Program-made: the position numbers and the translations under genes
IMG/VR virus record: IMGVR_UViG_3300010356_003454
Location: 72,820 to 136,819 of that record
Direction: 5' to 3' (one strand)
From: a virus
Lineage: Duplodnaviria > Heunggongvirae > Uroviricota > Caudoviricetes
Length of the DNA: 64,000 nucleotides
Notes under the pieces: generated by a model
Databases searched by the model: none
The model's input: only the letters and a program-made list of their open reading frames with translations
Told to the model about the DNA's origin: nothing
Shown here: piece by piece, positions 1 to 64,000 of the stretch
Layout of the letters: the number at the start of each line of letters is the position of its first letter
Numbering within the stretch: the stretch's first letter is position 1

Positions 1-22
1 GAGGGAAAACGTTTCTGAAGCT

Positions 23-445
23 ATGGATGACGAATCAGATGATACTTTTGATCCGGATCAAGATATTTACGATAGAAATCCTGATTATGATGTAGAGGGA
101 GATAGAGAGGAATTTGAAGAGGACGGGGAAACAGAAGATGATGATTCTCTTGAGGGTGATTATGTTTTCGCAGTCAAAGTTATAGACGGGGATGAGGAAG
201 AGGATATTATTGCTAAATTCTATAGGGATGAAGATGATGATTTCTGGAAGGCTAGAGTCGTTCAAGGATCTGAAGAACCTATCGAGAGTATGCAATTTGA
301 TCCGGAGATGGAGAAATTGGATATCATTGAGCACCTAGCGACAATATATGACGAAGTTGAAGAGATAGATACAGAGGATTATGAAGAGATGTTAGACGAT
401 AAAGAAGTTATCGATGATATTTTTTATGATGATATAGTAAAATAA
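23..445 (+). CDS. highly acidic (D/E-rich) hypothetical protein
   Basis: Complete ORF with a strong D/E bias. No recognisable motifs. Confidence 0.4.
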   Translation: MDDESDDTFDPDQDIYDRNPDYDVEGDREEFEEDGETEDDDSLEGDYVFAVKVIDGDEEEDIIAKFYRDEDDDFWKARVVQGSEEPIESMQFDPEMEKLDIIEHLATIYDEVEEIDTEDYEEMLDDKEVIDDIFYDDIVK

Positions 446-454
446 TTTTATAAA

Positions 455-718
455 ATGCCAGAGAAGAAGGAGACTAAGAGTCCATGGGGAGAATTTATGA
501 CAAAGTTTCGAGATATTGTTTTTATAATTCTATTCCTAGTGACATCAGCTGGATGGATAGTTACATCTACAGCTAATAAGACAAAGATGAAAGTAGTCTT
601 AGAGGAAACAACAAAAGCAGTTAATGATTTAAAAGAAGAGGTAAAAGAAATAAATAAAACTCTTCAGAAACAAGCTGAATTAAATGGTCAGATTATTCAA
701 TATATGAGAGAACAATGA
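455..718 (+). CDS. small membrane-anchored coiled-coil protein (possible i-spanin-like)
   Basis: One N-terminal TM helix (IVFIILFLVTSAGWIV) followed by a charged coiled-coil region. Its end overlaps the next gene by 4 nt (ATGA). Confidence 0.3.
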   Translation: MPEKKETKSPWGEFMTKFRDIVFIILFLVTSAGWIVTSTANKTKMKVVLEETTKAVNDLKEEVKEINKTLQKQAELNGQIIQYMREQ

Positions 719-1077
719 AAAAATTAATACTACTATCTTTTATAATATTTTTATGGGGATGCGGAAATTCTGCAAACAGAGAAGAACCCATAATGACAGA
801 TTCAACTTCTGTGTCATTAGAATTATCTGATACTACTCTTTATCCTGAAGAATATGTTGAATCACCTGCAGAAGAGAGCGTTGCTCAATTAGATTCTCAA
901 AGAAAATTATTAAGAGATACTATGAGAAGCGATTCTATTTCTGAAGAATCCGAATCTGAAAGGCCATTTCAGATATCTAAATTAGATACTATATCTTTGC
1001 TTCCGGAGATTAGAAGGAATAAAGAAATTATTAAGCAACAACAAGAAATTCTTGATTCTCTGATTAAGAAGAAATGA
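715..1077 (+). CDS. putative lipoprotein (possible o-spanin-like partner)
   Basis: Signal peptide ending LWGC (lipobox-like Cys). The start is embedded in the stop of the upstream TM/coiled-coil gene. S/E-rich. Confidence 0.3.
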   Translation: MKKLILLSFIIFLWGCGNSANREEPIMTDSTSVSLELSDTTLYPEEYVESPAEESVAQLDSQRKLLRDTMRSDSISEESESERPFQISKLDTISLLPEIRRNKEIIKQQQEILDSLIKKK

Positions 1078-1153
1078 TGTTATAAAAATCCTGCAAAAAT
1101 GTTAGTATTTATAGTGATATATAGACTATAAATCAAAAATTAATGTTATAATT

Positions 1154-2527
1154 ATGAAAAACTATGCTCCCGTAACTTTAGATCAGTATATCAATGAATC
1201 TAAATCAATTACGCTTAAGAGAGGATATGGTGCTAAACAACCGGTTGTAGTTGGTGCAAGTGCTCCAATTAGAAATCAGGTTCTAGCCTATGTTGCTGAG
1301 GGTCAGAGAGTTAAATCTGCTGATCTTAAAAGATTTGTTGCTGGCTTGAATGAGACTAATGCCAATCCAGCTGCTGCCGCTACAATGTGGCTTAGAAGAA
1401 ATGGAAAATTCTTCGTTACTGAAAGTCGTCAAGGAGTAACTTATTATAAGCTCTCTCCTTTAGGTCAAAGACTTGTTAATAGATTTGCTTCTCCTGCTGG
1501 GATATCCGAAGCTAAAAAATATGATTTCAAAGATCCTAAAACTAAGGAGCCTGGAATCGTTGATAAGGATAAAGAAGAACTTGAAGAATGCGGAGTTAAA
1601 GAAGCTCATGATCTAGGGGGAAGGCTAAGTTCAAAACTTCATAATCTCCTATCAAAAGATCAGGATAAGGATGATAAAGAATTTGATGGCTTTGAAGATG
1701 AGATTACTAAGAAAGGAAATCCGCTTGGAGTCCTTACTGAAGAGAGAAGGAAGAGAATCGAGCAGATTATAGAGAATATTAAGTCCCGTCAGGAAAAACC
1801 TCTTAATGAAGAGGAAGAAGAGGAAAAAGAGGAAAAAGAAGAAGGATCTGCTGATGAATTATCATTTGATGATCTAGATCTTGGAAGTGAGGAGAAGGAA
1901 GAAGGTGACGAGAAAGAAGCTGAAGGCGAAGAGGAAGAAGCTGAAGGTGAAGAAGAAAAGGAAGAAGGAGAAGAGGAAGAAGCTGAAGGTGAAGAAGAGA
2001 AGGAAGAAGGAGAAGAGGATAAGGTAGAAATTACCGAATTTATTCTTACCGTTGATGATGTTGATGCTGCTATTGAGGAGTTAGAAGAAAAAGGAGTAAC
2101 TGCTGAAAAAGTTGTTGATCCTGATGCAGAACCAGAAGAAGGTGAAGAAGAAGCATATAAGAAAGACGAGATTTCTGTTAAAGCAGAAGACTGGGACGAA
2201 CTTAAAGGCTGGCTCGAAGAAAAAGGCGTTGACGTTGAAGAAATGTTCGGCGGTGAAATAGAAGTTGAAGAGGTTGAAGATGAAGAAGAAGGTGAAGAAG
2301 GTGAAGAAGGCGATATGGATCTTGATCTCGGAGGCGAAGAAGGCGAAGGTGAAGAAGGCGAAGGCCTTGATCTTGATCTAGCTGGTGAAGATGATGAAGA
2401 ACTTGAACTCGATCTCGAAGGAGAAGGCGAAGAAGTTGAGGAGTCTCTTACCGGAATGGAAAATCACGAAGATGATACTAATAACCTAATAAAAGGTGCA
2501 AAACAGGTAATTATTAATTATAAATAA
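1154..2527 (+). CDS. acidic repeat protein (N-terminal globular region + long E/G/D low-complexity tail)
   Basis: ORF with tandem nucleotide repeats (gaagaggaagaagctgaaggtgaagaaga...) encoding EEEAEGEEEKEEG repeats. The C-terminal two-thirds are extremely acidic. Confidence 0.5.
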   Translation: MKNYAPVTLDQYINESKSITLKRGYGAKQPVVVGASAPIRNQVLAYVAEGQRVKSADLKRFVAGLNETNANPAAAATMWLRRNGKFFVTESRQGVTYYKLSPLGQRLVNRFASPAGISEAKKYDFKDPKTKEPGIVDKDKEELEECGVKEAHDLGGRLSSKLHNLLSKDQDKDDKEFDGFEDEITKKGNPLGVLTEERRKRIEQIIENIKSRQEKPLNEEEEEEKEEKEEGSADELSFDDLDLGSEEKEEGDEKEAEGEEEEAEGEEEKEEGEEEEAEGEEEKEEGEEDKVEITEFILTVDDVDAAIEELEEKGVTAEKVVDPDAEPEEGEEEAYKKDEISVKAEDWDELKGWLEEKGVDVEEMFGGEIEVEEVEDEEEGEEGEEGDMDLDLGGEEGEGEEGEGLDLDLAGEDDEELELDLEGEGEEVEESLTGMENHEDDTNNLIKGAKQVIINYK

Positions 2528-2549
2528 AAACCTATTTCTTAAATCTAGA

Positions 2550-2576
2550 GGGAAGTCATATCGGCTTCCCTTTTTT
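2550..2576 (+). terminator. rho-independent terminator
   Basis: gggaag-N9-cttccc hairpin followed by TTTTTT, directly after the stop at 2527. Confidence 0.5.
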
Positions 2577-2604
2577 ATTGATATATAAAGAAAAAGTATA
2601 CTTC

Positions 2605-3039
2605 ATGAGAGCTAAAACTGTAAATGAAGATCAAAATTTCGAAAGAGGTAGGACTGCTAAAGCAGCTTTAGGTATTGGTGGGATAAATCTCTATGATTTA
2701 TACCAGGAAAGAATGGAGGAATTGGAAAGAGAAATATCAATGTCTAAGATTAATGCAGATACAGAATGGGGAGAATATCTTAGAGAGAATTTTGTTGGAA
2801 AGAAGATTACAGCACATATGACTCGAATGGTTACATTTAATATAAAGACAAAACAAAAATCGATAGATTCAGAAACTAAATATGGGGAATTTACTATTGT
2901 GGTACAAGATATTAAACCAGGAGAATCATTTAGTGATGCTATAGGTAGAAATGTGGAGATATCTCCACAAGCTATTGTGGCTGATATGGAAGGAAAGATA
3001 TACACCATGAGACTACATCAAAAAATCTATGTTGAGTAA
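2605..3039 (+). CDS. MRAK/FERG-leader family protein
   Basis: N-terminus MRAKTVNEDQNFERGRTAKAALGIGG matches the leader shared by more than 20 paralogs. The ATG at 2605 lies inside the tracked ORF, which starts at a TTG. Confidence 0.6.
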   Translation: MRAKTVNEDQNFERGRTAKAALGIGGINLYDLYQERMEELEREISMSKINADTEWGEYLRENFVGKKITAHMTRMVTFNIKTKQKSIDSETKYGEFTIVVQDIKPGESFSDAIGRNVEISPQAIVADMEGKIYTMRLHQKIYVE

Positions 3040-3407
3040 TGAGGGCTAAATTTGTTAATGAAAAAATGGATTTTGAAAGAGGCATCCATCCTAAACAGGC
3101 TTTGGATGTTGGCGGGATTTGTTTGGGAGAGGAGAGATGGAAAATGAAGAAGAAATTGGAGGACGATTGGAAATTCTTATTATTAACTCTTCTAGATGGT
3201 AAGACCATTTCAGCTCAGATGAATAAGAGATCCGCAAATGGCGGGAAGCTAACTGGAAAAGATACTTGGGGTAATTATACAGTTACTATTGAAGACTGGG
3301 AGGTCCCCGATATTGATGATATGGGGATCAATATAATAGGAACGGATAAAGAATACTATATTCTTCCTATTGATGATAAAAAGATATACATACATAATGC
3401 GCGCTAA
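3039..3407 (+). CDS. MRAK/FERG-leader family protein
   Basis: N-terminus MRAKFVNEKMDFERGIHPKQALDVGG. Confidence 0.6.
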   Translation: MRAKFVNEKMDFERGIHPKQALDVGGICLGEERWKMKKKLEDDWKFLLLTLLDGKTISAQMNKRSANGGKLTGKDTWGNYTVTIEDWEVPDIDDMGINIIGTDKEYYILPIDDKKIYIHNAR

Positions 3408-3945
3408 ACGAGTTCCATATAAGGCATACATATTCGATTTTGATGACACGTTGGTAAAAACTGATGCAAAGGTTCATGTTCTTAGAGATGGAAAACGTAT
3501 AAAATCTCTAACTCCTACAGAATTTAATCACTATATCTCTCAACCAGGAGAAACATTGGATCTAGAAGATTTCGTGGATCCAAGAATAATTATGAATGCT
3601 AAAAAATATAAAATGTGGCCTGCTCTTCAGAATATAGATGCTGCTAGAAAAATGGGAAGATCATCTTCAGATATATTCATTCTTACAGCTAGATCTCATA
3701 GAGCTCAACAGGCAATACACAATTACTTAACGAATAATGGAATTGATATTCCCTTAGAAAATGTCATTACTATCGGAACTGATTCAGATGAAGGATATGA
3801 TATTGCAGAGGAGAAGGGTAAGGTTTTACAGGATCTCAAAGACAGATATGCTGATGTATTCTTCTATGATGATAGTCCTGATAATATAGAGCTTGCTTCT
3901 AAAATTGGTGGCATTAAAACCAGATTAATTGATTGGAAAAAATAA
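3397..3945 (+). CDS. HAD-superfamily hydrolase (phosphatase/nucleotidase-like) with MRAK N-terminus
   Basis: Starts MRAKRV. HAD motif I is FDFDDTL. A Thr/Ser motif (ILTARSH) and a DD motif (FYDDSPDN) follow. Confidence 0.5.
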   Translation: MRAKRVPYKAYIFDFDDTLVKTDAKVHVLRDGKRIKSLTPTEFNHYISQPGETLDLEDFVDPRIIMNAKKYKMWPALQNIDAARKMGRSSSDIFILTARSHRAQQAIHNYLTNNGIDIPLENVITIGTDSDEGYDIAEEKGKVLQDLKDRYADVFFYDDSPDNIELASKIGGIKTRLIDWKK

Positions 3946-3953
3946 AGAGATAT

Positions 3954-4739
3954 ATGAGAGCTAAATTTATAAATGAGGAAAGATTTATTAGGGGAAAGAA
4001 CCCTAAACATGCCTTAAATATAGGAATGGCTAATAAAGTCTTTCAGTCAACAGGAAAACCTTATGGTGAAGGAGGTGGATATTCCTTTAATTATTATGGT
4101 CCTGAAAACTGGATGGATATCATTCAGTGGCTTCTAGATCAGGGATATAATGCGGAAGAGACGGAAGAGGTTATGAGAAGCAAACTGATGAGATGGACTT
4201 CTGATGAGTCTGGAAAGGATGATGGTAATTGCACTCTCGAGGATTTTATAAAATTCAATAATAATGCTGGATATAAGAATAGAGGGAAAACTCAGATAGA
4301 CGATTTCCTGGATCAGTATTTTCCAGATCCTAGTAGGGCAGAAAGAGTTAAAAGACAGATTGATGAAGATGCTGTAGGCGGGGTAAGTGCTCCAATGGGA
4401 ACCCTTAACAATACTCCTGGAATGGGAAGTGCTCAACCTGCTCCATCAGCATCAACTGGAGCTCTTGGAACTGCTCCTTCCGGCTCTGGGGATAAATGGG
4501 ATGCTTCTATAGGACCTATTAATACTCAGGCCCCATCTAAAAAGGTCAATGAGATGAATATTAATCCTCATGATAAATTAGGGGTAGCAATGGCTAAGAA
4601 AATGGGGGTTCCTCTAGTTTTCAAGAAGGGCAAGGGGGATAAGGATGTTGAACAAGTAAAAGTGGATGAAGATATCGATTTATCAACAAGCCTAATGACT
4701 TTTGATGAATGGGCAGAAAAATTCAATAAAAAATTATGA
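3954..4739 (+). CDS. MRAK/FERG-leader family protein with G/S/P-rich linker
   Basis: MRAKFINEERFIRGKNPKHALNIG leader. A low-complexity G/S/P/A linker lies mid-protein. Confidence 0.55.
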   Translation: MRAKFINEERFIRGKNPKHALNIGMANKVFQSTGKPYGEGGGYSFNYYGPENWMDIIQWLLDQGYNAEETEEVMRSKLMRWTSDESGKDDGNCTLEDFIKFNNNAGYKNRGKTQIDDFLDQYFPDPSRAERVKRQIDEDAVGGVSAPMGTLNNTPGMGSAQPAPSASTGALGTAPSGSGDKWDASIGPINTQAPSKKVNEMNINPHDKLGVAMAKKMGVPLVFKKGKGDKDVEQVKVDEDIDLSTSLMTFDEWAEKFNKKL

Positions 4740-4945
4740 AAATCGTGAAAGAATCTCTAGATGGAAAATCAGATTTGGAAGAGGTTTCCGAATCAGGAGG
4801 ATTTAGGCTAAAAGGAGTTACTTATGATATATGGAGGACCCCCGCAGGAAAGGTCTATGCAGGGGAGCAAGGAATTCTTAGTCATAAAGATACTCTCATC
4901 CCATGGGCTGAGATAAAAGAGCTCATGAAAAAATATTCAGCATAA
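4736..4945 (+). CDS. hypothetical protein
   Basis: ORF overlapping the upstream stop by 4 nt. Confidence 0.35.
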   Translation: MKIVKESLDGKSDLEEVSESGGFRLKGVTYDIWRTPAGKVYAGEQGILSHKDTLIPWAEIKELMKKYSA

Positions 4946-4993
4946 TAAAAACCTTTTGGTGCCCTTTCTATATAAATTCTAAAAAGAATAGAA

Positions 4994-5647
4994 ATGGCAA
5001 AATCAACTATTAAATTTACAAGAATTAGGGATGTTAAACTACCTTCCCGTGGTCATAAATTAGATGCAGGAATCGATTTCTTCGTTCCTAAATTCGATAA
5101 AGTATTCATTAAAGACCTTTTAATCAAGAATCCTAGTCTCAGGCCGGAAGAAGTGCGTGATGGATGCTCATGTACAACTCTTACAATTTCAGGAGGCCAG
5201 AGAGAAGCTGAGGTCAAGTTCGATCTTCATGATTATAATGATTCTATCGTGAGATTTGATGATATAGAAGGACTTAATTATTTTATCTTACCTCCACTCT
5301 CAAGAGTTAATATTCCATCCGGAATTTATTGTCAAATGCAGGAGGAGGGTAGAGCCCTTATAGCTGCTAATAAATCAGGAGTAGCTTCTAAGCATGGATT
5401 AATCTTTGGAGCTCAGGTGGTTGACTTTGAATATCAGGGAGAAATACACATCAATGTCATAAACACATCCTCGAAAGTAGTTCGTATCTATGAGGATCAG
5501 AAGCTCATTCAATTTGTTGAGACTCCGGTATTTACTTCTGAAATAGAAGAAGTAGAAACCCTCCAGGACTTATATAAAGGAGCGACTTCTCGTGCTGACG
5601 GTGGATTTGGCTCAACCGATAAGAAGCCAGAACAACTCAATTCATAA
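4994..5647 (+). CDS. dUTPase / dCTP deaminase family protein
   Basis: dUTPase-like motifs: LDAGID (motif 1), VDFEYQGEI (resembles GxxDxDYRGE motif 3), KLIQFV (resembles the RIAQ motif). Confidence 0.5.
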   Translation: MAKSTIKFTRIRDVKLPSRGHKLDAGIDFFVPKFDKVFIKDLLIKNPSLRPEEVRDGCSCTTLTISGGQREAEVKFDLHDYNDSIVRFDDIEGLNYFILPPLSRVNIPSGIYCQMQEEGRALIAANKSGVASKHGLIFGAQVVDFEYQGEIHINVINTSSKVVRIYEDQKLIQFVETPVFTSEIEEVETLQDLYKGATSRADGGFGSTDKKPEQLNS

Positions 5648-5892
5648 TGGCAAAACCAATATTAGTTGTTAATTATTGTATTGATGGCCTTACACAAGAA
5701 CAGGTTGTCAGGAACTTTAAGGAGTTAAGAAATGTCGTTGAGAACTCAGGGATAAATGATGATTATTTCACATTCTTCCTTCCTGTAAAAACTGACTCAC
5801 ATATTCAGGTCTTTTATGAAAAAGATTTTGATGAAGAAAAATATGAGGAACTTAAAGAAATGATTAAACAGAAATTTGAGGAATTGAAATGA
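5647..5892 (+). CDS. hypothetical protein
   Basis: ORF whose start overlaps the upstream stop. Confidence 0.35.
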   Translation: MAKPILVVNYCIDGLTQEQVVRNFKELRNVVENSGINDDYFTFFLPVKTDSHIQVFYEKDFDEEKYEELKEMIKQKFEELK

Positions 5893-6266
5893 ATAACGGA
5901 ATAAAAATATACATAGCTTCTCCCTATAATGCTGGAGATAGAGAGAAGAATACAAAACTTCAGATTGATGCTTTTCATATTCTGAGAGATTTTGGATATC
6001 TTCCTATTGCACCTCTTTTAAGCCATTATGTTAATCTTGTTAGAGACAGGTCTCATAAAGACTGGCTGGAATATGATATTGAATTGCTTAAGGTATGCGA
6101 TATTGTAGTTAGGCTTAGGCCTAAAGATGAGAAAGGTGTCGAAATCCCATCGCCTGGAGCAGATATAGAAGAACAGAAAGCTAAAGAATTTGGGATTCCA
6201 TATTTCGAATTTGAAACTCTGGACCAGATGGCATTTTTCTTTCAATCAATGGAATTTAAATTATAA
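5889..6266 (+). CDS. nucleoside 2-deoxyribosyltransferase-like (Rossmann) protein
   Basis: N-terminal IYIASPY resembles the YxAGP(F) motif of the deoxyribosyltransferase/DUF4406 fold. Confidence 0.3.
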   Translation: MNNGIKIYIASPYNAGDREKNTKLQIDAFHILRDFGYLPIAPLLSHYVNLVRDRSHKDWLEYDIELLKVCDIVVRLRPKDEKGVEIPSPGADIEEQKAKEFGIPYFEFETLDQMAFFFQSMEFKL

Positions 6267-6270
6267 TATT

Positions 6271-6477
6271 ATGAGTGACGGGATAACAGAAGCCAGAAGA
6301 GGAACCTATTTTCTTGATAGATCAGAAAGTCAGGAGGAGAGGGAAAAGAGATATAATGAAGAAATGGAGAGATTGAAGCAAAAACGAATAGAAGTCGTTA
6401 AAATGATTCAAGCGGAAACAGATTTGGAAAAAGCTCAGGATATATTATTGAAATTTCTCTATAACCCAAGACCATAA
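6271..6477 (+). CDS. hypothetical protein
   Basis: ATG at 6271 directly after the upstream stop. Charged helical sequence. Confidence 0.3.
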   Translation: MSDGITEARRGTYFLDRSESQEEREKRYNEEMERLKQKRIEVVKMIQAETDLEKAQDILLKFLYNPRP

Positions 6478-6501
6478 TTTAAATATACGTTAATTTTAAG
6501 G

Positions 6502-6536
6502 GGTTTATTCTTTTAGAGTAAACCTCTTTCTTTTTT
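6502..6536 (+). terminator. rho-independent terminator
   Basis: ggtttattct/agagtaaacc 10-bp stem (one G-U pair) followed by a T-rich tract. Confidence 0.4.
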
Positions 6537-6563
6537 GACCATATAAATTAAAAAGAAGAGAAC

Positions 6564-8006
6564 ATGATTATTTCAATTGAGCAAAGACAGTCCAAATTAA
6601 TTGTTTCCCATATTAATAAAGAGGGAAATCTTGCTTATATGCAATTGAATATTCCTGTTTCCCATCAGTATTCCTATGTCTATTCAAAAAGTGCTGCAGG
6701 TGCTTTGCACGGAATTAAATCTTGGGATGGTAAACCTGTTAGAAAGGTTCCTGCTCCGTTTCTTTCCAGGCATCGTATTCAGGAATTTTTTATGGATGCG
6801 GGTGATCAATTAACGGCTCCTCTTTTCGAAAGAAATATGCCTAATCTATATTCTTGCGATATAGAGGTTGATGTAACTGATGATGGATTCGCAGAAGCTT
6901 CTGATGCTCGAAATAGAATTAATTCAATTGCTTGGTCTCATTATCCTGATGTAACAGTCTTTGGCCTGAAAGATTTATCAGGAGAACAATGTAACGAAGT
7001 CGAGACCGAAATAAACAATCACTTAAAACCTATTGGAAAGGAGTATAAGTTTGTTTATAAGAAGTATGAGAGCGAAAGCGATATGCTTTATGATTTTCTA
7101 TATAATTATGCTCGTCATGCTCCCCTAATTACTGGATGGCACTTTTGGAATTACGACTGGAGGTATATCTATAATAGGTGTAAGCGTCTTAATTTGGATA
7201 TTTCTTGGATGTCTCCGACTCGTCAGTGGTATAAGCATAAAATTATGGATCGGAACAACAGGGCTGATATATTTCTCCCCCAGCATAAGCTTATAGTTGA
7301 CTATATGGAGATTTATAAGAAGTGGGATAGGGTAATTGATCCAAAAGAGAATAACTCGTTAGACTTCGCTGCAGAGGCCGCATTAGGCATCACAAAAGTT
7401 AAGTATTCTGGAACATTTCAGGATCTCTATAGGGATTATCCTAAACATGTTTTCTACAACGCTATTGATACAATTCTTGTTGAGGAGATACACAATAAGC
7501 TAAAGACCATGGAGACATTCCTCGGTCTTGCTAATATCAATAGAGTTGAGGCAATGAATGCTTTTTCTCCTATTGCCATGCTCGAAGCAACGGCAACAAG
7601 ATATGCTTATAAAAGAGGCCTAGTTTTTCCAAAGGGCAATTTTGATAAAACTCGTGAGGATTATGAAGGGGCATTTGTATTTAAACCTACCCCCGATTTA
7701 TATGGTTGGGTGGCTGCTTTTGACTATGCTTCTCTTTATCCAAGTATTATGAGGCAGTTTAAGATTTCAATGGAAAATTTTGTGGGAAAGAATAAAGACT
7801 ATCAACCAAAACCTCATGAGATAAAATGTTCAAGCGGAGCTATTTTTGATGCTTCGGTAGAACCACTTCTTCCAGAGATACTTACTGATTACTATGCTCA
7901 GAGAAAGGAGGCTCAAATGATTGCCAAAAAAGCTGAGATTGAGGCTAATGAATTGAAAATGATCCTTAAAAAACGACTTAGTTCTGCACAAAAATCATTA
8001 TCTTAA
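6564..8006 (+). CDS. family B DNA polymerase, N-terminal part (3'-5' exonuclease + motif A only)
   Basis: Exo I is CDIEVDV, Exo II is WNYDWRYI and Exo III is YNAIDT. Pol motif A is FDYASLYPSIM, as in T4/RB69 gp43. The ORF ends about 95 aa after motif A and has no motif B (KxxxNSxYG) or motif C (YGDTDS). Confidence 0.75.
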   Translation: MIISIEQRQSKLIVSHINKEGNLAYMQLNIPVSHQYSYVYSKSAAGALHGIKSWDGKPVRKVPAPFLSRHRIQEFFMDAGDQLTAPLFERNMPNLYSCDIEVDVTDDGFAEASDARNRINSIAWSHYPDVTVFGLKDLSGEQCNEVETEINNHLKPIGKEYKFVYKKYESESDMLYDFLYNYARHAPLITGWHFWNYDWRYIYNRCKRLNLDISWMSPTRQWYKHKIMDRNNRADIFLPQHKLIVDYMEIYKKWDRVIDPKENNSLDFAAEAALGITKVKYSGTFQDLYRDYPKHVFYNAIDTILVEEIHNKLKTMETFLGLANINRVEAMNAFSPIAMLEATATRYAYKRGLVFPKGNFDKTREDYEGAFVFKPTPDLYGWVAAFDYASLYPSIMRQFKISMENFVGKNKDYQPKPHEIKCSSGAIFDASVEPLLPEILTDYYAQRKEAQMIAKKAEIEANELKMILKKRLSSAQKSLS

Positions 8007-8086
8007 ATCTTTGTTAAGAAATAATTAAGGGTCGTTAAAAGGGGATAAATAAGAGAGTAAAAATATAAAAATAATGTAAAATAAGT

Positions 8087-10684
8087 ATGGGTAAGTCATA
8101 TTCGGAGGCCCAATTGAGAGAGCAGGGCCTTCTCTATTTCAAAGGAGATATACTCGCAACGAATGTATGGATTAATAAATACGCACTAAAGACTAAAAGA
8201 GGAGATTACAAGGAATTAACGCCAGATGAAACAATAAAGAGATTAACAGCTGAAATAGAGAGAGCTGAAGCAAAATACCCAAACCCCCTTTCCCACAGAC
8301 AAATTTACGAAATGCTTAAGGGCTTCAAATATTTTATATTTGGAGGCTCTATTCTTTTTGGCCTGGGAAATGATGAGCAGGTTTCATCTTTAGGAAATTG
8401 TTTTTTTATTGATAATGGGTCAGATTCTTATGGAGGAATATTCCAGACAGAGGAGTCGATGGTTCAGCTGATGAAAAGAAGAGGTGGAGTCGGTATTACA
8501 TTAGAGCATTTAAGGCCCGAAACTTCTCTTGTCAATAATGCTGCTAAGACCTCTACAGGTGCAGTTTCATTTATGGATAGATTTTCTAATGGAACAAGAG
8601 AGGTTGCTCAAGACGGACGAAGAGGAGCTCTAATGATAACTATGCATGTGGATCATCCAGATATCATGAAATTTATCATGAAAAAAGATGATCTTACAAA
8701 AGTAACTGGAGCTAATATCTCTGTGAAGGTAACTGATAAATTCATGGAGGCTGTTGAAAGGGATGAAGACTATTATTTGTGCTGGCCTGTTAAGGATAAA
8801 AAACCAGAGATAAAAGAAAACCTTCCGTATAATTCTCTTCATATTCTTGAAGATGGATCCCATGTTAGGCGTGTTAGAGCGAAAGAGATATGGGATGCTA
8901 TAGTTAAGCAAGCTCATAAAAACGCTGAACCAGGTGTTCTATTCTGGGATAATGTCGTTAAGGAATCTCCTGCAGATTCTTATTCTCATTTAGGATTTAC
9001 AACGAAGGGAACTAATCCTTGTGGGGAAGTACCCCTATCCCCTTATGATTCATGTCGTTTGGGGTCTATTAATCTTTATCCTCTTGTTGATGATCCTTTT
9101 ACTCCAGATGCCCGGTTTAATTTTCAGAAATTAGCAAAACATGCCCGAATAGCTCAGAGATTTATGGATGATATTGTAGAGCTGGAAGAGGAAAAGGTGA
9201 TAAATATTATAGCTAAGATAAACAGCGATCCGGAGGATACGGAAATTAAAAGAAATGAATTAAGAACATGGGAAAGAGTCTTAGAAGTGTTGAGGAAGGG
9301 CCGAAGAACGGGGGTTGGCGAGCTAGGCTTAGGGGATGCGCTAGCTGCTCTGGGAATAAGGTTCGGAACGCCGGAAGCAACCAAACTGGCAGAGGAAATA
9401 CAAAAATGCATCGCCATTCACTCCTACAAGGAAAGCATTAATCTTGCTAAGGAGAGAGGAGCATTTCCAATTTGGAATCCTGATCTTGAATCTCCGAATC
9501 CATTTATCAGAAGAGTTATTGTTGATAATTTTGACAATAAAGAATATAAGGAATATGTTGATTCTGGCCGTAGAAATATAGCTAATATCAGTATTGCTCC
9601 GACCGGATCTCTTGCAATTCTTGGACAAACCACCTCTGGCATAGAACCTGTATTTAAAGTCTATTATCATAGAAGGAGAAAGGTTAATCCGGGGGAGAAA
9701 GATGTTAAAATTTCTCTGGTTGACCAAAATGGAGATTCATGGGAAGAATATAATGTTATCCATTATCCCTTTATTGATTGGTATATTCAACATCGTAAGG
9801 AAACATTTAAAGATTTAATTGAAAGGGGCGAGGAACTTCCAGAAGATTTATCATTTGAAGCAGTTTCCAAAGAATTAAAGGCTCTTCCTGTAGAAATATT
9901 GGACGAACTCGTTAAAGGCTCTCCCTGGGGTGGATCAGAATCCCACAATATCGATTATATCGAAAAGATAAAAATGCAAGGAGCTATTCAGAGATGGGTG
10001 GATCATTCTATTTCTGTAACTCATAATCTCCCAGCTGATATCTCTATTGATGAAGTTAATAAGATCTATTTCCAAGCGTGGAAAGCTGGTTGTAAGGGAC
10101 TTACTATTTATAGGGAAGGATCCAGAACGGGTGTTTTAATATCAAACAAGGAAAAAAAGGAGACTGAATTTAAGGAATCAACAGCCCCAAAAAGACCAGC
10201 TATATTAGAATCTGATTACTATGTTGCGAAGGCTAAAGGAAAGGAATTTGCTGTTATTGTAGGAAAATGGCCGGGAACAGAAAAACCATTTGAAGTCTTT
10301 GCCTTTGAAAATCCGCCAGCTAGCAAAAATACGAAAGGAAAGACCGTTAAAATTAAAAAGGGACATTATAAGTTCATTAATGGCGAATTTGAAATAGATA
10401 ATCTTCAGTTATCGGCCGAAAGGGTAGAGGAGAGAATGTTAACTCTGACAGCCTCTATGCTTTTGCGTCATGGTGCTCCAATTAAGCATGTAAATAATGT
10501 TATTCAAAAAATTGATGATAATATTTCATCATTTTCAACGGTAGTTCGAAGATATCTTTCTAGATATATTCCAGATGAAAAACTTGATGGGGAGGCATGT
10601 CCTCATTGCGGAGATAAATTAATAATGCAAGATGGATGTGTCAAATGTGTTAATCCCGAGTGCGGATATAGTAAGTGCGGATAA
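8087..10684 (+). CDS. nrdJ: class II (adenosylcobalamin-dependent) ribonucleotide reductase
   Basis: Active-site NPCGEV...CRLGSINL. Length 865 aa. C-terminal Zn ribbon CPHCG...CVKCVNPEC. Monomeric NrdJ-like architecture. Confidence 0.8.
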   Translation: MGKSYSEAQLREQGLLYFKGDILATNVWINKYALKTKRGDYKELTPDETIKRLTAEIERAEAKYPNPLSHRQIYEMLKGFKYFIFGGSILFGLGNDEQVSSLGNCFFIDNGSDSYGGIFQTEESMVQLMKRRGGVGITLEHLRPETSLVNNAAKTSTGAVSFMDRFSNGTREVAQDGRRGALMITMHVDHPDIMKFIMKKDDLTKVTGANISVKVTDKFMEAVERDEDYYLCWPVKDKKPEIKENLPYNSLHILEDGSHVRRVRAKEIWDAIVKQAHKNAEPGVLFWDNVVKESPADSYSHLGFTTKGTNPCGEVPLSPYDSCRLGSINLYPLVDDPFTPDARFNFQKLAKHARIAQRFMDDIVELEEEKVINIIAKINSDPEDTEIKRNELRTWERVLEVLRKGRRTGVGELGLGDALAALGIRFGTPEATKLAEEIQKCIAIHSYKESINLAKERGAFPIWNPDLESPNPFIRRVIVDNFDNKEYKEYVDSGRRNIANISIAPTGSLAILGQTTSGIEPVFKVYYHRRRKVNPGEKDVKISLVDQNGDSWEEYNVIHYPFIDWYIQHRKETFKDLIERGEELPEDLSFEAVSKELKALPVEILDELVKGSPWGGSESHNIDYIEKIKMQGAIQRWVDHSISVTHNLPADISIDEVNKIYFQAWKAGCKGLTIYREGSRTGVLISNKEKKETEFKESTAPKRPAILESDYYVAKAKGKEFAVIVGKWPGTEKPFEVFAFENPPASKNTKGKTVKIKKGHYKFINGEFEIDNLQLSAERVEERMLTLTASMLLRHGAPIKHVNNVIQKIDDNISSFSTVVRRYLSRYIPDEKLDGEACPHCGDKLIMQDGCVKCVNPECGYSKCG

Positions 10685-10692
10685 AAATAAAA

Positions 10693-10718
10693 GGCCTCGA
10701 AAAATCCGGGGCTTTTTT
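10693..10718 (+). terminator. rho-independent terminator
   Basis: ggcctcg-aaaaat-ccggggc hairpin followed by TTTTTT. Near-identical to the terminator at 63456. Confidence 0.55.
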
Positions 10719-10735
10719 GTGGGGATATATAATAT

Positions 10736-11164
10736 ATGAAAGCTAGATTTGTCTTTGAAAATATAGAATTTAATCGCGGAAGGGATCCAAAGGATTCTCT
10801 TTTTGGATTAAGGCCTGGACAAGTGGTTATCCCTAATAGGAAAAAAAATCCTGATAAGAAAGGATATCTTAGAAATGGAATTTATTATATTCAAAGAGTT
10901 TTTCATGATAAATTTGGGGAGATCGACGGATATAGTATTTCCGGACTTGGCGATGTAGTATATTATGGAAATATAGAAGGATATCCAAGATTTGAAAAGT
11001 TTGGTGGACAACATCATACTTCTGTAAGACCCGATGAAGTAATAGGAATATCCGGAACCGATAAAGAAGTTTTTGAAAAATGGTGGAATAGTGAAGAGGG
11101 CAAAAAGAAAAGAGAATATATCCAGAAATGGGATAAAGTTGTCCCTTTTATTTCTAAATTTTAA
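10736..11164 (+). CDS. FERG-leader family protein (variant leader MKARFVFENIEFNRGRDPKDSLFG)
   Basis: Leader variant of the family consensus. Confidence 0.5.
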   Translation: MKARFVFENIEFNRGRDPKDSLFGLRPGQVVIPNRKKNPDKKGYLRNGIYYIQRVFHDKFGEIDGYSISGLGDVVYYGNIEGYPRFEKFGGQHHTSVRPDEVIGISGTDKEVFEKWWNSEEGKKKREYIQKWDKVVPFISKF

Positions 11165-11192
11165 ATAGATATAAAGAATAAGAAGCTATATA

Positions 11193-12068
11193 ATGAAAGA
11201 AGGAACCATTAGAAATATATTAGCTGAAGAGCTTTTTGGAACTAGAATTTGTGAATCTGTCGAAGATCAAGAAATTCTAGAAACATTTTATAGCGGTCTA
11301 AAACCTGTATTTGAGAAGTTCTTATGGGGAGAGCCAATATCGGTCGAAGAGCTACGTAAACTTCTCCGAAAGAGTATTGTAAATTTTGAATTTATTAAAC
11401 TTGATGGCGAAGTGAGACCTGCAAGAGGAACAACCATGCTTAAATATATTCCTAAAGAGGATCAGCCTAAAGGAATTCGTCCGTCATCTGATGCGGTAGC
11501 TACTTTCTTTGATATGGATAAGGAGGCTTGGAGAAGCGTATCTAAAAAATCCAAAGAGATAGTTCTTAAGAAAGATCAAGAAAAAGATCGTCCGATAGTA
11601 GTTGTAAAAGATAAGGAAGAGGGCCTTAAGAAAAAAGGTAAAGAGATCGAAAAAATTGGTCCTGAACCGGAAGATGAACTTAACGTGGGAGATATCAGAT
11701 ATTATCTAAACAGAAATAATAGAGATATTGTTATTCGTATAACTAGAATGGATGACGATGGATCAGTTTATGCAGAGACATTTAGAGAGAAAACTCCATT
11801 TAAAATACCGGCTAATAGGATCAGAAATATAGGTGAAAAATTAACTCCTGAGGAACTTCAGAAATTGCAAAAGCCAAGACCTATTATTCCTCCAACCCCG
11901 ATTGCTAAACCCAAACCAGTAGCTCCCGAAATGAAGCCTGTAACTCCTACAACCCCTGAAGGAGAAGAGGGAGAGGTTATAGAGCTTAAACCTATTGAGG
12001 ATGTAGAGACTAAGGAGCCTCCTGAAGAAGTTGAGGATAGAGAAGACGCTGAAGAACTTCTTAAATAA
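11193..12068 (+). CDS. hypothetical protein with Pro-rich / acidic C-terminus
   Basis: ORF. C-terminal PxxP-rich region followed by an acidic tail. Confidence 0.4.
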   Translation: MKEGTIRNILAEELFGTRICESVEDQEILETFYSGLKPVFEKFLWGEPISVEELRKLLRKSIVNFEFIKLDGEVRPARGTTMLKYIPKEDQPKGIRPSSDAVATFFDMDKEAWRSVSKKSKEIVLKKDQEKDRPIVVVKDKEEGLKKKGKEIEKIGPEPEDELNVGDIRYYLNRNNRDIVIRITRMDDDGSVYAETFREKTPFKIPANRIRNIGEKLTPEELQKLQKPRPIIPPTPIAKPKPVAPEMKPVTPTTPEGEEGEVIELKPIEDVETKEPPEEVEDREDAEELLK

Positions 12069-12108
12069 TCTTAAAAACTTATTCCTCTTATCTTTTTATA
12101 AAGATTAT

Positions 12109-13170
12109 ATGAAAGCTATGGATAGAAAATTTGACTTGGATGATATAGCTATCATCCCGACAATTGTTAGTGAAATTAGGAGTAGATCAGAATGTAAGAT
12201 TTCTAGATCTTTTGAGAATGAAATTATGGTACTACCTCTTATGGCTTCTCCTATGGATACCGTGGTTTGTGAGAAGAACTATGAGAGGTATATTCTTGAG
12301 GGAATAATTCCCTGTATACCGCGGGGTCAAAAAGTACCGAAATCTAAATCTGAATTTTATTTTAAATCATATGGATTAAGTGAAATAGAATATCAGCTAG
12401 AATATGAAGGAAAGGGCCCAGAAGATTTTTATAATTTTCCTAATATTCTTATAGATATTGCCAATGGCCATATGAAGAGATTGGTAGAGGTAGTTAAGGA
12501 GATAAAGGAATTTTATCCGCACATAAAGATTATGGTTGGAAATGTGGCTCATCCTCTTACCTATAAAAATTTGGCTATGGCAGGAGCAGACTATGTTAGG
12601 TGCTCGATAGGAACGGGGGCTGGCTGTACCACAGCGGCAAATGTGGCTATTAATTATCCTATTGGCAGTTTGATACATGAATGCGCAAAAATCAAAAAAG
12701 AGTGTAATTTGACAGCAAAAATAGTTGCTGATGGAGGAGCAAAAGATTATTCTGATATTATAAAGGCTTTGGCACTTGGAGCAGACTATGTTATGATGGG
12801 ATCTATTTTTAACAGAAGCATGGAGAGTGCAGGATTTAATTATCTTAAGACCCCATTTGGAAAGATTCGGATTAAAAATTATGATCTTGCAAGAGCTCTA
12901 TGGAAATGGGATTTCCCCATATATAAAAAGTATAGGGGGATGAGCACTAAGGCCGTTCAGCGAAGCTGGGGAAAGGCTCAGCTAGTTACAGCTGAGGGAA
13001 TTACAAAATATCAGAAAGTTGCTTATACTCTTAAACAGTGGACTGAAAATTTTAGGGATTATCTTCGTTCCAATATGAGTTATTCTGGAAGTAGAACACT
13101 AGAAGAATTTATCGGAGATGCTGAATGGGTATTTATAACAGAGAGGGCCCGGAAGCGCTTTGAGAAGTAG
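12109..13170 (+). CDS. GMP reductase / IMP dehydrogenase family protein
   Basis: N-terminal FDLDDIAIIP. Catalytic Cys loop CSIGTGAGCTT. VADGGAK...LALGADYVMMGS matches the IMPDH/GuaC TIM barrel. The ATG at 12109 is inside a longer tracked ORF. Confidence 0.55.
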   Translation: MKAMDRKFDLDDIAIIPTIVSEIRSRSECKISRSFENEIMVLPLMASPMDTVVCEKNYERYILEGIIPCIPRGQKVPKSKSEFYFKSYGLSEIEYQLEYEGKGPEDFYNFPNILIDIANGHMKRLVEVVKEIKEFYPHIKIMVGNVAHPLTYKNLAMAGADYVRCSIGTGAGCTTAANVAINYPIGSLIHECAKIKKECNLTAKIVADGGAKDYSDIIKALALGADYVMMGSIFNRSMESAGFNYLKTPFGKIRIKNYDLARALWKWDFPIYKKYRGMSTKAVQRSWGKAQLVTAEGITKYQKVAYTLKQWTENFRDYLRSNMSYSGSRTLEEFIGDAEWVFITERARKRFEK

Positions 13171-13819
13171 ATTTTTTATAAGGACCTCTTTTTATTCCTT
13201 TTCTACTTTTTGACATTTTTTCTCTTGTTTCGATAGACATTTTTTTACCTAACCAAGGTTTATTTTTAGCATTATTTTGGCTTATTTTCTTTTTATGCTC
13301 TTCCGATAATTTTTTGCCTTTAAAGTTTTTACTAATTTGTTTTTTATGTTCTTCTGATAGATGACTTCCTTTCATTGCATTCTCTATTTCGCCATTTAAG
13401 TATTTTTTCTTTAATGTTTCGGAAATCTTCTTCTTTGTTTCCTCTGATTTAGCAATGGATTTATTTCTAGATATGCCCCTTCCATTTTTACTAATAGCTT
13501 CCTTACTTTTTTCGGAATGGGAAAACGATCCTTTAACCCCTAATCCCCCGGTAGGGCTTATATTATATCCATTTGGCTGTAAGGTATTGAATTTTTTTAT
13601 ATATTTTTTTTGAGCATTAAAAGCCTCTTCTTTAGTTTCAAAGAGTTCTAATATAGTTTTTTTAAAATTTTTCTTACCGTATTTTTTCAATGCTCTCTTG
13701 AATAATGGCCTTCCACTTCCGAGATATGGATCTTCTTCTGGATTACAATCACAAGATCGATCCCCAACATATTGAAGACCATTTATTTTGTTAGTTGTAA
13801 TGTAGGTATAGTGGAACAT
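13133..13819 (-). CDS. GIY-YIG homing endonuclease
   Basis: N-terminal HYTYITTNKINGLQYVG (GIY-YIG). C-terminal NUMOD3-like repeats (SEEHKKKIS, SEETKKKISE). It is the only convincing minus-strand gene and converges on the preceding + gene with a 38-nt overlap. Confidence 0.7.
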   Translation of the reverse strand: MFHYTYITTNKINGLQYVGDRSCDCNPEEDPYLGSGRPLFKRALKKYGKKNFKKTILELFETKEEAFNAQKKYIKKFNTLQPNGYNISPTGGLGVKGSFSHSEKSKEAISKNGRGISRNKSIAKSEETKKKISETLKKKYLNGEIENAMKGSHLSEEHKKQISKNFKGKKLSEEHKKKISQNNAKNKPWLGKKMSIETREKMSKSRKGIKRGPYKKSTSQSASGPSLL

Positions 13820-13892
13820 AAATCTTATTGGGCCTTATTTTATATAAAGATATATAGTATATATTAATGAAATTAATTACAGAAAGAGAAGG

Positions 13893-14690
13893 ATGGCTAT
13901 ATTATTATATGCGAATGGAATTACAGAAGAACTAAAATCTGCAGATCATACTTTTACTGATCAGGAGATTTATAATATATTTGAGGGCTTTGATAGGATA
14001 AGATCGTTTAGGCTTTATGAGGTCCCTAATACTTGGTGTGTCTGGGGTCAGAGAGAGCCTGTAAATAAGTCCCCGGATGAATTCAATCAGGTAGGAACTG
14101 ATATTCTGGATCAACCATGCTATTCTCCAGTTCTCTTTATTCATGATACAGAGATTAATCCTGGTTGGATGTTAACGGATGATGTTATTCTTTCTGGATA
14201 TGGTGATTTTCATAATGAGCTAACTAATTTTTTTAATGAAGTAGCTAAAGGAATATTAGAGGAGAGAGAAAGAATTAGGCAAGAAACGGGAGAACCTCCA
14301 AATCTACTTGTTATGGAACAGAAGGGGATATCAGAGGATAAGCGAATTATTTTTCAATTTGATATGGATAAGCAAGTTGAAGAATTCTTTTCAGAGCCAA
14401 ATCTTAGTGAATTTGCTAAAAAGGTTCACAATTTTCTTAAGTTCTCATATAAGGATGGAGATATATTCGCAATTTATGCAGATAAGAATATTATAATGGT
14501 TATGTCTGATAATCAGGTAAAACCATTTATTGAAAAAATCATAGCATATTTTCAGCATCATGAGAATTATGAGGCTTGTTCCATAATTAGGAATACTTAT
14601 GATAGATGGATAAAATATAAGGAATCTAAAAAAGAGAAATCCGCTCCAAAGAGAGGAAGACCTCGAAAAAATTCGGATTCACAAAAATAG
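13893..14690 (+). CDS. hypothetical protein with C-terminal AT-hook
   Basis: C-terminal PKRGRPRK motif (AT-hook). Confidence 0.4.
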   Translation: MAILLYANGITEELKSADHTFTDQEIYNIFEGFDRIRSFRLYEVPNTWCVWGQREPVNKSPDEFNQVGTDILDQPCYSPVLFIHDTEINPGWMLTDDVILSGYGDFHNELTNFFNEVAKGILEERERIRQETGEPPNLLVMEQKGISEDKRIIFQFDMDKQVEEFFSEPNLSEFAKKVHNFLKFSYKDGDIFAIYADKNIIMVMSDNQVKPFIEKIIAYFQHHENYEACSIIRNTYDRWIKYKESKKEKSAPKRGRPRKNSDSQK

Positions 14691-14696
14691 AAGAGG

Positions 14697-15485
14697 ATGT
14701 ATGATAAGGAAAATAAAAATATCCTTCTTCACCAGATTAATATAGAAGGCGGGAATCTTTCTTTTAGGGAGGTAATACCCGTTTTTGATTCTTCTACTAT
14801 TCCAGAACAAATTTTATCAATTGATTCAAGCGGAAATATATTCTGGCTTAGGTTTCCTGAGATACCAGAAATCCCTCAAATACCAGAAATCCCTAAAATA
14901 CCAGAATTTCACGTCGTTGAGAATAATAGAATAATCGAGACAGAGATCTTTTATAAAGATGGCCGTGTCGGGATATCTAGAATACCCCTTCTTAATTATA
15001 AATTTGATATAGGAGTTCCCAGAGATACCCTCATGACAGCTATCCATGTTGGTGATGGAAAATATGGGTTTTCTATGGGAAACGGGACCTCCCAGGGATT
15101 TATTCCAGAGATAATAGGAATGGGATCTGATGAGAATGATGCAGGCCTTTATTTTTTGGGAAAATCCGGTAATAATCTTCCTTCGAATATACCACTCATT
15201 ATTATAGATGGGCGTAATGCTGCTCATGAGAGCTTGACAAATAGACCAATTTTAGGGGTAACAAGCGGAGATTATTCTAAGTATAAACTTCTCTTGGATC
15301 ATGAGGGAAAGCTAGGATTAGGTAAATCACCAGAAATATATAAGATGGAGATCGCTGGGTCTGTTATGGCTGAAGATTTTATAGTAGGGGATCTGAGTAT
15401 GAAAGCTTTAATAGATGTAGTTAAGGAACTCAAAGAAGAGATAGATACATTAAGAAACAAGATAAATCTACTAGAACAAAAATAA
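14697..15485 (+). CDS. hypothetical protein with PEIP tandem repeats and C-terminal coiled coil
   Basis: 18-nt tandem repeats encode PEIPEIPQIPEIPKIPE. The last about 40 aa are a heptad-like coiled coil. Confidence 0.4.
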   Translation: MYDKENKNILLHQINIEGGNLSFREVIPVFDSSTIPEQILSIDSSGNIFWLRFPEIPEIPQIPEIPKIPEFHVVENNRIIETEIFYKDGRVGISRIPLLNYKFDIGVPRDTLMTAIHVGDGKYGFSMGNGTSQGFIPEIIGMGSDENDAGLYFLGKSGNNLPSNIPLIIIDGRNAAHESLTNRPILGVTSGDYSKYKLLLDHEGKLGLGKSPEIYKMEIAGSVMAEDFIVGDLSMKALIDVVKELKEEIDTLRNKINLLEQK

Positions 15486-15513
15486 TAAAATAAACAAAAA
15501 TTAAAGAGCATGG

Positions 15514-16008
15514 ATGATACAAAATTTATTGTTAGGGTCAATTCTCCTCTTATGCGTATTACTCATTATTTCCCTATTTCGAAAGCCTTTAGACCAAAGG
15601 ACTAAAAATCCTTGTGGGTTCAAAATATTTCCACCTAAATTTGATATTAGGGGTGATAAGAAAATCGCCTCTTTTAGCATTGGAGTTGAGAAGAAGCACA
15701 AGTATTTTATTAATTTTCCTCTAATGTTCAGATTCTACTCCAAAGATAAATTTAAAACGGATGTTAAAATTTACTATTCCACCCCAGGAGAGAATAGACA
15801 AATGATCTTAGACAAACAAATTGAATATACTTCTAAAACTAGAGAATTCATTACTTATATTACTGACGTTATTCTAGGCAAACTATCCATAGATATCGAA
15901 TTAGAAGTAATGGAAGGAAATCCGACAATACTCTTTGAGATTATGGAGAATAGCACTTGTAATCTTATGAAAGAACACAAGTTAGAGATAAAATTCCCAG
16001 AATCTTAA
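15514..16008 (+). CDS. membrane-anchored hypothetical protein
   Basis: N-terminal TM helix. Confidence 0.35.
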   Translation: MIQNLLLGSILLLCVLLIISLFRKPLDQRTKNPCGFKIFPPKFDIRGDKKIASFSIGVEKKHKYFINFPLMFRFYSKDKFKTDVKIYYSTPGENRQMILDKQIEYTSKTREFITYITDVILGKLSIDIELEVMEGNPTILFEIMENSTCNLMKEHKLEIKFPES

Positions 16009-16083
16009 CGATTTTTTAGCGATAATATTTTTTTATTAAGGATCTTTTTATTATATTTGTCCTATTAAAGGCAAAAAAGTAAT

Positions 16084-17970
16084 ATGATGGATCCAGACTT
16101 TAGACTTTTAGAAGACAGATATTTAAAAGCGAAAATCGCTTATTATGAGGGCAACCCAATTATGTCTGATGCAGAATTTGATGCATTAGAGGCTCATCTT
16201 AAATCATTGGGTTCTAAAGCTCCTGAACAAGTTGGAGCAAAGAGAAAGGACTTCGATTTCTCCCATCCCACGAAAATGCTCTCTCTGGCTAAACTTCAGA
16301 CTGAAGCAACTGAGGATGGAACAGATTATAAAGAAGAAGATTTTCGTAAGTGGGTGAATAAGAATAAAGCTATTCTTGGGGTTCTTCCCGAATTGGAGGC
16401 TTCTCCAAAATTTGACGGAAATGCTATTAATATAATATATCAGGGAACAAAACTTCATAACATCCTTACAAGAGGCGACGGTCTTACAGGTAAGGATATC
16501 ACAAAGAGAATGGCTCAGCACGTTCCCGATGAGCTTCTCCTCCTCGGACTGGATGTTCGGGATACTGATACGATCGAGATACGCGCGGAAGTAGTAATAG
16601 ATGTCCCTCTCTTTAATGAAAAATATGCTTCTGAATTTGCTAATGCTCGTAATTATGTTGCGGGAGTTATTGGAAAGGATGATGCAGATGAGATTAAGGC
16701 TTCAGAATTAACCGTAATTCCTCTTCATTTTCTTGTTAATGGAAAACACGTCGCATGGTCTCATTTCAAAAGAAATCTTTTTTCTTGTCAGAATTGGAAT
16801 TCATCTTTTATTCCTGACAATTATGTCTACACTATTCAGTCATTTGAGAAATTGAGAAAAACTCTCAACTACCAGCTTGACGGTGTCGTTATATCATTTC
16901 CAGCTCACGTCCGTGAAACTCTTGGTGAAAATGACCATGACCCTGAATGGGCTATAGCAATTAAATTCGTTCCGGTTGAGACGATTACAGAAGTTGATGG
17001 AATCGAATGGAATGTCTCAAAAAAAGGAGAAATAATGCCTACCGTTCTATTATCACCGGTATTTCTGGATGGATCTACAGTTCGCAGGGCCTCCGGATAT
17101 AATGCAGGCTATATTACTAATAAAGCTATAGGTGTTGGCGCTAAAGTATCTCTGGCTAAGGCGGGGGATATAATTCCTGAGATTCAGAAGGTTATAGCAG
17201 AAACCACAGAAACTTTCGTTCTTCCTTGCCAATGTCCTGCATGCGGATCCAAACTCACTTTTGATGGTATTCACCTTATGTGCACTAATAATATGTGCGA
17301 AGGCAAGATTGCTAAGCAATTGGCATCGGCTATTTCAATTTTGGATGTTAAGGGCGTAGGTGAAAAAACTATCGAACCATTCGCTAAGAAATTTGGAGAT
17401 ATTTATCAGGTGATGAAATGGGTCCTTTCCCAGCCAAATGCTCTTGGTGAATTTGGATTTGAAATAGGATCTAAGTCTCATCAGAATTTTGTAAATGCTT
17501 TTAAAAATATCAGATCCCTTACTTATGAGCAGGTTATTCAAATGCTCGGATATGAAAATGTTGGAAAGAAGCTCTCCGTTCAGCTCGCACGCGAGCACGC
17601 GGGATTAGAATATAATTATATGCACCTCGAAAAGGCCCTCGTTGCTAAACTTCGCTCTCCTGAAGTAAGCGGATATATCAAAGAGGTGGTTAAGGGATTA
17701 GAAGATCTTGGGATTTCAATTGATCGTCCCAAAGGGGAAACAGGGAATGGAACCAGCGTAGGCGTTTGCCTAACTGGTTCCCCCAAGGATTTTGGCTATG
17801 CTACAAAAGCTGAATTCCTTGCTAAATTCCCTAATGTTAAAGAGGTATCACTTACAGATTCCTCATGTAAATATCTTGTTACTGATTCTTATCAGTCTAC
17901 AAGCAGCAAGATGAAAACTGCAGAGAAGAAGGGAATAAAAATATTAACTTATGGAGATTTTAAAATATGA
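16084..17970 (+). CDS. ligA: NAD-dependent DNA ligase
   Basis: Ia domain (YYEGNPIMSDAEFDALE). Adenylation Lys in KFDG. Zn finger CPACGSKLTFDGIHLMC. C-terminal HhH and BRCT-like region. Length 628 aa. Confidence 0.8.
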   Translation: MMDPDFRLLEDRYLKAKIAYYEGNPIMSDAEFDALEAHLKSLGSKAPEQVGAKRKDFDFSHPTKMLSLAKLQTEATEDGTDYKEEDFRKWVNKNKAILGVLPELEASPKFDGNAINIIYQGTKLHNILTRGDGLTGKDITKRMAQHVPDELLLLGLDVRDTDTIEIRAEVVIDVPLFNEKYASEFANARNYVAGVIGKDDADEIKASELTVIPLHFLVNGKHVAWSHFKRNLFSCQNWNSSFIPDNYVYTIQSFEKLRKTLNYQLDGVVISFPAHVRETLGENDHDPEWAIAIKFVPVETITEVDGIEWNVSKKGEIMPTVLLSPVFLDGSTVRRASGYNAGYITNKAIGVGAKVSLAKAGDIIPEIQKVIAETTETFVLPCQCPACGSKLTFDGIHLMCTNNMCEGKIAKQLASAISILDVKGVGEKTIEPFAKKFGDIYQVMKWVLSQPNALGEFGFEIGSKSHQNFVNAFKNIRSLTYEQVIQMLGYENVGKKLSVQLAREHAGLEYNYMHLEKALVAKLRSPEVSGYIKEVVKGLEDLGISIDRPKGETGNGTSVGVCLTGSPKDFGYATKAEFLAKFPNVKEVSLTDSSCKYLVTDSYQSTSSKMKTAEKKGIKILTYGDFKI

Positions 17971-18030
17971 AAAATATTTTCAAAAGACTATTTTGTAGTC
18001 ATATTTTCAAAGAGGAAAAAAAAGGAATTC

Positions 18031-18168
18031 ATGGAAACAAAAAGAGAAATCCTTGGGAGCGAGGGTTTCATGCCAGTATTCTCGAACTATAGCTATTATG
18101 CAATATACAAAAAATGCATTAAGTGCGGGAAAGAAAAAATAGTTACTAAACGAGTTTTAAATCTCTAA
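18031..18168 (+). CDS. small CxxC ORF (45 aa)
   Basis: ATG-initiated 45-codon ORF in the 200-nt gap between the ligase and the next gene. Contains CIKCGKE. Not in the provided ORF track. Confidence 0.15.
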   Translation: METKREILGSEGFMPVFSNYSYYAIYKKCIKCGKEKIVTKRVLNL

Positions 18169-18170
18169 AA

Positions 18171-18680
18171 ATGCCTAAGTTGATAGAACTAGAAAAAATA
18201 AAAGGAAAAAGCGTTACCTTAACAGATGAGGAATACGCAATGTGTCAGAAATTTCTAAATGAGAGTAAAAATTCTCATAGATCCATGGGAAGAACTGATA
18301 CCAAGAAGGAAGCAGATATACTTAATGGAAAAATAGGGGAGATTGGCTTTCATAATCTTGCCAAAGCAATTTTCAGGGGCATGTCTGATGTTAATCTTCG
18401 AAATATGCCTTATGGCGATGGTAATTATGATTTCATCCTTAAAGATAATCTCAATACTGACGTTAAGTGTAATTATAATCCCGCTTATGATAAGGTATTT
18501 TTTAAGCCTGTTCTTGGATATGATATACTCTCTCTTGTTGATGTAAGGGGAAGGACCGTTACCTATATCGGGTCTATTTCCAGAGGAGATGCTATAGAGA
18601 ATATGTCAAGACTTTCAGGAGCGGTTGGAGATATGGGATATTATGTATACAGAAGCCTTTTTGAAAACTCAACATTTTAA
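18171..18680 (+). CDS. hypothetical protein
   Basis: ORF. No recognisable motifs. Confidence 0.35.
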   Translation: MPKLIELEKIKGKSVTLTDEEYAMCQKFLNESKNSHRSMGRTDTKKEADILNGKIGEIGFHNLAKAIFRGMSDVNLRNMPYGDGNYDFILKDNLNTDVKCNYNPAYDKVFFKPVLGYDILSLVDVRGRTVTYIGSISRGDAIENMSRLSGAVGDMGYYVYRSLFENSTF

Positions 18681-18684
18681 AATA

Positions 18685-18951
18685 ATGAAAAAACATCCTG
18701 ACCTTTACCAGAATGATCGTTCGGTTACCAGCAGATTCCTAAATCTCTTGAAACCTGAATATCATAAGAAGACTCTTCCGGAGTTAAAAGAAATAGCTCT
18801 AAATATTCTTAATGATCCTACAACTCATGTTTCGGATCACAAAAGAAAGGAATATCTTCTTAATATTGAAAGAATGAGATCATTGACCCAGTTTCAATTC
18901 TATCTGGCTAATATCTCAATGAAGGGAAGTAACTTATCATTAAATGATTAA
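18685..18951 (+). CDS. hypothetical protein
   Basis: ATG at 18685 directly after the upstream stop. Confidence 0.3.
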   Translation: MKKHPDLYQNDRSVTSRFLNLLKPEYHKKTLPELKEIALNILNDPTTHVSDHKRKEYLLNIERMRSLTQFQFYLANISMKGSNLSLND

Positions 18952-19029
18952 GTGGCAGTATATGGCAGAAATTAACAAATCTTAACGTTGATTATCAATA
19001 TATTAATAAAATAAGTGGCAGTATATGGC
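18949..19029 (+). repeat. 19-bp perfect direct repeat (TAAGTGGCAGTATATGGCA) x2 flanking a 43-bp spacer
   Basis: Copies at 18949-18967 and 19011-19029. The second copy contains the ATG of the downstream gene. The spacer contains TCTTAACG and the near-palindrome ttgattatcaa. Confidence 0.6.
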
Positions 19030-19357
19030 AAGTTTAAGAAGAATTAGAGATGGCGAAGGAGAGGTTGGAGCCCGATCCGAAGCCATCGCCTGGACAGAAG
19101 AGGGAAAATTTAAGGAAGTAGTCGGCTCCCGCCCGACAGTGGGGTGCTCCATGCTTGTTGGATCTGTTACCGCAAGATCTTATGCCAATAGGGACTATTG
19201 GCTTACAACCCCAGTTCTTGAGATCCTTGAAGAAGAGGAAACAGATGAGTATTACTACTGTAAATTCAGGACGGAAAATAGCGATTATGAATTCTGGGCT
19301 GGCAATGTTCCGAAGGAAAAATTTGACTGGTGGAAAGATGATCCTGATGAAAAATAA
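19025..19357 (+). CDS. hypothetical protein
   Basis: The start codon lies inside the second direct-repeat copy. Confidence 0.35.
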   Translation: MASLRRIRDGEGEVGARSEAIAWTEEGKFKEVVGSRPTVGCSMLVGSVTARSYANRDYWLTTPVLEILEEEETDEYYYCKFRTENSDYEFWAGNVPKEKFDWWKDDPDEK

Positions 19358-19362
19358 CCGTT

Positions 19363-19401
19363 AAAATATTTTTTTATCTCGGAAAGATTTCTTAAATTAG
19401 C
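19363..19401 (+). promoter_or_regulatory. conserved intergenic module copy (AAAATATTTTTTTATCTCGGAAAGATTTCTTAAATTAGC)
   Basis: One of four near-identical 40-nt copies (the others are at 26154, 35754 and 50442). A CCGTTAAAA element lies just upstream. Confidence 0.35.
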
Positions 19402-19426
19402 TGTGTAAACTAAAAAAACACAGAGA

Positions 19427-19780
19427 ATGAAAAGATCATCTAGCACAAGAAACTCCTATTTTTGGGTATTTGCAGTCCTGATATTGGTTGCCCTAATATC
19501 TGGAGCAGCTTATCAGTATGGGACCGCAAGAGAGGTAGAGATCACCGTCCAGGATAAGGAGAGAATCGTAAAGGGCTCAGGCGATGGACTTGAGAGCTAT
19601 TATCTGATCTTTACCAAAGATGCTACTTACAAGAATGAGGATACTTTTCTGTATTTGAAATTCCGCTCTTCTGATCTCCAGGGAAAATTCCAGATTGGTC
19701 AGACCTATAAGGTTAAGGTATATGGATGGAGAATAGGCTTTTTCTCAACTTATCCGAATATCGTAAAAATCGTGAAATAA
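19427..19780 (+). CDS. membrane-anchored hypothetical protein
   Basis: N-terminal TM helix or signal anchor. Confidence 0.35.
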   Translation: MKRSSSTRNSYFWVFAVLILVALISGAAYQYGTAREVEITVQDKERIVKGSGDGLESYYLIFTKDATYKNEDTFLYLKFRSSDLQGKFQIGQTYKVKVYGWRIGFFSTYPNIVKIVK

Positions 19781-20490
19781 TGGAAGGATTTATCTATAAT
19801 ATCGCGCTGAAGATTGTTGAAAGCCGTAAGGCTAAACAGGAATCTCTGAAAGCTTCTGATGAGGAAGCAGAGAAAAAGAGAAGGGAGAATTGGAAAAGAC
19901 ATTCTGAACTTATTGCTAAATTCAGGAATCAATTTATAGCTGATCTGGAAGCAGATTACGCTAAAAAGAATAAACCCAAATTTGAGGTTGGGCAAAAGGT
20001 CCTAATGAATCCTTATTCACCTGGGGATCATTGGGAAGGCAGCGTCAGATCTCTTCTATCTCATACCCCATTTAGAGGCCCCGTAGAAGTAATTATTGAT
20101 TCTGCGGGTCTGGATTCAGGATGCCTTTATGAGGCAATTGATAATTTGAGAGAACGAGGTCATCTGGAAAAAATCCAATTCGGAATGGATTATGAAAAGT
20201 TTATAGATATCGTTCTGAATAAGATTTTTAGCGATAGCACCTATCAATGGGTTATGTATACTTACAGGTTCCATAAAAAAGGAGAGGAAGGAAAATATTG
20301 GTGCTATCCACTTCGAGAGGATAAGTTTGTAAGTCTCCATTCTAAAGAGGGAAAGGCCATTTTGAAGCTTGGAAAACTCGAAGCTCAGGTCGAAGAGAAA
20401 AAAGAGGCTGCAAAAAGAGCAAGAGAGGAATACGAATCTCTTCAAAAAGACTTTCACAAGAAAATAGGTATTACTTATACTATAGCATAA
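19780..20490 (+). CDS. hypothetical protein
   Basis: ATG at 19780 overlaps the upstream stop (TAATG). Confidence 0.4.
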   Translation: MEGFIYNIALKIVESRKAKQESLKASDEEAEKKRRENWKRHSELIAKFRNQFIADLEADYAKKNKPKFEVGQKVLMNPYSPGDHWEGSVRSLLSHTPFRGPVEVIIDSAGLDSGCLYEAIDNLRERGHLEKIQFGMDYEKFIDIVLNKIFSDSTYQWVMYTYRFHKKGEEGKYWCYPLREDKFVSLHSKEGKAILKLGKLEAQVEEKKEAAKRAREEYESLQKDFHKKIGITYTIA

Positions 20491-20687
20491 TGAAAATATT
20501 AGGTTCAACTTGGTTTACTCAAATGGGAGGCACTCTCATTGGGATTGTTAAGACCCAGAACGAGGTCGGAGAAATTAAGTATTATATTGGTAGCTGTTTT
20601 GGCGATTGTCAGGAAGAAGACGAAAAGAGTATTGCTGAAAGAGGAGCAAAATTTCCTGAAACTGCTGGTAAAATACTGATACCGTAA
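20490..20687 (+). CDS. hypothetical protein
   Basis: Small ORF. Confidence 0.3.
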   Translation: MKILGSTWFTQMGGTLIGIVKTQNEVGEIKYYIGSCFGDCQEEDEKSIAERGAKFPETAGKILIP

Positions 20688-20729
20688 TCTACGAAACTTA
20701 CCGGGATATATAAATAAATTCCAATAAGT

Positions 20730-21332
20730 ATGATTATTTATAAAACTATCAATTTAATAAACGGAAAAATTTATGTGGGTCAGGATTCGAATAATAATCC
20801 TGATTATTTGGGCTCGGGATTATTATTAGAGAAGGCTTTTGAAAAATACGGAAAGGAAAATTTTAAAAAAGAAATTTTGGAAGAATGTTTTTCTAAGGAA
20901 GAATTAAATATAAGGGAAATATTTTGGATTAAAGAGCTAAATTCTAATAATAAAGATATCGGATACAATATAGCCAAAGGCGGATTGGGGGGAGATACAA
21001 TATCTAATAATCTTAAGAATAGGGAATTTAGAAAATTTTTATCAGACAGAAATAAAAAATTATATCAAGATAAATCAAATCATCCTATGTTTGGCAAATC
21101 ACAATCAAAAGAATCTAATGATAAAAGAAGAAATTCTTTATTGGGGATAAAAAGAAGCCAGATAACTAAGGATAAGCAATCAAAATCCGCGACCGGGAAA
21201 AATAATTCGGCTTTTGGAAAAAAATGGATTCATAATAAAGAATTAAAAATTCAGAAGCTGGTCCCAAAAGATGAATATAAAAGAATCATAAAAAATGCCG
21301 GCTGGATTTCAGGAATGCTTAAAAAGGGATAA
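20730..21332 (+). CDS. GIY-YIG homing endonuclease
   Basis: MIIYKTINLINGKIYVGQ (GIY-YIG). Basic C-terminal DNA-binding region with NUMOD-like repeats. Confidence 0.65.
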   Translation: MIIYKTINLINGKIYVGQDSNNNPDYLGSGLLLEKAFEKYGKENFKKEILEECFSKEELNIREIFWIKELNSNNKDIGYNIAKGGLGGDTISNNLKNREFRKFLSDRNKKLYQDKSNHPMFGKSQSKESNDKRRNSLLGIKRSQITKDKQSKSATGKNNSAFGKKWIHNKELKIQKLVPKDEYKRIIKNAGWISGMLKKG

Positions 21333-21334
21333 CC

Positions 21335-21799
21335 ATGATCAGAGATTACATAATTAAGATGTTTAAAAAGTCTTTTGAAAAAGAATATTACGAGACTTAT
21401 TGGGCTTTTGATCTTCATGGGACGATAATAAAACCAACCTATGACGAAACCATTAGAGTAGAATATTATCCATTTGCAAAGGAGTGTCTTCAGATCTTAA
21501 CGGAGAGAAAGGACATTATCATGATTCTCTGGACCTCATCATATCCGCAAGAGATAATTGATTATATCTATCTCATGGAAAAGGATGGGATAAAATTTGA
21601 TGATGTAAATAAGAATCCCGATATAAGTTCTAAAAATGGGAATTTTGGATATTATCAGGATAAGTTTTATTTTAATGTTCTTTTTGAGGATAAGGCGGGG
21701 TTTAACCCTGAGACCGAATGGGAAATGATTTATGAGTATTTGATTGATTGTGAAAATGCAGGATATCTCCCAAATTCCGAATGGACAACTAAATATTAA
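21335..21799 (+). CDS. hypothetical protein (weak HAD-like DxxGT motif)
   Basis: AFDLHGTII resembles HAD motif I. No other support. Confidence 0.3.
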   Translation: MIRDYIIKMFKKSFEKEYYETYWAFDLHGTIIKPTYDETIRVEYYPFAKECLQILTERKDIIMILWTSSYPQEIIDYIYLMEKDGIKFDDVNKNPDISSKNGNFGYYQDKFYFNVLFEDKAGFNPETEWEMIYEYLIDCENAGYLPNSEWTTKY

Positions 21800-21803
21800 A
21801 GAT

Positions 21804-22004
21804 ATGGAAGAGCAGATTAAAAAAATTGATCATTATGTCAGACTTCTTAATGATGCTATGGGCATAAGGATTTCAGTTCAGATCAAAGGCTCTCTTGGAG
21901 TAATTATGGAAGATGAGAGGGTTATCTTTACCACGTCGGCGATACAGCCTACCGGTATAATTGAGGCGTATTTAATGGGATTTGTTACAGCTTTAACACG
22001 ATAA
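21804..22004 (+). CDS. hypothetical protein
   Basis: ATG at 21804 just after the upstream stop. Confidence 0.25.
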   Translation: MEEQIKKIDHYVRLLNDAMGIRISVQIKGSLGVIMEDERVIFTTSAIQPTGIIEAYLMGFVTALTR

Positions 22005-22006
22005 AA

Positions 22007-22330
22007 ATGAAAAGTTACATTCATGAATTTCGCAAATGGGGACCAGTTTCTCGCTGCATCGTTCATATTAAAGAAGTAGGCGATTCTACTTGGATCGGAT
22101 TCGAAAACAGGAGGGATGGAACCTCGGTTACAAATGCTTCAGAAGATCTGGCTACGGGGATTGTTGCCAAAGAAGGCCTGGATCCAGCGAAATGCAGATT
22201 CTTCGAATTTTATCCAGAGTACGAAGGAGATGTAGATGAAATCACATATACCTGGGATTCAGAAGGAAAGGCAAGAAATCCCCAATGGAGACCATTTGTA
22301 AAAGCAGAAAATAATCCCTTTCTTGGATAA
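22007..22330 (+). CDS. hypothetical protein
   Basis: ORF. Confidence 0.35.
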   Translation: MKSYIHEFRKWGPVSRCIVHIKEVGDSTWIGFENRRDGTSVTNASEDLATGIVAKEGLDPAKCRFFEFYPEYEGDVDEITYTWDSEGKARNPQWRPFVKAENNPFLG

Positions 22331-22866
22331 TGGATTTTACGAGGGGCATAGAAGTTAAGCAGGCTATTGGAATAGGAAATCCAGATCGATTAGCTTTTAT
22401 AAAGGCATTTAATTCAGATCAATATACCGATCTTGCAGCTCTCCCGATAAACCATATTATTGATGGCGTAGGGATAGGTCTTATAACTATTGATGAGATA
22501 AAGATTTTTTTGGATAAGTTTGTTGAAAAATTTGATACTAATTCTAATTATCATAAGACCAGATGGGTTTTGGATGAATTTTTCAATACTTTTAATGTTA
22601 GTATAAGTGTTGAAAAACGTATCCCAAAAATTAAGATAAAATTTCAATTAGCTGAAAATAAATTTATTAGCTATAGGATGTGGAAAGAAGGCGATGAATA
22701 TTATGTAAGGGGTATTGGAACCTATTATTCTCCTAACTTTGATTCTAACCGGCCATTATTCAGATGTCCTGTGAACCAATCTTTTTTTGCAGGGATTCCC
22801 CCAATAACAATAATGTTTAGGGATATGGATAGAATAGTTAAAGATCTTATGTCATATAATAGGTGA
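22330..22866 (+). CDS. FERG-leader family protein (leader MDFTRGIEVKQAIGIGN, no MRAK)
   Basis: Truncated form of the leader. Confidence 0.45.
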   Translation: MDFTRGIEVKQAIGIGNPDRLAFIKAFNSDQYTDLAALPINHIIDGVGIGLITIDEIKIFLDKFVEKFDTNSNYHKTRWVLDEFFNTFNVSISVEKRIPKIKIKFQLAENKFISYRMWKEGDEYYVRGIGTYYSPNFDSNRPLFRCPVNQSFFAGIPPITIMFRDMDRIVKDLMSYNR

Positions 22867-22896
22867 AATTTTGAATAAATAGAATAAAAAGTAATC

Positions 22897-23448
22897 ATGA
22901 AGAAAAAGTGGGTGTGGATCATTATTGCAGCTATTATAGTCCTTGTAGGATTTATAATTTTTATAAATGTTCGTCAGAAAAAACTTGATGCTAGGCCTTT
23001 CAATGTCTATGAATATCCCGAGACAATAAAGATTATTAATGGAACAGAATTTTCTAAAGCAGATACTATAATATTATCTCTAGCTCACCAAGTTTTTAAA
23101 TTCGATTCTGTTCAAATTCTTTTATACTATATTCCAGATCATTTGAATTCAGGAGAAATGGAATTTTATGGTATAGTTCAGCAGACTCCTTTTGATAAGA
23201 ATAAATTTCTGATATTGGTCAATAGAAAATTAGATCTTACAGATCTTTTTACGACTCTTTCTCATGAATTTGTTCATATCGATCAGTATAAGAGAGGAGA
23301 CCTAGAAATTATAGGAAAATATGCTGTTTGGCAAGGAGACACTTTAGATATGACACAGGTTAAATATGAGACTAGACCATTTGAAAAAGAGGCGTTTGGA
23401 AACCAGAGAGTTATTGCTAAAGAAGTAAAAGAATTCCTATATGAATGA
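22897..23448 (+). CDS. membrane-anchored HExxH metallopeptidase-like protein
   Basis: N-terminal TM helix. HEFVH motif. Confidence 0.4.
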   Translation: MKKKWVWIIIAAIIVLVGFIIFINVRQKKLDARPFNVYEYPETIKIINGTEFSKADTIILSLAHQVFKFDSVQILLYYIPDHLNSGEMEFYGIVQQTPFDKNKFLILVNRKLDLTDLFTTLSHEFVHIDQYKRGDLEIIGKYAVWQGDTLDMTQVKYETRPFEKEAFGNQRVIAKEVKEFLYE

Positions 23449-23966
23449 GAGCTAAAACTGTAAATTTCCAGAGGGGATTAGATCCGAAGGAGGCCTTGGA
23501 AATAGGTAATGAAAATCTAAGGCAATTCCATAAAGATATGGATAATGGAAATTTTTTGGCTCCTCTTCATATTTTGATGGATGGGCTGGAAAGAGGATAT
23601 ATCTCGGATAAAGAAGCTGATGAGTTTATAATTGGAGCAGTCAGAACTAGTGCTCCCAGATATTGGGAATGGACTAAATGGTTTGAGGATACAAGAAATA
23701 TCTATTGGTCTGAATTTAATGAGTCTCTAAATATTAATTTTACGCTTCCCGATTTTAAGAGGATTAAAACATGGATAGGTAAAATAACAGAACATGATGG
23801 AGGTTATTGGTTTAAGATGAGAACTTCTTCCACTGATAAAAATGGAAATGGATATGGCATAGAGACGGAAAATGTTTTTTCGGATGATGATTATGCTTTT
23901 ACATCTAAATTTATCTTGAATCAAATTAATAGAGTATTTACAGAAACAGTTAGAAATATAGATTAA
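23445..23966 (+). CDS. MRAK/FERG-leader family protein
   Basis: Leader MRAKTVNFQRGLDPKEALEIGN. Confidence 0.55.
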   Translation: MRAKTVNFQRGLDPKEALEIGNENLRQFHKDMDNGNFLAPLHILMDGLERGYISDKEADEFIIGAVRTSAPRYWEWTKWFEDTRNIYWSEFNESLNINFTLPDFKRIKTWIGKITEHDGGYWFKMRTSSTDKNGNGYGIETENVFSDDDYAFTSKFILNQINRVFTETVRNID

Positions 23967-25183
23967 TGACTTTACCTAAACAATTAAATGATATTCTTGA
24001 TTTTCTTAGAGGACAAGACTGGATTCAGTCTCTGAATTCTATAGGGGATACTTATATGGTCGGAGGCTGTGTGAGGGATGCTTTCCGTGGCCAGAAGATT
24101 AAGGATATAGACCTTATTGTTGAAGGAACTACAATGGATCAGATCTTAGACGAATTGAGGCCTTATGGTAGAGTCGATCAGGTGGGCGAATCTTTTGCTG
24201 TAATTAAGTTTAGGCCTAAAGGTCATATTGGAGAAGATTATGATATTGCAGTTCCTAGAGTTGATAGAAAAATAGGATCTGGCCATAAGGGATTTGTTGT
24301 AGAGACTAAAGGAGTTAATCTTGTGGATGATTTGGAGAGAAGGGACTTTACCATAAATGCTATTGCCGTTAAAGTGGATAATGGAAGATTGGTAGATCCT
24401 TATTCTGGATTGGCGGATCTGAAAGCTGGAGTTCTTCGTGCGGTAGATGATATAGCATTTATTGAGGATCCTCTTAGAATTCTTAGAGGTATACAATTTG
24501 CGGCTCGCTTCGGATATAGGATCACGAATGGAACTATGAAATTAATGAGGGAAAATGCTCATTTAATTAAAGAGATTTCAGGAGAGAGAATATTTGAGGA
24601 ACTTATGAAGGTTCTGGATAAAGGAGGAGATACTCAGCTTGCTCTAGATCTTCTTCATCAGACTGATGTGGATGTAGCTCTATTTGATAAGAAGATGCTT
24701 AAATATGATCAGGGCTTTGAACATCTAGATCCCGCCTCTTTCTTCTATGTCTTGGGGCTCTTGGGAGATGTTAATCCTGCCGATTTCCTTAAAAAGAGGC
24801 TTAGGGGCGATAATAGACTTGAGAAGAATGTAAGAGTTCTCGATCGTATTTTTGAGATGCTTCCTCGAATGGTAGAGGACGAGGATCTAAAATACATGCT
24901 CTCTAAGGCCTTTACCGCTGCTCCTGAAGTTATGGATGCTGTAATTCTTCCTGATGAAGTCGATGAAATCGTTCTCCAGATGAGGACAATGAAAATTCCG
25001 ATGAACGAAGGAGATATAAAAATCGGAGGGGAGGATATTAAGAGAATAGGCCAGCTAAAAGAAGGACCTGAAATAGGATTCATCAAGGAGAAAATATTGA
25101 GGGATGCTCTAATGAATAGGTTTAATTGGAAAGACCGGGATAAGAGTTTAGAATATTTGCAGAATCTACTATATTCGAAATGA
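23966..25183 (+). CDS. cca: tRNA nucleotidyltransferase (CCA-adding enzyme) / poly(A) polymerase head-domain protein
   Basis: GGCVRDAFRGQKIKDIDLIVEG is the Pol-beta-like NTase head motif of CCA enzymes. Length 405 aa. Confidence 0.7.
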   Translation: MTLPKQLNDILDFLRGQDWIQSLNSIGDTYMVGGCVRDAFRGQKIKDIDLIVEGTTMDQILDELRPYGRVDQVGESFAVIKFRPKGHIGEDYDIAVPRVDRKIGSGHKGFVVETKGVNLVDDLERRDFTINAIAVKVDNGRLVDPYSGLADLKAGVLRAVDDIAFIEDPLRILRGIQFAARFGYRITNGTMKLMRENAHLIKEISGERIFEELMKVLDKGGDTQLALDLLHQTDVDVALFDKKMLKYDQGFEHLDPASFFYVLGLLGDVNPADFLKKRLRGDNRLEKNVRVLDRIFEMLPRMVEDEDLKYMLSKAFTAAPEVMDAVILPDEVDEIVLQMRTMKIPMNEGDIKIGGEDIKRIGQLKEGPEIGFIKEKILRDALMNRFNWKDRDKSLEYLQNLLYSK

Positions 25184-25614
25184 AATCTCTAATTCATAAT
25201 CTGGATAGGAAAAAGGTATTATTGATCCTTGAATGGTGTAAGAAGAACTTTGGGAGATCAAGATATCATCGAAAGTATCCAACATTGAGGGTCTATAAAT
25301 CTAAGGGAAATTCAGCCTTTGCTTATAGAGATGGAGGACTATTTGGAACTTATGATCACGGAGTAATTACAATTTATCTAGGCTCTCATGATAGTATGCG
25401 GGAACTATGTAAAACAGTAATACATGAATACAGGCATTATCTGATGAGCATTCGGGAATATAATTCTCTCTATAAAAAAATGGAAAGAGAAGGTTCTGAT
25501 CCTGAAGAGATATCTTATGAGCACCCTCATGAAAAAGATTGCGAGGATTTCGAGGATAAGTGGGGTGAATTATGTTTTAGTCAATTGAGAAAGAAACTCT
25601 ATAAAAAAGACTGA
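25180..25614 (+). CDS. HExxH metallohydrolase-like protein
   Basis: VIHEYRHYL motif. Resembles the C-terminal half of the 22897 protein. Confidence 0.35.
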   Translation: MKSLIHNLDRKKVLLILEWCKKNFGRSRYHRKYPTLRVYKSKGNSAFAYRDGGLFGTYDHGVITIYLGSHDSMRELCKTVIHEYRHYLMSIREYNSLYKKMEREGSDPEEISYEHPHEKDCEDFEDKWGELCFSQLRKKLYKKD

Positions 25615-25615
25615 T

Positions 25616-26134
25616 ATGAAAAGAATCCTTTTCTTTTTATTACTTATATTTATACCCTTAATAGCTCCAACTGGGTATTTAGAAATGACAGAGGAGAGGC
25701 TATTTGAAGCTGAAAAGATGGCATATTATATCTCTATTAGAGACCTTCCGTTTTCTCCGGATCTACTTGTTAAAGTTATAGAATATGAGAAGATTCTATA
25801 TCCAGATGTTGTTATTCTTCAGTCTCAACTTGAAACCGGATTTTATACTTCCGATATATTTAACAACGGAAAGAATCTCTTTGGCATGAAATTTCCTAAA
25901 TATAGGCCTACAGTTGCAATAGGAACTTATTCCGGGCATGCTCAATATGATCATTGGATAGAATCAGTCAGAGATTATAAGATATGGCAGGACTGGTATA
26001 TTACTAAAGGTTGGAGAATTTCAGTTAAAGAGGATAATTCTTTTTACATGGTCTTTCTTGATTGCATAAAATATGCGGAAGATCCCCACTATATCCCTAA
26101 ATTGATAAATCTCGCTTCTAGAGATAGGACGTAA
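25616..26134 (+). CDS. glucosaminidase-domain peptidoglycan hydrolase (endolysin candidate) with N-terminal signal anchor
   Basis: LQSQLETGFYTS...NNGKNLFGMK matches the ESGWG...NNLFGIK signature of mannosyl-glycoprotein endo-beta-N-acetylglucosaminidase. Hydrophobic N-terminus. Confidence 0.5.
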   Translation: MKRILFFLLLIFIPLIAPTGYLEMTEERLFEAEKMAYYISIRDLPFSPDLLVKVIEYEKILYPDVVILQSQLETGFYTSDIFNNGKNLFGMKFPKYRPTVAIGTYSGHAQYDHWIESVRDYKIWQDWYITKGWRISVKEDNSFYMVFLDCIKYAEDPHYIPKLINLASRDRT

Positions 26135-26153
26135 ATCTTAACGATTTTTTAAC

Positions 26154-26193
26154 AAAATTATTTTTTTATCTCGGAAATTATTCTTACATTAGC
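26154..26193 (+). promoter_or_regulatory. conserved intergenic module copy
   Basis: AAAATTATTTTTTTATCTCGGAAATTATTCTTACATTAGCC, preceded by CTTAACGATTTTTTAAC. Confidence 0.35.
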
Positions 26194-26212
26194 CTCTATA
26201 AAAGAATAGAGT

Positions 26213-26491
26213 ATGCTTGACATAGAAGCTTTTGATAAAATTCCAGCCGGATCCACTTTTGCAACAGGAGTTCTTCCTAATTCTCCAACAGGCATTTTTA
26301 TGACTAGGGACGGAGGAGATCTTCGTTGGGTAGCTGTAAAGGGATATGCTCATGATTGGGCAGTCTATTGTCATTGGGCTTATCACTCAGAAGACTTTGT
26401 AGCTTCTAGCGGAGATAAGGTACTTACTCCTGAATATGTTAAGAGGTGTGTTCCTTGCACAGAAGAAGTAATGGAAAGATATAGAATATGA
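26213..26491 (+). CDS. hypothetical protein
   Basis: ORF downstream of a module copy. Confidence 0.3.
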   Translation: MLDIEAFDKIPAGSTFATGVLPNSPTGIFMTRDGGDLRWVAVKGYAHDWAVYCHWAYHSEDFVASSGDKVLTPEYVKRCVPCTEEVMERYRI

Positions 26492-26778
26492 AAGTATATA
26501 GGATCCTTCATAAACCAACAGGTCTTTTTTTCACGCCTTCAAGGGGGTATGGGAATCTTTCTCGAACAGGAAAGCTCTATCCTAAAAAGCCCAGATTAGA
26601 ATGGGCTGGTGATTGTGTTCGAATCGAATTACGGATCTGGAGCAATAAAAAGCCTAACAAGCATCAACAGAAGATCATTGATTATTTTGGTCTTCAACCT
26701 GATAAGGATGGAGGATATTGGTTGGATAGGTATTTTCATAATCAGAAAGATAATTGGGAAATAATTGAAATAGAATAA
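26488..26778 (+). CDS. hypothetical protein
   Basis: ORF. 4-nt overlap with the upstream gene. Confidence 0.3.
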   Translation: MKVYRILHKPTGLFFTPSRGYGNLSRTGKLYPKKPRLEWAGDCVRIELRIWSNKKPNKHQQKIIDYFGLQPDKDGGYWLDRYFHNQKDNWEIIEIE

Positions 26779-26965
26779 ATTTATGAAAATATTTTTAAAT
26801 AGGTTAGCAGCTTTTTTTGTTTTACTTATTTTTGGCTATTTACTATTATCTTTATTTAACTGGAATATTGATTATTTTAACTGGAATGGGATATCTCAGT
26901 TTATATTTTGTTGCACGCTAGCTTTTTTATTATTATTTAGACCAGAATTTTCAAAAAAATAAATT

Positions 26966-27307
26966 ATGTCAGACATTACAAGAAGATTAGCAACAATTGA
27001 GAGGATATCAGCTATTAATCCTATACCGGATGCTGATGCAATTGAAAGGGCAACCATTCGAGGATGGAACGTAGTGGTTAAGAAGGGCGATCATAAAGTA
27101 GGAGATTTGGTTGTCTACTGCGAGATAGATTCTCTTATGCCCGAAAGGCCGGAATTCGAATTCCTTCGCCCGCGTGGGTTTAGAATAAAGACAATCAAAC
27201 TCAGAGGAACTTATAGTCAAGGTATAATTTTTTCATTAAATATTCTAAATTCGTCGGGAAATTTAATTGAAAAGGATGGAAAATTTTATCTGGAAATAGA
27301 TATATAA
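26966..27307 (+). CDS. hypothetical protein
   Basis: ORF. Confidence 0.3.
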   Translation: MSDITRRLATIERISAINPIPDADAIERATIRGWNVVVKKGDHKVGDLVVYCEIDSLMPERPEFEFLRPRGFRIKTIKLRGTYSQGIIFSLNILNSSGNLIEKDGKFYLEIDI

Positions 27308-27324
27308 ATTAAAACTATATATTT

Positions 27325-28164
27325 ATGGAGATAGGTTATATTTATGCGATAATTAATAAAAGGAATGGTAAATTTTATTTTGGCAAAACCTTTGATATTC
27401 AAAAAAGGTGGAAAAAACATGTTTTTAATGCTACTAAAAAAATAAATCGAAAACTTTATGATTCTATGAATTCATATGGTTATGATTATTTTTCTATTCA
27501 TCAAATTGGAATATACAAAGCAGAAAATAAAAATGAATTAACTAAGATACTAAATGAAAGGGAAAGATACTTTATAAATTTTTCTGATTCTGTTTTACTT
27601 GGCTATAATATGGCTCCTGGCGGGGATGGCGGATATTTAGGGGAGGAAGCTATACAAAAGATATCAAATAAAAAGAAGGGAATAAATTTAACAGAGGAAC
27701 ATAAAAAACATATTTCAGAAGGGAATAAAGGGATTTCAAAAATAGTATCGGAAAAAACAAAGAACAGGATTAGAAAAACTTGTAAAGAAAAAGGAATAAA
27801 ACCGCCGGCACAATATTGGGGAAGACCCGGATATAATGAACATCCGATGCTAAATAAGCATCATACAGAAGAAGCCAGAAATCTGATGAGTCAATATAGA
27901 TCCGGGAAATCCTATGAAGAAATTTACGGAAAAGAAAAAGCAAAGAAATTGAGGTTGGAAAAATCAAAAAGATGGATGGGAAATAAAATAAACTTTAAGG
28001 AAGTAGATTTAGAATTAGCAGAAAATCTTCTTCAGAAAGGAAAAAATTATAAAGAAGTCGCAAAATTTTTAGGAATTAGTTTAACAACATTTAATTATAA
28101 ATTTCGAGAAAAACATAACATAACACCGTATCAATATAGTTTAAATTTAAAAATAATGTCATGA
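27325..28164 (+). CDS. GIY-YIG homing endonuclease
   Basis: MEIGYIYAIINKRNGKFYFGKT (canonical GIY-YIG). NUMOD3-like LTEEHKKHIS. C-terminal HTH-like region. Confidence 0.75.
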   Translation: MEIGYIYAIINKRNGKFYFGKTFDIQKRWKKHVFNATKKINRKLYDSMNSYGYDYFSIHQIGIYKAENKNELTKILNERERYFINFSDSVLLGYNMAPGGDGGYLGEEAIQKISNKKKGINLTEEHKKHISEGNKGISKIVSEKTKNRIRKTCKEKGIKPPAQYWGRPGYNEHPMLNKHHTEEARNLMSQYRSGKSYEEIYGKEKAKKLRLEKSKRWMGNKINFKEVDLELAENLLQKGKNYKEVAKFLGISLTTFNYKFREKHNITPYQYSLNLKIMS

Positions 28165-28706
28165 AAAAATTATCCGCTATTTTTGTTTTTTTATTGTTTG
28201 CTTTTCTGAGCTTTGGCCAAATTCCATTATCTATTAACAATATAGATGAATTCAATGGATCTGTTAATAAAGTCACCAGAAGCTCATACTCTGTATTTAA
28301 AAGTGAAAATTCCATCGGAAATATAAGTTTATCTATGGGAAGGGTAGATAGCACATATTTTCTAATATTAAGAGTATCTACAGATCTTGGATGCCTATCT
28401 CAATATGACGGAAAATGTATGATAAAATTTTCGGATGGAACTATACTTAATTTTGCCCAGGGATCGGAAACAGATTGTTCGGAGTCCCCTGCAGCTCAAT
28501 ACTATTTAGTTGCTCGAGAAGAAATGAATCTGGAAAATGTTTTTCAAATAATGAAAATAAACCGAGAAAAAATAGAGTCTTCTTCTATTGATAAAATTCG
28601 GGTTTATGGATCAAAATATTATGCAGATTATATTCCAAATCCAAAATTTAGAGAGGATTTTAATGCAAAAGATGTTCTTATTTTTCACATTAAATCTTTA
28701 AAATAA
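28161..28706 (+). CDS. secreted hypothetical protein
   Basis: N-terminal signal peptide. Confidence 0.35.
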   Translation: MKKLSAIFVFLLFAFLSFGQIPLSINNIDEFNGSVNKVTRSSYSVFKSENSIGNISLSMGRVDSTYFLILRVSTDLGCLSQYDGKCMIKFSDGTILNFAQGSETDCSESPAAQYYLVAREEMNLENVFQIMKINREKIESSSIDKIRVYGSKYYADYIPNPKFREDFNAKDVLIFHIKSLK

Positions 28707-29464
28707 TGAAACAATTGATAGAGCTTTCTGAAGGAACGGACGTAACCGGACTTCTTGGGATTACTAAATGGGAGCCTCAGATTCCTGCTTGCCTTGCCGG
28801 TCTTGCTAAGGGAGCCTTTCCTTCTCATTCCATCAAGACGGATGAGGAAAGGGTTCAGAACCTTGTGGACATATATGAGGAATACCGTACCAGATACACC
28901 TGGATTGCTACGGAAAAACTTGATGGATCGTCCACGACTTATTCTATTGTCAATGACGAATTTGGAGTTTCTTCTCGCAATCTGGAACTTAAAGAGACCG
29001 AGGATAATACCTTCTGGAAGGTTGCAAGAGCTCTTGATGTTGAGGAAAAAATGAGGAAGTATATGACTGATCACGGTCTTAATGCTTTGACTCTTCAGGG
29101 TGAACTTCTTGGAGAAGGGATTCAGAAGAATAAGTATCATCTTAAAGGCCATACAGTGAGATTCTTCAGGGTCTTCGATCCTACCGCTTATTCTTTCTTC
29201 CCATATCATCAGGCTATAAAGGCTATTGCAGAAATGGGACTTGATTTTGTTCCTGTTATTGAGACTGATATGACTCTTCCCGACACAGTTGAAGAGATTA
29301 TTCGCTATGCAGATGGAAGATCAGCTCTTTATGAAACTGCAAGGGAAGGAGTGGTATTCGTTGCTGATCAGCTTATTGATAAGTCTGCGGATCTTAGCAG
29401 ATACCAAGGAAGGCTTTCATTTAAGGTTATTTCAAACAAATTCATACTAAAACACGAAGAATAA
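28706..29464 (+). CDS. ATP-dependent RNA ligase (Rnl/PF09414-like nucleotidyltransferase)
   Basis: KxDG adenylation motif in ATEKLDGSST. Length and motif spacing fit small RNA ligases. Confidence 0.6.
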   Translation: MKQLIELSEGTDVTGLLGITKWEPQIPACLAGLAKGAFPSHSIKTDEERVQNLVDIYEEYRTRYTWIATEKLDGSSTTYSIVNDEFGVSSRNLELKETEDNTFWKVARALDVEEKMRKYMTDHGLNALTLQGELLGEGIQKNKYHLKGHTVRFFRVFDPTAYSFFPYHQAIKAIAEMGLDFVPVIETDMTLPDTVEEIIRYADGRSALYETAREGVVFVADQLIDKSADLSRYQGRLSFKVISNKFILKHEE

Positions 29465-29916
29465 TGGACAAAAAAGTAGAAGAAGCAATTAATGAGTATC
29501 AGTGTCCTGGATGCTCTGTAGGCCCTTATCTAAAAAACGGGTGTACAGCATTCAAAAAGAGATCCTGGTCAGAATCATGCGATGCTCATAGTGCAGGAAC
29601 TTCTCTCGGCCTCTCTATTAAGATCTTTCTGGGAATGCCGAAGGGATTTAACCGAACTGGCGGAGGATTGGGTGATAAGCCCCGTCTGTCTTTGGATATC
29701 TTTAAATCTTTTGATGAGGTTTGGGATAAGGACGGAAAACCTTATGACGAATGGAATATCCCAGTCTGGAAGTATCTGAATGAGAATGGGCATACTCTTG
29801 TCAGAGGAATGTCCCCCAGAAACAATGCTCCCTTCCTTCATGTGATTCTCGAGAACTGCATGGATAGGATTGATTGCTTCGAAGTAACAAAGCAGATGGT
29901 TGAAGAAATGGACTAA
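29464..29916 (+). CDS. Cys-rich hypothetical protein
   Basis: ORF with CPGC...C...C N-terminus. Confidence 0.35.
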   Translation: MDKKVEEAINEYQCPGCSVGPYLKNGCTAFKKRSWSESCDAHSAGTSLGLSIKIFLGMPKGFNRTGGGLGDKPRLSLDIFKSFDEVWDKDGKPYDEWNIPVWKYLNENGHTLVRGMSPRNNAPFLHVILENCMDRIDCFEVTKQMVEEMD

Positions 29917-29931
29917 TTAATAAAACAAATT

Positions 29932-31059
29932 TTGATAATTCTAAATACTAAAACAATGAGTGAAAAAGCGAGTGTAAAACTCAGTACAAAGTCTTGGCAT
30001 TATAAACTGATAAAGTTTATTCTGGGATCGGCAGCACCTACGCCCTATAATATGAACAACCTCTGTCCGTATTTTTGGCTCTTGGTATTCAGCCTTTTGG
30101 TAGTTCCCTTTGTGGCTCCTATTAAAGGAATTGCGAAATTCTTAACCTGGTTTTTTAATGGATTTATTAATCTGTTAGAGAGCTCGATGATTTCTCCTAT
30201 CGCAGATAACTGGGAAAAGAGCTTAACTGATTTTGATGTCTATCAGATATGGACTTGGAATCAGGAAGTAAATAAATTTTTTAAATCTGTTCATAAGAAA
30301 GATGATCGTCCTATAGATCATTCAGATTTTGCCCGGGAATGGTGGACTAAGAAATATGGAGAGGATCCATTTAAGAACCAATACGAAGGAGGGTATACAG
30401 AAAAATTCCAAAAATGGCTTAATGAAATGAGGGAGAAGGATGCAGCGTTGAAAACTGCTGAGTATACAAAGGAGAAGGAAGAGCATGTTAAGAAACTTCA
30501 GAGGAAGGAGAAATTGGAGAAATTCGGTAAGGGCGTTGATAACATCTTCCAAAAAGTTGGTGATGAGTTTCGCTCATGGAAGAATCTTATCAAATGGACC
30601 AAGAGGGTGGTAGGCCTTATCATTACTCTTCTGGGACTGGTAGTTACTTTCTTTGTTGTTAACTTTATTGGTAAGGGAATTCTCCTTCTCATCATCAATT
30701 GGAGCTGGCCGGTATTCTTTGGTGTTTTAATAGTATTGGCAGTTATAGGATTAGGCGCTCTTTTTGTTCATTTCATTGGAATTCTTATAAAGTATATTGA
30801 GGCTAAAGGTCGAAAGGTATGGTGGATTAATATTCTTTATTATCTTTCCCTAGTGGTATTCTATCCCTTTAAATGGATCTTTTATAATTTCTTCTGGAAA
30901 ATCCTCTGTGTTGGCGGATGGTATCTTATAAAGAAAGGTGCTATTGGTCTCTGGGACGGCATCCTTGGATTCCTTGGAATCTTTGGTGAATATTTCGGAG
31001 CTTCCTATACAGATTATTGTCCTGGAATAGAATGGGATCAAGATGAACAAAAAAGATAG
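29932..31059 (+). CDS. multi-pass membrane protein
   Basis: Several predicted TM helices flank a charged central region. Confidence 0.4.
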   Translation: MIILNTKTMSEKASVKLSTKSWHYKLIKFILGSAAPTPYNMNNLCPYFWLLVFSLLVVPFVAPIKGIAKFLTWFFNGFINLLESSMISPIADNWEKSLTDFDVYQIWTWNQEVNKFFKSVHKKDDRPIDHSDFAREWWTKKYGEDPFKNQYEGGYTEKFQKWLNEMREKDAALKTAEYTKEKEEHVKKLQRKEKLEKFGKGVDNIFQKVGDEFRSWKNLIKWTKRVVGLIITLLGLVVTFFVVNFIGKGILLLIINWSWPVFFGVLIVLAVIGLGALFVHFIGILIKYIEAKGRKVWWINILYYLSLVVFYPFKWIFYNFFWKILCVGGWYLIKKGAIGLWDGILGFLGIFGEYFGASYTDYCPGIEWDQDEQKR

Positions 31060-31189
31060 AGAAGAACTAAACAAGGCCTTAGAGCTGGCTGAGAAGCACA
31101 AAGACTGCAAACACGAATTTGTGGTTAAGGAGTATCCCAGCCAGCCCTATGGCACCTGTCTCGTCTGCGGAAGAACAATTTTTAAATAA
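31043..31189 (+). CDS. small Zn-ribbon-like ORF (48 aa)
   Basis: ATG ORF with CKHEF...CLVCG. Overlaps the upstream gene end. Not in the ORF track. Confidence 0.2.
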   Translation: MNKKDREELNKALELAEKHKDCKHEFVVKEYPSQPYGTCLVCGRTIFK

Positions 31190-31200
31190 AAACAAAAAAC

Positions 31201-31788
31201 ATGTATACATTCATAATTTTAGCTATCGTATCCTTTCTTATTTCCGGAATAGTCTTCGGAAAGAGACTTAAAGAGAATCAGTTCTTTGTTGCCTTGATTG
31301 TTATATGTGGAACTCTCCTAGGATCCGTTATTATAAACGGAGTCGTCGGGCTAAAAATTCCGCTGAAAGAGGTTAAGGTTAAAGAATTTCCGCTGGATAG
31401 GGAATTATCCCAGATAATAACTCTAACGGATACAATAGAATTTATATCTTATCTGGAATATACCTATAAAATGAAATCCGATAGCTCTATTAAATATAAT
31501 TCTTTGGATTTCGATAATATTGAATATCTCCAGTCGAGCGAAACAGGAAGGATCTCTCGTTTTTCTATCAATTGGCTTCCGGAAGGAGATACAATTCCTA
31601 GATATGAAAGGTGGAAAGAGAAGAGAATTATAGGAGATAATAGATGGATATCTTCAATAGGCATTCCTAATGGGAGAAGACTCCATAAAGTCTTTATCCC
31701 TCAGGATTCAATTCATATAGTACTCGTAAATCATCTTAATGATAAATTCTTTAGAAATGAAGAAACAAAAATCGCTTTCGCTAATTAG
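31201..31788 (+). CDS. membrane protein
   Basis: Two N-terminal TM helices. Confidence 0.35.
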   Translation: MYTFIILAIVSFLISGIVFGKRLKENQFFVALIVICGTLLGSVIINGVVGLKIPLKEVKVKEFPLDRELSQIITLTDTIEFISYLEYTYKMKSDSSIKYNSLDFDNIEYLQSSETGRISRFSINWLPEGDTIPRYERWKEKRIIGDNRWISSIGIPNGRRLHKVFIPQDSIHIVLVNHLNDKFFRNEETKIAFAN

Positions 31789-32008
31789 GATCTTCCTTCT
31801 TAAAGAAGGAGTCTTCTGGAAGAGGACATGGAGCATGAGAAAGAAATCTGGATGGTTTGGATTTATAATTGCTCTTCCTTTTCTGACTTTGGCTCATTAT
31901 GCTTTTGCTCTGATGCACTTCTTATTTGAGTGTTTTCTCTGGATTGTAATGAGACCTCAGTTCAGAGCGAATCTTCGGAAACTTCAGCTACAAGTTCAAG
32001 TAGCTTAA
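31739..32008 (+). CDS. small membrane protein
   Basis: Hydrophobic segments. Overlaps the upstream gene. Confidence 0.25.
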   Translation: MINSLEMKKQKSLSLIRIFLLKEGVFWKRTWSMRKKSGWFGFIIALPFLTLAHYAFALMHFLFECFLWIVMRPQFRANLRKLQLQVQVA

Positions 32009-32064
32009 AATGAAAACTTAACTCCGAGAAGATTCTATAAATCTATAGACTAAAATAATATATC

Positions 32065-32271
32065 ATGGAAACTTTTTTAACACTTCTTATCGCTTACATT
32101 CTCGGAGTATCTTTTTATACAATGGCTGTTCGGTGGAACGGAACAAATAAGTATGTAAAGGATATTAAGATCTGGCCTATTGTTTGGGAAGGAGCAAAGG
32201 GCATGGCCATAGGATTTGCTGTTGTAGCAGCCCTTATATTTGTTATTTCAAAGATCTCTATGCTGCTATAA
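32065..32271 (+). CDS. small two-TM membrane protein
   Basis: Two TM helices in 68 aa. Confidence 0.25.
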   Translation: METFLTLLIAYILGVSFYTMAVRWNGTNKYVKDIKIWPIVWEGAKGMAIGFAVVAALIFVISKISMLL

Positions 32272-32281
32272 TTTTCAAATC

Positions 32282-32710
32282 ATGAAAAAGCTGATATTCC
32301 TACTATCGATAGCTCTTCTTTTTGCTTCATGCGAAAAAGAGCCGGAGCCTGAACCAGAACCGCAGACTCTAATAGAGTTTCTGGAAGGAGAGTGGACCTG
32401 CAATCGACAAACTGTTCAGGGCCATCAGGCAGATTTAACCCTGACATTTACAGAGGATAACTACACGTTATTTGTGGATTTTGCCGAGCATATTATTCCC
32501 AACTTTACAGCCACAAATAAGGGTTATCAAATTCTAAATGAAGACCGGAGAGTTCGATTAGATTATCCATATTCCCCAGAATCTTTCTTAGTAGAGTATG
32601 ATGTGGCTTGGACAGAGCTTAATCAGGAGAATATGACCTGGACTCCAAGACCAACTAATGAGAAGAATATAACGAGCAATCCTGTCATGCTAACCTGGAC
32701 AAGAAAATAA
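32282..32710 (+). CDS. putative lipoprotein
   Basis: MKKLIFLLSIALLFASCEKEPEP. Signal peptide plus lipobox Cys. Confidence 0.4.
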   Translation: MKKLIFLLSIALLFASCEKEPEPEPEPQTLIEFLEGEWTCNRQTVQGHQADLTLTFTEDNYTLFVDFAEHIIPNFTATNKGYQILNEDRRVRLDYPYSPESFLVEYDVAWTELNQENMTWTPRPTNEKNITSNPVMLTWTRK

Positions 32711-32731
32711 GTTAAACTTTTGTTAAAAAAG

Positions 32732-32765
32732 TTCCCGAGGTATCGTTGATATCTCGGGAATTTTT
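32732..32765 (+). terminator. rho-independent terminator fused to a -10-like TATATTAG
   Basis: ttcccgag/ctcgggaa 8-bp perfect stem followed by TTTTT, then TATTATATTAGCC. Confidence 0.5.
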
Positions 32766-32794
32766 ATTATATTAGCCCTATAAAACAAAAGATT

Positions 32795-33457
32795 ATGAAT
32801 TTCGAAAGAGGCAAAGATCCGCTTAGGTCAATGGGAATAGGTCATTCTCAGAAGAGAGAATTCGCCAGCATTAGAGAGGCCGCAGAATGGGCTCTTCTCT
32901 TCCCTGCTGAATACACCGATGGCCAGATTACTAAATGGTCCAGGGATATGATAAGCTCTGGCAGGCTGGAACTTCCTAATGGAGTTCATACCGGTTGGCT
33001 TCAGATGGTTAAATGGATGAAGGATAATATCCGTATTCCCTCTCTTTTCGGGAATGAAAAAATTGGTCTTAAGGAGGCTAAAAATGTGATAGACCTTATG
33101 AGAGAAATGATCCCAGTCTATCTGATGAAGGGGGATAACCTGATGGCTAATTATAATACAGCTCTTAAGGAACTATACGATCATGTAGGATTCAAAGAGG
33201 ATTGGGTGGTATATCCCGTTGATGATAGAACAGATATGTTCTGGTCTCTTGATGGCGATTCTGCTGTAAGATATTCTGAGACCGAAGAAAAGCTTAAGGA
33301 CGAAGCTGCTGGTGAATACTACGAAGATGAAATTTACAAGCAGAGGTTCTATTCCAAATGGATCTATGAAGGCCAGGATCTCACCATGATTTTTGTCGAT
33401 ACTCATGTTGATGGCATGAGATACTTTGCAATATTTAGTAATTCAAAAAAGATATGA
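32795..33457 (+). CDS. FERG-leader family protein
   Basis: MNFERGKDPLRSMGIGH. Confidence 0.55.
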   Translation: MNFERGKDPLRSMGIGHSQKREFASIREAAEWALLFPAEYTDGQITKWSRDMISSGRLELPNGVHTGWLQMVKWMKDNIRIPSLFGNEKIGLKEAKNVIDLMREMIPVYLMKGDNLMANYNTALKELYDHVGFKEDWVVYPVDDRTDMFWSLDGDSAVRYSETEEKLKDEAAGEYYEDEIYKQRFYSKWIYEGQDLTMIFVDTHVDGMRYFAIFSNSKKI

Positions 33458-33756
33458 AGCTAAATCCTGCAGGATACGGAAATCATAATAACCTCTGGTG
33501 CACAGCACGCAAATGGGGCATCACCTTTAAAATCATGGTCTTCTTCAATTCCGGAAATGCTTATATCATGAAGAGCACTAAGAAGAATTTTGATTCGACT
33601 CGGGATTACAATAAACTCTACAAAGAATTAAAGGAGTCATTAGCAGATATGGATTTTGTTCTCCAAACACCAAGAAAAAGGTATTTACACTGTAATATTA
33701 GAACTACCGCTAATCTCATGCATCATCTCAAACAAATGGGAATAAATGAACTTTGA
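33454..33756 (+). CDS. hypothetical protein
   Basis: ORF inside the tandem FERG array with no leader. Confidence 0.3.
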   Translation: MKLNPAGYGNHNNLWCTARKWGITFKIMVFFNSGNAYIMKSTKKNFDSTRDYNKLYKELKESLADMDFVLQTPRKRYLHCNIRTTANLMHHLKQMGINEL

Positions 33757-34081
33757 CAGGGATTCAGATATTAAAACTCGTCTTGGTATAGGAAGATATA
33801 CAGAAGAGAATCTGATTAGAATTATATCAGAAGCTCTTCGAAAATCTCATTCTTTTAGTGAATATGTTCTATCAAATATGCCGGTCTTGATATCTAGTCA
33901 TGTTGCTGAATGGATTCACCCTAAGACTGGCGGATATTTCAATCTTATAAAACCAGAAAAATTATCTATGGAATCTCATAATAAATTCCCTGGATATTTT
34001 ATTACTTATGACGATGGGGGATTTTCCTATGGTAATTTATCCCTATCAGCTTTTTTTAAAGATTTTAATATAGAGCTATGA
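33746..34081 (+). CDS. FERG-leader family protein
   Basis: MNFDRDSDIKTRLGIGR. Confidence 0.5.
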   Translation: MNFDRDSDIKTRLGIGRYTEENLIRIISEALRKSHSFSEYVLSNMPVLISSHVAEWIHPKTGGYFNLIKPEKLSMESHNKFPGYFITYDDGGFSYGNLSLSAFFKDFNIEL

Positions 34082-34410
34082 ATTTCGAAAGAGGTATAAG
34101 TCCTAAAAAATCAATGCGAATAGGCATTGGAAGTCAGGCTCTTCATTTAAGAGGCATTTATAATAGAAATATAATTTTCAGTACTTTACCTGATACCGAT
34201 GATACTGCGGTTGAATTTAGAGTAATCAATGGACCTGATGGACATAGGATTTTCAAAGAAATACAGGAAAATGGGATTCAATCGAAACATGAAAAGTATT
34301 GGGTTCATACAGGAGGGAGTCAAGGACATCTTCCTATTGATTGGATAGCTGGACGATGGATTGAGTATCTAAAGAGCTATTATAAAATACCAGAAAGAGA
34401 TGAATTTTGA
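34078..34410 (+). CDS. FERG-leader family protein
   Basis: MNFERGISPKKSMRIGIG. Confidence 0.55.
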   Translation: MNFERGISPKKSMRIGIGSQALHLRGIYNRNIIFSTLPDTDDTAVEFRVINGPDGHRIFKEIQENGIQSKHEKYWVHTGGSQGHLPIDWIAGRWIEYLKSYYKIPERDEF

Positions 34411-34678
34411 AAGAGGAAAAGACCCGAAAGAGGCTTTAGGAATAGGAATAGAACGAGCTGTTCTAAACATTATTCGGAGAAATATTTCGGATGCTGTTAT
34501 TTCTGTTGACGGGGAAATGAGAAAACATATAATAAGAGAAATAGAAAAATTTACTGGATGGAGAGAGGCAAAACATTGGACTTCTATGGATCAAAATAAG
34601 GTTTTTAGATTTATTAATCCGAAAGATGAAGCTAAAATAATTGTCATTAATTTAGATTATAGAAAAGACTATGCCTAA
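34400..34678 (+). CDS. FERG-leader family protein
   Basis: MNFERGKDPKEALGIGI. Confidence 0.55.
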   Translation: MNFERGKDPKEALGIGIERAVLNIIRRNISDAVISVDGEMRKHIIREIEKFTGWREAKHWTSMDQNKVFRFINPKDEAKIIVINLDYRKDYA

Positions 34679-34997
34679 TTTTGAAAGAGGAAAAAATCCA
34701 AAAGAAGCCTTAGGAATAGGCTTATTCTCAAAGAGATGTTTTGATTCAGTACTAGCTGCTAGAAAATGGCTAGTTCAAAATCATGTGGATATTTTAGGAT
34801 TGAATGGCCTTTGCGATCCATATCCTACTGAAGAGCAATTTGCAAATCTTCGAGCTTATGTTGAAAAATATATTTCCTATAGCGATGATGAATCTTGGAC
34901 ATCAGATAGCCTTGTTAATGGGGTAGCTCAGCTCTATAGGGAACTACATGAAGTAAGAAATTCTATTGGAAATATAATGAACGGTAATAATAGATAA
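34671..34997 (+). CDS. FERG-leader family protein
   Basis: MPNFERGKNPKEALGIGL. Confidence 0.55.
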   Translation: MPNFERGKNPKEALGIGLFSKRCFDSVLAARKWLVQNHVDILGLNGLCDPYPTEEQFANLRAYVEKYISYSDDESWTSDSLVNGVAQLYRELHEVRNSIGNIMNGNNR

Positions 34998-34999
34998 TT

Positions 35000-35755
35000 A
35001 TGAAAGAAGAATTTTCACCACTGACAATTGAGAAATTAGAGCATTATGTCTATACACTTTCTGATTCTCGGACCGGCCAGGTTTTCTATGTAGGTAAGGG
35101 AGTTGGAAACAGAGTATTTTCTCATGTGAATGATGCTCTGGAAACAGAATCAGAATCAGATAAACTGGATCATATTAGATATCTGATAGCTAAAGGATTC
35201 CCGCCAAAACATACTATAGTCCGCCATGGAATGGACAAGGATACGGCATTTGAGGTTGAAGGAGCTCTTATTGATGCATTTCAATTAGAAGGCCTTAAGA
35301 ATGAGGTAAATGGCCATCATAACAATCAGAGAGGACGTCGGGATTGGCAGGATATAGAAATCGAGTATGGAGCCGTTTCAGCGACCATAGACGATCCTGT
35401 TATCATACTTAAGACATCAGATTGGAGTTGGGATAAAGTGTCTAATACGGTCATATATGATAATATACGCAAAGGCTGGTGGGTCTCAGGTGATAAGAGG
35501 AAGAAGATCAAGTATGCATTGGCTATAAAGTCAGGTATTGTTAGAGAGGTCTATGCTATAGACCATTGGGACGATAACTGGGGAATTACTAACAAGAAGG
35601 GAACTGCATGTAAGAAGGATTTTGTTGGAACTGTGGCTCCTGTAGAGATCAGGGATAAGTATATCTATAAGGATGTTTCGGCATATTTTGCTATTCCGAG
35701 ATTACAGAAAGCATATGTTAATGTAGATGACAAAAAGAAGGAAAAAAATCCATAA
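35000..35755 (+). CDS. GIY-YIG nuclease-like protein
   Basis: HYVYTLSDSRTGQVFYVGKGVGNRVFSH has the GIY-YIG core plus a conserved Arg. Confidence 0.5.
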   Translation: MKEEFSPLTIEKLEHYVYTLSDSRTGQVFYVGKGVGNRVFSHVNDALETESESDKLDHIRYLIAKGFPPKHTIVRHGMDKDTAFEVEGALIDAFQLEGLKNEVNGHHNNQRGRRDWQDIEIEYGAVSATIDDPVIILKTSDWSWDKVSNTVIYDNIRKGWWVSGDKRKKIKYALAIKSGIVREVYAIDHWDDNWGITNKKGTACKKDFVGTVAPVEIRDKYIYKDVSAYFAIPRLQKAYVNVDDKKKEKNP

Positions 35756-35794
35756 AATATTTTTTTATCTCGGAAAGTTTGTTTATATTTAGAG
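35754..35794 (+). promoter_or_regulatory. conserved intergenic module copy
   Basis: AAAATATTTTTTTATCTCGGAAAGTTTGTTTATATTTAGAGG followed by GTAATTAAAAA and the ATG at 35813. Confidence 0.35.
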
Positions 35795-35812
35795 GTAATT
35801 AAAAACAAAAAA

Positions 35813-36070
35813 ATGGAAACACTTAAAGTAAGAATGGGAGACGAAGTTGAAAATTTCTCAAAAGAAGAATTCAACAATGTAATAAATGCTCTTTTCGGAA
35901 CAGAGGACAAGCATATTCATATCGACGATTCCGAGCATCCTTTTATGCAGCATGTTCACCTGTATCAGAGCTCTCTTTTTGATGATCTTCAGAAAATGAT
36001 TTATGGGGATCATCAGATAGAGATCCTGGACGCTGACGAGAATACGGTTTTAGTAGTTAGCAAAGTTTGA
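35813..36070 (+). CDS. hypothetical protein
   Basis: ORF. Confidence 0.3.
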   Translation: METLKVRMGDEVENFSKEEFNNVINALFGTEDKHIHIDDSEHPFMQHVHLYQSSLFDDLQKMIYGDHQIEILDADENTVLVVSKV

Positions 36071-36139
36071 GTGCGGATAAATAAAGAAAATGACCTTTAA
36101 TTAGCTGGATAAAGAATAAAAAACTTAAAAATTAAAATT

Positions 36140-36613
36140 ATGAAAAGATTAGGTATTTTTATTATTGGATTATTAATTTCAATAGGTGTTTGGGGCCAGG
36201 AAAATATTTCTTATATAAAAATCATTGAAGTTCCTAATACTTCTTCTAATGAATTATATGTAAAATGTAATGAATGGTTTGTAAGAACATTTAATTCTGC
36301 AGAATCTGTTATTGAGTTTAGTGATAAAGATAATGGAAAAATAATAGGAAAATATGTATTTCAGGCTACTATGATTTCTCGAATTAAATCAACAATAACT
36401 GTGGATATAAAAAATAATAAAATTAGGGTTAAATGTGATACACCAACAGTCATTTCTTTATCCCCGGATTTGCAAGAAGATCTTGTATTAACAGAAGAAT
36501 ATATTCAATATAAGTCATGGAGAAAGACTCTTTCTAAAATAAATTTAGAATGGGAAAATCTTGTAAAGAATTTGGAATCAAGCTTAATCGAAGATGAAGA
36601 AGATGAATGGTAA
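36140..36613 (+). CDS. secreted hypothetical protein
   Basis: Signal peptide. Confidence 0.35.
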   Translation: MKRLGIFIIGLLISIGVWGQENISYIKIIEVPNTSSNELYVKCNEWFVRTFNSAESVIEFSDKDNGKIIGKYVFQATMISRIKSTITVDIKNNKIRVKCDTPTVISLSPDLQEDLVLTEEYIQYKSWRKTLSKINLEWENLVKNLESSLIEDEEDEW

Positions 36614-36694
36614 TGAATTAAATTTTATAATTAATAAATAATTTAAATTTAATTTCTTAAAGTTTCCTTTTTCGCGAATAAATAAAATACTGTT

Positions 36695-37093
36695 ATGAGA
36701 GCTAAAAAAGTAAATCAGTTATCTATGGATTTTGATTACAGGGATGAGGATCAATTTCCAGATGCTCAAGGGGAGGATCTTGATTTCTTAGAAAAATTAG
36801 CCTGGCAATTTGAAGAAAGATTTCCGATGGGAACTTATGCTTTTAGTTTTTGGCGTCCTGAAGAAGATGGTCCAGCTGTTTTTGAAGTTATAACAAGTGA
36901 AAATCCAGATAAGAAGTTTTTTGATGCTATGTATTTTAAGGCTGAAGGAGGATTTGGATTTAGTATTGGCGAAGGCCCAGTTAGAAAACCCATGTATCCT
37001 GAATTGCTGAAGCTAAAAAATAAAGGGATAGAGGTTAAAAAATATTTAATATCTAATGATCGCTGGTCTGAATTTGAAAAAATGAATTCTTAA
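36695..37093 (+). CDS. MRAK-start family protein (diverged leader)
   Basis: MRAKKVNQLSMDFDYRDED. Confidence 0.4.
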   Translation: MRAKKVNQLSMDFDYRDEDQFPDAQGEDLDFLEKLAWQFEERFPMGTYAFSFWRPEEDGPAVFEVITSENPDKKFFDAMYFKAEGGFGFSIGEGPVRKPMYPELLKLKNKGIEVKKYLISNDRWSEFEKMNS

Positions 37094-37095
37094 TT

Positions 37096-37611
37096 ATGAG
37101 AGCAAAAACTGTTAATGAGAATAATCAATTTGAAAGAGGACAGGATCCTAAAGATGCTATGGATATAGGAAGATACAAAGATCTTAAGGATAAAGATTTT
37201 GATATATGGAATTTTTTTCGATTTCTTCAGTTTAAAGAACATTCTGAAAGTAATGGAGTAACTTTTTATTCAAGAGGTGGGGGACAAGATGAATGCTATG
37301 ATTTTAAAAGAATTTATTATTTCGATGAATATAACTGGATTTCTGATGAAGAAATAATGGATATATTTAGTAGTATTAATAAAAAAGAGCTTCTTAAAAT
37401 TTCGGATAATATAGAGTTATTAGCTTTTAAAGGATCTACTCAACAGAGCACATATTCTTTCCAAGTAGTATTTAAGGGCGATTATCAAGATTATATGGAT
37501 AGGGGGGAGGAAGAGACTATTGAAAAAATAGAAGAATATATTTCAGAATACTTCACTGAAAATTCCGAAGAATTTATTAATTTTGAGGATGAAGAATATG
37601 AAGATGAATAA
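37096..37611 (+). CDS. MRAK/FERG-leader family protein
   Basis: MRAKTVNENNQFERGQDPKDAMDIGR. Confidence 0.55.
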   Translation: MRAKTVNENNQFERGQDPKDAMDIGRYKDLKDKDFDIWNFFRFLQFKEHSESNGVTFYSRGGGQDECYDFKRIYYFDEYNWISDEEIMDIFSSINKKELLKISDNIELLAFKGSTQQSTYSFQVVFKGDYQDYMDRGEEETIEKIEEYISEYFTENSEEFINFEDEEYEDE

Positions 37612-37627
37612 AAATAAAAAAGAGGAA

Positions 37628-38128
37628 ATGAAACTAGTTGCTGAATCCCTAAATGAAATAAAAAATAGGGAAAAATTGATTAAAAGAAGGGAAAAATTAT
37701 TATCCGACTTAGAAAAAGCAAGATCTAATCATAAAAAAGCAGTGGATAGAAAGTCAGAATTTATTGAAAAATATGGAGAGGACGCTTGGTGGAATAATCT
37801 AAGCTATTACAAAGATGGGTATAATGCTTGGAAATATGAGAGAATGAGATATCCCGGAAAGGCTGCTTGGAATGGGGAAGGGCCCATACAGAGAGCGATA
37901 AATAATACATTTATTAAGAAATCCAATATTGAGGAGGAACTTAAAGAAATAGAGGCTAAATTATCTGGGGAGCAGGGGGAGACTGAATTAATGAATGATA
38001 AAGATGTATATATACCTGGGGTTTCGGAATATGACCCAGATCTGGATTATAAATATGCAATGACACATCCGGGCTATAAAGGACCCCCTGGAGGACCATA
38101 TACAAATTATTATAACGATCTGGATTAA
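37628..38128 (+). CDS. MKLVAESLNE-leader family protein
   Basis: Starts MKLVAESLNE, a second leader type shared with the genes at 47297 and 47948. AGAGGA lies upstream of the ATG. Confidence 0.45.
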   Translation: MKLVAESLNEIKNREKLIKRREKLLSDLEKARSNHKKAVDRKSEFIEKYGEDAWWNNLSYYKDGYNAWKYERMRYPGKAAWNGEGPIQRAINNTFIKKSNIEEELKEIEAKLSGEQGETELMNDKDVYIPGVSEYDPDLDYKYAMTHPGYKGPPGGPYTNYYNDLD

Positions 38129-38157
38129 TTTTTTCTTAAATTTTAACGTTTTTTCTT

Positions 38158-38187
38158 CCCAAACATCGTTGGTGTTTGGGAATTTTT
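38158..38187 (+). terminator. rho-independent terminator in a conserved module
   Basis: cccaaaca/tgtttggg stem followed by T-run. Preceded by AATTTTTTCTTAAATTTTAACG, which is identical to the sequence at 49742. Confidence 0.5.
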
Positions 38188-38220
38188 GTTTATATTTATA
38201 GTGTAATTAAACTTAGTGAG

Positions 38221-40626
38221 ATGAAAAAATTATATTTAGTGATCTACATTTACACAGATTACAGGAATTACAAAATTGGAAAAGCTGCTAGATATGCATC
38301 TTCACCCGAAGAAGCAGCAAAAATTCGTATTTCGGAACAAACTACAGCAGCTACTTATGGTAATTGGAAATTAGTAGATGTATTGGTGATTTCCAGAGAA
38401 GGCCTAGATCCTTTATTTGTAGAAGCATATATTCATAATCGGATACAGGAATTGGGATATGAAAGACTTCATCGTAATGTCCAGTTTTCAGAAAAAGATA
38501 TTAAAGAAGGCCTTTCAGAATGGTTTAATTTTAGAAAACTTAATGAATTTAAGGTAAAGCGTCTTATACGCGAAATTTTTTCTGAGATTAATCATGCATC
38601 AGGCCAGAAATTTTATATCCCAAGATTTTATCAAGCTCTGGTAAAGGCTATTACTTTAGATAAAATAGAATCTGGATTAATGGAATCGGATTCGATAACA
38701 ATAGCATTGGAGCTTGCTCCGAGATTTGGAAAAACCCTATGGGCATTAGATCTATTTAATGAGTTAAGATATTTAGGAATTAATGTTTTGATCCTCCCAA
38801 CTTTTGTATTATCCTCGACTTCTTCTTTTACTAAAGAGATTACAAGTTTTGGTGATTTCGAACATTTTTATCTTTTGGATTCATCGGATTCAGAATTTGA
38901 TAAAAAACTTAAAGAATCGAAGGAATCAGGAAAGATAATGGTTATTGGGGTTTCTATGCATATGTCAGAGGATTCTTTGAAAAAATATAAAAAATCAATG
39001 AGCATCATTAGCAAAGATAGGATTATGTCTATTGTCGATGAGGCTGATTTTGGGGCTCATACAGAATCAAGCCGGGAAGTTTTGAATGCGGTAGATTCAA
39101 AAATAACGCTTTTGATGACGGGTACTGCTATTGAAAGAGCTATCAAAGGGCTTGTATTTATCCAAAATAATATAATTATTTGGACTCAGACAGATATGCA
39201 AATGGTTAAAAAGGGAACTCATCCTATTCTTCAATATATTGGGGATGGGGACAAACAATTTTCCAACAGGGTTAATTCAGTTTTGAAAAAATATACAATA
39301 GAAGAAGCAAAAAAAAGCTGTGCTAATCTTCCAGAAATAGAAATGCTTAAATTAAATCTTTCAAATATTTCTATTTTGCAAGAAATGCAGGATATTGAAT
39401 TAAGAGGTAAATGGACAAAAATTCTTACTGATGTTAATCAGAGCAAATCTATTATAAAAACAGTCTATAAGGGCCTTTTCGATTTCCCGAATATGGAATT
39501 TGATAATCCCGATCTAAAGAATATGAGCAAAATTTATCTTCGGAAAAAATGCAGGTTAGGAGTTACTATGATTTTTGGAGGATTTCCAAACAAAAAAGAG
39601 CAAAAAGCTTTTGTAAAATTCCTTCAAACCATACTAGGTGATAATTTTGAGGTTTATGAAATAAATGGAGATGTAACTACAAATAAAAAAGCGGAAGAAA
39701 AAGCAAAAAGAATTATCGCCAAAAATAAATTAAATAGGGAAGAAGGAGTGGATAGACAGATAATCTTTGTTTCCAAGGATATGGCTTCTCGAAGTTTTTC
39801 AATTTCCGAAATTGATACTGTAATACTTATGTATGACAGGGGAATGATCAATTCAACCGCCCAGAAAATCTCAAGGGCATTTACTCCTGGTAATAACTTA
39901 TATGACGAAGAGAAATTGGTTTCACACGTCGTTAGTTTAAGCCTGGATGCATCAAGAGAACACTGTCCTATTGATCTTTACATAATTCAGGAGGCAGCTA
40001 GAATTGGGGAATATGATCCAAATGGATCTATAGAGGGTCCAATTAAGAACGTAGCTTCCTGCTATAATATCTTCCAGAATACAGATAATGGATTTCTCCC
40101 AATAGAAATGGATGACTATTCCCAATTCTTGATTGAAGGAGCAGGATCTGATTTATTAAGAATTGCTAGCTCAACAGTAGATGTATCAGATCTCGGATCC
40201 ATAATTCTTTCGATGGATCAGGAAATGATAGATTTTTTGGATCTTGCATCTCCTAATGGGTCTAATAAACAAAAATCTAAAGGCAGAACGGAGATATCTG
40301 TTAATGAGGTGAAGACCTATTATAATAATCATAGAGGTCCAAATGATGAAAAAATAAAAACATTGGAAGAAAAATTATCAGAAGTTCTCAGAGATATTAA
40401 CTATTGTGTGCCAGATTTAGTTATGCTTGATGATTATAGACATGATAATATTTCGGATATAATTGGAAATCTCTATAATATGCCTGAAATATACAAAGAT
40501 ATTGAAGAGGATTTAGGTTTTTCTATAGTCCTTGCAAAATATTTACTTCCATATCTTAATCATAGACTTCTTAATACAGCAATAGAAATTTTTATTAAGG
40601 AAGAGGATAAATTTTTCATTATATAA
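38221..40626 (+). CDS. T5orf172/GIY-YIG-like N-terminal domain fused to SF2 DEAD-type helicase
   Basis: N-terminal YLVIYIYTDYRNYKIGKA...EWF is T5orf172-like. Walker A is APRFGKT. Motif II is VDEADF. Motif III is LLMTGTA. Motif VI is QKISRAF. Confidence 0.55.
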   Translation: MKKLYLVIYIYTDYRNYKIGKAARYASSPEEAAKIRISEQTTAATYGNWKLVDVLVISREGLDPLFVEAYIHNRIQELGYERLHRNVQFSEKDIKEGLSEWFNFRKLNEFKVKRLIREIFSEINHASGQKFYIPRFYQALVKAITLDKIESGLMESDSITIALELAPRFGKTLWALDLFNELRYLGINVLILPTFVLSSTSSFTKEITSFGDFEHFYLLDSSDSEFDKKLKESKESGKIMVIGVSMHMSEDSLKKYKKSMSIISKDRIMSIVDEADFGAHTESSREVLNAVDSKITLLMTGTAIERAIKGLVFIQNNIIIWTQTDMQMVKKGTHPILQYIGDGDKQFSNRVNSVLKKYTIEEAKKSCANLPEIEMLKLNLSNISILQEMQDIELRGKWTKILTDVNQSKSIIKTVYKGLFDFPNMEFDNPDLKNMSKIYLRKKCRLGVTMIFGGFPNKKEQKAFVKFLQTILGDNFEVYEINGDVTTNKKAEEKAKRIIAKNKLNREEGVDRQIIFVSKDMASRSFSISEIDTVILMYDRGMINSTAQKISRAFTPGNNLYDEEKLVSHVVSLSLDASREHCPIDLYIIQEAARIGEYDPNGSIEGPIKNVASCYNIFQNTDNGFLPIEMDDYSQFLIEGAGSDLLRIASSTVDVSDLGSIILSMDQEMIDFLDLASPNGSNKQKSKGRTEISVNEVKTYYNNHRGPNDEKIKTLEEKLSEVLRDINYCVPDLVMLDDYRHDNISDIIGNLYNMPEIYKDIEEDLGFSIVLAKYLLPYLNHRLLNTAIEIFIKEEDKFFII

Positions 40627-40676
40627 TCGTTAACTTTACGAAATATTTATTATATTTAAGTATAAATTATAACTAA

Positions 40677-41942
40677 GTGAGTAACTTTAATAAATATTGG
40701 ACTGCTAGGGGGAACTCAAAAAAAGCCGAGGTTTTTACCCCGTCTTTTTTAGTCAGAGAAATGCTTGATAAAATTCCTGCAGAAATTTGGAGGAGTTCAG
40801 AAACTATATTTTTAGATCCTTGCTTTGGATCCGGAACATTCATAAAATGCATCATTGAAAAGCTAAGGGAATATGGACATAGTGATGAGAATATTTCTAA
40901 AAGGATCTGGGGAGTAGAAATTAATAGAAAATGGTATAATAGGGTAAAACATTTCAGGATTGGCGAGTATAATATAAGAAACATCTATTGTGTAGATGCT
41001 CTAAATACAAATATTTTAGATGGTATGAAGTTTGATGTAGTATGTGGGAATCCGCCTTATCAGGGGAAAAAATTAGGGGGTGGAGCTGGATCTGGAAATG
41101 CTATATGGCATAAATTTGTAGTAAATGCTTTTAATGCTCTAAAGGAGAACGGATACCTTTGCTTAATTCATCCTATAGATTGGAGAACTAATCTTTCGCA
41201 GAAAAAGATTGAATCTGCTAGGAAAATTTTGATGACGAATCAAATAGAATATTTAAAATTAGCATCAGCCCCATTCCCTGGTATAGGAGCTTATGTTGAT
41301 TGGTATATTCTGAAAAAACGTGAGAAAAAAGAAAATACTTTAATAGATTTTCTGGATTGCCAAAAAAATGTTTTTTTAGATAATAAATTATTTCCTCTAT
41401 ATTCTTATAACAGCGATACTGTAAATTCAATAAAATCGAAAGTTTTAATGGATGCTACAAATAATCTAAATATGAGGAAACCATTTCACGGGTTAACTAT
41501 ATTAGATAGGTCTAAGCCAAAAGGAAAATATAAATTTGCTCATGGAACCGGATATACAAAAAATGAATGGAAATATTATGATTATCCGCATATTCATCAA
41601 TATCATAAAAAGGTTATAATGTCTTCCGTTAGGATACCTAGAGCTATTTATGATGATGGGAATATAGGGATCGGGGATCATGTTCATTATATTTTGGTTA
41701 ATAATAAGGAAGAGGGGGAATTTCTAACCTCTGTGATAAATAGCAAGCTTGGTATATTTCTGCAAAAGATTTTCGTTACTACCTTTTGGGATGGCGAATC
41801 CTCTCATTGGAATAATCCATATCCAATCTCTAAATTAAAAATAGACAATAGGAAATTCGAATCGGATATAGAGATCTATGATTATTTTGGATTAAGTAAG
41901 GAGGAGAGAGAATACATTGATAAAGAACTAAGAACCAAATAA
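40677..41942 (+). CDS. N6-adenine DNA methyltransferase (Eco57I/gamma-class-like)
   Basis: Motif I is LDPCFGSGTF. Motif IV is CGNPPYQG. GTG start. An in-frame TAA lies immediately upstream. Confidence 0.65.
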   Translation: MSNFNKYWTARGNSKKAEVFTPSFLVREMLDKIPAEIWRSSETIFLDPCFGSGTFIKCIIEKLREYGHSDENISKRIWGVEINRKWYNRVKHFRIGEYNIRNIYCVDALNTNILDGMKFDVVCGNPPYQGKKLGGGAGSGNAIWHKFVVNAFNALKENGYLCLIHPIDWRTNLSQKKIESARKILMTNQIEYLKLASAPFPGIGAYVDWYILKKREKKENTLIDFLDCQKNVFLDNKLFPLYSYNSDTVNSIKSKVLMDATNNLNMRKPFHGLTILDRSKPKGKYKFAHGTGYTKNEWKYYDYPHIHQYHKKVIMSSVRIPRAIYDDGNIGIGDHVHYILVNNKEEGEFLTSVINSKLGIFLQKIFVTTFWDGESSHWNNPYPISKLKIDNRKFESDIEIYDYFGLSKEEREYIDKELRTK

Positions 41943-41950
41943 TTAAATTT

Positions 41951-42817
41951 ATGAATATTTTCGAATTTTTACTAACATCTATTTTAAACTTCATGGTTGG
42001 AGTGTTAATTGCCTATTATTGCACACGATTTTGGGCTATTAAAACAAGTCCTGGCAAATCTTTATTGGATCAGCTAGCAAAAGATACATATTCTTTTTTT
42101 CAGGAAAATGGGGGAATGGAAGTTAGCGAAAATTATGTATTTTTTCATGTTCATAATAATTTTTTATTAGATTCGATTTATGATTATTATAGTAAGGATT
42201 TTTTTAAGAAGAGAGATGAGATTCAAAGAAATACCGGATATTTGAATAAAAAATATAAGGATTTTTTTTATTGCGTAGATAATTTATATAAAGGAATAAA
42301 CCAATTTTATATGAGCTATAAAGCTCAGTCAAAATTAGCAGATCATTACAGAGAAGAACTTATAAATTATTTTTCGGGACCTAGTAAATGGGATATAAAA
42401 GTTCCATATATTCTTTATTTTTTAGACAAAATGACTGGAGAAAATGAGATTTTTAAAAATTTTAGAGAGAATTTTTTAGATTATTATTTAAAATTAGGAA
42501 AATATAAAGATGTAAATACCGTTTCATTCCAATATGATCCTCATGAAATGAAACAGATTTTAAATTTATTTATTTTAAATAAGGATTTTTTTAAAAAGAC
42601 TATAAAAGAATTGGAATTAGGAGTTTCTACTATAACTAGCGAAAAATCCTGCAGAAAATATTATAGATCTGGTGAAATAATAAAATTATTGGAGGATTAT
42701 GAGGATTGCAAAAATAAACTAACTAATATTGAATTAGATAATAAGAAAGAAATAAAATATCTTATAGGGAAGATTCGAAACCATAAGTTATATCAATCAA
42801 TAAATAGTAAAAAATAG
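41951..42817 (+). CDS. membrane-anchored hypothetical protein
   Basis: N-terminal TM helix. K/Y/F-rich. Confidence 0.35.
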   Translation: MNIFEFLLTSILNFMVGVLIAYYCTRFWAIKTSPGKSLLDQLAKDTYSFFQENGGMEVSENYVFFHVHNNFLLDSIYDYYSKDFFKKRDEIQRNTGYLNKKYKDFFYCVDNLYKGINQFYMSYKAQSKLADHYREELINYFSGPSKWDIKVPYILYFLDKMTGENEIFKNFRENFLDYYLKLGKYKDVNTVSFQYDPHEMKQILNLFILNKDFFKKTIKELELGVSTITSEKSCRKYYRSGEIIKLLEDYEDCKNKLTNIELDNKKEIKYLIGKIRNHKLYQSINSKK

Positions 42818-42840
42818 TATAAATTTCTTGAATATATAAT

Positions 42841-43056
42841 ATGGAAGATCGATGGTACACATATAAAGAAATCCTCCAATTATTTGGGATCTGTAAGCAG
42901 ACTCTTTATAACTGGAGGAATAATGGTACTATCGAATACAAAGAAATTACTAAAAAGACTTTCTTGTATAAGCTTCCAAAAGAGAAAAATATTCAAAAAA
43001 ATGGATTACAAGAAGATTTACGAATCGATAATAGCGAAAGCAAAGAGCGAGAATAG
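42841..43056 (+). CDS. Xis/MerR-like HTH DNA-binding ORF
   Basis: YTYKEILQLFGICKQTLYNWRNNGTI is HTH_17-like. The last 56 nt overlap the HNH gene in the +1 frame across an A7 run. Confidence 0.4.
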   Translation: MEDRWYTYKEILQLFGICKQTLYNWRNNGTIEYKEITKKTFLYKLPKEKNIQKNGLQEDLRIDNSESKERE

Positions 43057-43696
43057 GAATAAGGGAAATGGAATTTATTATGAATCTCATCATATAGTTC
43101 CAAAATGTCTATGTGGATCAGATACTAAAGATAATAGAGTTCTTTTAACGGCTAAAGAGCATTTTGTTTGTCATAAGCTACTGGCAAGGATTTATCCAGA
43201 TAGTAATGGTATACGATTTTCGTTCTTTTTAATGTGTCAATCCAGCGATAATCAAGAAAGATATCAAATTTCCTCCAGAGATTATGAATATGCTTGTGAA
43301 TTAAATCGCCAAGCTTGTTTGGGAAATAGATGGAGAAGAGGAAAGAAAGCTCCTCATTCGGAGGAAACTAAAAAAATACTAAGCAAACATTTTTCGGAAC
43401 ATCTACCAAAATATGCTTTTAAAAAGGGAATGATTCCTTGGAATAAAAATACATTAACAGAGGATCAGAAGAAATATATTAAAGAGCATACATTATCGAT
43501 GGAATATATTTCTAAAAAATTTGGGATATCCAAAAGACAAGCAGGAGATTTAAAACATGGACATATAGATGGAAAAAGATTGGGAGTTACTGAAAAAGAT
43601 ATCCAATATATCAGAGAGCATACTCAAAATTGTGTTCAAATAGCTAATAAATTTAAAACAACTCAGAGAATTGTGAGTATAATTAAAAATAGTTAA
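43001..43696 (+). CDS. HNH homing endonuclease
   Basis: YESHHIVPKCLCGSDTKDNRVLLTAKEHFVCH is an HNH motif. Confidence 0.6.
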   Translation: MDYKKIYESIIAKAKSENRNKGNGIYYESHHIVPKCLCGSDTKDNRVLLTAKEHFVCHKLLARIYPDSNGIRFSFFLMCQSSDNQERYQISSRDYEYACELNRQACLGNRWRRGKKAPHSEETKKILSKHFSEHLPKYAFKKGMIPWNKNTLTEDQKKYIKEHTLSMEYISKKFGISKRQAGDLKHGHIDGKRLGVTEKDIQYIREHTQNCVQIANKFKTTQRIVSIIKNS

Positions 43697-44143
43697 ATGG
43701 ACGAGATAAAAAAGAAGGAATTAGAGGAGAGAAGAAAGGCCCGAAGAAAAATCAGCGCGGAAGATTTTACTCCGATTGAATTAGTTAATGAAATGCTCGA
43801 TAAGTTACCTGCTGAAGTATGGGCCGATCCTAATAAGACCTTTTTGGATAACAGTGGAGGAAATGGAAATTTTGTTGTTGAAGTATTAAGAAGAAAATTA
43901 GAAAGGGGCCACGATCCTCTTCAGGCTCTGTCCACAATATATTCTGTAGAACTAATGTATGATAACGTTGAAGAGATGCATCATCGCATGTACTCAATTG
44001 TTAAAGATTTTCTCCATACTCAAGAAGATAAAGACAAGGCATTCAAAATAATCAAGGAGAATCTGGTCTGCCACGACGCATTGACCTGGGATTACGAAAA
44101 CTGGTGCTCACCAAATACTCATCACGCAGTTCCTCTTTTTTAA
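43697..44143 (+). CDS. methyltransferase N-terminal-domain paralog (lacks catalytic NPPY half)
   Basis: FTPIELVNEMLDKLPAEVW...FLDNSGGNGNF aligns with residues of the 40677 MTase (FTPSFLVREMLDKIPAEIW...FLDPCFGSGTF). The ORF ends before motif IV. Confidence 0.45.
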   Translation: MDEIKKKELEERRKARRKISAEDFTPIELVNEMLDKLPAEVWADPNKTFLDNSGGNGNFVVEVLRRKLERGHDPLQALSTIYSVELMYDNVEEMHHRMYSIVKDFLHTQEDKDKAFKIIKENLVCHDALTWDYENWCSPNTHHAVPLF

Positions 44144-44225
44144 CTACTCCTTAACGATATATTCTATCTATTTTTAAAACTATTATTTTATATCTTATAA
44201 TAGGGATATAATTTAAACTAATAAA

Positions 44226-44741
44226 ATGGAAAAAGTAAAAGTATCGATTAATGTAATGGTTCATCCTAATCTTGTTCCTATGATTGAAAAATTCAATAAG
44301 ATCGGGGGAATCTATGATAACTTAAATTCAGGTCTTTTAAGCGAACCCTTAATGCCTCTATTTCTATCCGAACATTTTGGAGAGCCTGTGGAGTTTATTA
44401 ATGGTAATGGAATAGATTACAGAACATCAATAACTGGAAAAACTATTGAAAATAAGGCACTAACTATGTCTAAAGGATCTTCGGATTTAAAAAATTTCGG
44501 GGAGGTAAAAGAGAATTCTGATTATCTTTCTATTTTTCATCCGGACGAAAATAGGTTTTTTTTAATGCCTATGAAGGAAGCTCAAAAATTTCTTATAAAT
44601 GAGGATATTACAAATAACAAAGAGCATGTCCCTTTCTGCAAAAATCTGATTCCTTCAAGCCGAATATCTAAGGCCTCAATTAATACTATGCATCTTTTAA
44701 ATCATTCCGAAGAAATAAGTCTTTCTTTATTGGATAAATAA
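44226..44741 (+). CDS. hypothetical protein
   Basis: ORF. Confidence 0.35.
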   Translation: MEKVKVSINVMVHPNLVPMIEKFNKIGGIYDNLNSGLLSEPLMPLFLSEHFGEPVEFINGNGIDYRTSITGKTIENKALTMSKGSSDLKNFGEVKENSDYLSIFHPDENRFFLMPMKEAQKFLINEDITNNKEHVPFCKNLIPSSRISKASINTMHLLNHSEEISLSLLDK

Positions 44742-44758
44742 AGAAAAAGTATCCCTTA

Positions 44759-45988
44759 ATGAGAGCTCGATTTGTACTTTACGAATTCGCTAAAAACAAA
44801 GATTCTAAATATTATGCTCCTGATTATCTTATACAGGAGCTTATGGATGCTGTTAACAAGTATGTTCCTCTCCATGAGATAGATCATATAGTTGAACCAG
44901 CTTCTGGCGACGGAGCGCTAATACCTTTTATTGATAAGATAGCTAATGCCTATAATATTGATACCAGCTATTATGATCTAAAACCAGATCCAGGCAATCC
45001 TCGTATTGAACAGCAAAACTTCTTAGACTATTCTCCAGAACCATATTTCAGTCCATCTAGGCTTGTACTCACAGGACCACCTTATGGGGAACCTGGAGCT
45101 ACAGCCAAACTATGGAAGCAGTTCGCTCAGAAGGCTTCAGAGGTGGCAGGATATGTCGCTTTTATCTCTCCGGTTACTTGGCTTGATGTGAAACATCCTG
45201 TTCCTCATCTAGAACTTATCTATCAGAAGGACATGGGGTGGGTTAAATTCAGGGGCAGCGAAGCTTTCGGCGGTGAAGACCATCCTGTTAAGACTGCTAT
45301 ACTTATCTATAAAACTATCAAAGAGCCACAAACTGAAGACTTTTCATTTATAGATAACGATTTCATTATTCAGGAGATCTATGGTCGTGATAACTTCAGG
45401 AATAGAAAATACGATTATTATATTCTCTCCTGGGGCCGTGATTCAGGCAGAGTTAATACCTCAGGAAGGTATCCTGATGGCCGACTATTTTCTAAGGCAA
45501 TTGGAATAAAGGTCTTGGATGAGGCTCGTAGGGATGATTTAGAAGCGTTTTTAGAGACTTTCGAACAGGACTATAAGGATAAGATCGCCAGATACTCAAT
45601 TACAACAGCTAATGTCTTAAGTGTGCCTCGTTTTAAGAGATTTCTCGGAAACGCTCTATATTCGGGGATGAATGAATCTATAGACTTCGAAAGAGAAGGG
45701 AATCCATACGAGAAATTACGTATCGGTCGTAAGGTAACAAGGCCTTATCCTCAAATGAAGCCGAAAGAATTTTTTCAATGGTATCAGTCTGAGGCCTTTC
45801 CATATTATGATTCCGATGAGTTCTCTTTTTCTAGCGTGCTTTCAGATCTTGTTAATGACGAGGAGTCTACAGATGAAGAACTTCGAGAGGTATGGACTGA
45901 AGAACTTGATGTTCCAGAAGAAGTTATAGATAAACTATTACCTATGCGGGGTTATTTCTTAGATTTCCGCTATATTCAGAACATATGA
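44759..45988 (+). CDS. MRAR-leader protein with methyltransferase-like fold (non-canonical GPPY) and C-terminal FERG module
   Basis: Leader MRARFVLYEF. Motif-I-like EPASGDGAL. TGPPYGE sits where NPPY would be. A C-terminal FEREGNPYEKLRIGR...RPYPQM...MRGYF module is paralogous to the 46607 C-terminus. Confidence 0.5.
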   Translation: MRARFVLYEFAKNKDSKYYAPDYLIQELMDAVNKYVPLHEIDHIVEPASGDGALIPFIDKIANAYNIDTSYYDLKPDPGNPRIEQQNFLDYSPEPYFSPSRLVLTGPPYGEPGATAKLWKQFAQKASEVAGYVAFISPVTWLDVKHPVPHLELIYQKDMGWVKFRGSEAFGGEDHPVKTAILIYKTIKEPQTEDFSFIDNDFIIQEIYGRDNFRNRKYDYYILSWGRDSGRVNTSGRYPDGRLFSKAIGIKVLDEARRDDLEAFLETFEQDYKDKIARYSITTANVLSVPRFKRFLGNALYSGMNESIDFEREGNPYEKLRIGRKVTRPYPQMKPKEFFQWYQSEAFPYYDSDEFSFSSVLSDLVNDEESTDEELREVWTEELDVPEEVIDKLLPMRGYFLDFRYIQNI

Positions 45989-46617
45989 AACTAGTACCAG
46001 AACATATAGATGAGGTAATGGGCTTCCAAAGAGGAATAGATCCTAAGGAGGCTATTGGTATAGGAAGGCTAGCGAATATACCTAGCGAAAAGATCCGTAA
46101 TGCTTTTGCATGTGTCCGCAATTATTCTCTTGAAGATCTTGAGGATATGTATAGAAGGATTAGAGCTAAATCTAATATCTCTCTTGATGGAGTTCCTATA
46201 GAGAAATTATCTAATCATGAATGGATAGAATTTAATAATAAAGTTGTTAATGGTATTAAATCTCTTAGGAGAAGAAAGGTAAAAGCGGTCTCTCCATTTG
46301 GAGAAGGCGATATCCTAAAAGTAGTTCATCACGGAAGGACTTATTTTGGAGTTTATGATGGAATAGACAAACATGGGAGGATTAAGGCAAAGGGGAATAG
46401 GGCTAGATTAGCATTTGGCTTAGACAGATATACTCTCGCAACTCCGGAAGAGGCAGAAGCTTTTAGAAAAGAAGCAATTGAAAGAGAGAAACAGAGATGG
46501 GATTTGCAAATTCGCCGAGTTAAAATGCTGCTTTCAATGGGATCTGCTAAACCGGAAGATCTAGAAAGACTTATAAGAGACTATAAAAATACATTCCGAG
46601 AAGATTATGAGGGCTAG
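45985..46617 (+). CDS. FERG-leader family protein
   Basis: MGFQRGIDPKEAIGIGR. Confidence 0.5.
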   Translation: MKLVPEHIDEVMGFQRGIDPKEAIGIGRLANIPSEKIRNAFACVRNYSLEDLEDMYRRIRAKSNISLDGVPIEKLSNHEWIEFNNKVVNGIKSLRRRKVKAVSPFGEGDILKVVHHGRTYFGVYDGIDKHGRIKAKGNRARLAFGLDRYTLATPEEAEAFRKEAIEREKQRWDLQIRRVKMLLSMGSAKPEDLERLIRDYKNTFREDYEG

Positions 46618-47293
46618 AAGAGTCATAGAATCTATCAATTTCGAAAGGGGAAAGGATCCTAAAACAGTTATGGATATAGGAAGGACTAAATATGCGTTTC
46701 CTGTCGAAGATATTATTTTCAGAGGGGGAAATGTAATATCTCCTGAAGAGGGCGATAAGTATTTAAGGACAGTTTTACCTAGGAGATTGAAGAGCGTTAT
46801 ATCCAGGCCAGGTGCAGTTTGGAATTACCCAAGATTCAAAGATGGCCTTCATTATGCAGATGCTAAATGGATCATGAGACAAGGCTATAGCGGAATTAAA
46901 TATAAGGGAACTTTTTATCCATTTCCTAAAATAGAGGGATTTGATTTCCAAAGGAGCGGTGAAGAAGAAATCGATGAATCTGTAAATTTCGAAAGAGGAA
47001 AAGATCCTAAAAAGGTTTTACGTCTTGGAAGAGTTCGTCCGTATCCTGATATGACTGTGGAACAATTCCAGAGATGGTTTAGAGAAGAAATAGTTCCTTA
47101 TTTAGATGATGATGGTGAACAGGCTATTGTAGATAATCTATTGATGAATGATTGGGAGGCTGATTGGGAAGTAGCTGAATATTTAAGGGGAAGGCATCTG
47201 TCGCCGGAGATTGTTGACGATTTAATGTATATGAGGGGCTACTTTAATGACAGAGAATATATAAAGAGACTATTTGACGAAAAATTATTTTAA
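46607..47293 (+). CDS. MRAR/FERG-leader protein with two FERG modules
   Basis: N-terminal MRARRVIESINFERGKDPKTVMDIGR. Internal VNFERGKDPKKVLRLGRVRPYPDM...MRGYF. Confidence 0.5.
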   Translation: MRARRVIESINFERGKDPKTVMDIGRTKYAFPVEDIIFRGGNVISPEEGDKYLRTVLPRRLKSVISRPGAVWNYPRFKDGLHYADAKWIMRQGYSGIKYKGTFYPFPKIEGFDFQRSGEEEIDESVNFERGKDPKKVLRLGRVRPYPDMTVEQFQRWFREEIVPYLDDDGEQAIVDNLLMNDWEADWEVAEYLRGRHLSPEIVDDLMYMRGYFNDREYIKRLFDEKLF

Positions 47294-47296
47294 GAT

Positions 47297-47941
47297 ATGA
47301 AGCTAGTAGCAGAATCACTTAATGAGGCCTTAAATGAGGGAGCTCTTATAAAATTTGGAAGAAGCACGCAGAGTTTGAAAGAGGAGTATCCTATTTTCAA
47401 GAACTTATCTGTTGCAATGATACTTGAAGCTCTTCAGAGAGTGAATTCTACTCATTTTACAGGAGGAAAATTAGATTTATTCAAGTTCTATGACTTTATA
47501 AAGAAATTTAGGGGATATACTAAATCCTTTAATGATATGAAGGAGGTTATGACTGAAATCGCTCCGGTTTTAGGTATTGTGGATCAGATTCGCTTTTCTA
47601 GAGAGGAAAGGAGCGAGATTAAATTTAAAGAGAAAGCTCTAAATGGAGAGGTTCCTATAGAGTATTTTGATGAGGCTGAGATTCCAGAGGATACTATAGA
47701 AGATGAGGATTATGTTGTTAGAAGCATGGGCGGGGATACTGAACCCGCTTTCTATAGATTTGATAGAGAACTTAATCAGAGAGAGCGAAATCTATTAAGA
47801 GTATCTTATGCCCTTAATCATGGTAATCCTGAAGTTAGCACATGGAGAACTTATCTTGGTGCAGTTCCGGCTAAAGTAGGATTTGTTCGAAGAAATAATA
47901 GAAGTTTTGATTATACAGCAGGACTTGCAAAAAAGAGATGA
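47297..47941 (+). CDS. MKLVAESLNE-leader family protein
   Basis: MKLVAESLNEALNEG. Confidence 0.45.
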   Translation: MKLVAESLNEALNEGALIKFGRSTQSLKEEYPIFKNLSVAMILEALQRVNSTHFTGGKLDLFKFYDFIKKFRGYTKSFNDMKEVMTEIAPVLGIVDQIRFSREERSEIKFKEKALNGEVPIEYFDEAEIPEDTIEDEDYVVRSMGGDTEPAFYRFDRELNQRERNLLRVSYALNHGNPEVSTWRTYLGAVPAKVGFVRRNNRSFDYTAGLAKKR

Positions 47942-47947
47942 TAAAAT

Positions 47948-48571
47948 ATGAAATTAGTAGCAGAATCACTTAAGGAATTCTTAGGAATTAATAGGCTGGA
48001 CGAATTTGAGAGATCCGGAGATCCTCATAAGACTATGGGTATAGGACTCGAACCAGTTATTAAAGACTGGATGAGAAAGAATACTCATTATAATGTTGAT
48101 GAGAAGCCAGCCGAATACTCATGGAGAAAACCTCCTACAGTCTACAGTCTCTTATGGCTTTCTGTGAAGCATAATCATCCGCAGTGGGTTAAAGCTCTTT
48201 TGCAAAAGGGATATGATCCTAATGAGAACGGTGGTGCTGCTCTAAGATGGGCTTGCGGTCTTGGTTATAAAGATATAGTAGGTCTCCTTCTTGATGCTGG
48301 AGCTGATCCAGATGCTAAAGGACCAAGCGGTCCTCAGGAGGCTTATGAATGGGCAAGGCGAGAAGGTCATAGAGATATTATTAAAATGCTGGATATGAGT
48401 AAGGCGGGATATACTTTTACAGATAAAGGTCCGGATTTTGAACTACCAGAAGAGCCAGAAGAAGAGTCTAAAAAGACCCCCGAAGCTCCTCCCGTTCCGG
48501 CTAAGCCCGTAGAGCGACCCGAAGAGGAAGAGGAAGAGGAAGAGGAAGAAGAAAAAGGAGGCTGGTTTTAA
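47948..48571 (+). CDS. MKLVAESL/FERSGDP-leader ankyrin-repeat protein
   Basis: Leader MKLVAESLKEF...FERSGDPHKTMGIGL. Ankyrin repeats (NGGAALRWACGLGYKDIVGLLLDAGADPDAKG). C-terminal poly-E tail. Confidence 0.55.
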   Translation: MKLVAESLKEFLGINRLDEFERSGDPHKTMGIGLEPVIKDWMRKNTHYNVDEKPAEYSWRKPPTVYSLLWLSVKHNHPQWVKALLQKGYDPNENGGAALRWACGLGYKDIVGLLLDAGADPDAKGPSGPQEAYEWARREGHRDIIKMLDMSKAGYTFTDKGPDFELPEEPEEESKKTPEAPPVPAKPVERPEEEEEEEEEEEKGGWF

Positions 48572-49455
48572 TGAAGGCTATGAGAGTCATAGAATCGGTA
48601 GAATTTCAGAGAGGAGCAGATCCATATACTTCTTTAGGTATAGGAAAGTCTACTCAAAGGGATTTTTCTGGTGGTAAAGAACTCATAGAATGGGCTTATA
48701 ATTTTCCTGCAGTATGGTCTAAGGGGGAGATCCCGGAATGGAATGATTCTGATTACATAATTAGAAAACCATTCGGCGGATACCTCGAAGAAGTCTATAT
48801 ACAGAGAATGAGGAATATAAAGCTTATAGTAATAAAATGGATTAAAGATAATATTACTATTAATGGAGAGCCTTTAAGCCTTAAAGAAGCTATGAATATG
48901 TTTGAAGAAATTCAGAAGTTCGTTATTAAGAATCTAGAAAGGGAACGGGGAATTAGAGAGAGCATAGATTTTCATAAAGGAGGTAATCCGCTGGATACGC
49001 TAGAGGTTGGCAGAATAGAGGAAAGAAAGGATGCAGCATATAGATCTTTTATGGATTGGCTTTCTACATACTCATTTAAGGAGGCAGATGTTATTGAAGA
49101 GACTTATGATCAACCTTATGGATTCTTTGGTGATGATGAAAAGGAGGCTTTGATATTTAATGGATTAACTGTTGATGAAGTTTCTAAGAAAACTCCAGAA
49201 GAAATGGAGAGATATTTCAAAATTGTAGAAGAGGTTTTCGGCCTCACTTTTTGGGCCGCTGAAATAGCTAAATTGGAATATGAAGAATATAAAACTATGC
49301 CAGAGGAGGATAAAGAGGAGCTGGAGCAAAAGATAGAAGATGATTTTGGAACATATAATTTTTTGGAATATCTTGTAAAGTATTTCATTAATAAATGGCC
49401 AGGAAAGGTAAAAATAAAAGATCCATATGAGAGCAAAAAGCGTAAACGAAGCTAA
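48571..49455 (+). CDS. FERG-leader protein with two modules
   Basis: N-terminal MKAMRVIESVEFQRGADPYTSLGIGK. Internal IDFHKGGNPLDTLEVGR. Confidence 0.5.
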   Translation: MKAMRVIESVEFQRGADPYTSLGIGKSTQRDFSGGKELIEWAYNFPAVWSKGEIPEWNDSDYIIRKPFGGYLEEVYIQRMRNIKLIVIKWIKDNITINGEPLSLKEAMNMFEEIQKFVIKNLERERGIRESIDFHKGGNPLDTLEVGRIEERKDAAYRSFMDWLSTYSFKEADVIEETYDQPYGFFGDDEKEALIFNGLTVDEVSKKTPEEMERYFKIVEEVFGLTFWAAEIAKLEYEEYKTMPEEDKEELEQKIEDDFGTYNFLEYLVKYFINKWPGKVKIKDPYESKKRKRS

Positions 49456-49744
49456 TTTCGAGAAGGGACAAGATCCTAAGGATGCTCTGGGTATTGGAGT
49501 TGGCGAAAAACTCCGAATGGAGGGTATAGATGCTCTTACTCATTTCCTATATTATGCTAATGCAAAGGATATGATAAAAAAAGTCTGGAATGACTGGGAT
49601 CATATGTGGGATAAGCTAAAGAACAAAGTCGGGGATGGATATATGGATCCGAATGCTCTTATGAGTTTTATAAGAGATTTAGATGTGGAGAATCAGAAAA
49701 AGCTATATGATTATATTATAAAGAACCATTCGAATAAATGGTAA
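49427..49744 (+). CDS. MRAK/FERG-leader family protein
   Basis: MRAKSVNEANFEKGQDPKDALGIGV. Confidence 0.55.
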   Translation: MRAKSVNEANFEKGQDPKDALGIGVGEKLRMEGIDALTHFLYYANAKDMIKKVWNDWDHMWDKLKNKVGDGYMDPNALMSFIRDLDVENQKKLYDYIIKNHSNKW

Positions 49745-49773
49745 TTTTTTCTTAAATTTTAACGAAATTCCAG

Positions 49774-49802
49774 CCGTAATATTTTTTTATTACGGTTTTT
49801 TT
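49774..49802 (+). terminator. rho-independent terminator in a conserved module
   Basis: ccgtaata/tattacgg perfect 8-bp stem followed by a 7-T run, then TTGTTTATATTAGC and GTAATTAAAA. Preceded by AATTTTTTCTTAAATTTTAACG. Confidence 0.55.
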
Positions 49803-49835
49803 GTTTATATTAGCTCTGTAATTAAAATTAATTTT

Positions 49836-50432
49836 ATGCCACAAGGAGATCTGGTCAGTGTTTATAATATTAAGGATACCGAAATTTACGAAGATAATAA
49901 CTGGGACCTTAATGAGGGGTTTAATGATAGGGACTGCAATTTCTACGAGAAGAAAGAGGAGAAGGGTATAAGACCTAATCGCGATAAGGACGGGAAAATT
50001 CCGTTGAATCTTGGATGCGGAGTTCGAATGAGAGATAAGTATGGACAATTCCTCTATACTGATAAAGAGAAAGCTGAAGGATATGATCGGGAGGTAACTC
50101 TCAACGTCACTTCATGGATTGGTACATCTCCTGGAGCTATTCACTATTATGGAAATATGCATTTCAGAACTTGCACTGTTCATCCAGAGGGCCAGCCAAC
50201 TTGCTCTACCTCTTGCTGGGATATTCCTCTATTTGGATCTGGAAATATTCAGCTTACCAGAGAACTCGAAGCTTGGGAGTTTAAGAGGTATCCCAAGACT
50301 TATGACGGCTGGTATCCTGGAGATAGCTATTCCGGATTCTATACCCCGGAGGATGTTATAGCCAGAGGTAAACAGGTCTTTAAAGATCTCTTCGGAAAGG
50401 GATGGAAACTTAAAATTGATCGAAGGTATTAA
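49836..50432 (+). CDS. Cys-containing hypothetical protein
   Basis: ORF downstream of a module. Confidence 0.4.
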   Translation: MPQGDLVSVYNIKDTEIYEDNNWDLNEGFNDRDCNFYEKKEEKGIRPNRDKDGKIPLNLGCGVRMRDKYGQFLYTDKEKAEGYDREVTLNVTSWIGTSPGAIHYYGNMHFRTCTVHPEGQPTCSTSCWDIPLFGSGNIQLTRELEAWEFKRYPKTYDGWYPGDSYSGFYTPEDVIARGKQVFKDLFGKGWKLKIDRRY

Positions 50433-50441
50433 ATTTATCCC

Positions 50442-50480
50442 AAAATATTTTTTTATCTCGGAAAGATTCATTATATTAGC
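50442..50480 (+). promoter_or_regulatory. conserved intergenic module copy
   Basis: AAAATATTTTTTTATCTCGGAAAGATTCATTATATTAGC, 17 nt before the ATG at 50497. Confidence 0.35.
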
Positions 50481-50496
50481 ATATAAATTATCACCA

Positions 50497-50733
50497 ATGG
50501 CAGCTAAGATAGACTTAACCACAAAAAAGAGATTTCTGGAAATTCCAGAAAGAAAGAGATTTGGCTGGTCTCCCTATATGCAGGAAATTCTTAAAATCCA
50601 GTTTCCCCGTAATGCTGTTAAAGTAATGGCGCAGAAATCTGTTATTAGGGGAAAAAAATTATGCCTCTTTGGGAAGTTCATTTGGGATTATCAGATCGAA
50701 GTTGTTGATTACAAAGAATTTGTAAGGGAATAA
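50497..50733 (+). CDS. hypothetical protein
   Basis: ATG at 50497 downstream of the module. The tracked ORF begins earlier inside the module. Confidence 0.3.
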   Translation: MAAKIDLTTKKRFLEIPERKRFGWSPYMQEILKIQFPRNAVKVMAQKSVIRGKKLCLFGKFIWDYQIEVVDYKEFVRE

Positions 50734-50798
50734 TGGAAAAAAATCTTATCATAGTAAGGGGTTTGCCGGGCTCAGGATTTGGATATATAAAATAAAAA

Positions 50799-51617
50799 AT
50801 GCTTAAAAGAAATTGTCCATATTGTGATGCTGAAATTAAATATAGGAATGAAAAATCCTATAAATTTGCTATTAAGAATGAATCTGTTTGCAGGAGCTGC
50901 TCCGGGAAAATCAATACGTGGAATATTAGATTAAAGAACGGGGAAGCTAAAAATCCTTTTTTAGATAAAAACCACTCTAAAGAAGCTATTCAAAAAATGA
51001 GAGATTCACGGGCATCCAGGTCTGAAAAATATAAAACAGATGAATTTAGAAAAAATGTTTCTAAAGTAACTTCCGGAGAAAGAAATCCAATGTATGGAAA
51101 GAATTTAATGGATACTTGGATAGAAAAATATGGATTAGAAGAAGCATTAAAAAAGGAGAAAAGACGGAAACAAAAATTATCAAAAGCTTTTTCGGGGGAT
51201 AAAAATCCAATGTACGGTAGGGAAACCCCTAAAAAATCAGGTAAAGGAATTTCTGGCTGGTATGGAAGTTTTTATTTTAGAAGTTTGCATGAATTGAAAT
51301 TCATAATTTCCTGCGAACGATTCGGGTTAGAAATTTTATCTGCGGAGGACTTAAAAATACCATATAAAAATTATGATGGAACGGATAGAACATATTCTCC
51401 AGACTTTATTGTAGATAATAATTTTTTAGTTGAGGTCAAACCAAAAAAACTTTTCAAAACACCCTCTAATTTATTGAAATTTGATTCCGCAAAAAAATAC
51501 GCTTTAGAAAATAATTTAATCTTTAAAGTATTGGATTTTGGAATAATACTCAAAGATGAACTTAATAGATTGATAGAGTCGCAAGCAGTAAAATTAAATG
51601 TTGAATATGACTTATAA
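50799..51617 (+). CDS. putative homing-endonuclease-like nuclease (Zn finger + NUMOD3 repeats + C-terminal PD-(D/E)xK-like)
   Basis: CPYCD...CRSCSG Zn finger. Repeated NPMYGK/NPMYGR (NUMOD3). C-terminal SPDFIVDNNFLVEVK is PD...ExK-like. Confidence 0.4.
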   Translation: MLKRNCPYCDAEIKYRNEKSYKFAIKNESVCRSCSGKINTWNIRLKNGEAKNPFLDKNHSKEAIQKMRDSRASRSEKYKTDEFRKNVSKVTSGERNPMYGKNLMDTWIEKYGLEEALKKEKRRKQKLSKAFSGDKNPMYGRETPKKSGKGISGWYGSFYFRSLHELKFIISCERFGLEILSAEDLKIPYKNYDGTDRTYSPDFIVDNNFLVEVKPKKLFKTPSNLLKFDSAKKYALENNLIFKVLDFGIILKDELNRLIESQAVKLNVEYDL

Positions 51618-52032
51618 AAATGAAAATGGATCCCGCGAAAGATCTTTGATCATCGTTCGCGGGATCCCGTAACTGGGTTCGGGAAAAAGTACCTTTGCTA
51701 AGCTATTAGGTCGTGCAGTCTGTACCGCAGATGATTTTCATACTGATCGAGACGGAAATTATAACTGGAAGCCTGAAAATGTTGGCAGAGCTCATGAGTG
51801 GTGTAAGCGTAAGTGCAAGAGATTTATGAAGGCCGGAATTGAGACCATAATTATAGCTAACACTTCAACGACTGAGGATGAAATACGTCCATATATAATG
51901 ATAGCTAAAAATCATGGATATAGAGTGTTTTCGATTGTTGTTGAGAATAGACACGGGGGAGTAAATGAACACAATGTTCCTGAGGCCACTCTGGAAAAAA
52001 TGAAGAATAGATTTTCAATAAAACTGATATAA
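51607..52032 (+). pseudogene. polynucleotide-kinase-like P-loop kinase (AAA_33/Pnk-type) interrupted by in-frame TAA within the Walker A motif
   Basis: The reading frame gives ...SLIIVRGIP-TAA-LGSGKSTFAKLLGRAV...DDFHTDRDG...; the canonical form is hhhhRGxPGSGKST. The interruption behaves as a 6-nt insertion (TAACTG). The only ATG-initiated piece in the track (51826-52032) is the C-terminal third. Confidence 0.45.
51628..51667 (+). repeat. perfect 12-bp GC-rich inverted repeat (GGATCCCGCGAA / TTCGCGGGATCC) with 16-nt loop
   Basis: Arms at 51628-51639 and 51656-51667. The loop contains a TTG that could serve as a start codon (51646). An in-frame TAA follows 3 nt after the right arm. Confidence 0.7.
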
Positions 52033-52045
52033 AAATAATCTAAAA

Positions 52046-52261
52046 TTGATGGAAATGAAAAATAACACTTTTGTTCAGGAGAATGGAATGGTAATTGAAG
52101 AAGGGAAAAGATACAGATCTCTTGTTAGAGACCTTGTTTGGGTGAAGGAGATAAATCTTGAAAAGAACGAAATGCATTGTTACAATATTTCAGAATCCTG
52201 CAATTCCTGGCATAGGATATCTTCAGCTATTAAAGATAATAAATTCCGCAGTCAGGTATAA
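52046..52261 (+). CDS. hypothetical protein
   Basis: ORF. Confidence 0.3.
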   Translation: MMEMKNNTFVQENGMVIEEGKRYRSLVRDLVWVKEINLEKNEMHCYNISESCNSWHRISSAIKDNKFRSQV

Positions 52262-52263
52262 AA

Positions 52264-52803
52264 ATGAGTACAAAGATTTATAATGCATATTTATGGGATG
52301 GCACAGTTGAAGAACTGATGTCATTCCTTAAAGAGCTTCGAAAAAAGTATGCAGAAGAGGCAACTCTTCATCTTGTTCAATTTTCTGGATGGCTTAAGCA
52401 TAAGGAGGAGGAATATAAATCTGAAGGAAAATACTTCAGCCTTTCGATATATCTCAGGAGTTGCATAAATGCAGGACTTAATGAACCGGATAATCTTGAT
52501 GCTTCGGCTGCAGTGTATTTTCATCGCGGAAAAATTGCTCTTCAATTTTTTGGTTTTGAACTATTCTCTAGAGATGGTAAAAGACCTATGATGGAGCTGC
52601 TTCGTAGCGAGCCCAAACTCATCGAGTATGATTTCTGGAATAATGTTGATCAGCCGGAAGAACTAACAGAGGAACAATGGGACGATAGAAAAGACTTCTG
52701 GGATTTTCTTCAAGTTCCCTGCGAGGACGGTCTCATTTACGAATTCTCCTCACGAAATACACTATGGGAAATTATAAGCAACTATAGAGAAAAAACTCGG
52801 TAA
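52264..52803 (+). CDS. hypothetical protein
   Basis: ORF. Confidence 0.35.
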   Translation: MSTKIYNAYLWDGTVEELMSFLKELRKKYAEEATLHLVQFSGWLKHKEEEYKSEGKYFSLSIYLRSCINAGLNEPDNLDASAAVYFHRGKIALQFFGFELFSRDGKRPMMELLRSEPKLIEYDFWNNVDQPEELTEEQWDDRKDFWDFLQVPCEDGLIYEFSSRNTLWEIISNYREKTR

Positions 52804-52857
52804 GCATCATTGTAATTGCGAAAGATTTATTATATTTGAACATTAATATATGAAGCT

Positions 52858-53049
52858 ATGGTAAAGTTCTTAGTAAATATTCTCTCCTGGGTGCTTCTGC
52901 TTGCCGCCCTTGTATTTTTCATAGGTATCTTCTACTTCGTGATCGAGAAAGATTCCGATAATGCTTTTATTTGCGTCCTTTTAGGATGGACCAGCTACTT
53001 TTTAGGCTGGGGAGCTAGAAATTATTATCTCTTACTTAAAAACAAGTAA
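52858..53049 (+). CDS. small two-TM membrane protein (holin-like topology)
   Basis: 63 aa. Two TM helices. Charged C-terminus. Confidence 0.3.
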   Translation: MVKFLVNILSWVLLLAALVFFIGIFYFVIEKDSDNAFICVLLGWTSYFLGWGARNYYLLLKNK

Positions 53050-53050
53050 T

Positions 53051-53308
53051 ATGAATAACGATCTTAAAAAACTTTCTGACCACGAGATCAAGATACGAAA
53101 AGATGATCTCATCAGGGCTGAATCCGGTATCAAAATTCTTCTTGCCGAAAAAAGGGCTGTTTATAACAAGAAGATACAGAAGAGGTGGACGAATCCTGTT
53201 AAAATACTGGATCTCAAGAGGGAAATGGATGATCTGGAAAAGGCACTCTACTTGCTTAATGAATATTCCCGGACATTGACCGATGAAAGTAATTCCAGGA
53301 TGAAATAA
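53051..53308 (+). CDS. hypothetical coiled-coil protein
   Basis: ORF. Confidence 0.3.
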   Translation: MNNDLKKLSDHEIKIRKDDLIRAESGIKILLAEKRAVYNKKIQKRWTNPVKILDLKREMDDLEKALYLLNEYSRTLTDESNSRMK

Positions 53309-53357
53309 TCACAAAACTCTTAACAATATTTTAACTATAAATTCTAAATAGAAAGAA

Positions 53358-53987
53358 ATGTCAGACGAACAAACTCCCATCCAGAAGCTCTACTCAGATC
53401 CCAAAGCTAAAGGATTCGTTAATCACTTAATTGGAGCTTATCTCCCTATCCATAAAATCGAAAAGGTCTGGAACTTTAAATCCACTCAAAAACATCGCTG
53501 TAATGTCTGCGGCCAGAAGCTCTTCGATATTCAGACCGTTTGGGATAACATGCACAAAAATGATGAGAAGCTCCGGGCAGAATTCATGCCTCATCTTCAA
53601 AAACAGCTGGCAGGGGAAGAGACCAAACTCGAAGAGCATCCCATGTATAAGTATGTTACCCAGGGAGCGGTCCAGGCCTGGACTGGTAAGAAAACTGATA
53701 CCTGTCTCTGCAACAAATGTATTTCAGATCTTCTTGATATGGTCCAGACTGGCCTTTTAATGGATGATAAAAATATTGTTTGGCTTATCAACAAAATGAG
53801 AAGATCGGAAGTATTTGATGTATTCAAGGCCAGCGAAAAACTAACACCCACCGATAAAGAAGAGGTGGAACGAATAGAGAAAAAAGTCGAGAGATCGCCA
53901 GATAAGAAAGTTGCTACGTTTGGCGACCTTGAAGTCTTACAGCAACTTAAAGCAAAAATGGAGGCTGAAGAAAATGGCAAAGAATAA
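53358..53987 (+). CDS. Cys-rich (Zn-binding-like) hypothetical protein
   Basis: CNVCGQK and CLCNKC pairs. Confidence 0.4.
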   Translation: MSDEQTPIQKLYSDPKAKGFVNHLIGAYLPIHKIEKVWNFKSTQKHRCNVCGQKLFDIQTVWDNMHKNDEKLRAEFMPHLQKQLAGEETKLEEHPMYKYVTQGAVQAWTGKKTDTCLCNKCISDLLDMVQTGLLMDDKNIVWLINKMRRSEVFDVFKASEKLTPTDKEEVERIEKKVERSPDKKVATFGDLEVLQQLKAKMEAEENGKE

Positions 53988-54204
53988 AGAAGAAATTAGG
54001 GTTGTCAGAAAGATCCGAAGGATTGAATTCTGGTATAAGGACGAATTCTATGTCTATGAATTCCGAAGTGAGAACAACACCGGGTACTCTTTCATCTGGA
54101 AGAATGGGGCAAGGATATATGGACCTATGATAAATCACTCTACAGAGGAGGGGATTGAGGTCTATAATGCGATCCAGCCTAAAATCGTAAATAAGGAAAT
54201 TTGA
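53974..54204 (+). CDS. hypothetical protein
   Basis: ATG at 53974 overlaps the upstream gene end. Confidence 0.3.
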   Translation: MAKNKEEIRVVRKIRRIEFWYKDEFYVYEFRSENNTGYSFIWKNGARIYGPMINHSTEEGIEVYNAIQPKIVNKEI

Positions 54205-54293
54205 TTTTTAACAAACTTTTAACGCTTAAAATTTTTTTAAAATTTAACTTTTTCTTATATTAAGGTGTAATAAATATAGAGAAATTACCTAAC

Positions 54294-55004
54294 ATGAAAA
54301 TAATACTTAATACTCAGAGCTCAGAATTACTTAATTATTTTATAAGGGCTTCGAAGAATTCTGCATCAGGACCAGAGAGTAAAAGAGCAGAAATCCAAGG
54401 ATCTAGAGTCGAATCCGGCCTTTTTGATCATATAGGAGTTCCTTCCGTTGATGCATATCTTATAGAAGTTCCGACATCTTATTCTAAAAGGGCCGTTGAC
54501 TTTATCAAAAAGAAAACTCCTTATGTTCCCGTAATTCTGTTTGGCTCGCCTGAATCCCTGATTGAGGTTTCCGGTGCAGATATTTACATTCCACTTTGCA
54601 ATTATTCAGAAGAATTCTTTGCAAGTTTCTACCAGTTAGCTATTTGGAATGCTTCGAATTATATTCGTAATTTCGAAAAGCTTCGTAAATTAACCACGAA
54701 GATGAGTGATGTTATCGAATTCAATAATTGTAAGTATGATCCTACCCGCAGGACTCTATTCTATAAAGGGAGCGAGTTAAAGAGGCTATCGGCTAAAGAG
54801 GGCGGAATTATAGAAGTTCTTGCTTCTAATTTTGGGGAGGTGGTTAAGAAAGAAATCATCTTGGAGAAGGTATGGCATAAATCAGACTATTTCTCCGGTC
54901 GCTCAATGGATGTCTATGTCACGCATCTAAGGACCTTATTTAAGGAGAACGATGTTGATGTTAATATAAAGAATATCTCCGGTGTTGGACTAATACTTGA
55001 ATAA
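54294..55004 (+). CDS. OmpR/PhoB-type winged-helix transcriptional regulator-like protein
   Basis: The C-terminal LKRLSAKEGGIIEVLASNFGEVVKKEIILEKVWHKSDYFSGRSMDVYVTHLRTLFKE matches the trans_reg_C winged-helix pattern. The N-terminal region is not clearly a receiver domain. Confidence 0.5.
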   Translation: MKIILNTQSSELLNYFIRASKNSASGPESKRAEIQGSRVESGLFDHIGVPSVDAYLIEVPTSYSKRAVDFIKKKTPYVPVILFGSPESLIEVSGADIYIPLCNYSEEFFASFYQLAIWNASNYIRNFEKLRKLTTKMSDVIEFNNCKYDPTRRTLFYKGSELKRLSAKEGGIIEVLASNFGEVVKKEIILEKVWHKSDYFSGRSMDVYVTHLRTLFKENDVDVNIKNISGVGLILE

Positions 55005-55257
55005 TATGAGTGTTTTTCGAAAATTTCAGAATACCCGAATCGATCTGGAAAAAGTTATGGTCTATAGGCCATATACAAATTCCGTCAGAAGAGAAGATGC
55101 ATGGGATAAAATAATTTTCTATACTTCTCGATATCCCGAATGTTTTGAGGTCTATTATAATAGTGTTGAGGAAAGGGAGATTCTTTTGAAGGACCTTAAA
55201 TTTTTAGATGATTACTTTGCGATAAAATCTCCGGAGGAAGAGCGAATATTGCCATAA
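54997..55257 (+). CDS. hypothetical protein
   Basis: ORF. Confidence 0.3.
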   Translation: MNNMSVFRKFQNTRIDLEKVMVYRPYTNSVRREDAWDKIIFYTSRYPECFEVYYNSVEEREILLKDLKFLDDYFAIKSPEEERILP

Positions 55258-55359
55258 ATCTAACGTTTTTTAACGTTTCATAAGTCATTTAGATCCTCAA
55301 ATATTTTTTTATTTGGGGATTTTTTCTTACATTTACTTAGTAATTAAAACTATAAGACA

Positions 55360-55962
55360 ATGAAACGCTTAATTATCCTCTGGACACTCTTACTTCTCCC
55401 GCTTTTTGCAGGTGCCCAGTTTTCGATAGATTCCGTAGGCTTTCAGGTTTATCGGGCTGATATCTATCAGGGGCAGGATACAGAAGAAGGCTTTTTCGCT
55501 AACAAGAGGAATTCTTACAATGTAGACGTTTTAGTCTATATTGAAGATGGCAAGATGACAAATAAGAATATGAGGGGTCAGCTTAAGTCTATGAGATTTC
55601 AAAAAGAGCCCAAGTATTTTTCTAACCTGGCTGAAGGAGTCCCTGGATATGAAATAGAGAGTAAAGACTTTGGAGGGTTCAATTGCGTTATCAGCATATT
55701 TTATCTTCAGGAGTCAAACTCATATAGGATTAGAATGGATTATTCAAATCTTCGAATCTTTTTATATGCTAATCCTACAAATGAAAGACCTTGGGATGAT
55801 CAAACAGATTTAATGCTGGTAAAAGATGCTCAGTCCTGGCCTAATGATCCTGATTATACGGATGAAGAAGTTATAGAGTATTTTAAAAAGCTGATGAACG
55901 GAGACGAGGTTTCAAAGGCTATTGCTAAAGCTCTTATTTTTGATGCAGTAAACGAATTTTAA
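55360..55962 (+). CDS. secreted hypothetical protein
   Basis: Signal peptide MKRLIILWTLLLLPLFAGAQ. Confidence 0.35.
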   Translation: MKRLIILWTLLLLPLFAGAQFSIDSVGFQVYRADIYQGQDTEEGFFANKRNSYNVDVLVYIEDGKMTNKNMRGQLKSMRFQKEPKYFSNLAEGVPGYEIESKDFGGFNCVISIFYLQESNSYRIRMDYSNLRIFLYANPTNERPWDDQTDLMLVKDAQSWPNDPDYTDEEVIEYFKKLMNGDEVSKAIAKALIFDAVNEF

Positions 55963-55970
55963 AAAAGAAT

Positions 55971-57074
55971 ATGAATTACACACTTGATTTTATCAGAAAG
56001 AATAATCTCATTATTTTTGAAGCAATAATGGGATCGCATGCATACGGAACCAATATTGAGACTTCGGATAAGGATATCCGAGGGGTCTTCATTCAGCCTC
56101 TTGAAGACATTCTTAAGTATGGATATAAGGATCAGGTTGCTGATAAGACCAACGATATTGTCTTTTATGAACTGAAGAGATTTCTCGGACTGGTTAAGAC
56201 TAATAATCCTAACATCCTTGAGCTCCTTAATGCTCCTGCAGATTGTATTATCTATAAGAATTCTCTTTATGATCTTATCGCTCAGAATGCTCGTCATTTT
56301 GTTACGAAGAAGTGCCGCTGGACTTTCGCTGGTTATGCTATCGAGCAGATTAGGAAGGCAAGGGGATACAACAAGATGATGAACTGGGAAGAATCTAAGA
56401 TGACCCGAAAGGGTGTTCTGGATTTCTGCTACATTATTGAAGGGGGAGAGACCATACTCCTTGAGGAATGGATCAGAAGAACCGGTAGAAATACAGAAGG
56501 ATCCCTCTTCAGCGATCAGAGAATGCTTGCTCTTGCAAAGATCGATCACGCTCATGACATTTATGCAGTTTATGATCTTAGTAATTTCAAGGGTCTTTAT
56601 GGAGTTGTTGGAAAGGAGAATGCAAATGATGTTCAGCTTACCTCTATCCCTAAGGGACAAAAGGTCGTTGCTATCCTTACTTTCAATAAGGACGCATACT
56701 CAACTCATTGCAAGAATTATCTGGCTTACCAGACTTGGCTGAAGGAGAGGAATGAGGATCGTTTCAAGATGAACAAGGCTCATGGTAAGAACTATGACTC
56801 GAAGAATATGATGCATACCTTCCGTCTTCTTAACATGGCTCTTGAGATTGCAGCTACCGGAGAGATAAGAGTTCGTAGATCAGATGAAGAAAGAGAAAAG
56901 CTTCTTAAGATCCGTCATGGCGAATACGATTATGATCTTCTTATCGAAGAAGCAGAAGATATGATCAAGGATCTTGATCGTGCATTCGATCAGTCTTCTC
57001 TTCCTGATAAAATTCACGATAGCTTTATCGCTAATCTTGAATATGAAATCAGAGAAAAAAGATATGGTCTTTAA
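55971..57074 (+). CDS. Pol-beta-superfamily nucleotidyltransferase (PF10127-like 'predicted NTase')
   Basis: MGSHAYGTNIETSDKDIRGVF matches the G[SG]...D.D NTase-fold signature. Confidence 0.5.
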   Translation: MNYTLDFIRKNNLIIFEAIMGSHAYGTNIETSDKDIRGVFIQPLEDILKYGYKDQVADKTNDIVFYELKRFLGLVKTNNPNILELLNAPADCIIYKNSLYDLIAQNARHFVTKKCRWTFAGYAIEQIRKARGYNKMMNWEESKMTRKGVLDFCYIIEGGETILLEEWIRRTGRNTEGSLFSDQRMLALAKIDHAHDIYAVYDLSNFKGLYGVVGKENANDVQLTSIPKGQKVVAILTFNKDAYSTHCKNYLAYQTWLKERNEDRFKMNKAHGKNYDSKNMMHTFRLLNMALEIAATGEIRVRRSDEEREKLLKIRHGEYDYDLLIEEAEDMIKDLDRAFDQSSLPDKIHDSFIANLEYEIREKRYGL

Positions 57075-57088
57075 CACACTTTTAACAC

Positions 57089-57116
57089 CCGGGATTTTTT
57101 AATCTCGGGTTTTTTC
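57089..57116 (+). terminator. rho-independent terminator in a conserved module
   Basis: cccgggat/atctcggg stem followed by TTTTTT, then CTTTATATTAGC. Confidence 0.5.
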
Positions 57117-57145
57117 TTTATATTAGCAAAATAAAATACAATCTT

Positions 57146-57733
57146 ATGAAATTCAATAACAGACCTAACATAGCTCATAAAGTTGGAGATCGAATTGTCT
57201 GGGAATCTCGCTCAGTAGCCGTCAATGGAGTAGTAATACTCTATGTCCCCGGTGAAAAGGTTCCTTATGTTCTTGTTTCAAAGAGGGGTCCAAAATCAGC
57301 CGATTATCAGGGATATATGAATCTTATTGCAGGCTATATGGACTGGGACGAATCAGGTCCTGAAGCCCTTTACAGGGAAGCATGGGAAGAAGTAGGTCTG
57401 GATCTTAGAGAATTCGCTTATCCGGAAAAGGATGGTCAGGACTCTCCATTCTGGAAGGATGTTATAAGCAATGATCTTGAACAACCTTGGCATGTTAAAA
57501 CAGAGCCAGACGAAAATCGTCAAAATATTTCCTTAAGGTATGGATTAGCAGTTAGGATGAAAGCTAATATTCTGCCTGCTCTATCTCTGGAAAATAATGA
57601 GGTCGAGGGAGAAGTCGAACATGCTGGATGGCTTCCAGTTAATGAATTAGATCATTATCAGTGGGCCTTTGATCATGATAAAGTTATTAAAGAATATCTC
57701 GTCAGAATAGGCGATCATATTTGTAATTATTAA
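57146..57733 (+). CDS. Nudix hydrolase
   Basis: Nudix box GYMDWDESGPEALYREAWEEVGL (Gx5Ex7REuxEExGu). Confidence 0.65.
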   Translation: MKFNNRPNIAHKVGDRIVWESRSVAVNGVVILYVPGEKVPYVLVSKRGPKSADYQGYMNLIAGYMDWDESGPEALYREAWEEVGLDLREFAYPEKDGQDSPFWKDVISNDLEQPWHVKTEPDENRQNISLRYGLAVRMKANILPALSLENNEVEGEVEHAGWLPVNELDHYQWAFDHDKVIKEYLVRIGDHICNY

Positions 57734-57775
57734 AACTTCTTCGTGGGTTCCTTCTAAAATATACAAAAATACTTT

Positions 57776-58729
57776 ATGAGTGCTATAAATGAACTCTTTA
57801 CCGAGAAGTTTCGTCCTAAAAATCTGAGCCAATTAATTGTTCCGGAGAGGATCAAAGCCCAATTGAATAAAGGTCTGATTCAGAATTTACTTCTTCATGG
57901 ATCTGCTGGAACCGGGAAAACTTCAACTCTTTTTATACTTGCTGAAGGTCATCCGACTCTCTATATTAATGCCTCTTCAGAAAGGGGCATCGATACTATT
58001 CGAGAGAAGATATCCAGCTTTTGCTCGACTATCTCATTAGAGGGCGGTAGAGAAAATCTTAAATGTGTTATACTTGATGAGCTTGATGGAGCTACAGAGG
58101 AATTCTTTAAAGCTCTTCGTGCTGTTATGGAGAGATATTCCGCAACGGCTAGATTCATAGCTTCCTGCAATTATCTTCAGAAGATTCCAGAGCCTATAAG
58201 AGAATCGCGATTCCATTCAATATCTTATGATCCTGTTAATAAGGAGGAAGAGGATTATTTGGTAAAGGAATATGCTAAACGAATTGCTGCTATACTTCAG
58301 GCTGCGAAAATTGAATATAAGCCAGAAGTTCTTCTTAAATTCATTAAGAATGATTTCCCCGATTTAAGAGCTCTCATGAATAAGATTCAGGCTCTTTATC
58401 TAAGAGGAGTCAAGACACTTGACGAGACTAATTTCAATACTAATTTCGATTTTAAAGATCTTTTCGATCTATGCCTGAATACATCTTCAAAACCATATGA
58501 TAATTATAAATTTATAGTTAATCAGTATGGATCTAGAATTGATGATTCCCTTGCAGCACTAGGAACTGATTTTCCCGAATATCTCAAGAGTGTTGCTCCA
58601 GCTAAAGAGGATAAGCTTCCACTTGTTCTAATAGCAGTGGCTGAATATCAATATCAGAAACCCTTTGTTATTGATCCTTTGATAACGTTGCTAGCAGCAG
58701 TTATGAAGATTCAAATGATACTAAAATAA
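57776..58729 (+). CDS. clamp-loader AAA+ ATPase (RFC small subunit / T4 gp44-like)
   Basis: Walker A is HGSAGTGKTS. DExD box is ILDELDG. SRC-like ESRFH. Confidence 0.65.
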   Translation: MSAINELFTEKFRPKNLSQLIVPERIKAQLNKGLIQNLLLHGSAGTGKTSTLFILAEGHPTLYINASSERGIDTIREKISSFCSTISLEGGRENLKCVILDELDGATEEFFKALRAVMERYSATARFIASCNYLQKIPEPIRESRFHSISYDPVNKEEEDYLVKEYAKRIAAILQAAKIEYKPEVLLKFIKNDFPDLRALMNKIQALYLRGVKTLDETNFNTNFDFKDLFDLCLNTSSKPYDNYKFIVNQYGSRIDDSLAALGTDFPEYLKSVAPAKEDKLPLVLIAVAEYQYQKPFVIDPLITLLAAVMKIQMILK

Positions 58730-58780
58730 AACCCATAGGTGCTAACTTTAAACATATCTTTTTGGATATATAGAATAAAA

Positions 58781-59539
58781 ATGTATTACGTATATCAGTT
58801 AAGCTCTAAAAAATATGGAATTTTTTATATCGGAAAAGGAAAAGGTTCTAGAATGTATCAGCATGTCTCATTAGCTAAGGGAAAATCGAATCGAAAAAAT
58901 AATAATCCCCATCTTTATAATAGGATTATTAAAATACTAAATGATGGTGAAAAAATACAATATAAAAAACTTTTTGAGTCTGATATTGAAAAAAAATGTT
59001 TAGATAAGGAAAAAGAATATATCTCAGATATTGGAACATTTCATAAAATCGAAGGAATAAAACGGGGTCCGCTATTAAATCTAACAGCCGGTGGGGAAGG
59101 GTCCTCTGGATATATTCACTCTTCATTATCAAAGAAAAAAATTAGTGATTCTTTGAAAGGAAAATTAAAGGGTAGAATATTTCATAAGGATTCTTTAAAA
59201 AGAATGAGTTTAGCTAAGAAGGGAAAACCCTCAGGGAACAAAGGAATTTCTCATCTCGAAAGATTAATTAATGTTTATGGGGAGAAAGAAGGACACAAAA
59301 AATATTTCTTATTTTTGGAGAAACAACGAAAATCCCATCTAGGAAAAAAAATGAAAGGAAAAGTCTGGAATAAGGGCTCTAGCATTTCGGAAGAAACAAG
59401 GAAAAAGATACAAAATTCTTTATTAGGTAAAAAACATAAAATGAATATAGTTAAATGTCCTCATTGTGGATTAGAAGGATCCGGCGGAAATATGACTAGA
59501 TATCATTTTAATAACTGCAAATCTTTAACAAAAATTTAA
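58781..59539 (+). CDS. GIY-YIG homing endonuclease
   Basis: MYYVYQLSSKKYGIFYIGKGKGSR. NUMOD3-like repeats. C-terminal CPHCG...NNC Zn finger. Confidence 0.7.
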   Translation: MYYVYQLSSKKYGIFYIGKGKGSRMYQHVSLAKGKSNRKNNNPHLYNRIIKILNDGEKIQYKKLFESDIEKKCLDKEKEYISDIGTFHKIEGIKRGPLLNLTAGGEGSSGYIHSSLSKKKISDSLKGKLKGRIFHKDSLKRMSLAKKGKPSGNKGISHLERLINVYGEKEGHKKYFLFLEKQRKSHLGKKMKGKVWNKGSSISEETRKKIQNSLLGKKHKMNIVKCPHCGLEGSGGNMTRYHFNNCKSLTKI

Positions 59540-59602
59540 CAATATTCTTATGAATTTGATTTCTCTTTTAATTATATTTGGGAACTTATAAAAATAATTT
59601 CT

Positions 59603-60757
59603 ATGACTAATGCGATATTTGATTTAAGTAACATGTTTTTCCGCTCGCTTTTTATCGTGGGCGGATACGGAAAGAAGCAATATACTTTTGATTCACAAAG
59701 AGAGCAAGACCAGCTCATGCGTAAAGTCGCTACTGATATAACATCCGTTATCAGATCCATAAATCCCTCTCGTGTTATCTTTGCTCTTGATTCCAAATCT
59801 TGGAGAAAGAGTATTTCGATTGATGAGAATGAGGGATATAAAGGTCATCGTAAAAAATCAGAGGTTATTAATTGGGACAATATCTATAAGATAATGGCCG
59901 AATTTGCTGAAATAGTTAAGACCAATGGTTTTATCGTCTCTCAGATTGATAATGCGGAGGCGGATGATCTAATGGCTCTATGGAGGGATGAATTACTCTA
60001 TAATCAGAATCAGCATGTTGTTTTGGTATCTGCGGATGAAGACGTTCGCCAATTAGCTGATTCTATTTCTTCCCCCAAAAAAGCTTTCTCTATAATATAC
60101 AATCCTTTTACCCAGGGTAAGAATTCGTCTAAAAAACTCTTTGTACCAGATGGATTTAGGGATTGGCTTAATGATGAAGATGATATTGGGGACATTTTCA
60201 ACAGATCCATTGATGTTGATAAGGAAGATTTTAAGAGGATATTGAATGATAAGGTGAATCTGGAAGAAGTTGATGGAAAGGAAATTGCTTTGCGTAAGAT
60301 CTTCTGCGGAGACGATGGTGATAATGTCCCCTCTATTTACACCTGGCTCAATGATAAGGGTAAAGAGGTTCGTATCACTAACAAGCCATATCAAAAAATC
60401 ATTGATTATATTGGGGCTAAGGATTGGAAGGATCTCATGGAGAAATCAGAGATCATATTTGACCAACTTATCGAGGTATCCGGTCAGAAGCCATCTTTTA
60501 AAATGGATAAGAGACTCGAAAGACAGGCAAAATTGGTTGTCTTGGATAAATCACTATTTCCATCTGAAATCGTAAATGCTTTTGCTGAGCATATTAGAGA
60601 GGATTATGCAGGGAATCATATTAGTCCTCAGACTTGGAATATGATCTCAATGCTCGAAGGAACTCGTTATGTTGATCCCAAAGGTAGGGTATCCTCAGGT
60701 AATGAGGCATCTATATTTGGCCAAATCGATCGTATATCCAATAAAGAACTCTTCTAA
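59603..60757 (+). CDS. rnh: 5'-3' exonuclease / flap endonuclease (T4 RNase H-like)
   Basis: NAEADDLMA acidic cluster and overall FEN/53EXO organisation. Length 384 aa. Confidence 0.7.
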   Translation: MTNAIFDLSNMFFRSLFIVGGYGKKQYTFDSQREQDQLMRKVATDITSVIRSINPSRVIFALDSKSWRKSISIDENEGYKGHRKKSEVINWDNIYKIMAEFAEIVKTNGFIVSQIDNAEADDLMALWRDELLYNQNQHVVLVSADEDVRQLADSISSPKKAFSIIYNPFTQGKNSSKKLFVPDGFRDWLNDEDDIGDIFNRSIDVDKEDFKRILNDKVNLEEVDGKEIALRKIFCGDDGDNVPSIYTWLNDKGKEVRITNKPYQKIIDYIGAKDWKDLMEKSEIIFDQLIEVSGQKPSFKMDKRLERQAKLVVLDKSLFPSEIVNAFAEHIREDYAGNHISPQTWNMISMLEGTRYVDPKGRVSSGNEASIFGQIDRISNKELF

Positions 60758-61245
60758 TGGCAAGTATGGATCTATATTTAGATAGATTAGAGGTCTTTGC
60801 GAATACTGCAAAAGAACTTCATGAGAAACATAAAAACAATCAGAGAATGAAAAACGAATACAAAGTTCTTAAACTGAATGAGCTCGGCCCTCAATTAGGT
60901 CTTCCCTCTAGTAAGGGATATAAGACTTCTGATTATCTGGAGCTAGTCATTCAGAAAATTGAGGCAAGTGGATATGCCTTTGTTCAATTTCTTCAGCTTA
61001 TTGATGTCTTATATGTCATAATTAATACAGCGGGAAAACTCAATTATGTTAATCTTCCCCCCGAAGAATTTAATCCGGAGAAGGAGATCAGAGACCATTA
61101 TAATCCAAAGCCTTCATCTGGTAAGAAGAAAAAAGAAGAGCCTGTTGAGGTTCATGAAGAATTCCAAAAGGCAATGGAGGTTGTTAAGGATCGCGAAACT
61201 CTTCAAAAGAATATGCATGGAGTGAAGCTCCCCTGGAAAAAATAA
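60757..61245 (+). CDS. hypothetical protein
   Basis: The start overlaps the upstream stop. Confidence 0.35.
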   Translation: MASMDLYLDRLEVFANTAKELHEKHKNNQRMKNEYKVLKLNELGPQLGLPSSKGYKTSDYLELVIQKIEASGYAFVQFLQLIDVLYVIINTAGKLNYVNLPPEEFNPEKEIRDHYNPKPSSGKKKKEEPVEVHEEFQKAMEVVKDRETLQKNMHGVKLPWKK

Positions 61246-61271
61246 TTATCAACATCTAAATACAAATAACA

Positions 61272-61796
61272 ATGATTAAAATCTATTTTGTTTTCTTAAT
61301 TATCGGTTTTCTTGGCCTGCTCTCCTCGATGATATTCGGAGGAGATCATGATGCTGATTTAGCCGATGGATCTCTGGACTCTGGAGACACCTTCGACGAT
61401 AGTCCGAAGGTATTCTCTCTTAGAGTCATCTTCTCGTTCCTCATGGCTTTTGGCATTGGAGGAAGCGCAGTCTATTTGGGAGAGGGAAATATCTTTACTC
61501 AAATACTTGTGGGACTTGCAGCCGGTTTGGCAACAGGGGCTTTTACCTGGTGGCTTACTAAGATCCTTTATAAGCTTCAAGGAGCTAGCAATGTTGACTC
61601 TGATTCCTTTATAGGAATGAAGGGAGATATTGTTGTAGGAACTACGGAAAGCGGGAAATCAAAAGTTAGGTTAAATACCTCTTCCGGTCCTATGGAGTTT
61701 CTTTGCAAAGAGTCTAAGGGTAAAAAGCTGAAAATCGGAGATATTGTAGAGATTTCAGAAAAAGCAGGAACTCTTCTTGTCGTATCCAAGAAATAA
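61272..61796 (+). CDS. NfeD-like membrane protein (YuaF-like)
   Basis: Three TM helices plus a C-terminal OB-like beta domain (GMKGDIVVG...KVRL...GDIVEI...VV). 174 aa. Confidence 0.5.
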   Translation: MIKIYFVFLIIGFLGLLSSMIFGGDHDADLADGSLDSGDTFDDSPKVFSLRVIFSFLMAFGIGGSAVYLGEGNIFTQILVGLAAGLATGAFTWWLTKILYKLQGASNVDSDSFIGMKGDIVVGTTESGKSKVRLNTSSGPMEFLCKESKGKKLKIGDIVEISEKAGTLLVVSKK

Positions 61797-61834
61797 AATT
61801 AATGAACATTTATAAACATTTAAACACTTAAATT

Positions 61835-63433
61835 ATGGAATTTTTTCTTTTAGGAGTAATCGTTTTCGGCGGTATCGTACTAATTGGTTCTTTGCTAGCA
61901 TTCGTGTCTAAGAACTATATCAAGATCCCGCCCAACACAGCAGCCGTTATTTTCGGTCGCAAGAAAAATGTCGAGGTTAAGAATCCCGACGGAACTGTAA
62001 CTAAGGTAGCAAAGGGCTATCGTGTCATCGCTGGAGGTGGGGTATTTAAGATCCCTGTTATAGAGAGTGTAGAATTTATGAACCTCTCAAACAGATCTCT
62101 GGTGGTTAATGTTAAAAATGCACCTAATAAAGATGGGGTTATGACAACTATCGAAGGAGTTGCCAACGTGAAATTCTCATCGGAATCTAATCTACTTCGC
62201 GTAGGTGTTGAGAGATTCCTCGGTCGTCCGGACGATGAAGTTAATAAGATTATCCTCCAGAACCTCGAGGGTCACTTACGTGCCGTTGTTGGTCGTATGA
62301 CTATGGAACAACTTATCGGTGATAAAACCGCTCTAAACTCTGCTGTACTTGACGAGGCAAATGAGGACTTCAGCAAGATGGGTATAGAGATCGACTTTAT
62401 CAATATCCAGGATATTTCCGATAACGATAGCTATATTATTAACCTCGGTCGTAAAAGAGCAGCTGAAATCGCAAGAGATGCTGATATTGGAGAGGCAGAA
62501 GCGAAGAGGGATGCTCTGAAGAAGACTTCAGAAGCTGAAAAAGCGGGTATTGAGGTTGCTAACACGAACCAGGAAAGGATTTATGAATCCAATAAGGCAA
62601 GGGACGTAAAAGAGGCAGAAATGAAAGCTCTGACCGATACTCAGCGAGAAATTGCTAATCAGGCTGGACCTCTTTCTCAAGCTCAGGCTCTGAAAAACGT
62701 TGTTGAGGCTCAGGCTGCAACAGAAGCTGCTCAGGAAAAGGCCTTGGTACAGGTTGAAATAAACCGTGCTGAAAAAGAAGAGAAGAGATATATTGCTGAG
62801 GTTGTTGTACCTGCTGAAGCTCGCAAGAGGGAAAAAGTTATTCAGGCAGAAGCGCAGAAAGACGCTCTTGTTATCGAAGCTGATGGTATTCAGGCTGCTA
62901 CTGTTAAAAAGGCAGCCGGCGAAGCTGATGCAGTTCTTTTGGCTAAGAAAGCAGAAGCAGAAGGCCAGGCTGCTATCGTAAGAGAAGCTGGTCTTGCAGA
63001 AGCTGATGCTATTAAGGCTAAGCTACTTGCTGAAGCAGAAGGTATCAAGGAAAAAGCTAAGGCTTATGCTGCTCTTGACCAGACTGGTAAATTCCTTGAA
63101 GTACTTAACGCTCTTCAGACACTTGGTCCTAATGTTATCAAAGAATTCGCAGGAGTTATGTCAGCTGCTACTGCTCACCTTGGAAACATCAAGGATGTCA
63201 AGGTCATCGACTTTGGCGGAAATGGTGCTGGCGGAGGATCAAGCGTTGGTAAGTTCGGAACCATCCCGGTGGAAGTTCTTACTAAAATGTTCGAAGGACT
63301 TGGCGGCGCAGGATTTGATGCATCAAAGCTCTTCAGCTTCCTCGGAATCAAGCCGGAAGATCTTCTTAAGAAAGATTCTCCTGCTACAGATTCAAAGGAG
63401 ACCCCATCTCCAAAGGAAACTCCTAAGAAGTAG
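61835..63433 (+). CDS. SPFH/Band-7 flotillin-like protein
   Basis: N-terminal TM plus SPFH domain. Long A/E-rich coiled coil (EA repeats). Flotillin/YqiK-like architecture. 532 aa. Confidence 0.75.
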   Translation: MEFFLLGVIVFGGIVLIGSLLAFVSKNYIKIPPNTAAVIFGRKKNVEVKNPDGTVTKVAKGYRVIAGGGVFKIPVIESVEFMNLSNRSLVVNVKNAPNKDGVMTTIEGVANVKFSSESNLLRVGVERFLGRPDDEVNKIILQNLEGHLRAVVGRMTMEQLIGDKTALNSAVLDEANEDFSKMGIEIDFINIQDISDNDSYIINLGRKRAAEIARDADIGEAEAKRDALKKTSEAEKAGIEVANTNQERIYESNKARDVKEAEMKALTDTQREIANQAGPLSQAQALKNVVEAQAATEAAQEKALVQVEINRAEKEEKRYIAEVVVPAEARKREKVIQAEAQKDALVIEADGIQAATVKKAAGEADAVLLAKKAEAEGQAAIVREAGLAEADAIKAKLLAEAEGIKEKAKAYAALDQTGKFLEVLNALQTLGPNVIKEFAGVMSAATAHLGNIKDVKVIDFGGNGAGGGSSVGKFGTIPVEVLTKMFEGLGGAGFDASKLFSFLGIKPEDLLKKDSPATDSKETPSPKETPKK

Positions 63434-63455
63434 TTTTATAATCCGTTTATCTAAA

Positions 63456-63482
63456 GCCTCGGAGAAATCCGGGGCTTTTTTT
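63456..63482 (+). terminator. rho-independent terminator
   Basis: gcctcgg-agaaat-ccggggc hairpin followed by TTTTTTT. Near-identical to the terminator at 10693. Confidence 0.55.
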
Positions 63483-63568
63483 AACGGTTTTTTAACAAAT
63501 AATTTAACCAAGATAAAGGTTTTTTTATTAAATTAGAACTCTAAAGTTATATCTGTGTATAAGATAAT

Positions 63569-63979
63569 ATGGAATTATTCGACCTTATAAAAACGATATT
63601 CGAGGATCCAGATGGATATAAAGAAGCTTCTAAGATCGATAAGAGGAAGAATTTCTTTATGATCAATCGTAGATTCGCTATTGGTCATCCTATGCAAGCT
63701 AATGCCCTTAATAGTCTTAAGATCAATCAGGAACAGGCTATTGATGTATGGCAGAAGTTTATGAGAAAGACCTACAATAAAACCCCGTTTTGGCTCTACA
63801 TTAAAGGGGTGAAGAAGGCAAAAGAAGAAAAAGAAAAAAAGATAAATATATCCACTGCGACTATAGAGGAATATGCTCGTAGACATAATTATGACAGAAA
63901 AACTGTTTTAGAAGCTCTGAATCTATTTCCAAAAGAGATGATTCATGAGCTTCAAACATTTGAAAAGATTGAGAAATGA
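63569..63979 (+). CDS. hypothetical protein
   Basis: ORF. Confidence 0.35.
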   Translation: MELFDLIKTIFEDPDGYKEASKIDKRKNFFMINRRFAIGHPMQANALNSLKINQEQAIDVWQKFMRKTYNKTPFWLYIKGVKKAKEEKEKKINISTATIEEYARRHNYDRKTVLEALNLFPKEMIHELQTFEKIEK

Positions 63980-64000
63980 AAGAGGCTAGAGTTAATGATC

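What the first reader, a model, noticed from the sequence alone, without database searches (positions are those of the whole stretch)
2605..49744. A >20-member paralogous gene family defined only by a conserved N-terminal leader fused to unrelated protein bodies
At least 22 ORFs begin with variations of one peptide: MRAK-x-VNE-(x2-3)-FERG-x-DPK-x-ALGIG. Examples are MRAKTVNEDQNFERGRTAKAALGIGG, MRAKFVNEKMDFERGIHPKQALDVGG, MNFERGKDPKEALGIGI, MRARRVIESINFERGKDPKTVMDIGR, MKAMRVIESVEFQRGADPYTSLGIGK and MRAKSVNEANFEKGQDPKDALGIGV. After the leader the proteins diverge completely. One carries ankyrin repeats (47948). One is a HAD phosphatase (3397). One has a methyltransferase-like fold (44759). One has a G/S/P-rich linker (3954). 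Others are small, unrelated, unrecognised bodies. Synonymous positions vary between copies (ttc/ttt gaa/gag aga/agg gga/ggc...), so conservation is at the protein level and not a nucleotide signal. A second leader, MKLVAESLNE, is shared by three genes (37628, 47297, 47948). It co-occurs with the FERG-like box (FERSGDP) in the ankyrin protein (47948). A conserved N-terminal tag on diverse cargo suggests a targeting or processing signal. One candidate is a capsid-targeting propeptide removed by a prohead protease. The V/L-N-E and V-I-E tripeptides at leader positions 6-9 resemble the (L/I)-x-E cleavage context of T4-type proteases. Other candidates are an ejection/secretion tag and a shared recognition handle for a phage chaperone or regulator. 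I do not recognise this arrangement as a described family.
Basis: partly seen in the sequence, partly recalled or inferred. Interest (0 to 1): 0.9.

Follow-up and report, generated by a model that had tools for sequence, protein, structure and literature searches.

The report
Portable leader tag on phage proteins
An uncultured large phage marks the start of dozens of unrelated small proteins with one 20-residue tag, which relatives also use to string up to 12 such proteins into one chain; the tag most likely lets the head-maturation protease cut these proteins and helps load them into the virus particle.

Summary
23 plus-strand ORFs between 2605 and 49744 carry the leader, and 18 of them hold 20 copies of the box F-E-R-G-x-D-P-K-x-x-[LM]-x-[IV]-G.

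- The box also occurs inside proteins (46607, 48571, 44759).
- It is not private to this genome. An exhaustive profile search found 1,715 protein clusters, all uncultured and virus-only. The best are 1,000-1,500-aa ORFs with 10-12 boxes about 117 aa apart.
- 'MKLVAESLNE' is the first half of the same leader.

The full motif is [ILV]-x-E-[SN]-h-[ND]-FERGxDPKx[AS][ML]x[IV]G. It is selected at protein level, predicted flexible, and followed by more than 200 unrelated soluble bodies.

Best reading (confidence about 0.45): the upstream half is a cleavage site for a T4-type prohead protease, and the modules are head-loaded cargo, analogous to T4 internal proteins.
- Proteases of the nearest lineage (Lak and other huge phages) carry a near-invariant V-N-E-S just after the catalytic domain.
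- Portal orthologues differ by a MAKKLNE extension.
- Box genes sit directly after the T4-type portal gene.

The protease of this clade was not found and no cleavage is shown. No Pfam or PHROG family covers the tag.

The parts
2605..3039 (+). Gene with full leader MRAKTVNEDQN and box FERGRTAKAALGIGG (nt 2638-2682). The body is a long helix followed by a beta sheet.
   Evidence: AF2 model: residues 1-12 have pLDDT below 50 and the box is not packed against the body. Orthologues keep the leader.
3039..3407 (+). Gene with leader MRAKFVNEKMD and box (nt 3072-3116). Paralogue of 2605.
3397..3945 (+). Leader-only gene (MRAKRVPYKAY...) with no box. The body is HAD-like (FDFDDTL).
   Evidence: Pfam Hydrolase E 3.5e-5, below the curated cut-off.
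3954..4739 (+). Gene with leader MRAKFINEER and variant box FIRGKNPKHALNIG (nt 3984-4025). Contains a G/S/P-rich linker.
   Evidence: E 8e-8, not a seed.
4736..4945 (+). Leader-only gene of the MKLV type (MKIVKESLDG).
10736..11164 (+). Gene with leader MKARFVFENIE and degenerate box FNRGRDPKDSLFGL (nt 10769-10810).
   Evidence: E 5e-8, not a seed.
22330..22866 (+). Bare form: MD followed by degenerate box FTRGIEVKQAIGIG (nt 22336-22377).
   Evidence: E 3e-3.
23445..23966 (+). Short leader MRAKTVN and box FQRGLDPKEALEIG (nt 23466-23507).
32795..33457 (+). Bare form MN and box FERGKDPLRSMGIG (nt 32801-32842). The body family recurs in relatives; its C-terminal half matches phrog_24232.
33746..34081 (+). 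Bare form with degenerate box FDRDSDIKTRLGIG (nt 33752-33793).
   Evidence: E 1e-2.
34078..34410 (+). Bare form MN and box FERGISPKKSMRIG (nt 34084-34125).
34400..34678 (+). Bare form MN and box FERGKDPKEALGIG (nt 34406-34447).
34671..34997 (+). Bare form MPN and box FERGKNPKEALGIGL (nt 34680-34724).
36695..37093 (+). Leader-only gene (MRAKKVNQLSMDFDYRDED).
37096..37611 (+). Gene with full leader MRAKTVNENNQ and box FERGQDPKDAMDIG (nt 37129-37170).
   Evidence: The same protein is on an ENA contig.
37628..38128 (+). Leader-only gene MKLVAESLNE. The ORF could also start at 37589.
44759..45988 (+). N-terminal MRARFV leader on a body with methyltransferase-like motifs, then an internal junction GMNESID and box FEREGNPYEKLRIG (nt 45686-45727). 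The C-terminal module is homologous to module 2 of 46607.
   Evidence: No Pfam or PDB hit for the N-terminal domain.
45985..46617 (+). MKLVPEHIDEVMG leader and box FQRGIDPKEAIGIG (nt 46024-46065).
46607..47293 (+). Two-module protein. Leader MRARRVIESIN and box 1 (nt 46640-46681); internal junction EIDESVN and box 2 (nt 46988-47029).
   Evidence: domain E 4.5e-17 and 1.5e-12. In homologues module 1 is swapped while module 2 is kept.
47297..47941 (+). Leader-only gene MKLVAESLNE.
   Evidence: Homologue in L034 at 42% identity.
47948..48571 (+). MKLVAESLKE leader, then box FERSGDPHKTMGIGL (nt 48005-48049), then ankyrin repeats.
   Evidence: Pfam Ank_2 1.5e-17.
48571..49455 (+). Two-module protein. 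Leader MKAMRVIESVE and box 1 (nt 48604-48645); internal junction GIRESID and box 2 FHKGGNPLDTLEVG (nt 48970-49011).
   Evidence: domain E 4e-15 and 4e-4.
49427..49744 (+). Leader MRAKSVNEAN and box FEKGQDPKDALGIG (nt 49457-49498).

Best explanation
The window belongs to an uncultured phage distantly related to Lak phages and other huge phages. This phage and its clade use a portable linear tag of about 20 residues, [ILV]-x-E-[SN]-h-[ND]-F-E-R-G-x-D-P-K-x-[AS]-[ML]-x-[IV]-G, to mark the start of small soluble protein modules of about 100-120 aa with hundreds of unrelated folds.

A module can be encoded in three ways: as its own gene behind an 8-11-residue leader (MRAKxVNE.., MKLVxESLNE..), as a bare gene (MNFERG..), or concatenated with up to 11 others in one polyprotein-like ORF.

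I propose two functional halves.
- The upstream h-x-E|[SN] is a cleavage site for the phage's T4-type (S77) prohead protease. Cutting there removes the short leader or separates the polyprotein into single modules. All three encodings then end with nearly the same N-terminus.
- The retained FERG..IG peptide is a flexible docking handle. It could bind the prohead core or scaffold, or act as an exosite for the protease.

The modules would then be head-internal cargo ejected into the host, a diversifying arsenal comparable to the T4 internal proteins that share only a capsid targeting sequence.

Shown: the motif, its distribution, protein-level selection, its flexibility in models, module shuffling, the T4-type portal of the clade, and the V-N-E-S signature of related proteases.
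Inferred: cleavage, packaging, and the role of the FERG half.
For: Anatomy
- 628 copies give sharp motif borders. E(-4) is 97% in internal and 92% in N-terminal copies; S(-3) is 78%; F0 100%; R+2 98%; G+3 90-95%; P+6 92-96%; G+13 97%. Nothing is conserved outside -6..+13 in internal copies. Spacing has a median of 117 aa.
- The upstream half is dispensable. Bare MNFERG genes are common (6 of 23 ORFs here; 17 of 25 small metagenome proteins). This fits a cut that only has to create such an end.
- 22 of 31 recurrent body families occur both as first and as internal module.
- AF2 models put leader and box outside the fold: pLDDT below 50 for residues 1-12 and only a 4-residue helix at DPKxxL.

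Protease link
- T4-type proteases cut after Glu in a tripeptide motif. The T4 CTS is the first 10 residues, with residues 8 and 10 needed for processing (PMC5694885, PMC9026906).
- T4 gp24 starts MAKINELLRESTTT (read; the cut after LRE is from my own knowledge).
- The nearest deposited relatives (Lak at 47% clamp-loader identity) and Al-Shayeb huge phages encode S77 proteases.
- In 50 non-identical proteases of that lineage the segment just after the catalytic domain reads VNES in 33, VYES 5, VNEA 5, INES 4, other 3. It is followed by [FYL]-G-F, so it matches the junction up to F0.
- [VI]NES occurs 156 times against 22.5 expected in those loci, with 2-4 copies in many protease-scaffold ORFs.
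- L238 shares a gene at 64% identity with a box-rich contig. Its protease-scaffold has 13 [VIL]-N-E, including KINES and SLNESYSFRK.

Head link
- The clade has a T4-type portal (Pfam Portal_T4, 3e-54).
- Portal orthologues start M-[AS]-GFT.. in most loci, but MAKKLNE-AGFT.. or MARLNE-SGFT.. in two lineages.
- Box genes lie directly downstream of the portal, on the same strand, in at least 11 of 32 loci. T4 has the core proteins gp67 and gp68 at that position.

Distribution
- 1,715 clusters, virus-only.
Against: - No S77 protease was found in the window, in any box-bearing locus, or within 10 kb of the portal in 32 clade loci. The protease argument rests on relatives.
- The most conserved part (FERG..IG) lies on the P' side and would not be removed, unlike the T4 CTS. 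Its role is a guess.
- Box genes are scattered through replication and tail/baseplate regions as well.
- Box genes are very numerous (20 boxes in 47 kb), which is a lot of cargo.
- Leader-type N-termini also sit on proteins not expected in heads: an AAA_5 ATPase, and an SLT protein with a membrane segment.
- N at -5 is only 26% of internal copies, so the match to V-N-E-S is to a looser h-x-E-S.
- Close relatives by clamp loader (60-72% identity) have no boxes within 10 kb of it.
- There are no proteomic data.
Confidence: 0.45

Rival explanations
1. Cytoplasmic docking motif. The box is a short linear motif by which many early or accessory effector modules bind one conserved hub. The hub could be a host chaperone, a protease adaptor (making the box a shared degron), the ribosome or polymerase, or a phage enzyme that modifies them. 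There would be no packaging, and multi-module ORFs would act as uncut multivalent proteins.
For: - The box is flexible and outside the fold.
- It works at internal positions.
- Many box genes lie among replication and nucleotide-metabolism genes typical of early regions.
- Bodies are soluble, with mixed pI and no membrane segments, and include ankyrin repeats.
- MKLV-type leaders sit on an AAA_5 ATPase.
Against: - It does not explain why h-x-E-[SN] is 92-97% conserved upstream yet absent from bare forms.
- It does not explain the identity of that half with the conserved post-domain site of related prohead proteases.
- It does not explain the portal MAKKLNE extension.
- It does not explain the synteny with the portal.
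Confidence: 0.25
2. Polyprotein processing by a different, dedicated protease acting in the cytoplasm. A candidate is the DUF2201_N zinc metallopeptidase-VWA protein with its MoxR-like AAA_5 partner, which sits among box genes. The box would be the recognition element, and the aim would be stoichiometric co-expression of many small proteins.
For: - A 573-591-aa HExxH metallopeptidase-VWA protein (Pfam DUF2201_N 4e-26) and an AAA_5 ATPase recur in 8 box-bearing loci each. In L002 they are flanked by box genes.
- ORFs with 10-12 modules call for some processing.
Against: - Such MoxR/VWA pairs are common in large phages and bacteria without boxes (my own knowledge).
- No specificity for Glu is known for them.
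- Co-occurrence was seen in only 8 of 77 fragments and could not be tested at genome level.
- The h-N-E-S match to S77 protease-scaffold proteins points elsewhere.
Confidence: 0.1
3. Recombination or cassette junction. The conserved segment persists mainly because it lets modules be swapped, duplicated and fused, like the junction motifs of polymorphic toxins. It would have little biochemical role of its own.
For: - Module shuffling at the box is seen. P0169 and P0111 share module 2 of 46607 but have different first modules. The C-terminal module of 44759 is homologous to module 2 of 46607.
- The same body families occur in first and internal positions.
- Box genes are inserted between core genes in both orientations.
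Against: - Synonymous sites are randomised to genome codon usage. Third-position identity is 0.47, and exact shared runs have a median of 7 nt and a maximum of 18 nt. That is too short for efficient homologous exchange, so selection acts on the peptide.
- Near-invariant residues across 1,715 clusters need a protein-level function.
Confidence: 0.08
4. One very divergent domain family. Box and bodies would be a single homologous fold whose N-terminal element alone stayed recognisable.
For: - Uniform module size (median body 99 aa; spacing 117 aa).
- Sequence searches cannot exclude deep homology among dark-matter bodies.
Against: - 647 bodies fall into 240 BLAST clusters, 152 of them singletons.
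- Bodies include ankyrin repeats and, here, a helix plus beta-sheet fold; a HAD-like body (3397) and a body with methyltransferase-like motifs (44759, N-terminal domain) carry only the leader.
- The box is not packed against the body in the models.
Confidence: 0.04

Closest known systems
T4 capsid targeting sequence (CTS) of internal proteins IPI/IPII/IPIII, and the short propeptides of gp24, gp67 and gp68 cut by gp21
   Same: - A short N-terminal peptide is the only thing shared by otherwise unrelated, fast-evolving small proteins (PMC3012670).
- It is about 10 residues long and ends in h-x-E, with separate targeting and processing positions (PMC9026906).
- P1' is Ser in gp24.
- Genes lie next to the portal.
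   Different: - There is no sequence homology to MKTYQEFIAE.
- The strongest conservation here (FERGxDPKxxLxIG) lies downstream of the putative cut and would be retained.
- Modules are also concatenated into ORFs with up to 12 units.
- There are tens of copies per 50 kb, against about 3 internal-protein (IP) genes in T4 (my own knowledge).
- Packaging is untested.
Propeptide-bearing paralogous ejection or inner-body proteins of giant phages (phiKZ, 201phi2-1, SPN3US)
   Same: - Paralogue families share identical short N-termini that contain x-X-E sites (for example MANFVKSKLARESVE of SPN3US gp53/gp54).
- They are cut by a T4-type protease that also trims its own C-terminus (PMC5694885).
   Different: - The cleavage motif there is A/S/G-X-E, not h-N-E-S.
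- Those propeptides are often longer than 100 aa.
- They have no retained box and no multi-module ORFs.
- No homologue of the box exists in any of 50,697 GenBank phage records.
Viral polyproteins with repeated protease sites (RNA viruses; ASFV pp220/pp62)
   Same: One ORF encodes many functional units separated by a conserved short junction.
   Different: - These are tailed dsDNA phages.
- The units are also encoded as single genes.
- The junction carries a 14-residue conserved peptide beyond any plausible cleavage site.
- No protease has been assigned.
Junction motifs of polymorphic toxins (CdiA VENN, Rhs PxxxxDPxGL) and shared leaders of RiPP precursor families
   Same: A conserved peptide precedes hypervariable, swappable C-terminal parts, with many paralogues per genome.
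   Different: - No large delivery domain is present.
- No immunity gene is evident.
- No adjacent maturation enzymes are evident.
- The bodies are folded domains of about 100 aa or more, not toxin tips or short core peptides.

Membership tests
T4-type CTS / prohead-protease-processed head proteins | A short N-terminal peptide (about 20 aa or less) shared by otherwise unrelated proteins | tested here: met
   8-11-residue leader M-[KR]-A-[KR]-x-[VI]-x-E. F is at residue 12 in 73 of 150 proteins. Bodies fall into 240 clusters.
T4-type CTS / prohead-protease-processed head proteins | The leader ends in the protease motif hydrophobic-x-Glu | tested here: met
   I/L/V at -6 in about 77% of internal and 85% of N-terminal copies. 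E at -4 in 97% and 92%. S, N or A at -3.
T4-type CTS / prohead-protease-processed head proteins | The same phage encodes an S77 (gp21-type) prohead protease | tested here: inconclusive
   Not in the window and not in any box-bearing or portal locus. Present in Lak, other huge phages and L100, and in L238, which shares one gene at 64% identity with a box-rich contig.
T4-type CTS / prohead-protease-processed head proteins | T4-type head morphogenesis genes in the clade | tested here: met
   L077:6914-8746 matches Pfam Portal_T4 at 3.4e-54. There are 32 portal loci in the clade.
T4-type CTS / prohead-protease-processed head proteins | The proteins are present in virions and N-terminally trimmed | not testable with these tools
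   This needs virion or metaproteome mass spectrometry.
T4-type CTS / prohead-protease-processed head proteins | Sequence homology to the T4 CTS or internal proteins | tested here: not met
   No hit of the consensus or of a 10-box protein in any GenBank phage record, which include the T4-like phages. The resemblance is functional only.
Any curated protein family (Pfam, PHROGs) | A profile hit that covers the leader or box | tested here: not met
   No family covers residues 1-30 of any member (Pfam; PHROGs).
Polymorphic toxin systems | A conserved large N-terminal delivery region, a C-terminal toxin and an adjacent immunity gene | tested here: not met
   Modules are about 100 aa and follow one another without delivery domains. 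No toxin domains appear in 49 recurrent body families.
RiPP precursor families with a shared leader | A short core peptide and neighbouring maturation enzymes | tested here: not met
   Body size in the wider set has a median of 99 aa (5th-95th percentile 73-153), and window proteins with the leader are 69-409 aa; window bodies include ankyrin repeats and a confidently modelled fold.

The most novel reading that the evidence does not exclude
A clade of large uncultured phages may load their capsids with a very large, rapidly shuffled repertoire of small effector domains, possibly more than 100 per genome. The domains would be made as leader-tagged singles or as 'effector polyproteins' of up to 12 units. 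The head protease would cut them at h-x-E|S, and a new retained docking peptide (FERGxDPKxxLxIG) would hold or sort them. That would be a generalised cargo-loading code for a dsDNA virus, larger in scale than the T4 CTS/IP system and different from it in logic.
Probability: 0.35. Interest if true: 0.85.

Novelty: new variant of a known kind. Interest (0 to 1): 0.72.

Why it matters
If the reading holds, the tag gives a sequence-only way to list the proteins a group of uncultured large phages inject together with their DNA. These are the first weapons to meet host defences, and here they are more than 200 families of unknown folds.

It would also show that tailed dsDNA phages use polyprotein expression with junction cleavage, a strategy usually associated with RNA viruses.

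The tag could also serve as a compact, portable peptide for loading foreign proteins into capsids.

Even if packaging is wrong, a 20-residue motif that is nearly invariant across 1,715 protein clusters and absent from Pfam, PHROGs, 50,697 GenBank phage records and the GTDB species representative genomes (apart from one mis-binned phage contig) points to an unknown conserved partner that is worth finding.

Tried and rejected
- **Nucleotide-level signal or translation-start effect.** Rejected. Codon usage at conserved columns equals genome usage, third-position identity is 0.47, and the box is conserved inside ORFs.
- **Alternative genetic code creating or hiding gene borders.** Rejected. The standard code gives 94% coding density, with stops TAA 71, TGA 21, TAG 7, and adjacent box genes lie in different frames.
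- **Self-cleavage at Asp-Pro, or via Ser or Asn.** Unlikely. D+5 is only 74-81%, S-3 is replaced by N or A in N-terminal copies, and N-1 is 33-43%.
- **Known families.** No Pfam, PHROG or PDB support for leader or box. The Foldseek search of the 2605 model gave nothing below E 0.07.
- **Literature search.** The string 'NFERG' and huge-phage/polyprotein terms found no description.
- **GenBank phages.** No copy of the box, including in Lak.
- **Cellular genomes.** Two pattern hits: one by chance and one on a mis-binned 2.9-kb digester contig.
- **Hunt for the clade's protease.** It failed in four ways: T4 head proteins by tblastn against the loci; two S77 HMMs against all held ORFs; protease-seeded scans of IMG/VR, whose hits were all box-free and had portals at most 46% identical; and 10-kb flanks of 32 clade portals.
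- **Second AF2 model.** The two-module 46607 model was too weak (pLDDT 49) to say more than that both boxes are unstructured.
- **Resemblances recalled from memory and not pursued.** These were ClpX N-degron motifs, the lambda O N-terminus, helix-hairpin-helix GIG hairpins, double-glycine leaders and adenain sites. The conserved positions do not fit or could not be tested.

Full report
**1. The observation**

The window is AT-rich (about 35% GC). Almost all genes are on the plus strand, and the standard code gives 94% coding density.

Motif scans, a gene list and a small HMM run on all 892 six-frame ORFs find the peptide only at the start of plus-strand genes, or inside them. The forms are:
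- Full leader plus box: 2605, 3039, 3954, 10736, 23445, 37096, 46607, 48571, 49427.
- Box right after the initiator Met: 22330, 32795, 33746, 34078, 34400, 34671.
- MKLV-type leader plus box: 45985, 47948.
- Leader without box: 3397, 36695, 44759 (MRAK type); 4736, 37628, 47297 (MKLV type).

That makes 23 ORFs, of which 18 hold 20 boxes.

Three boxes are internal. 46607 and 48571 each have a second box, and the only box of 44759 follows a 300-aa N-terminal domain. The C-terminal module of 44759 is homologous to the second module of 46607.

Conservation is at the protein level. Codon choice at the conserved columns follows genome-wide usage. Pairwise identity is 0.64/0.77/0.47 at codon positions 1/2/3. 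In-register exact nucleotide runs have a median of 7 nt.

It needs two corrections: the box is not strictly N-terminal, and MKLVAESLNE is the first half of the same leader rather than a second one. Relatives read MKLVxESLNFERG and MKLIKESLNEFERG.

**2. The motif is widespread, virus-only and undescribed**

No Pfam or PHROG family covers the leader or box.

A profile of the window's leaders recovered small metagenome proteins starting MNFERGKDPK.. or MRAKTVNE..NFERG.

A degenerate DNA pattern hit 77 stretches of IMG/VR contigs up to 133 kb, often several per contig. Those loci share core genes with the window at 60-70% amino-acid identity.

An exhaustive HMMER search of 1.84 billion cluster representatives gave 1,715 proteins at E of 1e-3 or better, and 71 at 1e-30 or better. 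The best are 1,000-1,500-aa proteins with 8-12 boxes.

None of 50,697 GenBank phage records has the box. In the GTDB species genomes the pattern hit twice: once by chance and once on a mis-binned 2.9-kb digester contig.

The nearest deposited relatives by clamp loader are the Lak megaphages, at 47% identity. One clade contig is 260 kb.

**3. Anatomy of the motif**

From 628 copies in the 150 best proteins the motif is:

[ILV](-6) x E(-4) [SN](-3) [VLI] [NDS] F(0) E R G x D P K x [AS] [ML] x [IV] G(+13)

- Conservation: F0 100%, R+2 98%, G+3 90-95%, P+6 92-96%, G+13 97%.
- E-4 is 97% in internal and 92% in N-terminal copies.
- In internal copies nothing is conserved upstream of -6 or downstream of +13.
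- N-terminal copies add M-[KR]-A-[KR]-x before the hydrophobic residue.
- Boxes are a median of 117 aa apart.

The 647 bodies fall into 240 BLAST clusters, 152 of them singletons. Among 49 recurrent families only ankyrin repeats are recognised by Pfam, and there are three weak PHROG hits. Bodies are soluble and of mixed pI.

22 of 31 recurrent body families occur both as first and as internal module. Homologues of 46607 keep module 2 but swap module 1.

The AF2 model of the 2605 protein (pLDDT 79.6) leaves residues 1-12 below pLDDT 50. The box forms only a 4-residue helix and is not packed on the helix plus beta-sheet body. The weak model of 46607 shows the same for both of its boxes.

The tag is therefore a flexible linear motif that delimits modules. 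It is not part of a fold.

**4. What the two halves suggest**

The upstream half (h-x-E-[SN]) is nearly invariant whenever anything precedes the box. It is simply missing in the bare MNFERG genes. This is expected if its only job is to be cut so that the box ends up near a free N-terminus.

T4-type prohead proteases cut after Glu in a hydrophobic/small-x-E motif. The T4 capsid targeting sequence (CTS) is the first 10 residues of otherwise unrelated internal proteins, with residues 4 and 7 needed for targeting and 8 and 10 for processing (PMC3012670, PMC5694885, PMC9026906). T4 gp24 starts MAKINELLRESTTT (read; the cut after LRE is from my own knowledge).

*4a. Is such a protease plausible in this lineage?*

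A relative at 43% clamp-loader identity (L100) has a gp21-like protease fused to a scaffold-like repeat region. Its best GenBank matches are the huge phages of Al-Shayeb et al. and the Lak phages.

I looked at 50 non-identical proteases of this lineage from IMG/VR. The segment right after the catalytic domain reads ..PGFxxAxLx[RK]-V-N-E-S-[FYL]-G-F. T4, phiKZ and SPN3US proteases trim their own C-terminus (PMC5694885), which is why I read this conserved site as an autocleavage site. The counts are VNES 33, VYES 5, VNEA 5, INES 4, other 3.

[VI]NES occurs 156 times against 22.5 expected in those loci, with 2-4 copies in many protease-scaffold ORFs.

L238 shares a gene at 64% identity with a box-rich contig. 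Its protease-scaffold has 13 [VIL]-N-E tripeptides, including KINES and SLNESYSFRK.

The junction h-N-E-S-h-x-F therefore copies the signature site of this lineage's head protease, up to the invariant Phe.

*4b. Is there a link to heads in the box-bearing clade itself?*

- L077 encodes a T4-type portal (Pfam Portal_T4, 3e-54).
- Among 32 portal loci of the clade, box genes lie immediately downstream on the same strand in at least 11 loci. T4 has the core proteins gp67 and gp68 at that position.
- Most portal orthologues start M-[AS]-G-F-T... Two lineages instead start MAKKLNE-AGFT.. and MARLNE-SGFT... This is a leader of the same kind on a bona fide head protein, and it ends exactly where the leaderless orthologues begin.

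**5. Limits**

- I could not find the protease of the box-bearing clade. There is no S77 hit in the window, in any box locus, or within 10 kb of the 32 portals.
- The conserved FERG half would remain on the mature protein, unlike the T4 CTS. Its role as a docking site on the core or scaffold, or as a protease exosite, is inference.
- Box genes are also scattered through replication and baseplate regions.
- Close relatives by clamp loader have none within 10 kb of that gene.
- Leader-type N-termini occur on an AAA_5 ATPase and on an SLT protein.
- A zinc metallopeptidase-VWA/MoxR pair recurs among box genes and is an alternative protease candidate.
- No cleavage or packaging has been observed.

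**6. Verdict**

It is an undescribed, virus-specific tag that punctuates hundreds of unrelated small modules, whether they are encoded singly or as polyprotein-like chains.

Best explanation (confidence about 0.45): it is a prohead-protease site plus a retained docking peptide on head-loaded cargo. That would be a new variant of the T4 CTS/internal-protein principle.

Main rival (confidence about 0.25): a cytoplasmic docking motif with no packaging.

Metaproteomic N-termini, or a complete genome of a box-bearing phage, would decide between them.

Noticed in passing
window 1116, 2580, 10724, 13849, 20705, 27299, 50782, 58765: The octamer GATATATA occurs 8 times, always on the plus strand and 12-44 nt upstream of a gene start. 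Two copies sit right after hairpin plus T-run terminators. It is probably a promoter element of this phage. Three of the eight precede GIY-YIG-like genes.
   Followed up: partly
window 6564-8006; L057:5525-6700 (-): The family-B DNA polymerase appears split. The window ORF (480 aa) holds only the exonuclease domain and the start of the polymerase domain. A relative has a separate 391-aa polymerase-domain ORF.
   Followed up: no
window 20730-21332, 27325-28164, 58781-59539: Three paralogous genes look like GIY-YIG homing endonucleases by their N-terminal sequence. Homologues occur in 24 of the box-bearing loci, the most widespread non-box family there.
   Followed up: no
L002:5473-7032 and 8116-9837 (-); also L036, L051: An HExxH metallopeptidase-VWA protein (Pfam DUF2201_N/DUF2201) and a MoxR-like AAA_5 ATPase with an MKKQLVFESL leader recur among box genes (8 loci each). 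They are a possible alternative processing machine.
   Followed up: partly
L302-L305, L329, L309 (portal genes): Portal orthologues differ by an N-terminal MAKKLNE or MARLNE extension that ends exactly at the start of the leaderless orthologues.
   Followed up: yes
L077:5603-6235: A gene with a TnsA-like endonuclease N-terminal domain lies about 0.7 kb upstream of the portal gene, with one 225-aa ORF between them (Pfam 2e-13).
   Followed up: no
window 1154-2527: A 457-aa protein has a very long Glu-rich low-complexity region. Its N-terminus, YINESKSITLKRGYGAKQPVVVG, faintly resembles the junction plus box. It has no Pfam hit.
   Followed up: no
window, box column +12: Ile at box position +12 is encoded by ATA in 13 of 15 copies, against 5.5 expected from genome usage. 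This is the only conserved column with a codon bias.
   Followed up: no
window 13133-13819 (-): The only sizeable minus-strand ORF (228 aa) lies in a plus-strand coding gap where the AT skew turns negative. It is probably a real oppositely oriented gene.
   Followed up: no
L318:14116-15033; L310:9214-10125: A 304-305-aa protein starts MRARLVNESYNLGFKK. In box-free relatives it occupies the slot downstream of the portal where other relatives have box genes.
   Followed up: no

Follow-up and report, generated by a model that had tools for sequence, protein, structure and literature searches.

T4-like phages 133, 44RR, 31, 25 and 65 naturally carry a gp43 DNA polymerase that is split at the fingertip, with the two cistrons placed between 2 bp and 3 kb apart (PMC3061061). 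The two phage 25 proteins, 43A and 43B, co-purify and have polymerase activity (PMC2988022). A Pfu polymerase divided at the fingertip behaves like the wild-type enzyme, whether expressed from a bicistronic construct or reconstituted (Hansen et al. 2011, PMC3061061), and the C-fragment of the split Pfu enzyme folds only together with the N-fragment (PMC3061061). In Methanothermobacter, PolB is divided in the palm and its two genes lie 85 kb apart (PMC3061061). The Lak phages read their genes in code 15 (PMC6784885), a study of the Jug phages described endonuclease sequences that interrupt and split polymerase genes, and Iyer et al. reported that the group 2.2 jumbo phages, Lak included, have a split Pol III-like enzyme in addition (PMC7824862).

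The type of protein discussed here and the site of its split are thus already known, with biochemical tests of both from T4-like phages. The new element is that a large clade of huge phages encodes the two halves at unlinked loci. A full-text literature search found no description of this arrangement (its coverage was incomplete, so this is not proof), and the polymerase goes unmentioned in the main texts of the Lak paper and of 'Clades of huge phages'. The ORF analysed here very probably encodes the gp43A-type subunit of a two-subunit, T4-type replicative polymerase in a huge phage distantly related to Lak, with the partner subunit encoded at an unlinked locus.

The N-half gene, its surroundings and its family

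The window, meaning the whole 64-kb stretch of DNA that was analysed, carries at positions 6564-8006 of the plus strand the N-half (gp43A-type) gene of a split family-B DNA polymerase. The gene begins with ATG, encodes 480 aa and ends with a TAA codon at 8004-8006. It contains Exo I (DIEV, aa 99-102, 6858-6869), Exo II (NYDWRY, aa 196-201, 7149-7166), Exo III (YNAID, aa 298-302, 7455-7469) and polymerase motif A (DYASLYPS, aa 387-394, 7722-7745), all on the plus strand and all found where a preliminary description of this DNA had placed them. Amongst 58 aligned family members D99, I100 and E101 of Exo I are invariant, as are D198, W199 and Y201 of Exo II, Y298 and D302 of Exo III, and D387, S390, L391, Y392 and P393 of motif A. 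The N-terminal domain and the 3'-5' exonuclease with its three Exo motifs are all on the N-half polypeptide. Motif A, which aligns to DLTSLYPS of RB69, includes a catalytic aspartate of the palm, and only 86 aa separate it from the C-terminal end of the ORF.

Profile and structure-database searches gave matches to family-B polymerases that are much too strong to be accidental. In Pfam, the ORF matched the exonuclease domain PF03104 (E 1.7e-9) and also PF00136 (E 3e-14), the latter over profile positions 23-151 of 453 only. In PHROGs, it matched positions 102-499 of phrog_2062 (E 1.4e-75), a 502-position family built of such N-halves. The best solved relative was RB69 gp43 (E 5e-34, chain residues 112-486), and the alignment to T4 gp43 extended to residue 506. 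The single-chain layout of T4 and RB69 gp43, in which one ORF of ~900 aa combines the exonuclease with motifs A, B and C, is not that of this 480-aa ORF.

Downstream of the stop, an AT-rich spacer of 80 nt (8007-8086) has stops in every frame and does not continue the polymerase frame. It is followed on the plus strand by the gene of an 865-aa RNR (8087-10684; PF02867, E 3e-94), which is a neighbour only and not a part of the polymerase, as the preliminary description had recognised in calling it unrelated. A terminator-like site was sought 3' of the N-half gene and none was found. The ORFs of the window end in TAA 64 times, in TGA 19 times and in TAG 8 times, which indicates the standard genetic code, and the TAA of the N-half gene is therefore a genuine stop. 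Reassignment of a stop codon, as in the code 15 of the Lak phages, was rejected because the gene ends in TAA and all three stops are in use in the window. Polymerase-like sequence is absent 3' of the stop, and read-through, a frameshift or a ribosome hop into a polymerase frame further on was rejected on that ground. Elsewhere in the window, a clamp-loader gene is located at 57776-58729, and no tRNA genes were detected in the 64 kb.

Relatives of the N-half were sought amongst 5.8 billion proteins at E <= 1e-20, and 574 clusters matched. The best 120 of these 574 share 63-94% identity with the window protein. When the window ORF is taken together with these best 120 clusters, 117 of the 121 sequences have lengths of 475-485 aa, and Exo I, II and III, motif A and the QRK of the fingers are each kept in at least 98% of the 121. 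R447 of the fingers is invariant across the family, like D387 and SLYP of motif A, and the C-terminal ~10 residues of the N-half vary within the family. This constancy of length, of stop position and of polymerase active-site residues over independent assemblies argues that the N-half is selected as a stand-alone unit.

The closest named relatives in a phage genome collection were the Lak megaphages of Prevotella (39% identity to the window N-half) together with LR745206 and LR756500-LR756504, which are huge phages at 29-36% identity. In both Lak-A2 and LR756500 the homologue is 472 aa long and stops at the same place as the window ORF. The same alignment position ends the N-halves of LR756504, LR745206 and LR756501, those of nine contigs from IMG/VR or NCBI, and those of two isolates, Chryseobacterium phage MA9V-1 and Acinetobacter phage PhT2. 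The codon at this position varies by lineage between TAA, TGA and TAG; in Lak-A2 it is TAA, which makes it a valid stop in Lak code 15 (PMC6784885). In MA9V-1 the two polymerase genes are 2.2 kb apart and are annotated 'DNA polymerase II' and 'DNA polymerase family B'. The PhT2 N-half is annotated 'gp43A split DNA polymerase', and its 43B gene is located 2.1 kb downstream. One reading offered by the preliminary description was that the N- and C-terminal parts are encoded as two cistrons, like those of split gene 43; the aligned end of PhT2 gp43A and the presence of both halves in relatives support this reading.

C-half genes in the window, its clade and huge phages

The window itself was searched for the missing half by several means, and the earlier observation that it encodes neither motif B nor motif C held in all of them. 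Regular expressions for motifs B and C gave zero matches in six frames over the whole 64 kb. Searches of the window by tblastn with six C-halves of relatives, and with five C-halves of its own clade, returned nothing at E < 0.1, and a clade-specific C-half HMM reached a best E of 0.22 (a positive control locus scored 4e-81). On the 5' side of the N-half these searches covered 6.5 kb and on the 3' side 56 kb, so that the adjacent cistrons of the described T4-like cases, 2 bp to 3 kb apart, are not the arrangement found here. Adjacency of the cistrons is a trait of gene arrangement, not of the protein family. In the genome of the window the partner gene would thus sit either over 6.5 kb 5' of the N-half or over 56 kb 3' of it.

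Three contigs, L013 (IMG/VR), L110 (NCBI GCA_028717785.1, contig JAQUND010000001.1) and L112 (a Logan assembly), are collinear with the window through the genes for dUTPase, the N-half, RNR, a WYL_2 protein, an IMPDH-like protein and ligase. None of the three has a C-half within 10 kb of its N-half. The order of N-half and RNR that they share with the window also occurs in the huge-phage genome LR756500. A scan of IMG/VR with a broad C-half profile was dominated by matches from other clades, and no contig was common to both halves. The C-half group of the clade was therefore chosen by calibrating N-half identities against C-half identities in genomes with both halves known, where the C-halves are ~5-8 points more conserved than the N-halves. 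The group at the expected distances consisted of P0209 and its relatives, and IMG/VR was scanned with P0209 and then with profiles.

Both halves were recovered together on two contigs that belong to the clade of the window. In IMGVR_UViG_3300035698_018106 (322,902 bp), the N-half runs from 113,271 to 111,841 and the C-half from 81,698 to 80,535, on the same strand and 30.1 kb apart; its N-half is 65% identical to that of the window, and its N-half flanks are collinear with the window. In IMGVR_UViG_3300044580_000214 (259,840 bp), the N-half (69% identical to that of the window) occupies 139,452-140,897 and the C-half 180,678-181,862, again on the same strand, at a distance of 39.8 kb. Both C-halves are downstream of their N-halves, are intact at 391 to about 395 aa, and contain KIFINSxYG, YNDTDS and, at the C-terminus, ...SLF.

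The genes on either side of the C-half in IMGVR_UViG_3300035698_018106 have no homologues in the window, and a comparison of the window ORFs with the flanks of the clade C-half loci gave no neighbours in common. Together with the 56 kb downstream of the N-half in which no C-half was found, this indicates that the arrangement in the window's genome differs from that of these two contigs. For clade contigs of 316 kb and 405 kb, no C-half was amongst the matches listed or was found with query-specific peptides, which does not imply its absence. When the C-half profile was run against GTDB genomes, a single contig matched, from a 'Wujia sp.' MAG, and the 'Nanoarchaeia' MAG contig that bears a 72%-identical N-half was not recovered. 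At least two public MAG contigs with such polymerase genes carry cellular-organism labels.

Six complete huge-phage genomes were examined, and each yielded a single N-half match and a single stand-alone C-half; none contains a full-length single-chain polB. Their C-halves are ~400-470 aa long, begin ~35-45 residues before motif B and include motif C and the thumb; that of LR756500 is interrupted by an intein. In Lak-A2 the N-half is at 122,980-124,467 on the minus strand and the C-half at 345,595-347,593 on the plus strand, 221 kb away. The N-half is on the plus strand and the C-half on the minus strand in LR756504 (281 kb apart), LR756502 (132 kb) and LR745206 (101 kb), and the strands are reversed in LR756501, where the distance is 618 kb on the linear record. 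In LR756500 both halves are on the minus strand, with the C-half about 10 kb downstream; a homing-endonuclease-like ORF, an intein-bearing RNR gene and other genes lie between them. A split N-half thus need not have its partner nearby, as the distances in relatives range from 10 to about 280 kb or more.

Stand-alone C-halves formed 1213 clusters, and the best 120 of these 1213 are 370-425 aa long and match PF00136 only. More distant metagenomic relatives (L054, L037, L025, L021 and L022) have their halves 0.85-5 kb apart, and in several metagenomic contigs an RNR gene is directly upstream of the C-half. A homing-endonuclease-like ORF is located directly 3' of the N-half in both Lak-A2 and LR756500. 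The presence of such ORFs after the N-half, combined with gaps that range from less than 1 kb to hundreds of kb, suggests fission of the gene through mobile DNA and later dispersal of its parts.

These data also bear on whether the window ORF might be a truncated paralog or a stand-alone proofreading exonuclease, which lost its C-half and acts alone or with another polymerase, such as the split minimal Pol III alpha-like enzyme of jumbo phages. The 64 kb that lack a C-half, though clade relatives have one 30-40 kb downstream, could be read in this way, and the split Pol III-like enzyme reported in addition for group 2.2 jumbo phages including Lak (PMC7824862) would supply such a polymerase. 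The window, however, is only part of a genome of probably several hundred kb, and every complete relative has one C-half and no full-length polB. Additionally, the invariant D387, SLYP and R447 are specific to a polymerase and would be needless for an exonuclease. We consider this explanation unlikely, and the suggestion in the preliminary description of a truncated or degenerate paralog was rejected on the conservation of length, stop and catalytic residues, those of motif A included, within the family.

The site of the split

The C-terminal part of the N-half was modelled by AlphaFold2 as one continuous helix (aa 435-479; 7866-8000, plus strand), the first helix of the fingers, with QRK at aa 446-448 matching R482/K486 of RB69. 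In the alignments, aa 451 of the window protein corresponds to RB69 K486 and aa 474 to residue 506 of T4 gp43, which places the end of the N-half near RB69 residue 510-515. Residue 47 of the clade C-half P0209 aligns to RB69 residue 552, from which the C-half would begin near RB69 residue 506-510. The two halves thus appear complementary, with no large gap or overlap between them. By these alignments, the cut is at the fingertip, at about residue 510 of RB69 gp43, after the first helix and before motif B. This agrees with the preliminary description, which had the polymerase ORF ending between motifs A and B, and the alignment to RB69 gp43 places that point within the fingers domain. The N-halves of 17 other lineages end about 25-35 aa past QRK, and the distance from QRK to the end of the ORF is similar in the window ORF and in PhT2 gp43A.

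The AlphaFold2 model of the N-half, built from a 58-sequence alignment, has a mean pLDDT of 80, and its top fold match in Foldseek was RB69 gp43, with a query-normalised TM-score of 0.66-0.69. Confidence was low at aa 322-336 and at aa 366-392, a segment that reaches the start of motif A. Near motif A, this may be no more than an effect of the partner's absence from the model.

Another way of obtaining a functional enzyme would be to rejoin the halves covalently, through a trans-splicing split intein like that of Nanoarchaeum PolB or through RNA trans-splicing. The C-halves of Lak-A2 and LR756500 do carry an intein at motif C (DTD/S...HN/S), inteins are common in this polymerase gene family, and RNR genes of relatives bear them too. 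The junction itself has a different appearance: the N-half ends ~10 variable residues past the fingers helix with no intein N-fragment, and Pfam gives no Hint or Intein match to it. The C-halves of the clade begin straight away in the region of the second fingers helix, ~45 residues before motif B, and show no block F/G (...HN) signature, and the known fingertip-split polymerases function without splicing (PMC3061061). With no intein parts at the junction, covalent rejoining is highly improbable.

A sequencing or assembly artefact in a contiguous polB (a frameshift, a chimeric join or a premature stop, including the sequencing error at the stop that the preliminary description had allowed for) has in its favour the unusual length of the gene and nothing more, and there is next to no chance of it, as the stop position is common to 120 independent public clusters as well as to complete curated genomes, a complete and intact RNR gene follows in conserved synteny, and no frame 3' of the stop encodes polymerase-like sequence.

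A proposed two-subunit polymerase and its described counterparts

In the two-subunit polymerase that we propose, the window subunit would contribute an N-terminal domain and the 3'-5' exonuclease for proofreading, then the opening segment of the palm, in which motif A lies, and the long first helix of the fingers. Its partner would supply the second fingers helix with motif B (KxxxNSxYG), the remaining palm with motif C (DTDS), the thumb and the '...SLF' tail, which is probably a clamp-binding tail. This partner would be a separate gene outside the window, of the stand-alone C-half type that measures about 390-400 aa in the clade, and we infer that the window's own genome carries it. The halves are expected to associate without a covalent bond, with the two fingers helices forming an antiparallel hairpin and the sheet of the palm completed across the subunit interface, to give an enzyme equivalent to single-chain gp43. 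By analogy with gp43A/B of phage 25 and with the split Pfu polymerase, the two halves would assemble and be active.

The split may have originated when mobile DNA, for example a homing endonuclease gene, was inserted at the fingertip. Growth of the inserted region and rearrangement of the genome could then have turned the halves into unlinked genes. There is a small chance that the unlinked halves now behave as independent modules, so that the N-half of the window's genome may have no cognate C-half, or may pair with several separately regulated partners, the one expressed setting polymerase composition, timing or fidelity. In a weaker version of this idea, the dispersal of the halves may itself be selected, for example for the amounts or timing of the subunits in very large genomes.

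The fingertip of the T4-type polymerase is a recurrent and tolerated breakpoint, and a large environmental clade of huge phages has taken its fission further than any described T4-like phage. A wholly new mechanism is not implied. Two essential half genes at unlinked loci must still be co-expressed and their products must meet. In annotation, such genes are at risk of being called truncated or pseudogenes, or of being named 'DNA polymerase' even though half of the enzyme is encoded elsewhere. Phylogenies of PolB, completeness checks and the host/virus binning of huge phages need to pair both halves.

Like gp43A/gp43B of Aeromonas phages 25, 31, 44RR and 65, of Acinetobacter phage 133 and of PhT2, the polymerase of the window is split at the fingertip, and the gene content of the halves is equal in those phages and in the window family. 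The gp43A and gp43B proteins join without a covalent bond and are active (PMC2988022, PMC3061061). PhT2 gp43A and the window ORF end at the same alignment column, although the proteins share only ~29% identity. Unlike the adjacent gp43A and gp43B cistrons of T4-like phages, the halves are 30-40 kb apart in relatives from the window's clade, and up to about 280 kb or more apart and on opposite strands in related complete genomes.

The split position, the stand-alone half genes and their unlinked loci are also those of Lak-A1, A2, B and C, LR745206 and LR756500-LR756504. These huge phages and the window are on different deep branches, and their GenBank records are unannotated. The order dUTPase, N-half, RNR is common to LR756500 and the window. 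The Lak phages differ from the window in using code 15 instead of the standard code. In Lak-A2 and LR756500 the C-halves bear the motif C intein, and both have the homing-endonuclease-like ORF 3' of the N-half, which the window does not.

PolB1/PolB2 of Methanothermobacter thermautotrophicus is likewise a family-B enzyme whose two chains are encoded by unlinked genes (PMC3061061), but it is archaeal, not of the T4 type, and its split is in the palm, ~83 residues more C-terminal than the split in the fingers seen here. The split Pfu polymerase (Hansen et al. 2011) was cut at the same site as the window enzyme, but is an archaeal laboratory construct expressed from a bicistronic clone. The PolB of Nanoarchaeum and that of Pseudomonas phage MIJ3 ('fractured genes') are encoded, as here, by separate ORFs; those proteins are rejoined by split inteins at other sites, whereas the junction in the window has no intein parts.

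Gene content and gene order around the N-terminal polymerase gene

Over positions 1-64000, the window has nearly all of its ORFs of at least 120 aa on the plus strand, shows a positive GC skew in all 2-kb bins and varies in G+C content from 29 to 41%. It is a block for DNA and nucleotide metabolism that includes the ribonucleotide reductase (RNR) gene. Also encoded are a dUTPase (4994-5647), a WYL_2 protein (11193-12068), an IMPDH/GMP-reductase-like protein (12031-13170), an NAD-dependent ligase (16084-17970), a CCA-adding enzyme (23966-25183), a helicase-like ORF (38176-40626), two methyltransferases (40677-41942 and 44759-45988), an RlaP-like nucleotidyltransferase (55971-57074), a clamp loader (57776-58729), a 5'-3' exonuclease (59603-60757) and an SPFH/flotillin-like protein (61835-63433).

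Directly downstream of the gene for the N-terminal polymerase half (N-half; 6564-8006, plus strand) lies the RNR gene (8087-10684, plus strand), an arrangement shared with LR756500. In several contigs of other clades, the RNR gene is found directly upstream of the gene for the C-terminal half (C-half; IMG/VR loci L033, L040, L041, L044 and L042). Because the RNR gene trails the N-half in some contigs and precedes the C-half in others, the order N-half, RNR, C-half is suggested as the ancestral one. In the window, the N-half gene is closely preceded by a terminator-like hairpin with a 14-bp stem followed by a T run (6498-6528, plus strand). As no such site was found 3' of the N-half gene, this gene and that for RNR may share a transcript.

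A homing endonuclease gene and related contigs

The sole sizeable minus-strand gene in its part of the window (13133-13819) encodes a GIY-YIG-like homing endonuclease of 228 aa with NUMOD3 repeats (Pfam E 2e-8; N-terminal sequence YITTNKINGLQYVG). It separates the IMPDH-like gene from the conserved gene that comes next. Since only about 70 nt lie between these two neighbors in the IMG/VR relative L013, the endonuclease gene looks like a recent insertion peculiar to the window genome.

At least two public MAG contigs with polymerase halves of this kind carry cellular labels. JAQUND010000001.1 (GCA_028717785.1; 198,935 bp), from a MAG labeled 'Candidatus Nanoarchaeia archaeon', is collinear with the window, with identities of 72% for the N-half and 70% for RNR, and JAZSEO010000052.1 (292,826 bp), from a 'Wujia sp.' MAG, encodes a stand-alone C-half. 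Each looks like a huge-phage contig misplaced in the bin of a cellular MAG. Additionally, IMGVR_UViG_3300009711_000055 (17,088 bp) carries the N-half gene twice in inverted orientation (locus L162, 10853-12671, and locus L164, reversed, 4418-6236), which is probably an inverted-duplicate assembly artefact.

Inteins in the RNR and C-half polymerase genes

The window RNR (865 aa) has no intein and ends in a CxxC...CxxC zinc ribbon. Its orthologue in the collinear locus L112 from a Logan assembly (11584-15549; 1321 aa) contains Intein_splicing and HNH_3 domains, and that of LR756500 (locus L008, 16537-12363) is broken by an intein-like insert, with the endonuclease in a separate ORF.

In the C-half polymerase genes of Lak-A2 (locus L005, 2872-5023) and LR756500 (locus L008, 8199-4787, minus strand), an intein is inserted precisely at motif C (DTD|S ... 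HN|S). Read in the standard code, this intein falls into separate ORFs, in between which LR756500 has a 575-aa endonuclease-like ORF. For Lak, code 15 may be enough to account for the break into ORFs; should the arrangement be genuine, both polymerases would be encoded in three pieces. These broken inteins resemble the 'fractured gene' arrangement, in which a split intein is combined with a free-standing endonuclease.

Follow-up and report, generated by a model that had tools for sequence, protein, structure and literature searches.

Repeated intergenic modules in a large uncultivated phage are most likely promoters for the Bacteroidota RNA polymerase, several of them fused to terminators

Results

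Gene content and lineage

The window analyzed here is a stretch of 64,000 nt from a phage genome of probably about 250 kb. It encodes about 80 proteins, with functions in nucleotide metabolism, replication, and RNA repair and with many homing endonucleases, while no structural genes were found in it. The phage belongs to a lineage linked to Bacteroidota, its DNA polymerase being closest to that of the Prevotella Lak megaphages (39% amino acid identity), followed by those of huge uncultured phages and then of Flavobacterium and Chryseobacterium phages. Repeats of 40 to 57 nt occur in the window in multiple copies, and the modules described below (Table 1) would serve nonstructural genes, namely, those for a ligase, a helicase, a methylase, a NUDIX hydrolase, an exonuclease, and a regulator, as well as many small open reading frames.

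A repeated module lies upstream of genes on one strand

Within the 64-kb window, the pattern ATCTCGG-N10-TATATTAG was matched 11 times at up to three mismatches, against 4.06 matches expected. None of 100 shuffles attained this number, and all eight good matches were on the + strand. Scanning the window with a position weight matrix (PWM; threshold of 12 bits, leave-one-out scoring, window-length shuffles as a control) gave 13 robust sites with leave-one-out scores of 12.5 to 36.9 bits, compared to 0 to 1 match at 12 bits in shuffled sequences. These sites are all but the last two rows of Table 1, the initial TA being that of the box; two weak sites have their TA at 59573 and 63529. All 13 robust sites lie on the + (gene) strand and in intergenic DNA, even though the latter makes up only 4.9% of the window, and their boxes start 25 to 40 nt before the start codon. 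The distribution of the motif in the window is thus tied to gene starts, in agreement with the promoter reading of the original prediction.

The copies on which that prediction was built are all present where it placed them, except that the downstream motif GTAATTAAA starts at 38203 rather than 38201; this motif occurs four times on the + strand (also at 35795, 49818, and 55340) and never on the - strand. Four copies had been described as nearly identical over 40 nt. Their identity over this length is 75 to 90%; three of them agree in full over the first 24 nt only, and the copy at 26154 carries a 1-nt insertion. The range initially given, 19363 to 57127, was too narrow, since further copies are found at 16052, 59573, and 63529.

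In related phages, the modules are better conserved than the genes beside them. The intergenic region of module 26138-26192 is 98.7% identical in one relative (L103), versus 80.6% and 82.3% for the flanking coding sequences, module 50442-50488 is 93.8% conserved in L108 and L144, where the coding sequence that follows it reaches about 80%, and module 49759-49827 is 89.0% conserved versus 84.2% for the upstream coding sequence (L144). Module 38143-38212 is fully (100%) conserved in L126, and L115 carries the same variant as module 52805-52838.

Table 1. Predicted promoter modules of the window
Module	Strand	Assignment	Parts	PWM score, bits (leave-one-out)	Other support	Start codon (gene)
16005-16059	+	NAD-ligase promoter module	TTAAC/TTAGC tandem 16005-16020; T-run 16028-16034; canonical -7 box TATATTTG 16052-16059	35.5 (32.2)	TTAAC pattern with 1 mismatch	ATG 16084 (ligase domains)
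19363-19400	+	Promoter module	T-run; ATCTCGG; N10; box TAAATTAG 19393-19400	38.9		ATG 19427 (DUF1523/secreted-protein family)
26138-26192	+	Promoter module	TTAAC-N6-TTAAC 26138-26153; T-run; ATCTCGG; box TACATTAG 26185-26192	38.2		ATG 26213
32711-32775	+	Terminator nested in promoter	GTTAA-N6-GTTAA 32711-32726; 17-bp hairpin 32728-32764 (-22.5 kcal/mol, z -7.7; loop/3' arm places TTG at -33); U-tract; box TATATTAG 32768-32775	34.9	Exact pattern match	ATG 32795
35754-35804	+	Promoter module	T-run; ATCTCGG; box TATATTTA 35784-35791; GTAATTAAAA 35795-35804	37.9		ATG 35813
38143-38212	+	Terminator nested in promoter	TTAAC 38143; hairpin 38156-38182 (-15.9 kcal/mol, z -5.1; loop TCGTTGG provides TTG); U-tract; box TATATTTA 38191-38198; GTAATTAAAC 38203-38212	25.4		ATG 38221 (helicase-like, ResIII domain)
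40632-40667	+	Weaker promoter module	TTAAC 40632; box TATATTTA 40651-40658; TATAAAT 40661-40667	22.8 (12.5)		GTG 40677 (N6-adenine methyltransferase)
49759-49827	+	Terminator nested in promoter	TTAAC 49759; hairpin 49772-49797 (-11.5 kcal/mol, z -7.3; T6 loop at -33 position); U-tract; box TATATTAG 49806-49813; GTAATTAAAA 49818-49827	35.8	Terminator scan	ATG 49836
50442-50488	+	Promoter module	T-run; ATCTCGG; box TATATTAG 50472-50479; TATAAAT 50482-50488	39.9	Exact pattern match	ATG 50497
52805-52838	+	Promoter module	TTG at -33 position (CATCATTGTAAT); canonical box TATATTTG 52831-52838	27.1 (20.3)		ATG 52858
54208-54263	+	OmpR/PhoB-type regulator promoter module	TTAAC-N6-TTAAC 54208-54223; T-run; box TATATTAA 54256-54263	24.0		ATG 54294
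55265-55349	+	Terminator nested in promoter	CTAAC/TTAAC tandem near 55259-55274; hairpin 55291-55322 (-14.4 kcal/mol, z -5.2; T loop); U-tract; box TACATTTA 55328-55335; GTAATTAAAA 55340-55349	37.1	Terminator scan	ATG 55360
57071-57126	+	Terminator nested in promoter	TTAAC-N6-TTAAC 57071-57086; hairpin 57087-57110 (-14.6 kcal/mol, z -5.4; 3' arm AATCTCGGGT); U-tract; box TATATTAG 57119-57126	35.6	Terminator scan	ATG 57146 (NUDIX hydrolase)
59525-59580	+	Probable promoter, same grammar minus T-run/ATCTCGG	TTAAC-N6-TTAAC 59525-59540; canonical box TATATTTG 59573-59580, exactly 37 nt past second TTAAC	(-11.0)		ATG 59603 (5'-3' exonuclease)
63453-63536	+	Terminator hairpin plus weak promoter	Hairpin about 63453-63480; TTAAC-N6-TTAAC 63481-63496; box TAAATTAG 63529-63536	12.5 (-1.6)		ATG 63569

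The modules follow the Bacteroidota -33/-7 grammar

The resemblance of TATATTAG to the Bacteroidetes -7 element, a side remark of the original prediction, turned out to be the key to the module. The box, T-TA[T/C/A]ATT[A/T][G/A], agrees at six of eight positions with the Bacteroidota sigma-A -7 element TAHHTTTG. In Flavobacterium johnsoniae, the -7 element reads T-12 A-11 H H T-8 T-7 T-6 G-5, transcription starts 4 to 5 nt downstream of it, the -33 element is weak, and AT-rich motifs lie near -18 and -28 (PMC6847099); differential RNA sequencing of Bacteroides thetaiotaomicron revealed the same -33/-7 grammar (PMC7366714). The F. johnsoniae element fits the positions that are invariant in the 15 boxes of the phage: T-12, A-11, A-9, T-8, and T-7, with G never found at -10. 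However, 8 of the 15 boxes have A at position -6, where the consensus has a nearly invariant T, 5 have A at position -5, boxes ending in TTAG are frequent, and only 3 display the full TAnnTTTG. Without modification, host sigma-A may thus read these boxes weakly or only with assistance. As for the -33 position, TTG is found 18 to 19 nt upstream of the boxes at 32768, 38191, and 52831, and a T-run occupies it in nine other modules, the -33 G being missing from most copies.

An element absent from the original prediction, TTAAC-N6-TTAAC, lies at a fixed 36 to 37 nt upstream of the box and has a period of 11 bp. Module 59525-59580 combines it with a canonical box and fails the PWM, which was built from the T-run subfamily. 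In phage relatives with 50 to 70% amino acid identity, the same tandem is followed 37 nt on by a canonical TAnnTTTG, this exact spacing being found at 19 of 49 tandem sites. More distant relatives display TTAAC-N8-TTTG-N20-TAnnTTTGC, often with the ATG 13 nt after the TA, at the predicted +1, as well as hairpins with TTTG in the loop. The tandem-TTAAC promoter pattern also gave at least 120 matches in bacterial genome contigs, upstream of diverse genes; about 90% of the titles among the matches listed were Bacteroidota, a raw share that is not normalized. E. coli-type promoters were not enriched in the window (49 found versus 60 expected), and no Shine-Dalgarno sequence precedes the start codons of its module-led genes. 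The phage also has a second class of box, TATAAAT, and hence makes use of another promoter specificity as well.

From these features, the layout is predicted to begin with the TTAAC-N6-TTAAC tandem, not always present, at about -60 and -49. At -36 to -30, a T-run or TTG would stand in for the -33 TTTG, followed by a spacer with ATCTCGG or another YGG-ending sequence in its 5' part and a T-rich 3' part and then by the -7 box at -12 to -5. Counting from the TA of the box, transcription would start 12 to 13 nt downstream, within an A/T-rich initial region (GTAATTAAAA and similar sequences), giving leaders of 13 to 28 nt. In module 35754-35804, GTAATTAAAA coincides with this predicted start.

Terminators are nested in five of the modules

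Five modules contain a strong hairpin (-11.5 to -22.5 kcal/mol, z of -5.1 to -7.7), followed by a T-run. The weak module 63453-63536 differs in that its terminator precedes the promoter and is not nested inside it. In contrast, the copies at 16015, 19355, 26146, 35746, and 50434 do not fold (z of about 0; 0.06, -0.09, and -0.46 for the modules starting at 16005, 19363, and 35754, respectively). The proposal that the modules are terminator-promoter cassettes thus holds for about one-third to one-half of the copies, five of which combine a strong hairpin with a U-tract, while five have no hairpin at all. The constant 10-nt spacing put forward with it merely reflects, in the hairpin copies, the terminator U-tract occupying the promoter spacer.

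A nested terminator would end the unit of the upstream gene. The T-run or TTG at -33 would come from its loop, the GG-ending spacer from its 3' arm, and the T-rich stretch from -22 to -13 from its U-tract. Since loop, 3' arm, and U-tract would double as promoter parts, a single cassette of about 60 nt could end one unit and start the next.

Discussion

No sigma factor, RNA polymerase subunit, MotA, AsiA, or gp55-like domain was found among the approximately 80 proteins of the 64-kb window, and the search for a phage sigma factor suggested by the original prediction was thus negative over this part of the genome, whose full size is probably about 250 kb. That prediction considered the modules to be a dedicated, phage-specific promoter class, which they probably are not: the box agrees with the -7 element read by sigma-A of the presumed host, the -33 position holds a T-run or TTG, relatives of the same architecture carry the canonical TAnnTTTG, and the TTAAC tandem is also present in many Bacteroidota chromosomal contigs. 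Taking together the box, the -33 position, the phage lineage, the relatives, and the failure to find phage machinery in the window, we consider it probable that the modules are Bacteroidota housekeeping promoters of the -33/-7 type, read with sigma-A by the unmodified host RNA polymerase and in part fused to terminators. A phage factor may nonetheless act on them, as the proteins surveyed are those of 64 kb and position -6 departs from the host consensus in 8 of 15 boxes. The polymerase and sigma factor involved, the position of +1, and an early timing of expression are predictions from sequence. Similar fusions are the PeSL cassettes of T4-type phages, to which these modules would be analogous.

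It is unlikely that the modules are activator-dependent, middle-type promoters, in which a phage factor bound to ATCTCGG (about -26) would replace recognition of -33, in the manner of T4 MotA/AsiA at MotA boxes, or in which a phage sigma factor would read TATATTAG. T4 middle promoters and PmSL cassettes have been described (PMC4122927). ATCTCGG does lie close to the position of a MotA box, at a constant distance of 10 nt from the -10-like element that follows it, the -33 G is usually absent, position -6 departs from the host consensus, and among the phage proteins is at least one DNA-binding regulator. Moreover, ATCTCGG is retained in distant relatives and in three structural contexts, with and without a hairpin, a conservation not expected of a plain sigma-A spacer. 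However, hairpin modules with TTTGGG, TTACGG, or TTTGGGG instead score comparably and are equally placed, and ATCTCGG is not required, since six modules from relatives' loci that had not been selected by the 19-mer lack it. In relatives, TTTG at -33 is also found together with the canonical host TAnnTTTG, and no domain of the kind that such a switch would call for was found in the window. Just as doubtful, or slightly more so, is an operator overlaid on sigma-A promoters, with the T-run-ATCTCGGAAAG core or the TTAAC repeats bound by a phage regulator that switches an early subset. A candidate for this regulator is the 236-amino-acid protein of the OmpR/PhoB type encoded at 54294-55004. Effector domains of this type bind direct repeats about 10 to 11 bp apart, which the period of the TTAAC tandem suits, and the gene, found in 11 relative loci, is preceded by such a promoter both in the window and in six of the relatives (L033, L035, L036, L038, L039, and L040). 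The identical 24-nt core and a 19-mer kept exactly in four other phages amid unrelated flanks would also fit an operator, but the 19-mer was itself the search pattern, so that its conservation is ascertainment biased, and the binding of the regulator is putative. In addition, the tandem is common in Bacteroidota chromosomal contigs beside unrelated genes and occurs in distant phage relatives with no regulator homologue found within 10 kb on either side, which points to a host factor or a polymerase contact.

That the modules are not promoters at all is very improbable. As a mobile or recombinogenic element (MITE-like, homing target, or PeSL-like crossover) or an RNA-level signal (terminator plus translation leader), they would account for the multicopy repeats, the five bona fide terminators, the many homing endonucleases, and the contigs of relatives whose breaks often coincide with the module (L107, L108, and L163). 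Yet terminal inverted repeats and target duplications are absent, and of about 8 indel breakpoints relative to close relatives, a single one adjoins a module; the others fall within genes, between paralogous N-terminal coding repeats, or at a homing endonuclease. Hairpins are missing from half of the copies, and a box-to-ATG distance of 13 to 40 nt among relatives is unsuited to a ribosome-binding signal.

Overall, the modules are most likely a set of about 13 to 15 promoters read by the normal Bacteroidota RNA polymerase. For a large uncultivated phage, such a promoter-terminator set is a useful yet fairly ordinary feature.

Intergenic modules in a large-phage genome

All of the module copies named in the original prediction are present in the window. 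The literal pattern gave 11 matches against 4.06 expected, and a weight matrix that spans -26 to +9 relative to the box TA recovered 13 sites with leave-one-out scores of 12.5 to 36.9 bits, the 12-bit threshold being passed by 0 to 1 match in window-length shuffles. All 13 sites lie on the plus strand and within the intergenic 4.9% of the window, with a start codon 25 to 40 nt after the TA. Two weak copies (59573 and 63529) have the box and an upstream element in common with other modules and no T-run part. Four copies had been described as near-identical: a 24-nt core is indeed identical in three of them, but identity over 40 nt is only 75 to 90%. GTAATTAAA occurs four times in the window, only on the plus strand. 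The 20-mer TTTTTTATCTCGGAAAGNTT had a single, chance match in IMG/VR, on an unrelated contig of 45% GC.

The 64-kb window has a GC content of about 35% and encodes about 100 genes, of which almost all are on the plus strand. Among the recognisable products are a fragment of a family-B DNA polymerase, NAD-dependent ligase, a helicase-like protein, a 5'-3' exonuclease, an N6-methyltransferase, ribonucleotide reductase, dUTPase, CCA/poly(A) polymerase, RNA ligase, an RlaP-like nucleotidyltransferase and a NUDIX hydrolase. Six or seven genes are homing-endonuclease-like; one of them (50799-51617) is missing from three related loci (L108, L115 and L144), a presence/absence polymorphism. The gene at 1154-2527 encodes an extremely acidic 457-amino-acid protein without a Pfam match, which contains Glu/Gly-rich tandem repeats of 21 nt (7 amino acids). 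Domain searches of the proteins of the 64 kb found no structural genes, and the window gave no matches in scans for Rfam families and tRNAs. A near-identity DNA search with 20 kb of the window found no match among cultured phages, and the helicase, used as a probe, found no viral relatives. The DNA polymerase is nearest to that of Prevotella Lak megaphages (39% at the amino acid level), followed by huge uncultured phages and then by Flavobacterium and Chryseobacterium phages, and relatives in IMG/VR reside on contigs of up to 260 to 550 kb. The window thus appears to belong to the part of a large phage genome that lacks structural genes, the phage being probably jumbo-sized and from metagenomes of the anaerobic-digester type. 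Polymerase kinship, the lack of Shine-Dalgarno sequences and a promoter pattern found mostly in Bacteroidota genomes among the matches listed are indirect pointers to a probable Bacteroidota host.

Coordinates of repeated elements and homing-endonuclease-like genes in the window
Feature	Coordinates	Remarks
TTAAC-N6-TTAAC, exact	16005-16020, 26138-26153, 44140-44155, 53320-53335, 54208-54223, 57071-57086, 59525-59540, 63481-63496	
TTAAC tandem, inverted	32711-32726	
Nested terminator hairpins	32728-32764, 38156-38182, 49772-49797, 55291-55322, 57087-57110	Fold plus T-run
(A)TATAAAT boxes	1127, 4971, 6542, 20709, 27303, 32036, 42818, 53336	
(A)TATAAAT directly behind module box	40661, 50482	Two genes with both classes in tandem
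Homing-endonuclease-like genes	13133-13819 (-), 20730-21332, 27325-28164, 35000-35755, 50799-51617, 58739-59539	GIY-YIG, NUMOD3, TnsA-like; n = 6
Coding repeats for a common N terminus of ~25 aa	2602, 3036, 3981, 10733, 22333, 23454, 32789, 33740, 34072, 34394, 34677, 37093, 45988, 46604, 46976, 48592, 49445	

The proposed core promoter resembles that of Bacteroidota sigma-A

The published -7 element of Bacteroidota reads T-12 A-11 H H T-8 T-7 T-6 G-5, its TTTG ending (T-6 and G-5) being nearly invariant in Flavobacterium johnsoniae; transcription starts 4 to 5 nt beyond it, AT-rich motifs lie near -18 and -28, and the -33 element is weak in Flavobacterium (PMC6847099). The same -33/-7 motif (TTTG and TAnnTTTG) was obtained by dRNA-seq in Bacteroides thetaiotaomicron (PMC7366714). 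When a +1 is predicted 12 to 13 nt after the TA, T-13, T-12, A-11, A-9, T-8 and T-7 are invariant in the 15 boxes of the window, and position -10 is T, A or C, never G; TA-H-H-T-T at -12 to -7 is present in all 15. Under the same numbering, the T-run maps to -36 to -30, the site of TTTG, the T-rich 3' part of the spacer maps to about -18, and GTAATTAAAA begins at +1 (±1 nt). A TTG stands at the -33 position with an 18- to 19-nt spacer in three modules (32768, 38191 and 52831), and a T-run without G occupies it in nine others. The predicted leaders are short (13 to 28 nt) and, as in Bacteroidota, start codons lack a Shine-Dalgarno sequence. Likeness to the sigma-A promoter covers the invariant T-12, A-11, T-8 and T-7, the absence of G at -10/-9, the AT-rich spacer and the leaders, and may take in the element, T-rich or TTG, that lies about 19 nt before the box; the relatives of the phage have the exact consensus in the same layout.

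The modules nevertheless differ from this consensus in several respects. Of the 15 boxes, 7 have T and 8 have A at position -6, while at -5 there are 10 with G and 5 with A; the full TAnnTTTG is found in only three (16052, 52831 and 59573), whereas relatives mostly have TTTG. This lineage favours TTAG or TTTA over TTTG. The -33 element is mostly TTTT rather than TTTG, T-13, A-9 and a GG at about -24/-23 are conserved in addition, and a TTAAC tandem lies upstream.

A dedicated phage promoter class had been proposed for these modules. Judged from sequence, the most plausible reading is that a large phage has here promoters of the host (Bacteroidota sigma-A) type and not a new polymerase specificity, since relatives have the canonical box and layout and the architecture recurs in Bacteroidota contigs. 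The suggested search for a phage sigma factor found none among about 80 window proteins (64 kb). Promoters of the Escherichia coli sigma-70 type are not enriched in the window (49 against 60 expected).

A second class of box, (A)TATAAAT, is located 21 to 30 nt before the start codons of the dUTPase, DNA polymerase, two GIY-YIG endonuclease and other genes. Its sequence is similar to that of the T4 late promoter, TATAAATA. Among the window proteins, none resembling the sigma factor gp55 was found.

Terminators nested in the predicted promoters

Five modules fold strongly (-11.5 to -22.5 kcal/mol, z of -5.1 to -7.7, no shuffle being as stable), the fold being followed by T5 to T7. Each of the five has the features of an intrinsic terminator, namely, a stable GC-containing hairpin directly followed by a U-tract and situated after a stop codon, and a terminator scan also picked up three of them. 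Five other modules fold no better than shuffles, which puts the share of true terminator-promoter fusions at about a third to a half of all modules. The original prediction had correctly sensed a promoter family with fused terminators. One terminator, at 63453, lies upstream of its module rather than within it. The T-run-ATCTCGG copies are promoters only. We considered whether the four T-run copies are remnants of hairpins; outer CC/GG pairs are left in three of them, yet their folding is at the level of shuffles, and we rejected this idea.

In more distant relatives the arrangement is TTAAC-N8-TTTG-N20-TAnnTTTGC, often with a leaderless ATG, and hairpins carry TTTG in their loops, so that the nested arrangement of terminator and promoter is conserved across the clade. 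In Bacteroides phage B40-8, positions 8300-8357 contain a GC-rich hairpin and a T-run directly before a TATCTTTG box, so a nested terminator in a Bacteroidota-type promoter also occurs in an unrelated, cultured Bacteroides phage.

Conservation of the modules in relatives

A metagenome scan with the 19-mer TATTTTTTTATCTCGGAAA recovered strains of the same phage (94 to 100% identity), relatives at 80 to 87% identity, and four other phages that keep the module though their flanks are unalignable. Modules were more conserved than adjacent coding sequence, with identities of 98.7% versus 80.6% and 82.3%, 93.8% versus about 80%, and 89.0% versus 84.2%. The 19-mer was itself the search pattern for these loci; in their other modules, which it did not select, the T-run or TTG, the AAAG-ATT spacer and the box are kept and ATCTCGG is absent. 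Within the window ATCTCGG is present in 6 of 13 modules and persists in three structural contexts; elsewhere, TTTGGG, TTACGG, TTAAGG, AATTGCG and others take the same place with comparable weight-matrix scores. At the position orthologous to 57089, downstream of the RlaP-like gene, the cassette is absent in 19 relatives, where gene order differs, which rules this site out as a gauge of conservation by position.

In three relatives (L119 at 3102, L151 at 2573 on the minus strand and L041 at 6242) and in many distant ones, precisely 13 nt separate the TA from an ATG, which thus coincides with the predicted +1. This implies leaderless mRNAs and indirectly favours a start 4 to 5 nt beyond the -7 element; in B. 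thetaiotaomicron, only about 3.7% of 5' UTRs are below 10 nt in length (PMC7366714). In L144, a relative 85% identical, the orthologue of 50416-50500 (approximately 560-700) has lost the stop codon before module 50442, and the reading frame is open across the whole module equivalent, in frame with the next gene. Inverted repeats lie at two predicted transcript 5' ends, 19401-19424 (CTGTGT..ACACAG) and 26194-26211 (CTCTAT..ATAGAG), and the intergenic region containing the latter (26135-26212) differs at one position from that of a relative in which identity of the flanking genes is about 82%. As 5' stem-loops, these repeats may stabilise the mRNA, or they may act as a translational operator.

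A TTAAC tandem upstream of the box

The original description of the module omitted a TTAAC-N6-TTAAC tandem with an 11-nt period, of which the window holds eight exact copies, all intergenic, where base composition leads us to expect about 0.5. The second TTAAC begins 36 to 37 nt before the TA at 16052, 26185, 54256, 57119, 59573 and 63529. IMG/VR relatives at 50 to 70% amino acid identity contain 49 tandem sites; in 19 of these the distance to a -7 box is exactly 37 nt, the boxes being canonical TAnnTTTG, and an unbiased histogram around candidate boxes showed TTAAC peaks at -48 and -37. Bacteroides phage B40-8, taken as an independent test, has one nested hairpin-promoter and no tandem TTAAC.

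We scanned bacterial genomes, one per species, with the pattern TTAAC-N6-TTAAC-N8-TTT-N21-TAnnTTTG and obtained at least 120 matches. Among the matches listed, about 90% of titles are Bacteroidota, and the genes behind the promoters are diverse (transporters, TetR regulators, an SNF2 helicase, TonB receptors, RecN and an integrase). UP-element-like promoters of rRNA and tRNA genes were rejected as an account of the host tandems, as among the same matches a tRNA gene follows directly in only 1 of about 54 loci and an rRNA gene in none. Of 55 other canonical promoters in these loci, again among the matches listed, 6 have TTAAC at -37 or -36. The listed matches thus clearly suggest that the tandem architecture is native to Bacteroidota, which favours a role of the host polymerase, or of some host factor, over a system specific to the phage.

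The motif search in B. thetaiotaomicron spanned -50 to +1 (PMC7366714) and could therefore not have seen the tandem. In the part of the literature that we covered, we found no description of it as an upstream promoter element, and we regard it as a candidate for such an element. UP elements of strong bacterial promoters and of the Bacteroides phage promoter P_BfP1E6 (mentioned in bioRxiv 10.1101/2025.03.18.644028) are phased, A/T-rich and located before the core promoter, at about -40 to -60. The window tandem, at -60/-49, is similar in that helical phase is kept (offsets of 36 to 37 nt and, in hairpin modules, 47 to 48 or 58 nt), but it is a discrete pentamer repeat and not an A-tract.

A phage factor as an alternative

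The gene at 54294-55004 encodes a 236-amino-acid protein with a C-terminal winged-helix domain of the OmpR/PhoB type and an N-terminal half that, by eye, looks like a degenerate receiver domain. It is kept in 11 relative loci, and a TTAAC-tandem promoter precedes it in the window and in six of these. Domains of this type recognise direct repeats with a spacing of about one helical turn, making the protein a candidate TTAAC binder. This idea is weakened by the occurrence of the tandem in many Bacteroidota chromosomal contigs and by distant relatives that have the tandem and no detectable regulator homologue within 10 kb. The persistence of ATCTCGG, the preference for TTAG or TTTA and the partner of TTAAC are left unexplained, and we therefore give a phage factor acting on these promoters roughly one chance in four. 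A more elaborate and rather unlikely scheme would be an undescribed grammar of Bacteroidota and large phages. It would combine the phased tandem (about -60/-49, at fixed distance to the -7 box), common to host chromosomes and a broad jumbo-phage clade, with a lineage-specific operator (T-run-ATCTCGGAAAG and the TTAG box variant), through which an OmpR/PhoB-type or other phage factor would control a subset of early promoters, and with nested terminators as a conserved space-saving design.

T4 middle promoters, which consist of a MotA box and a -10 element, offer a precedent for such a factor: the box stands at a fixed short distance before the -10-like element (10 nt here versus 11 to 13 in T4), the -35/-33 element is poor, and stem-loop fusions occur at times (PmSLs of phage nt-1; PMC4122927). 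However, the window box is replaceable by other hairpin arms, whereas the activator box of T4 middle promoters is invariant, about 12 bp upstream of -10; the window modules also have a T-run or TTG resembling a -33 element, and about 80 window proteins (64 kb) yielded no Pfam domain of MotA or AsiA.

Comparison with PeSL cassettes

The concept closest to the host-type promoters with nested terminators is the PeSL of T4-type phages, an early promoter with a stem-loop terminator that recurs, well conserved, between many genes of plastic genome regions (PMC2839356, PMC4122927). Both are composites of a terminator hairpin and a host-sigma early promoter (here a predicted one, with five nested hairpins and one upstream among 13 to 15 copies), both occupy intergenic spaces of large phage genomes, in the part that is rich in ORFans and free of structural genes, and both show an AT-rich stretch upstream, a short leader and degraded copies retaining only part of the element. 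They differ in that PeSLs have sigma-70 -35/-10 promoters with the hairpin "just upstream", whereas the window has Bacteroidota -33/-7 promoters with the hairpin inside (the loop being the -33 element and the U-tract the spacer), and in that PeSLs belong to T4-like myoviruses, whereas the window phage groups by DNA polymerase with Lak and other huge phages.

Modular shuffling is a functional hallmark of PeSLs (PMC2839356, PMC4122927). In a small sample of six relatives (L099, L103, L108, L115, L126 and L144), only one of about eight breakpoints (49841) abuts a module; the rest map within genes, to a homing endonuclease or to intervals between paralogous coding repeats, so that shuffling of the PeSL kind was not seen at modules in this sample. 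At least 15 genes for diverse proteins share an N terminus of about 25 amino acids, M-R/K-A-K-x-V-N-E..N-F-E-R-G-x-D-P-K-x-A-L-G-I-G, and L115 lacks 48645-49455 by a deletion between two such repeats. The coding repeats, rather than the promoter modules, thus look like the recombination substrate.

Implications

Regulatory grammar alone points this uncultivated phage to a predicted Bacteroidota host. The terminator-promoter cassette design of T4-type coliphages recurs here, nested, in an unrelated lineage with a different sigma grammar, and the modules offer a ready-made collection of promoter and terminator parts for Bacteroidota that are compact and probably strong. The fixed-distance TTAAC tandem occurs in phages as well as in host genomes and is a candidate upstream element that lends itself to testing; published motif searches confined to -50 to +1 would not have detected it.
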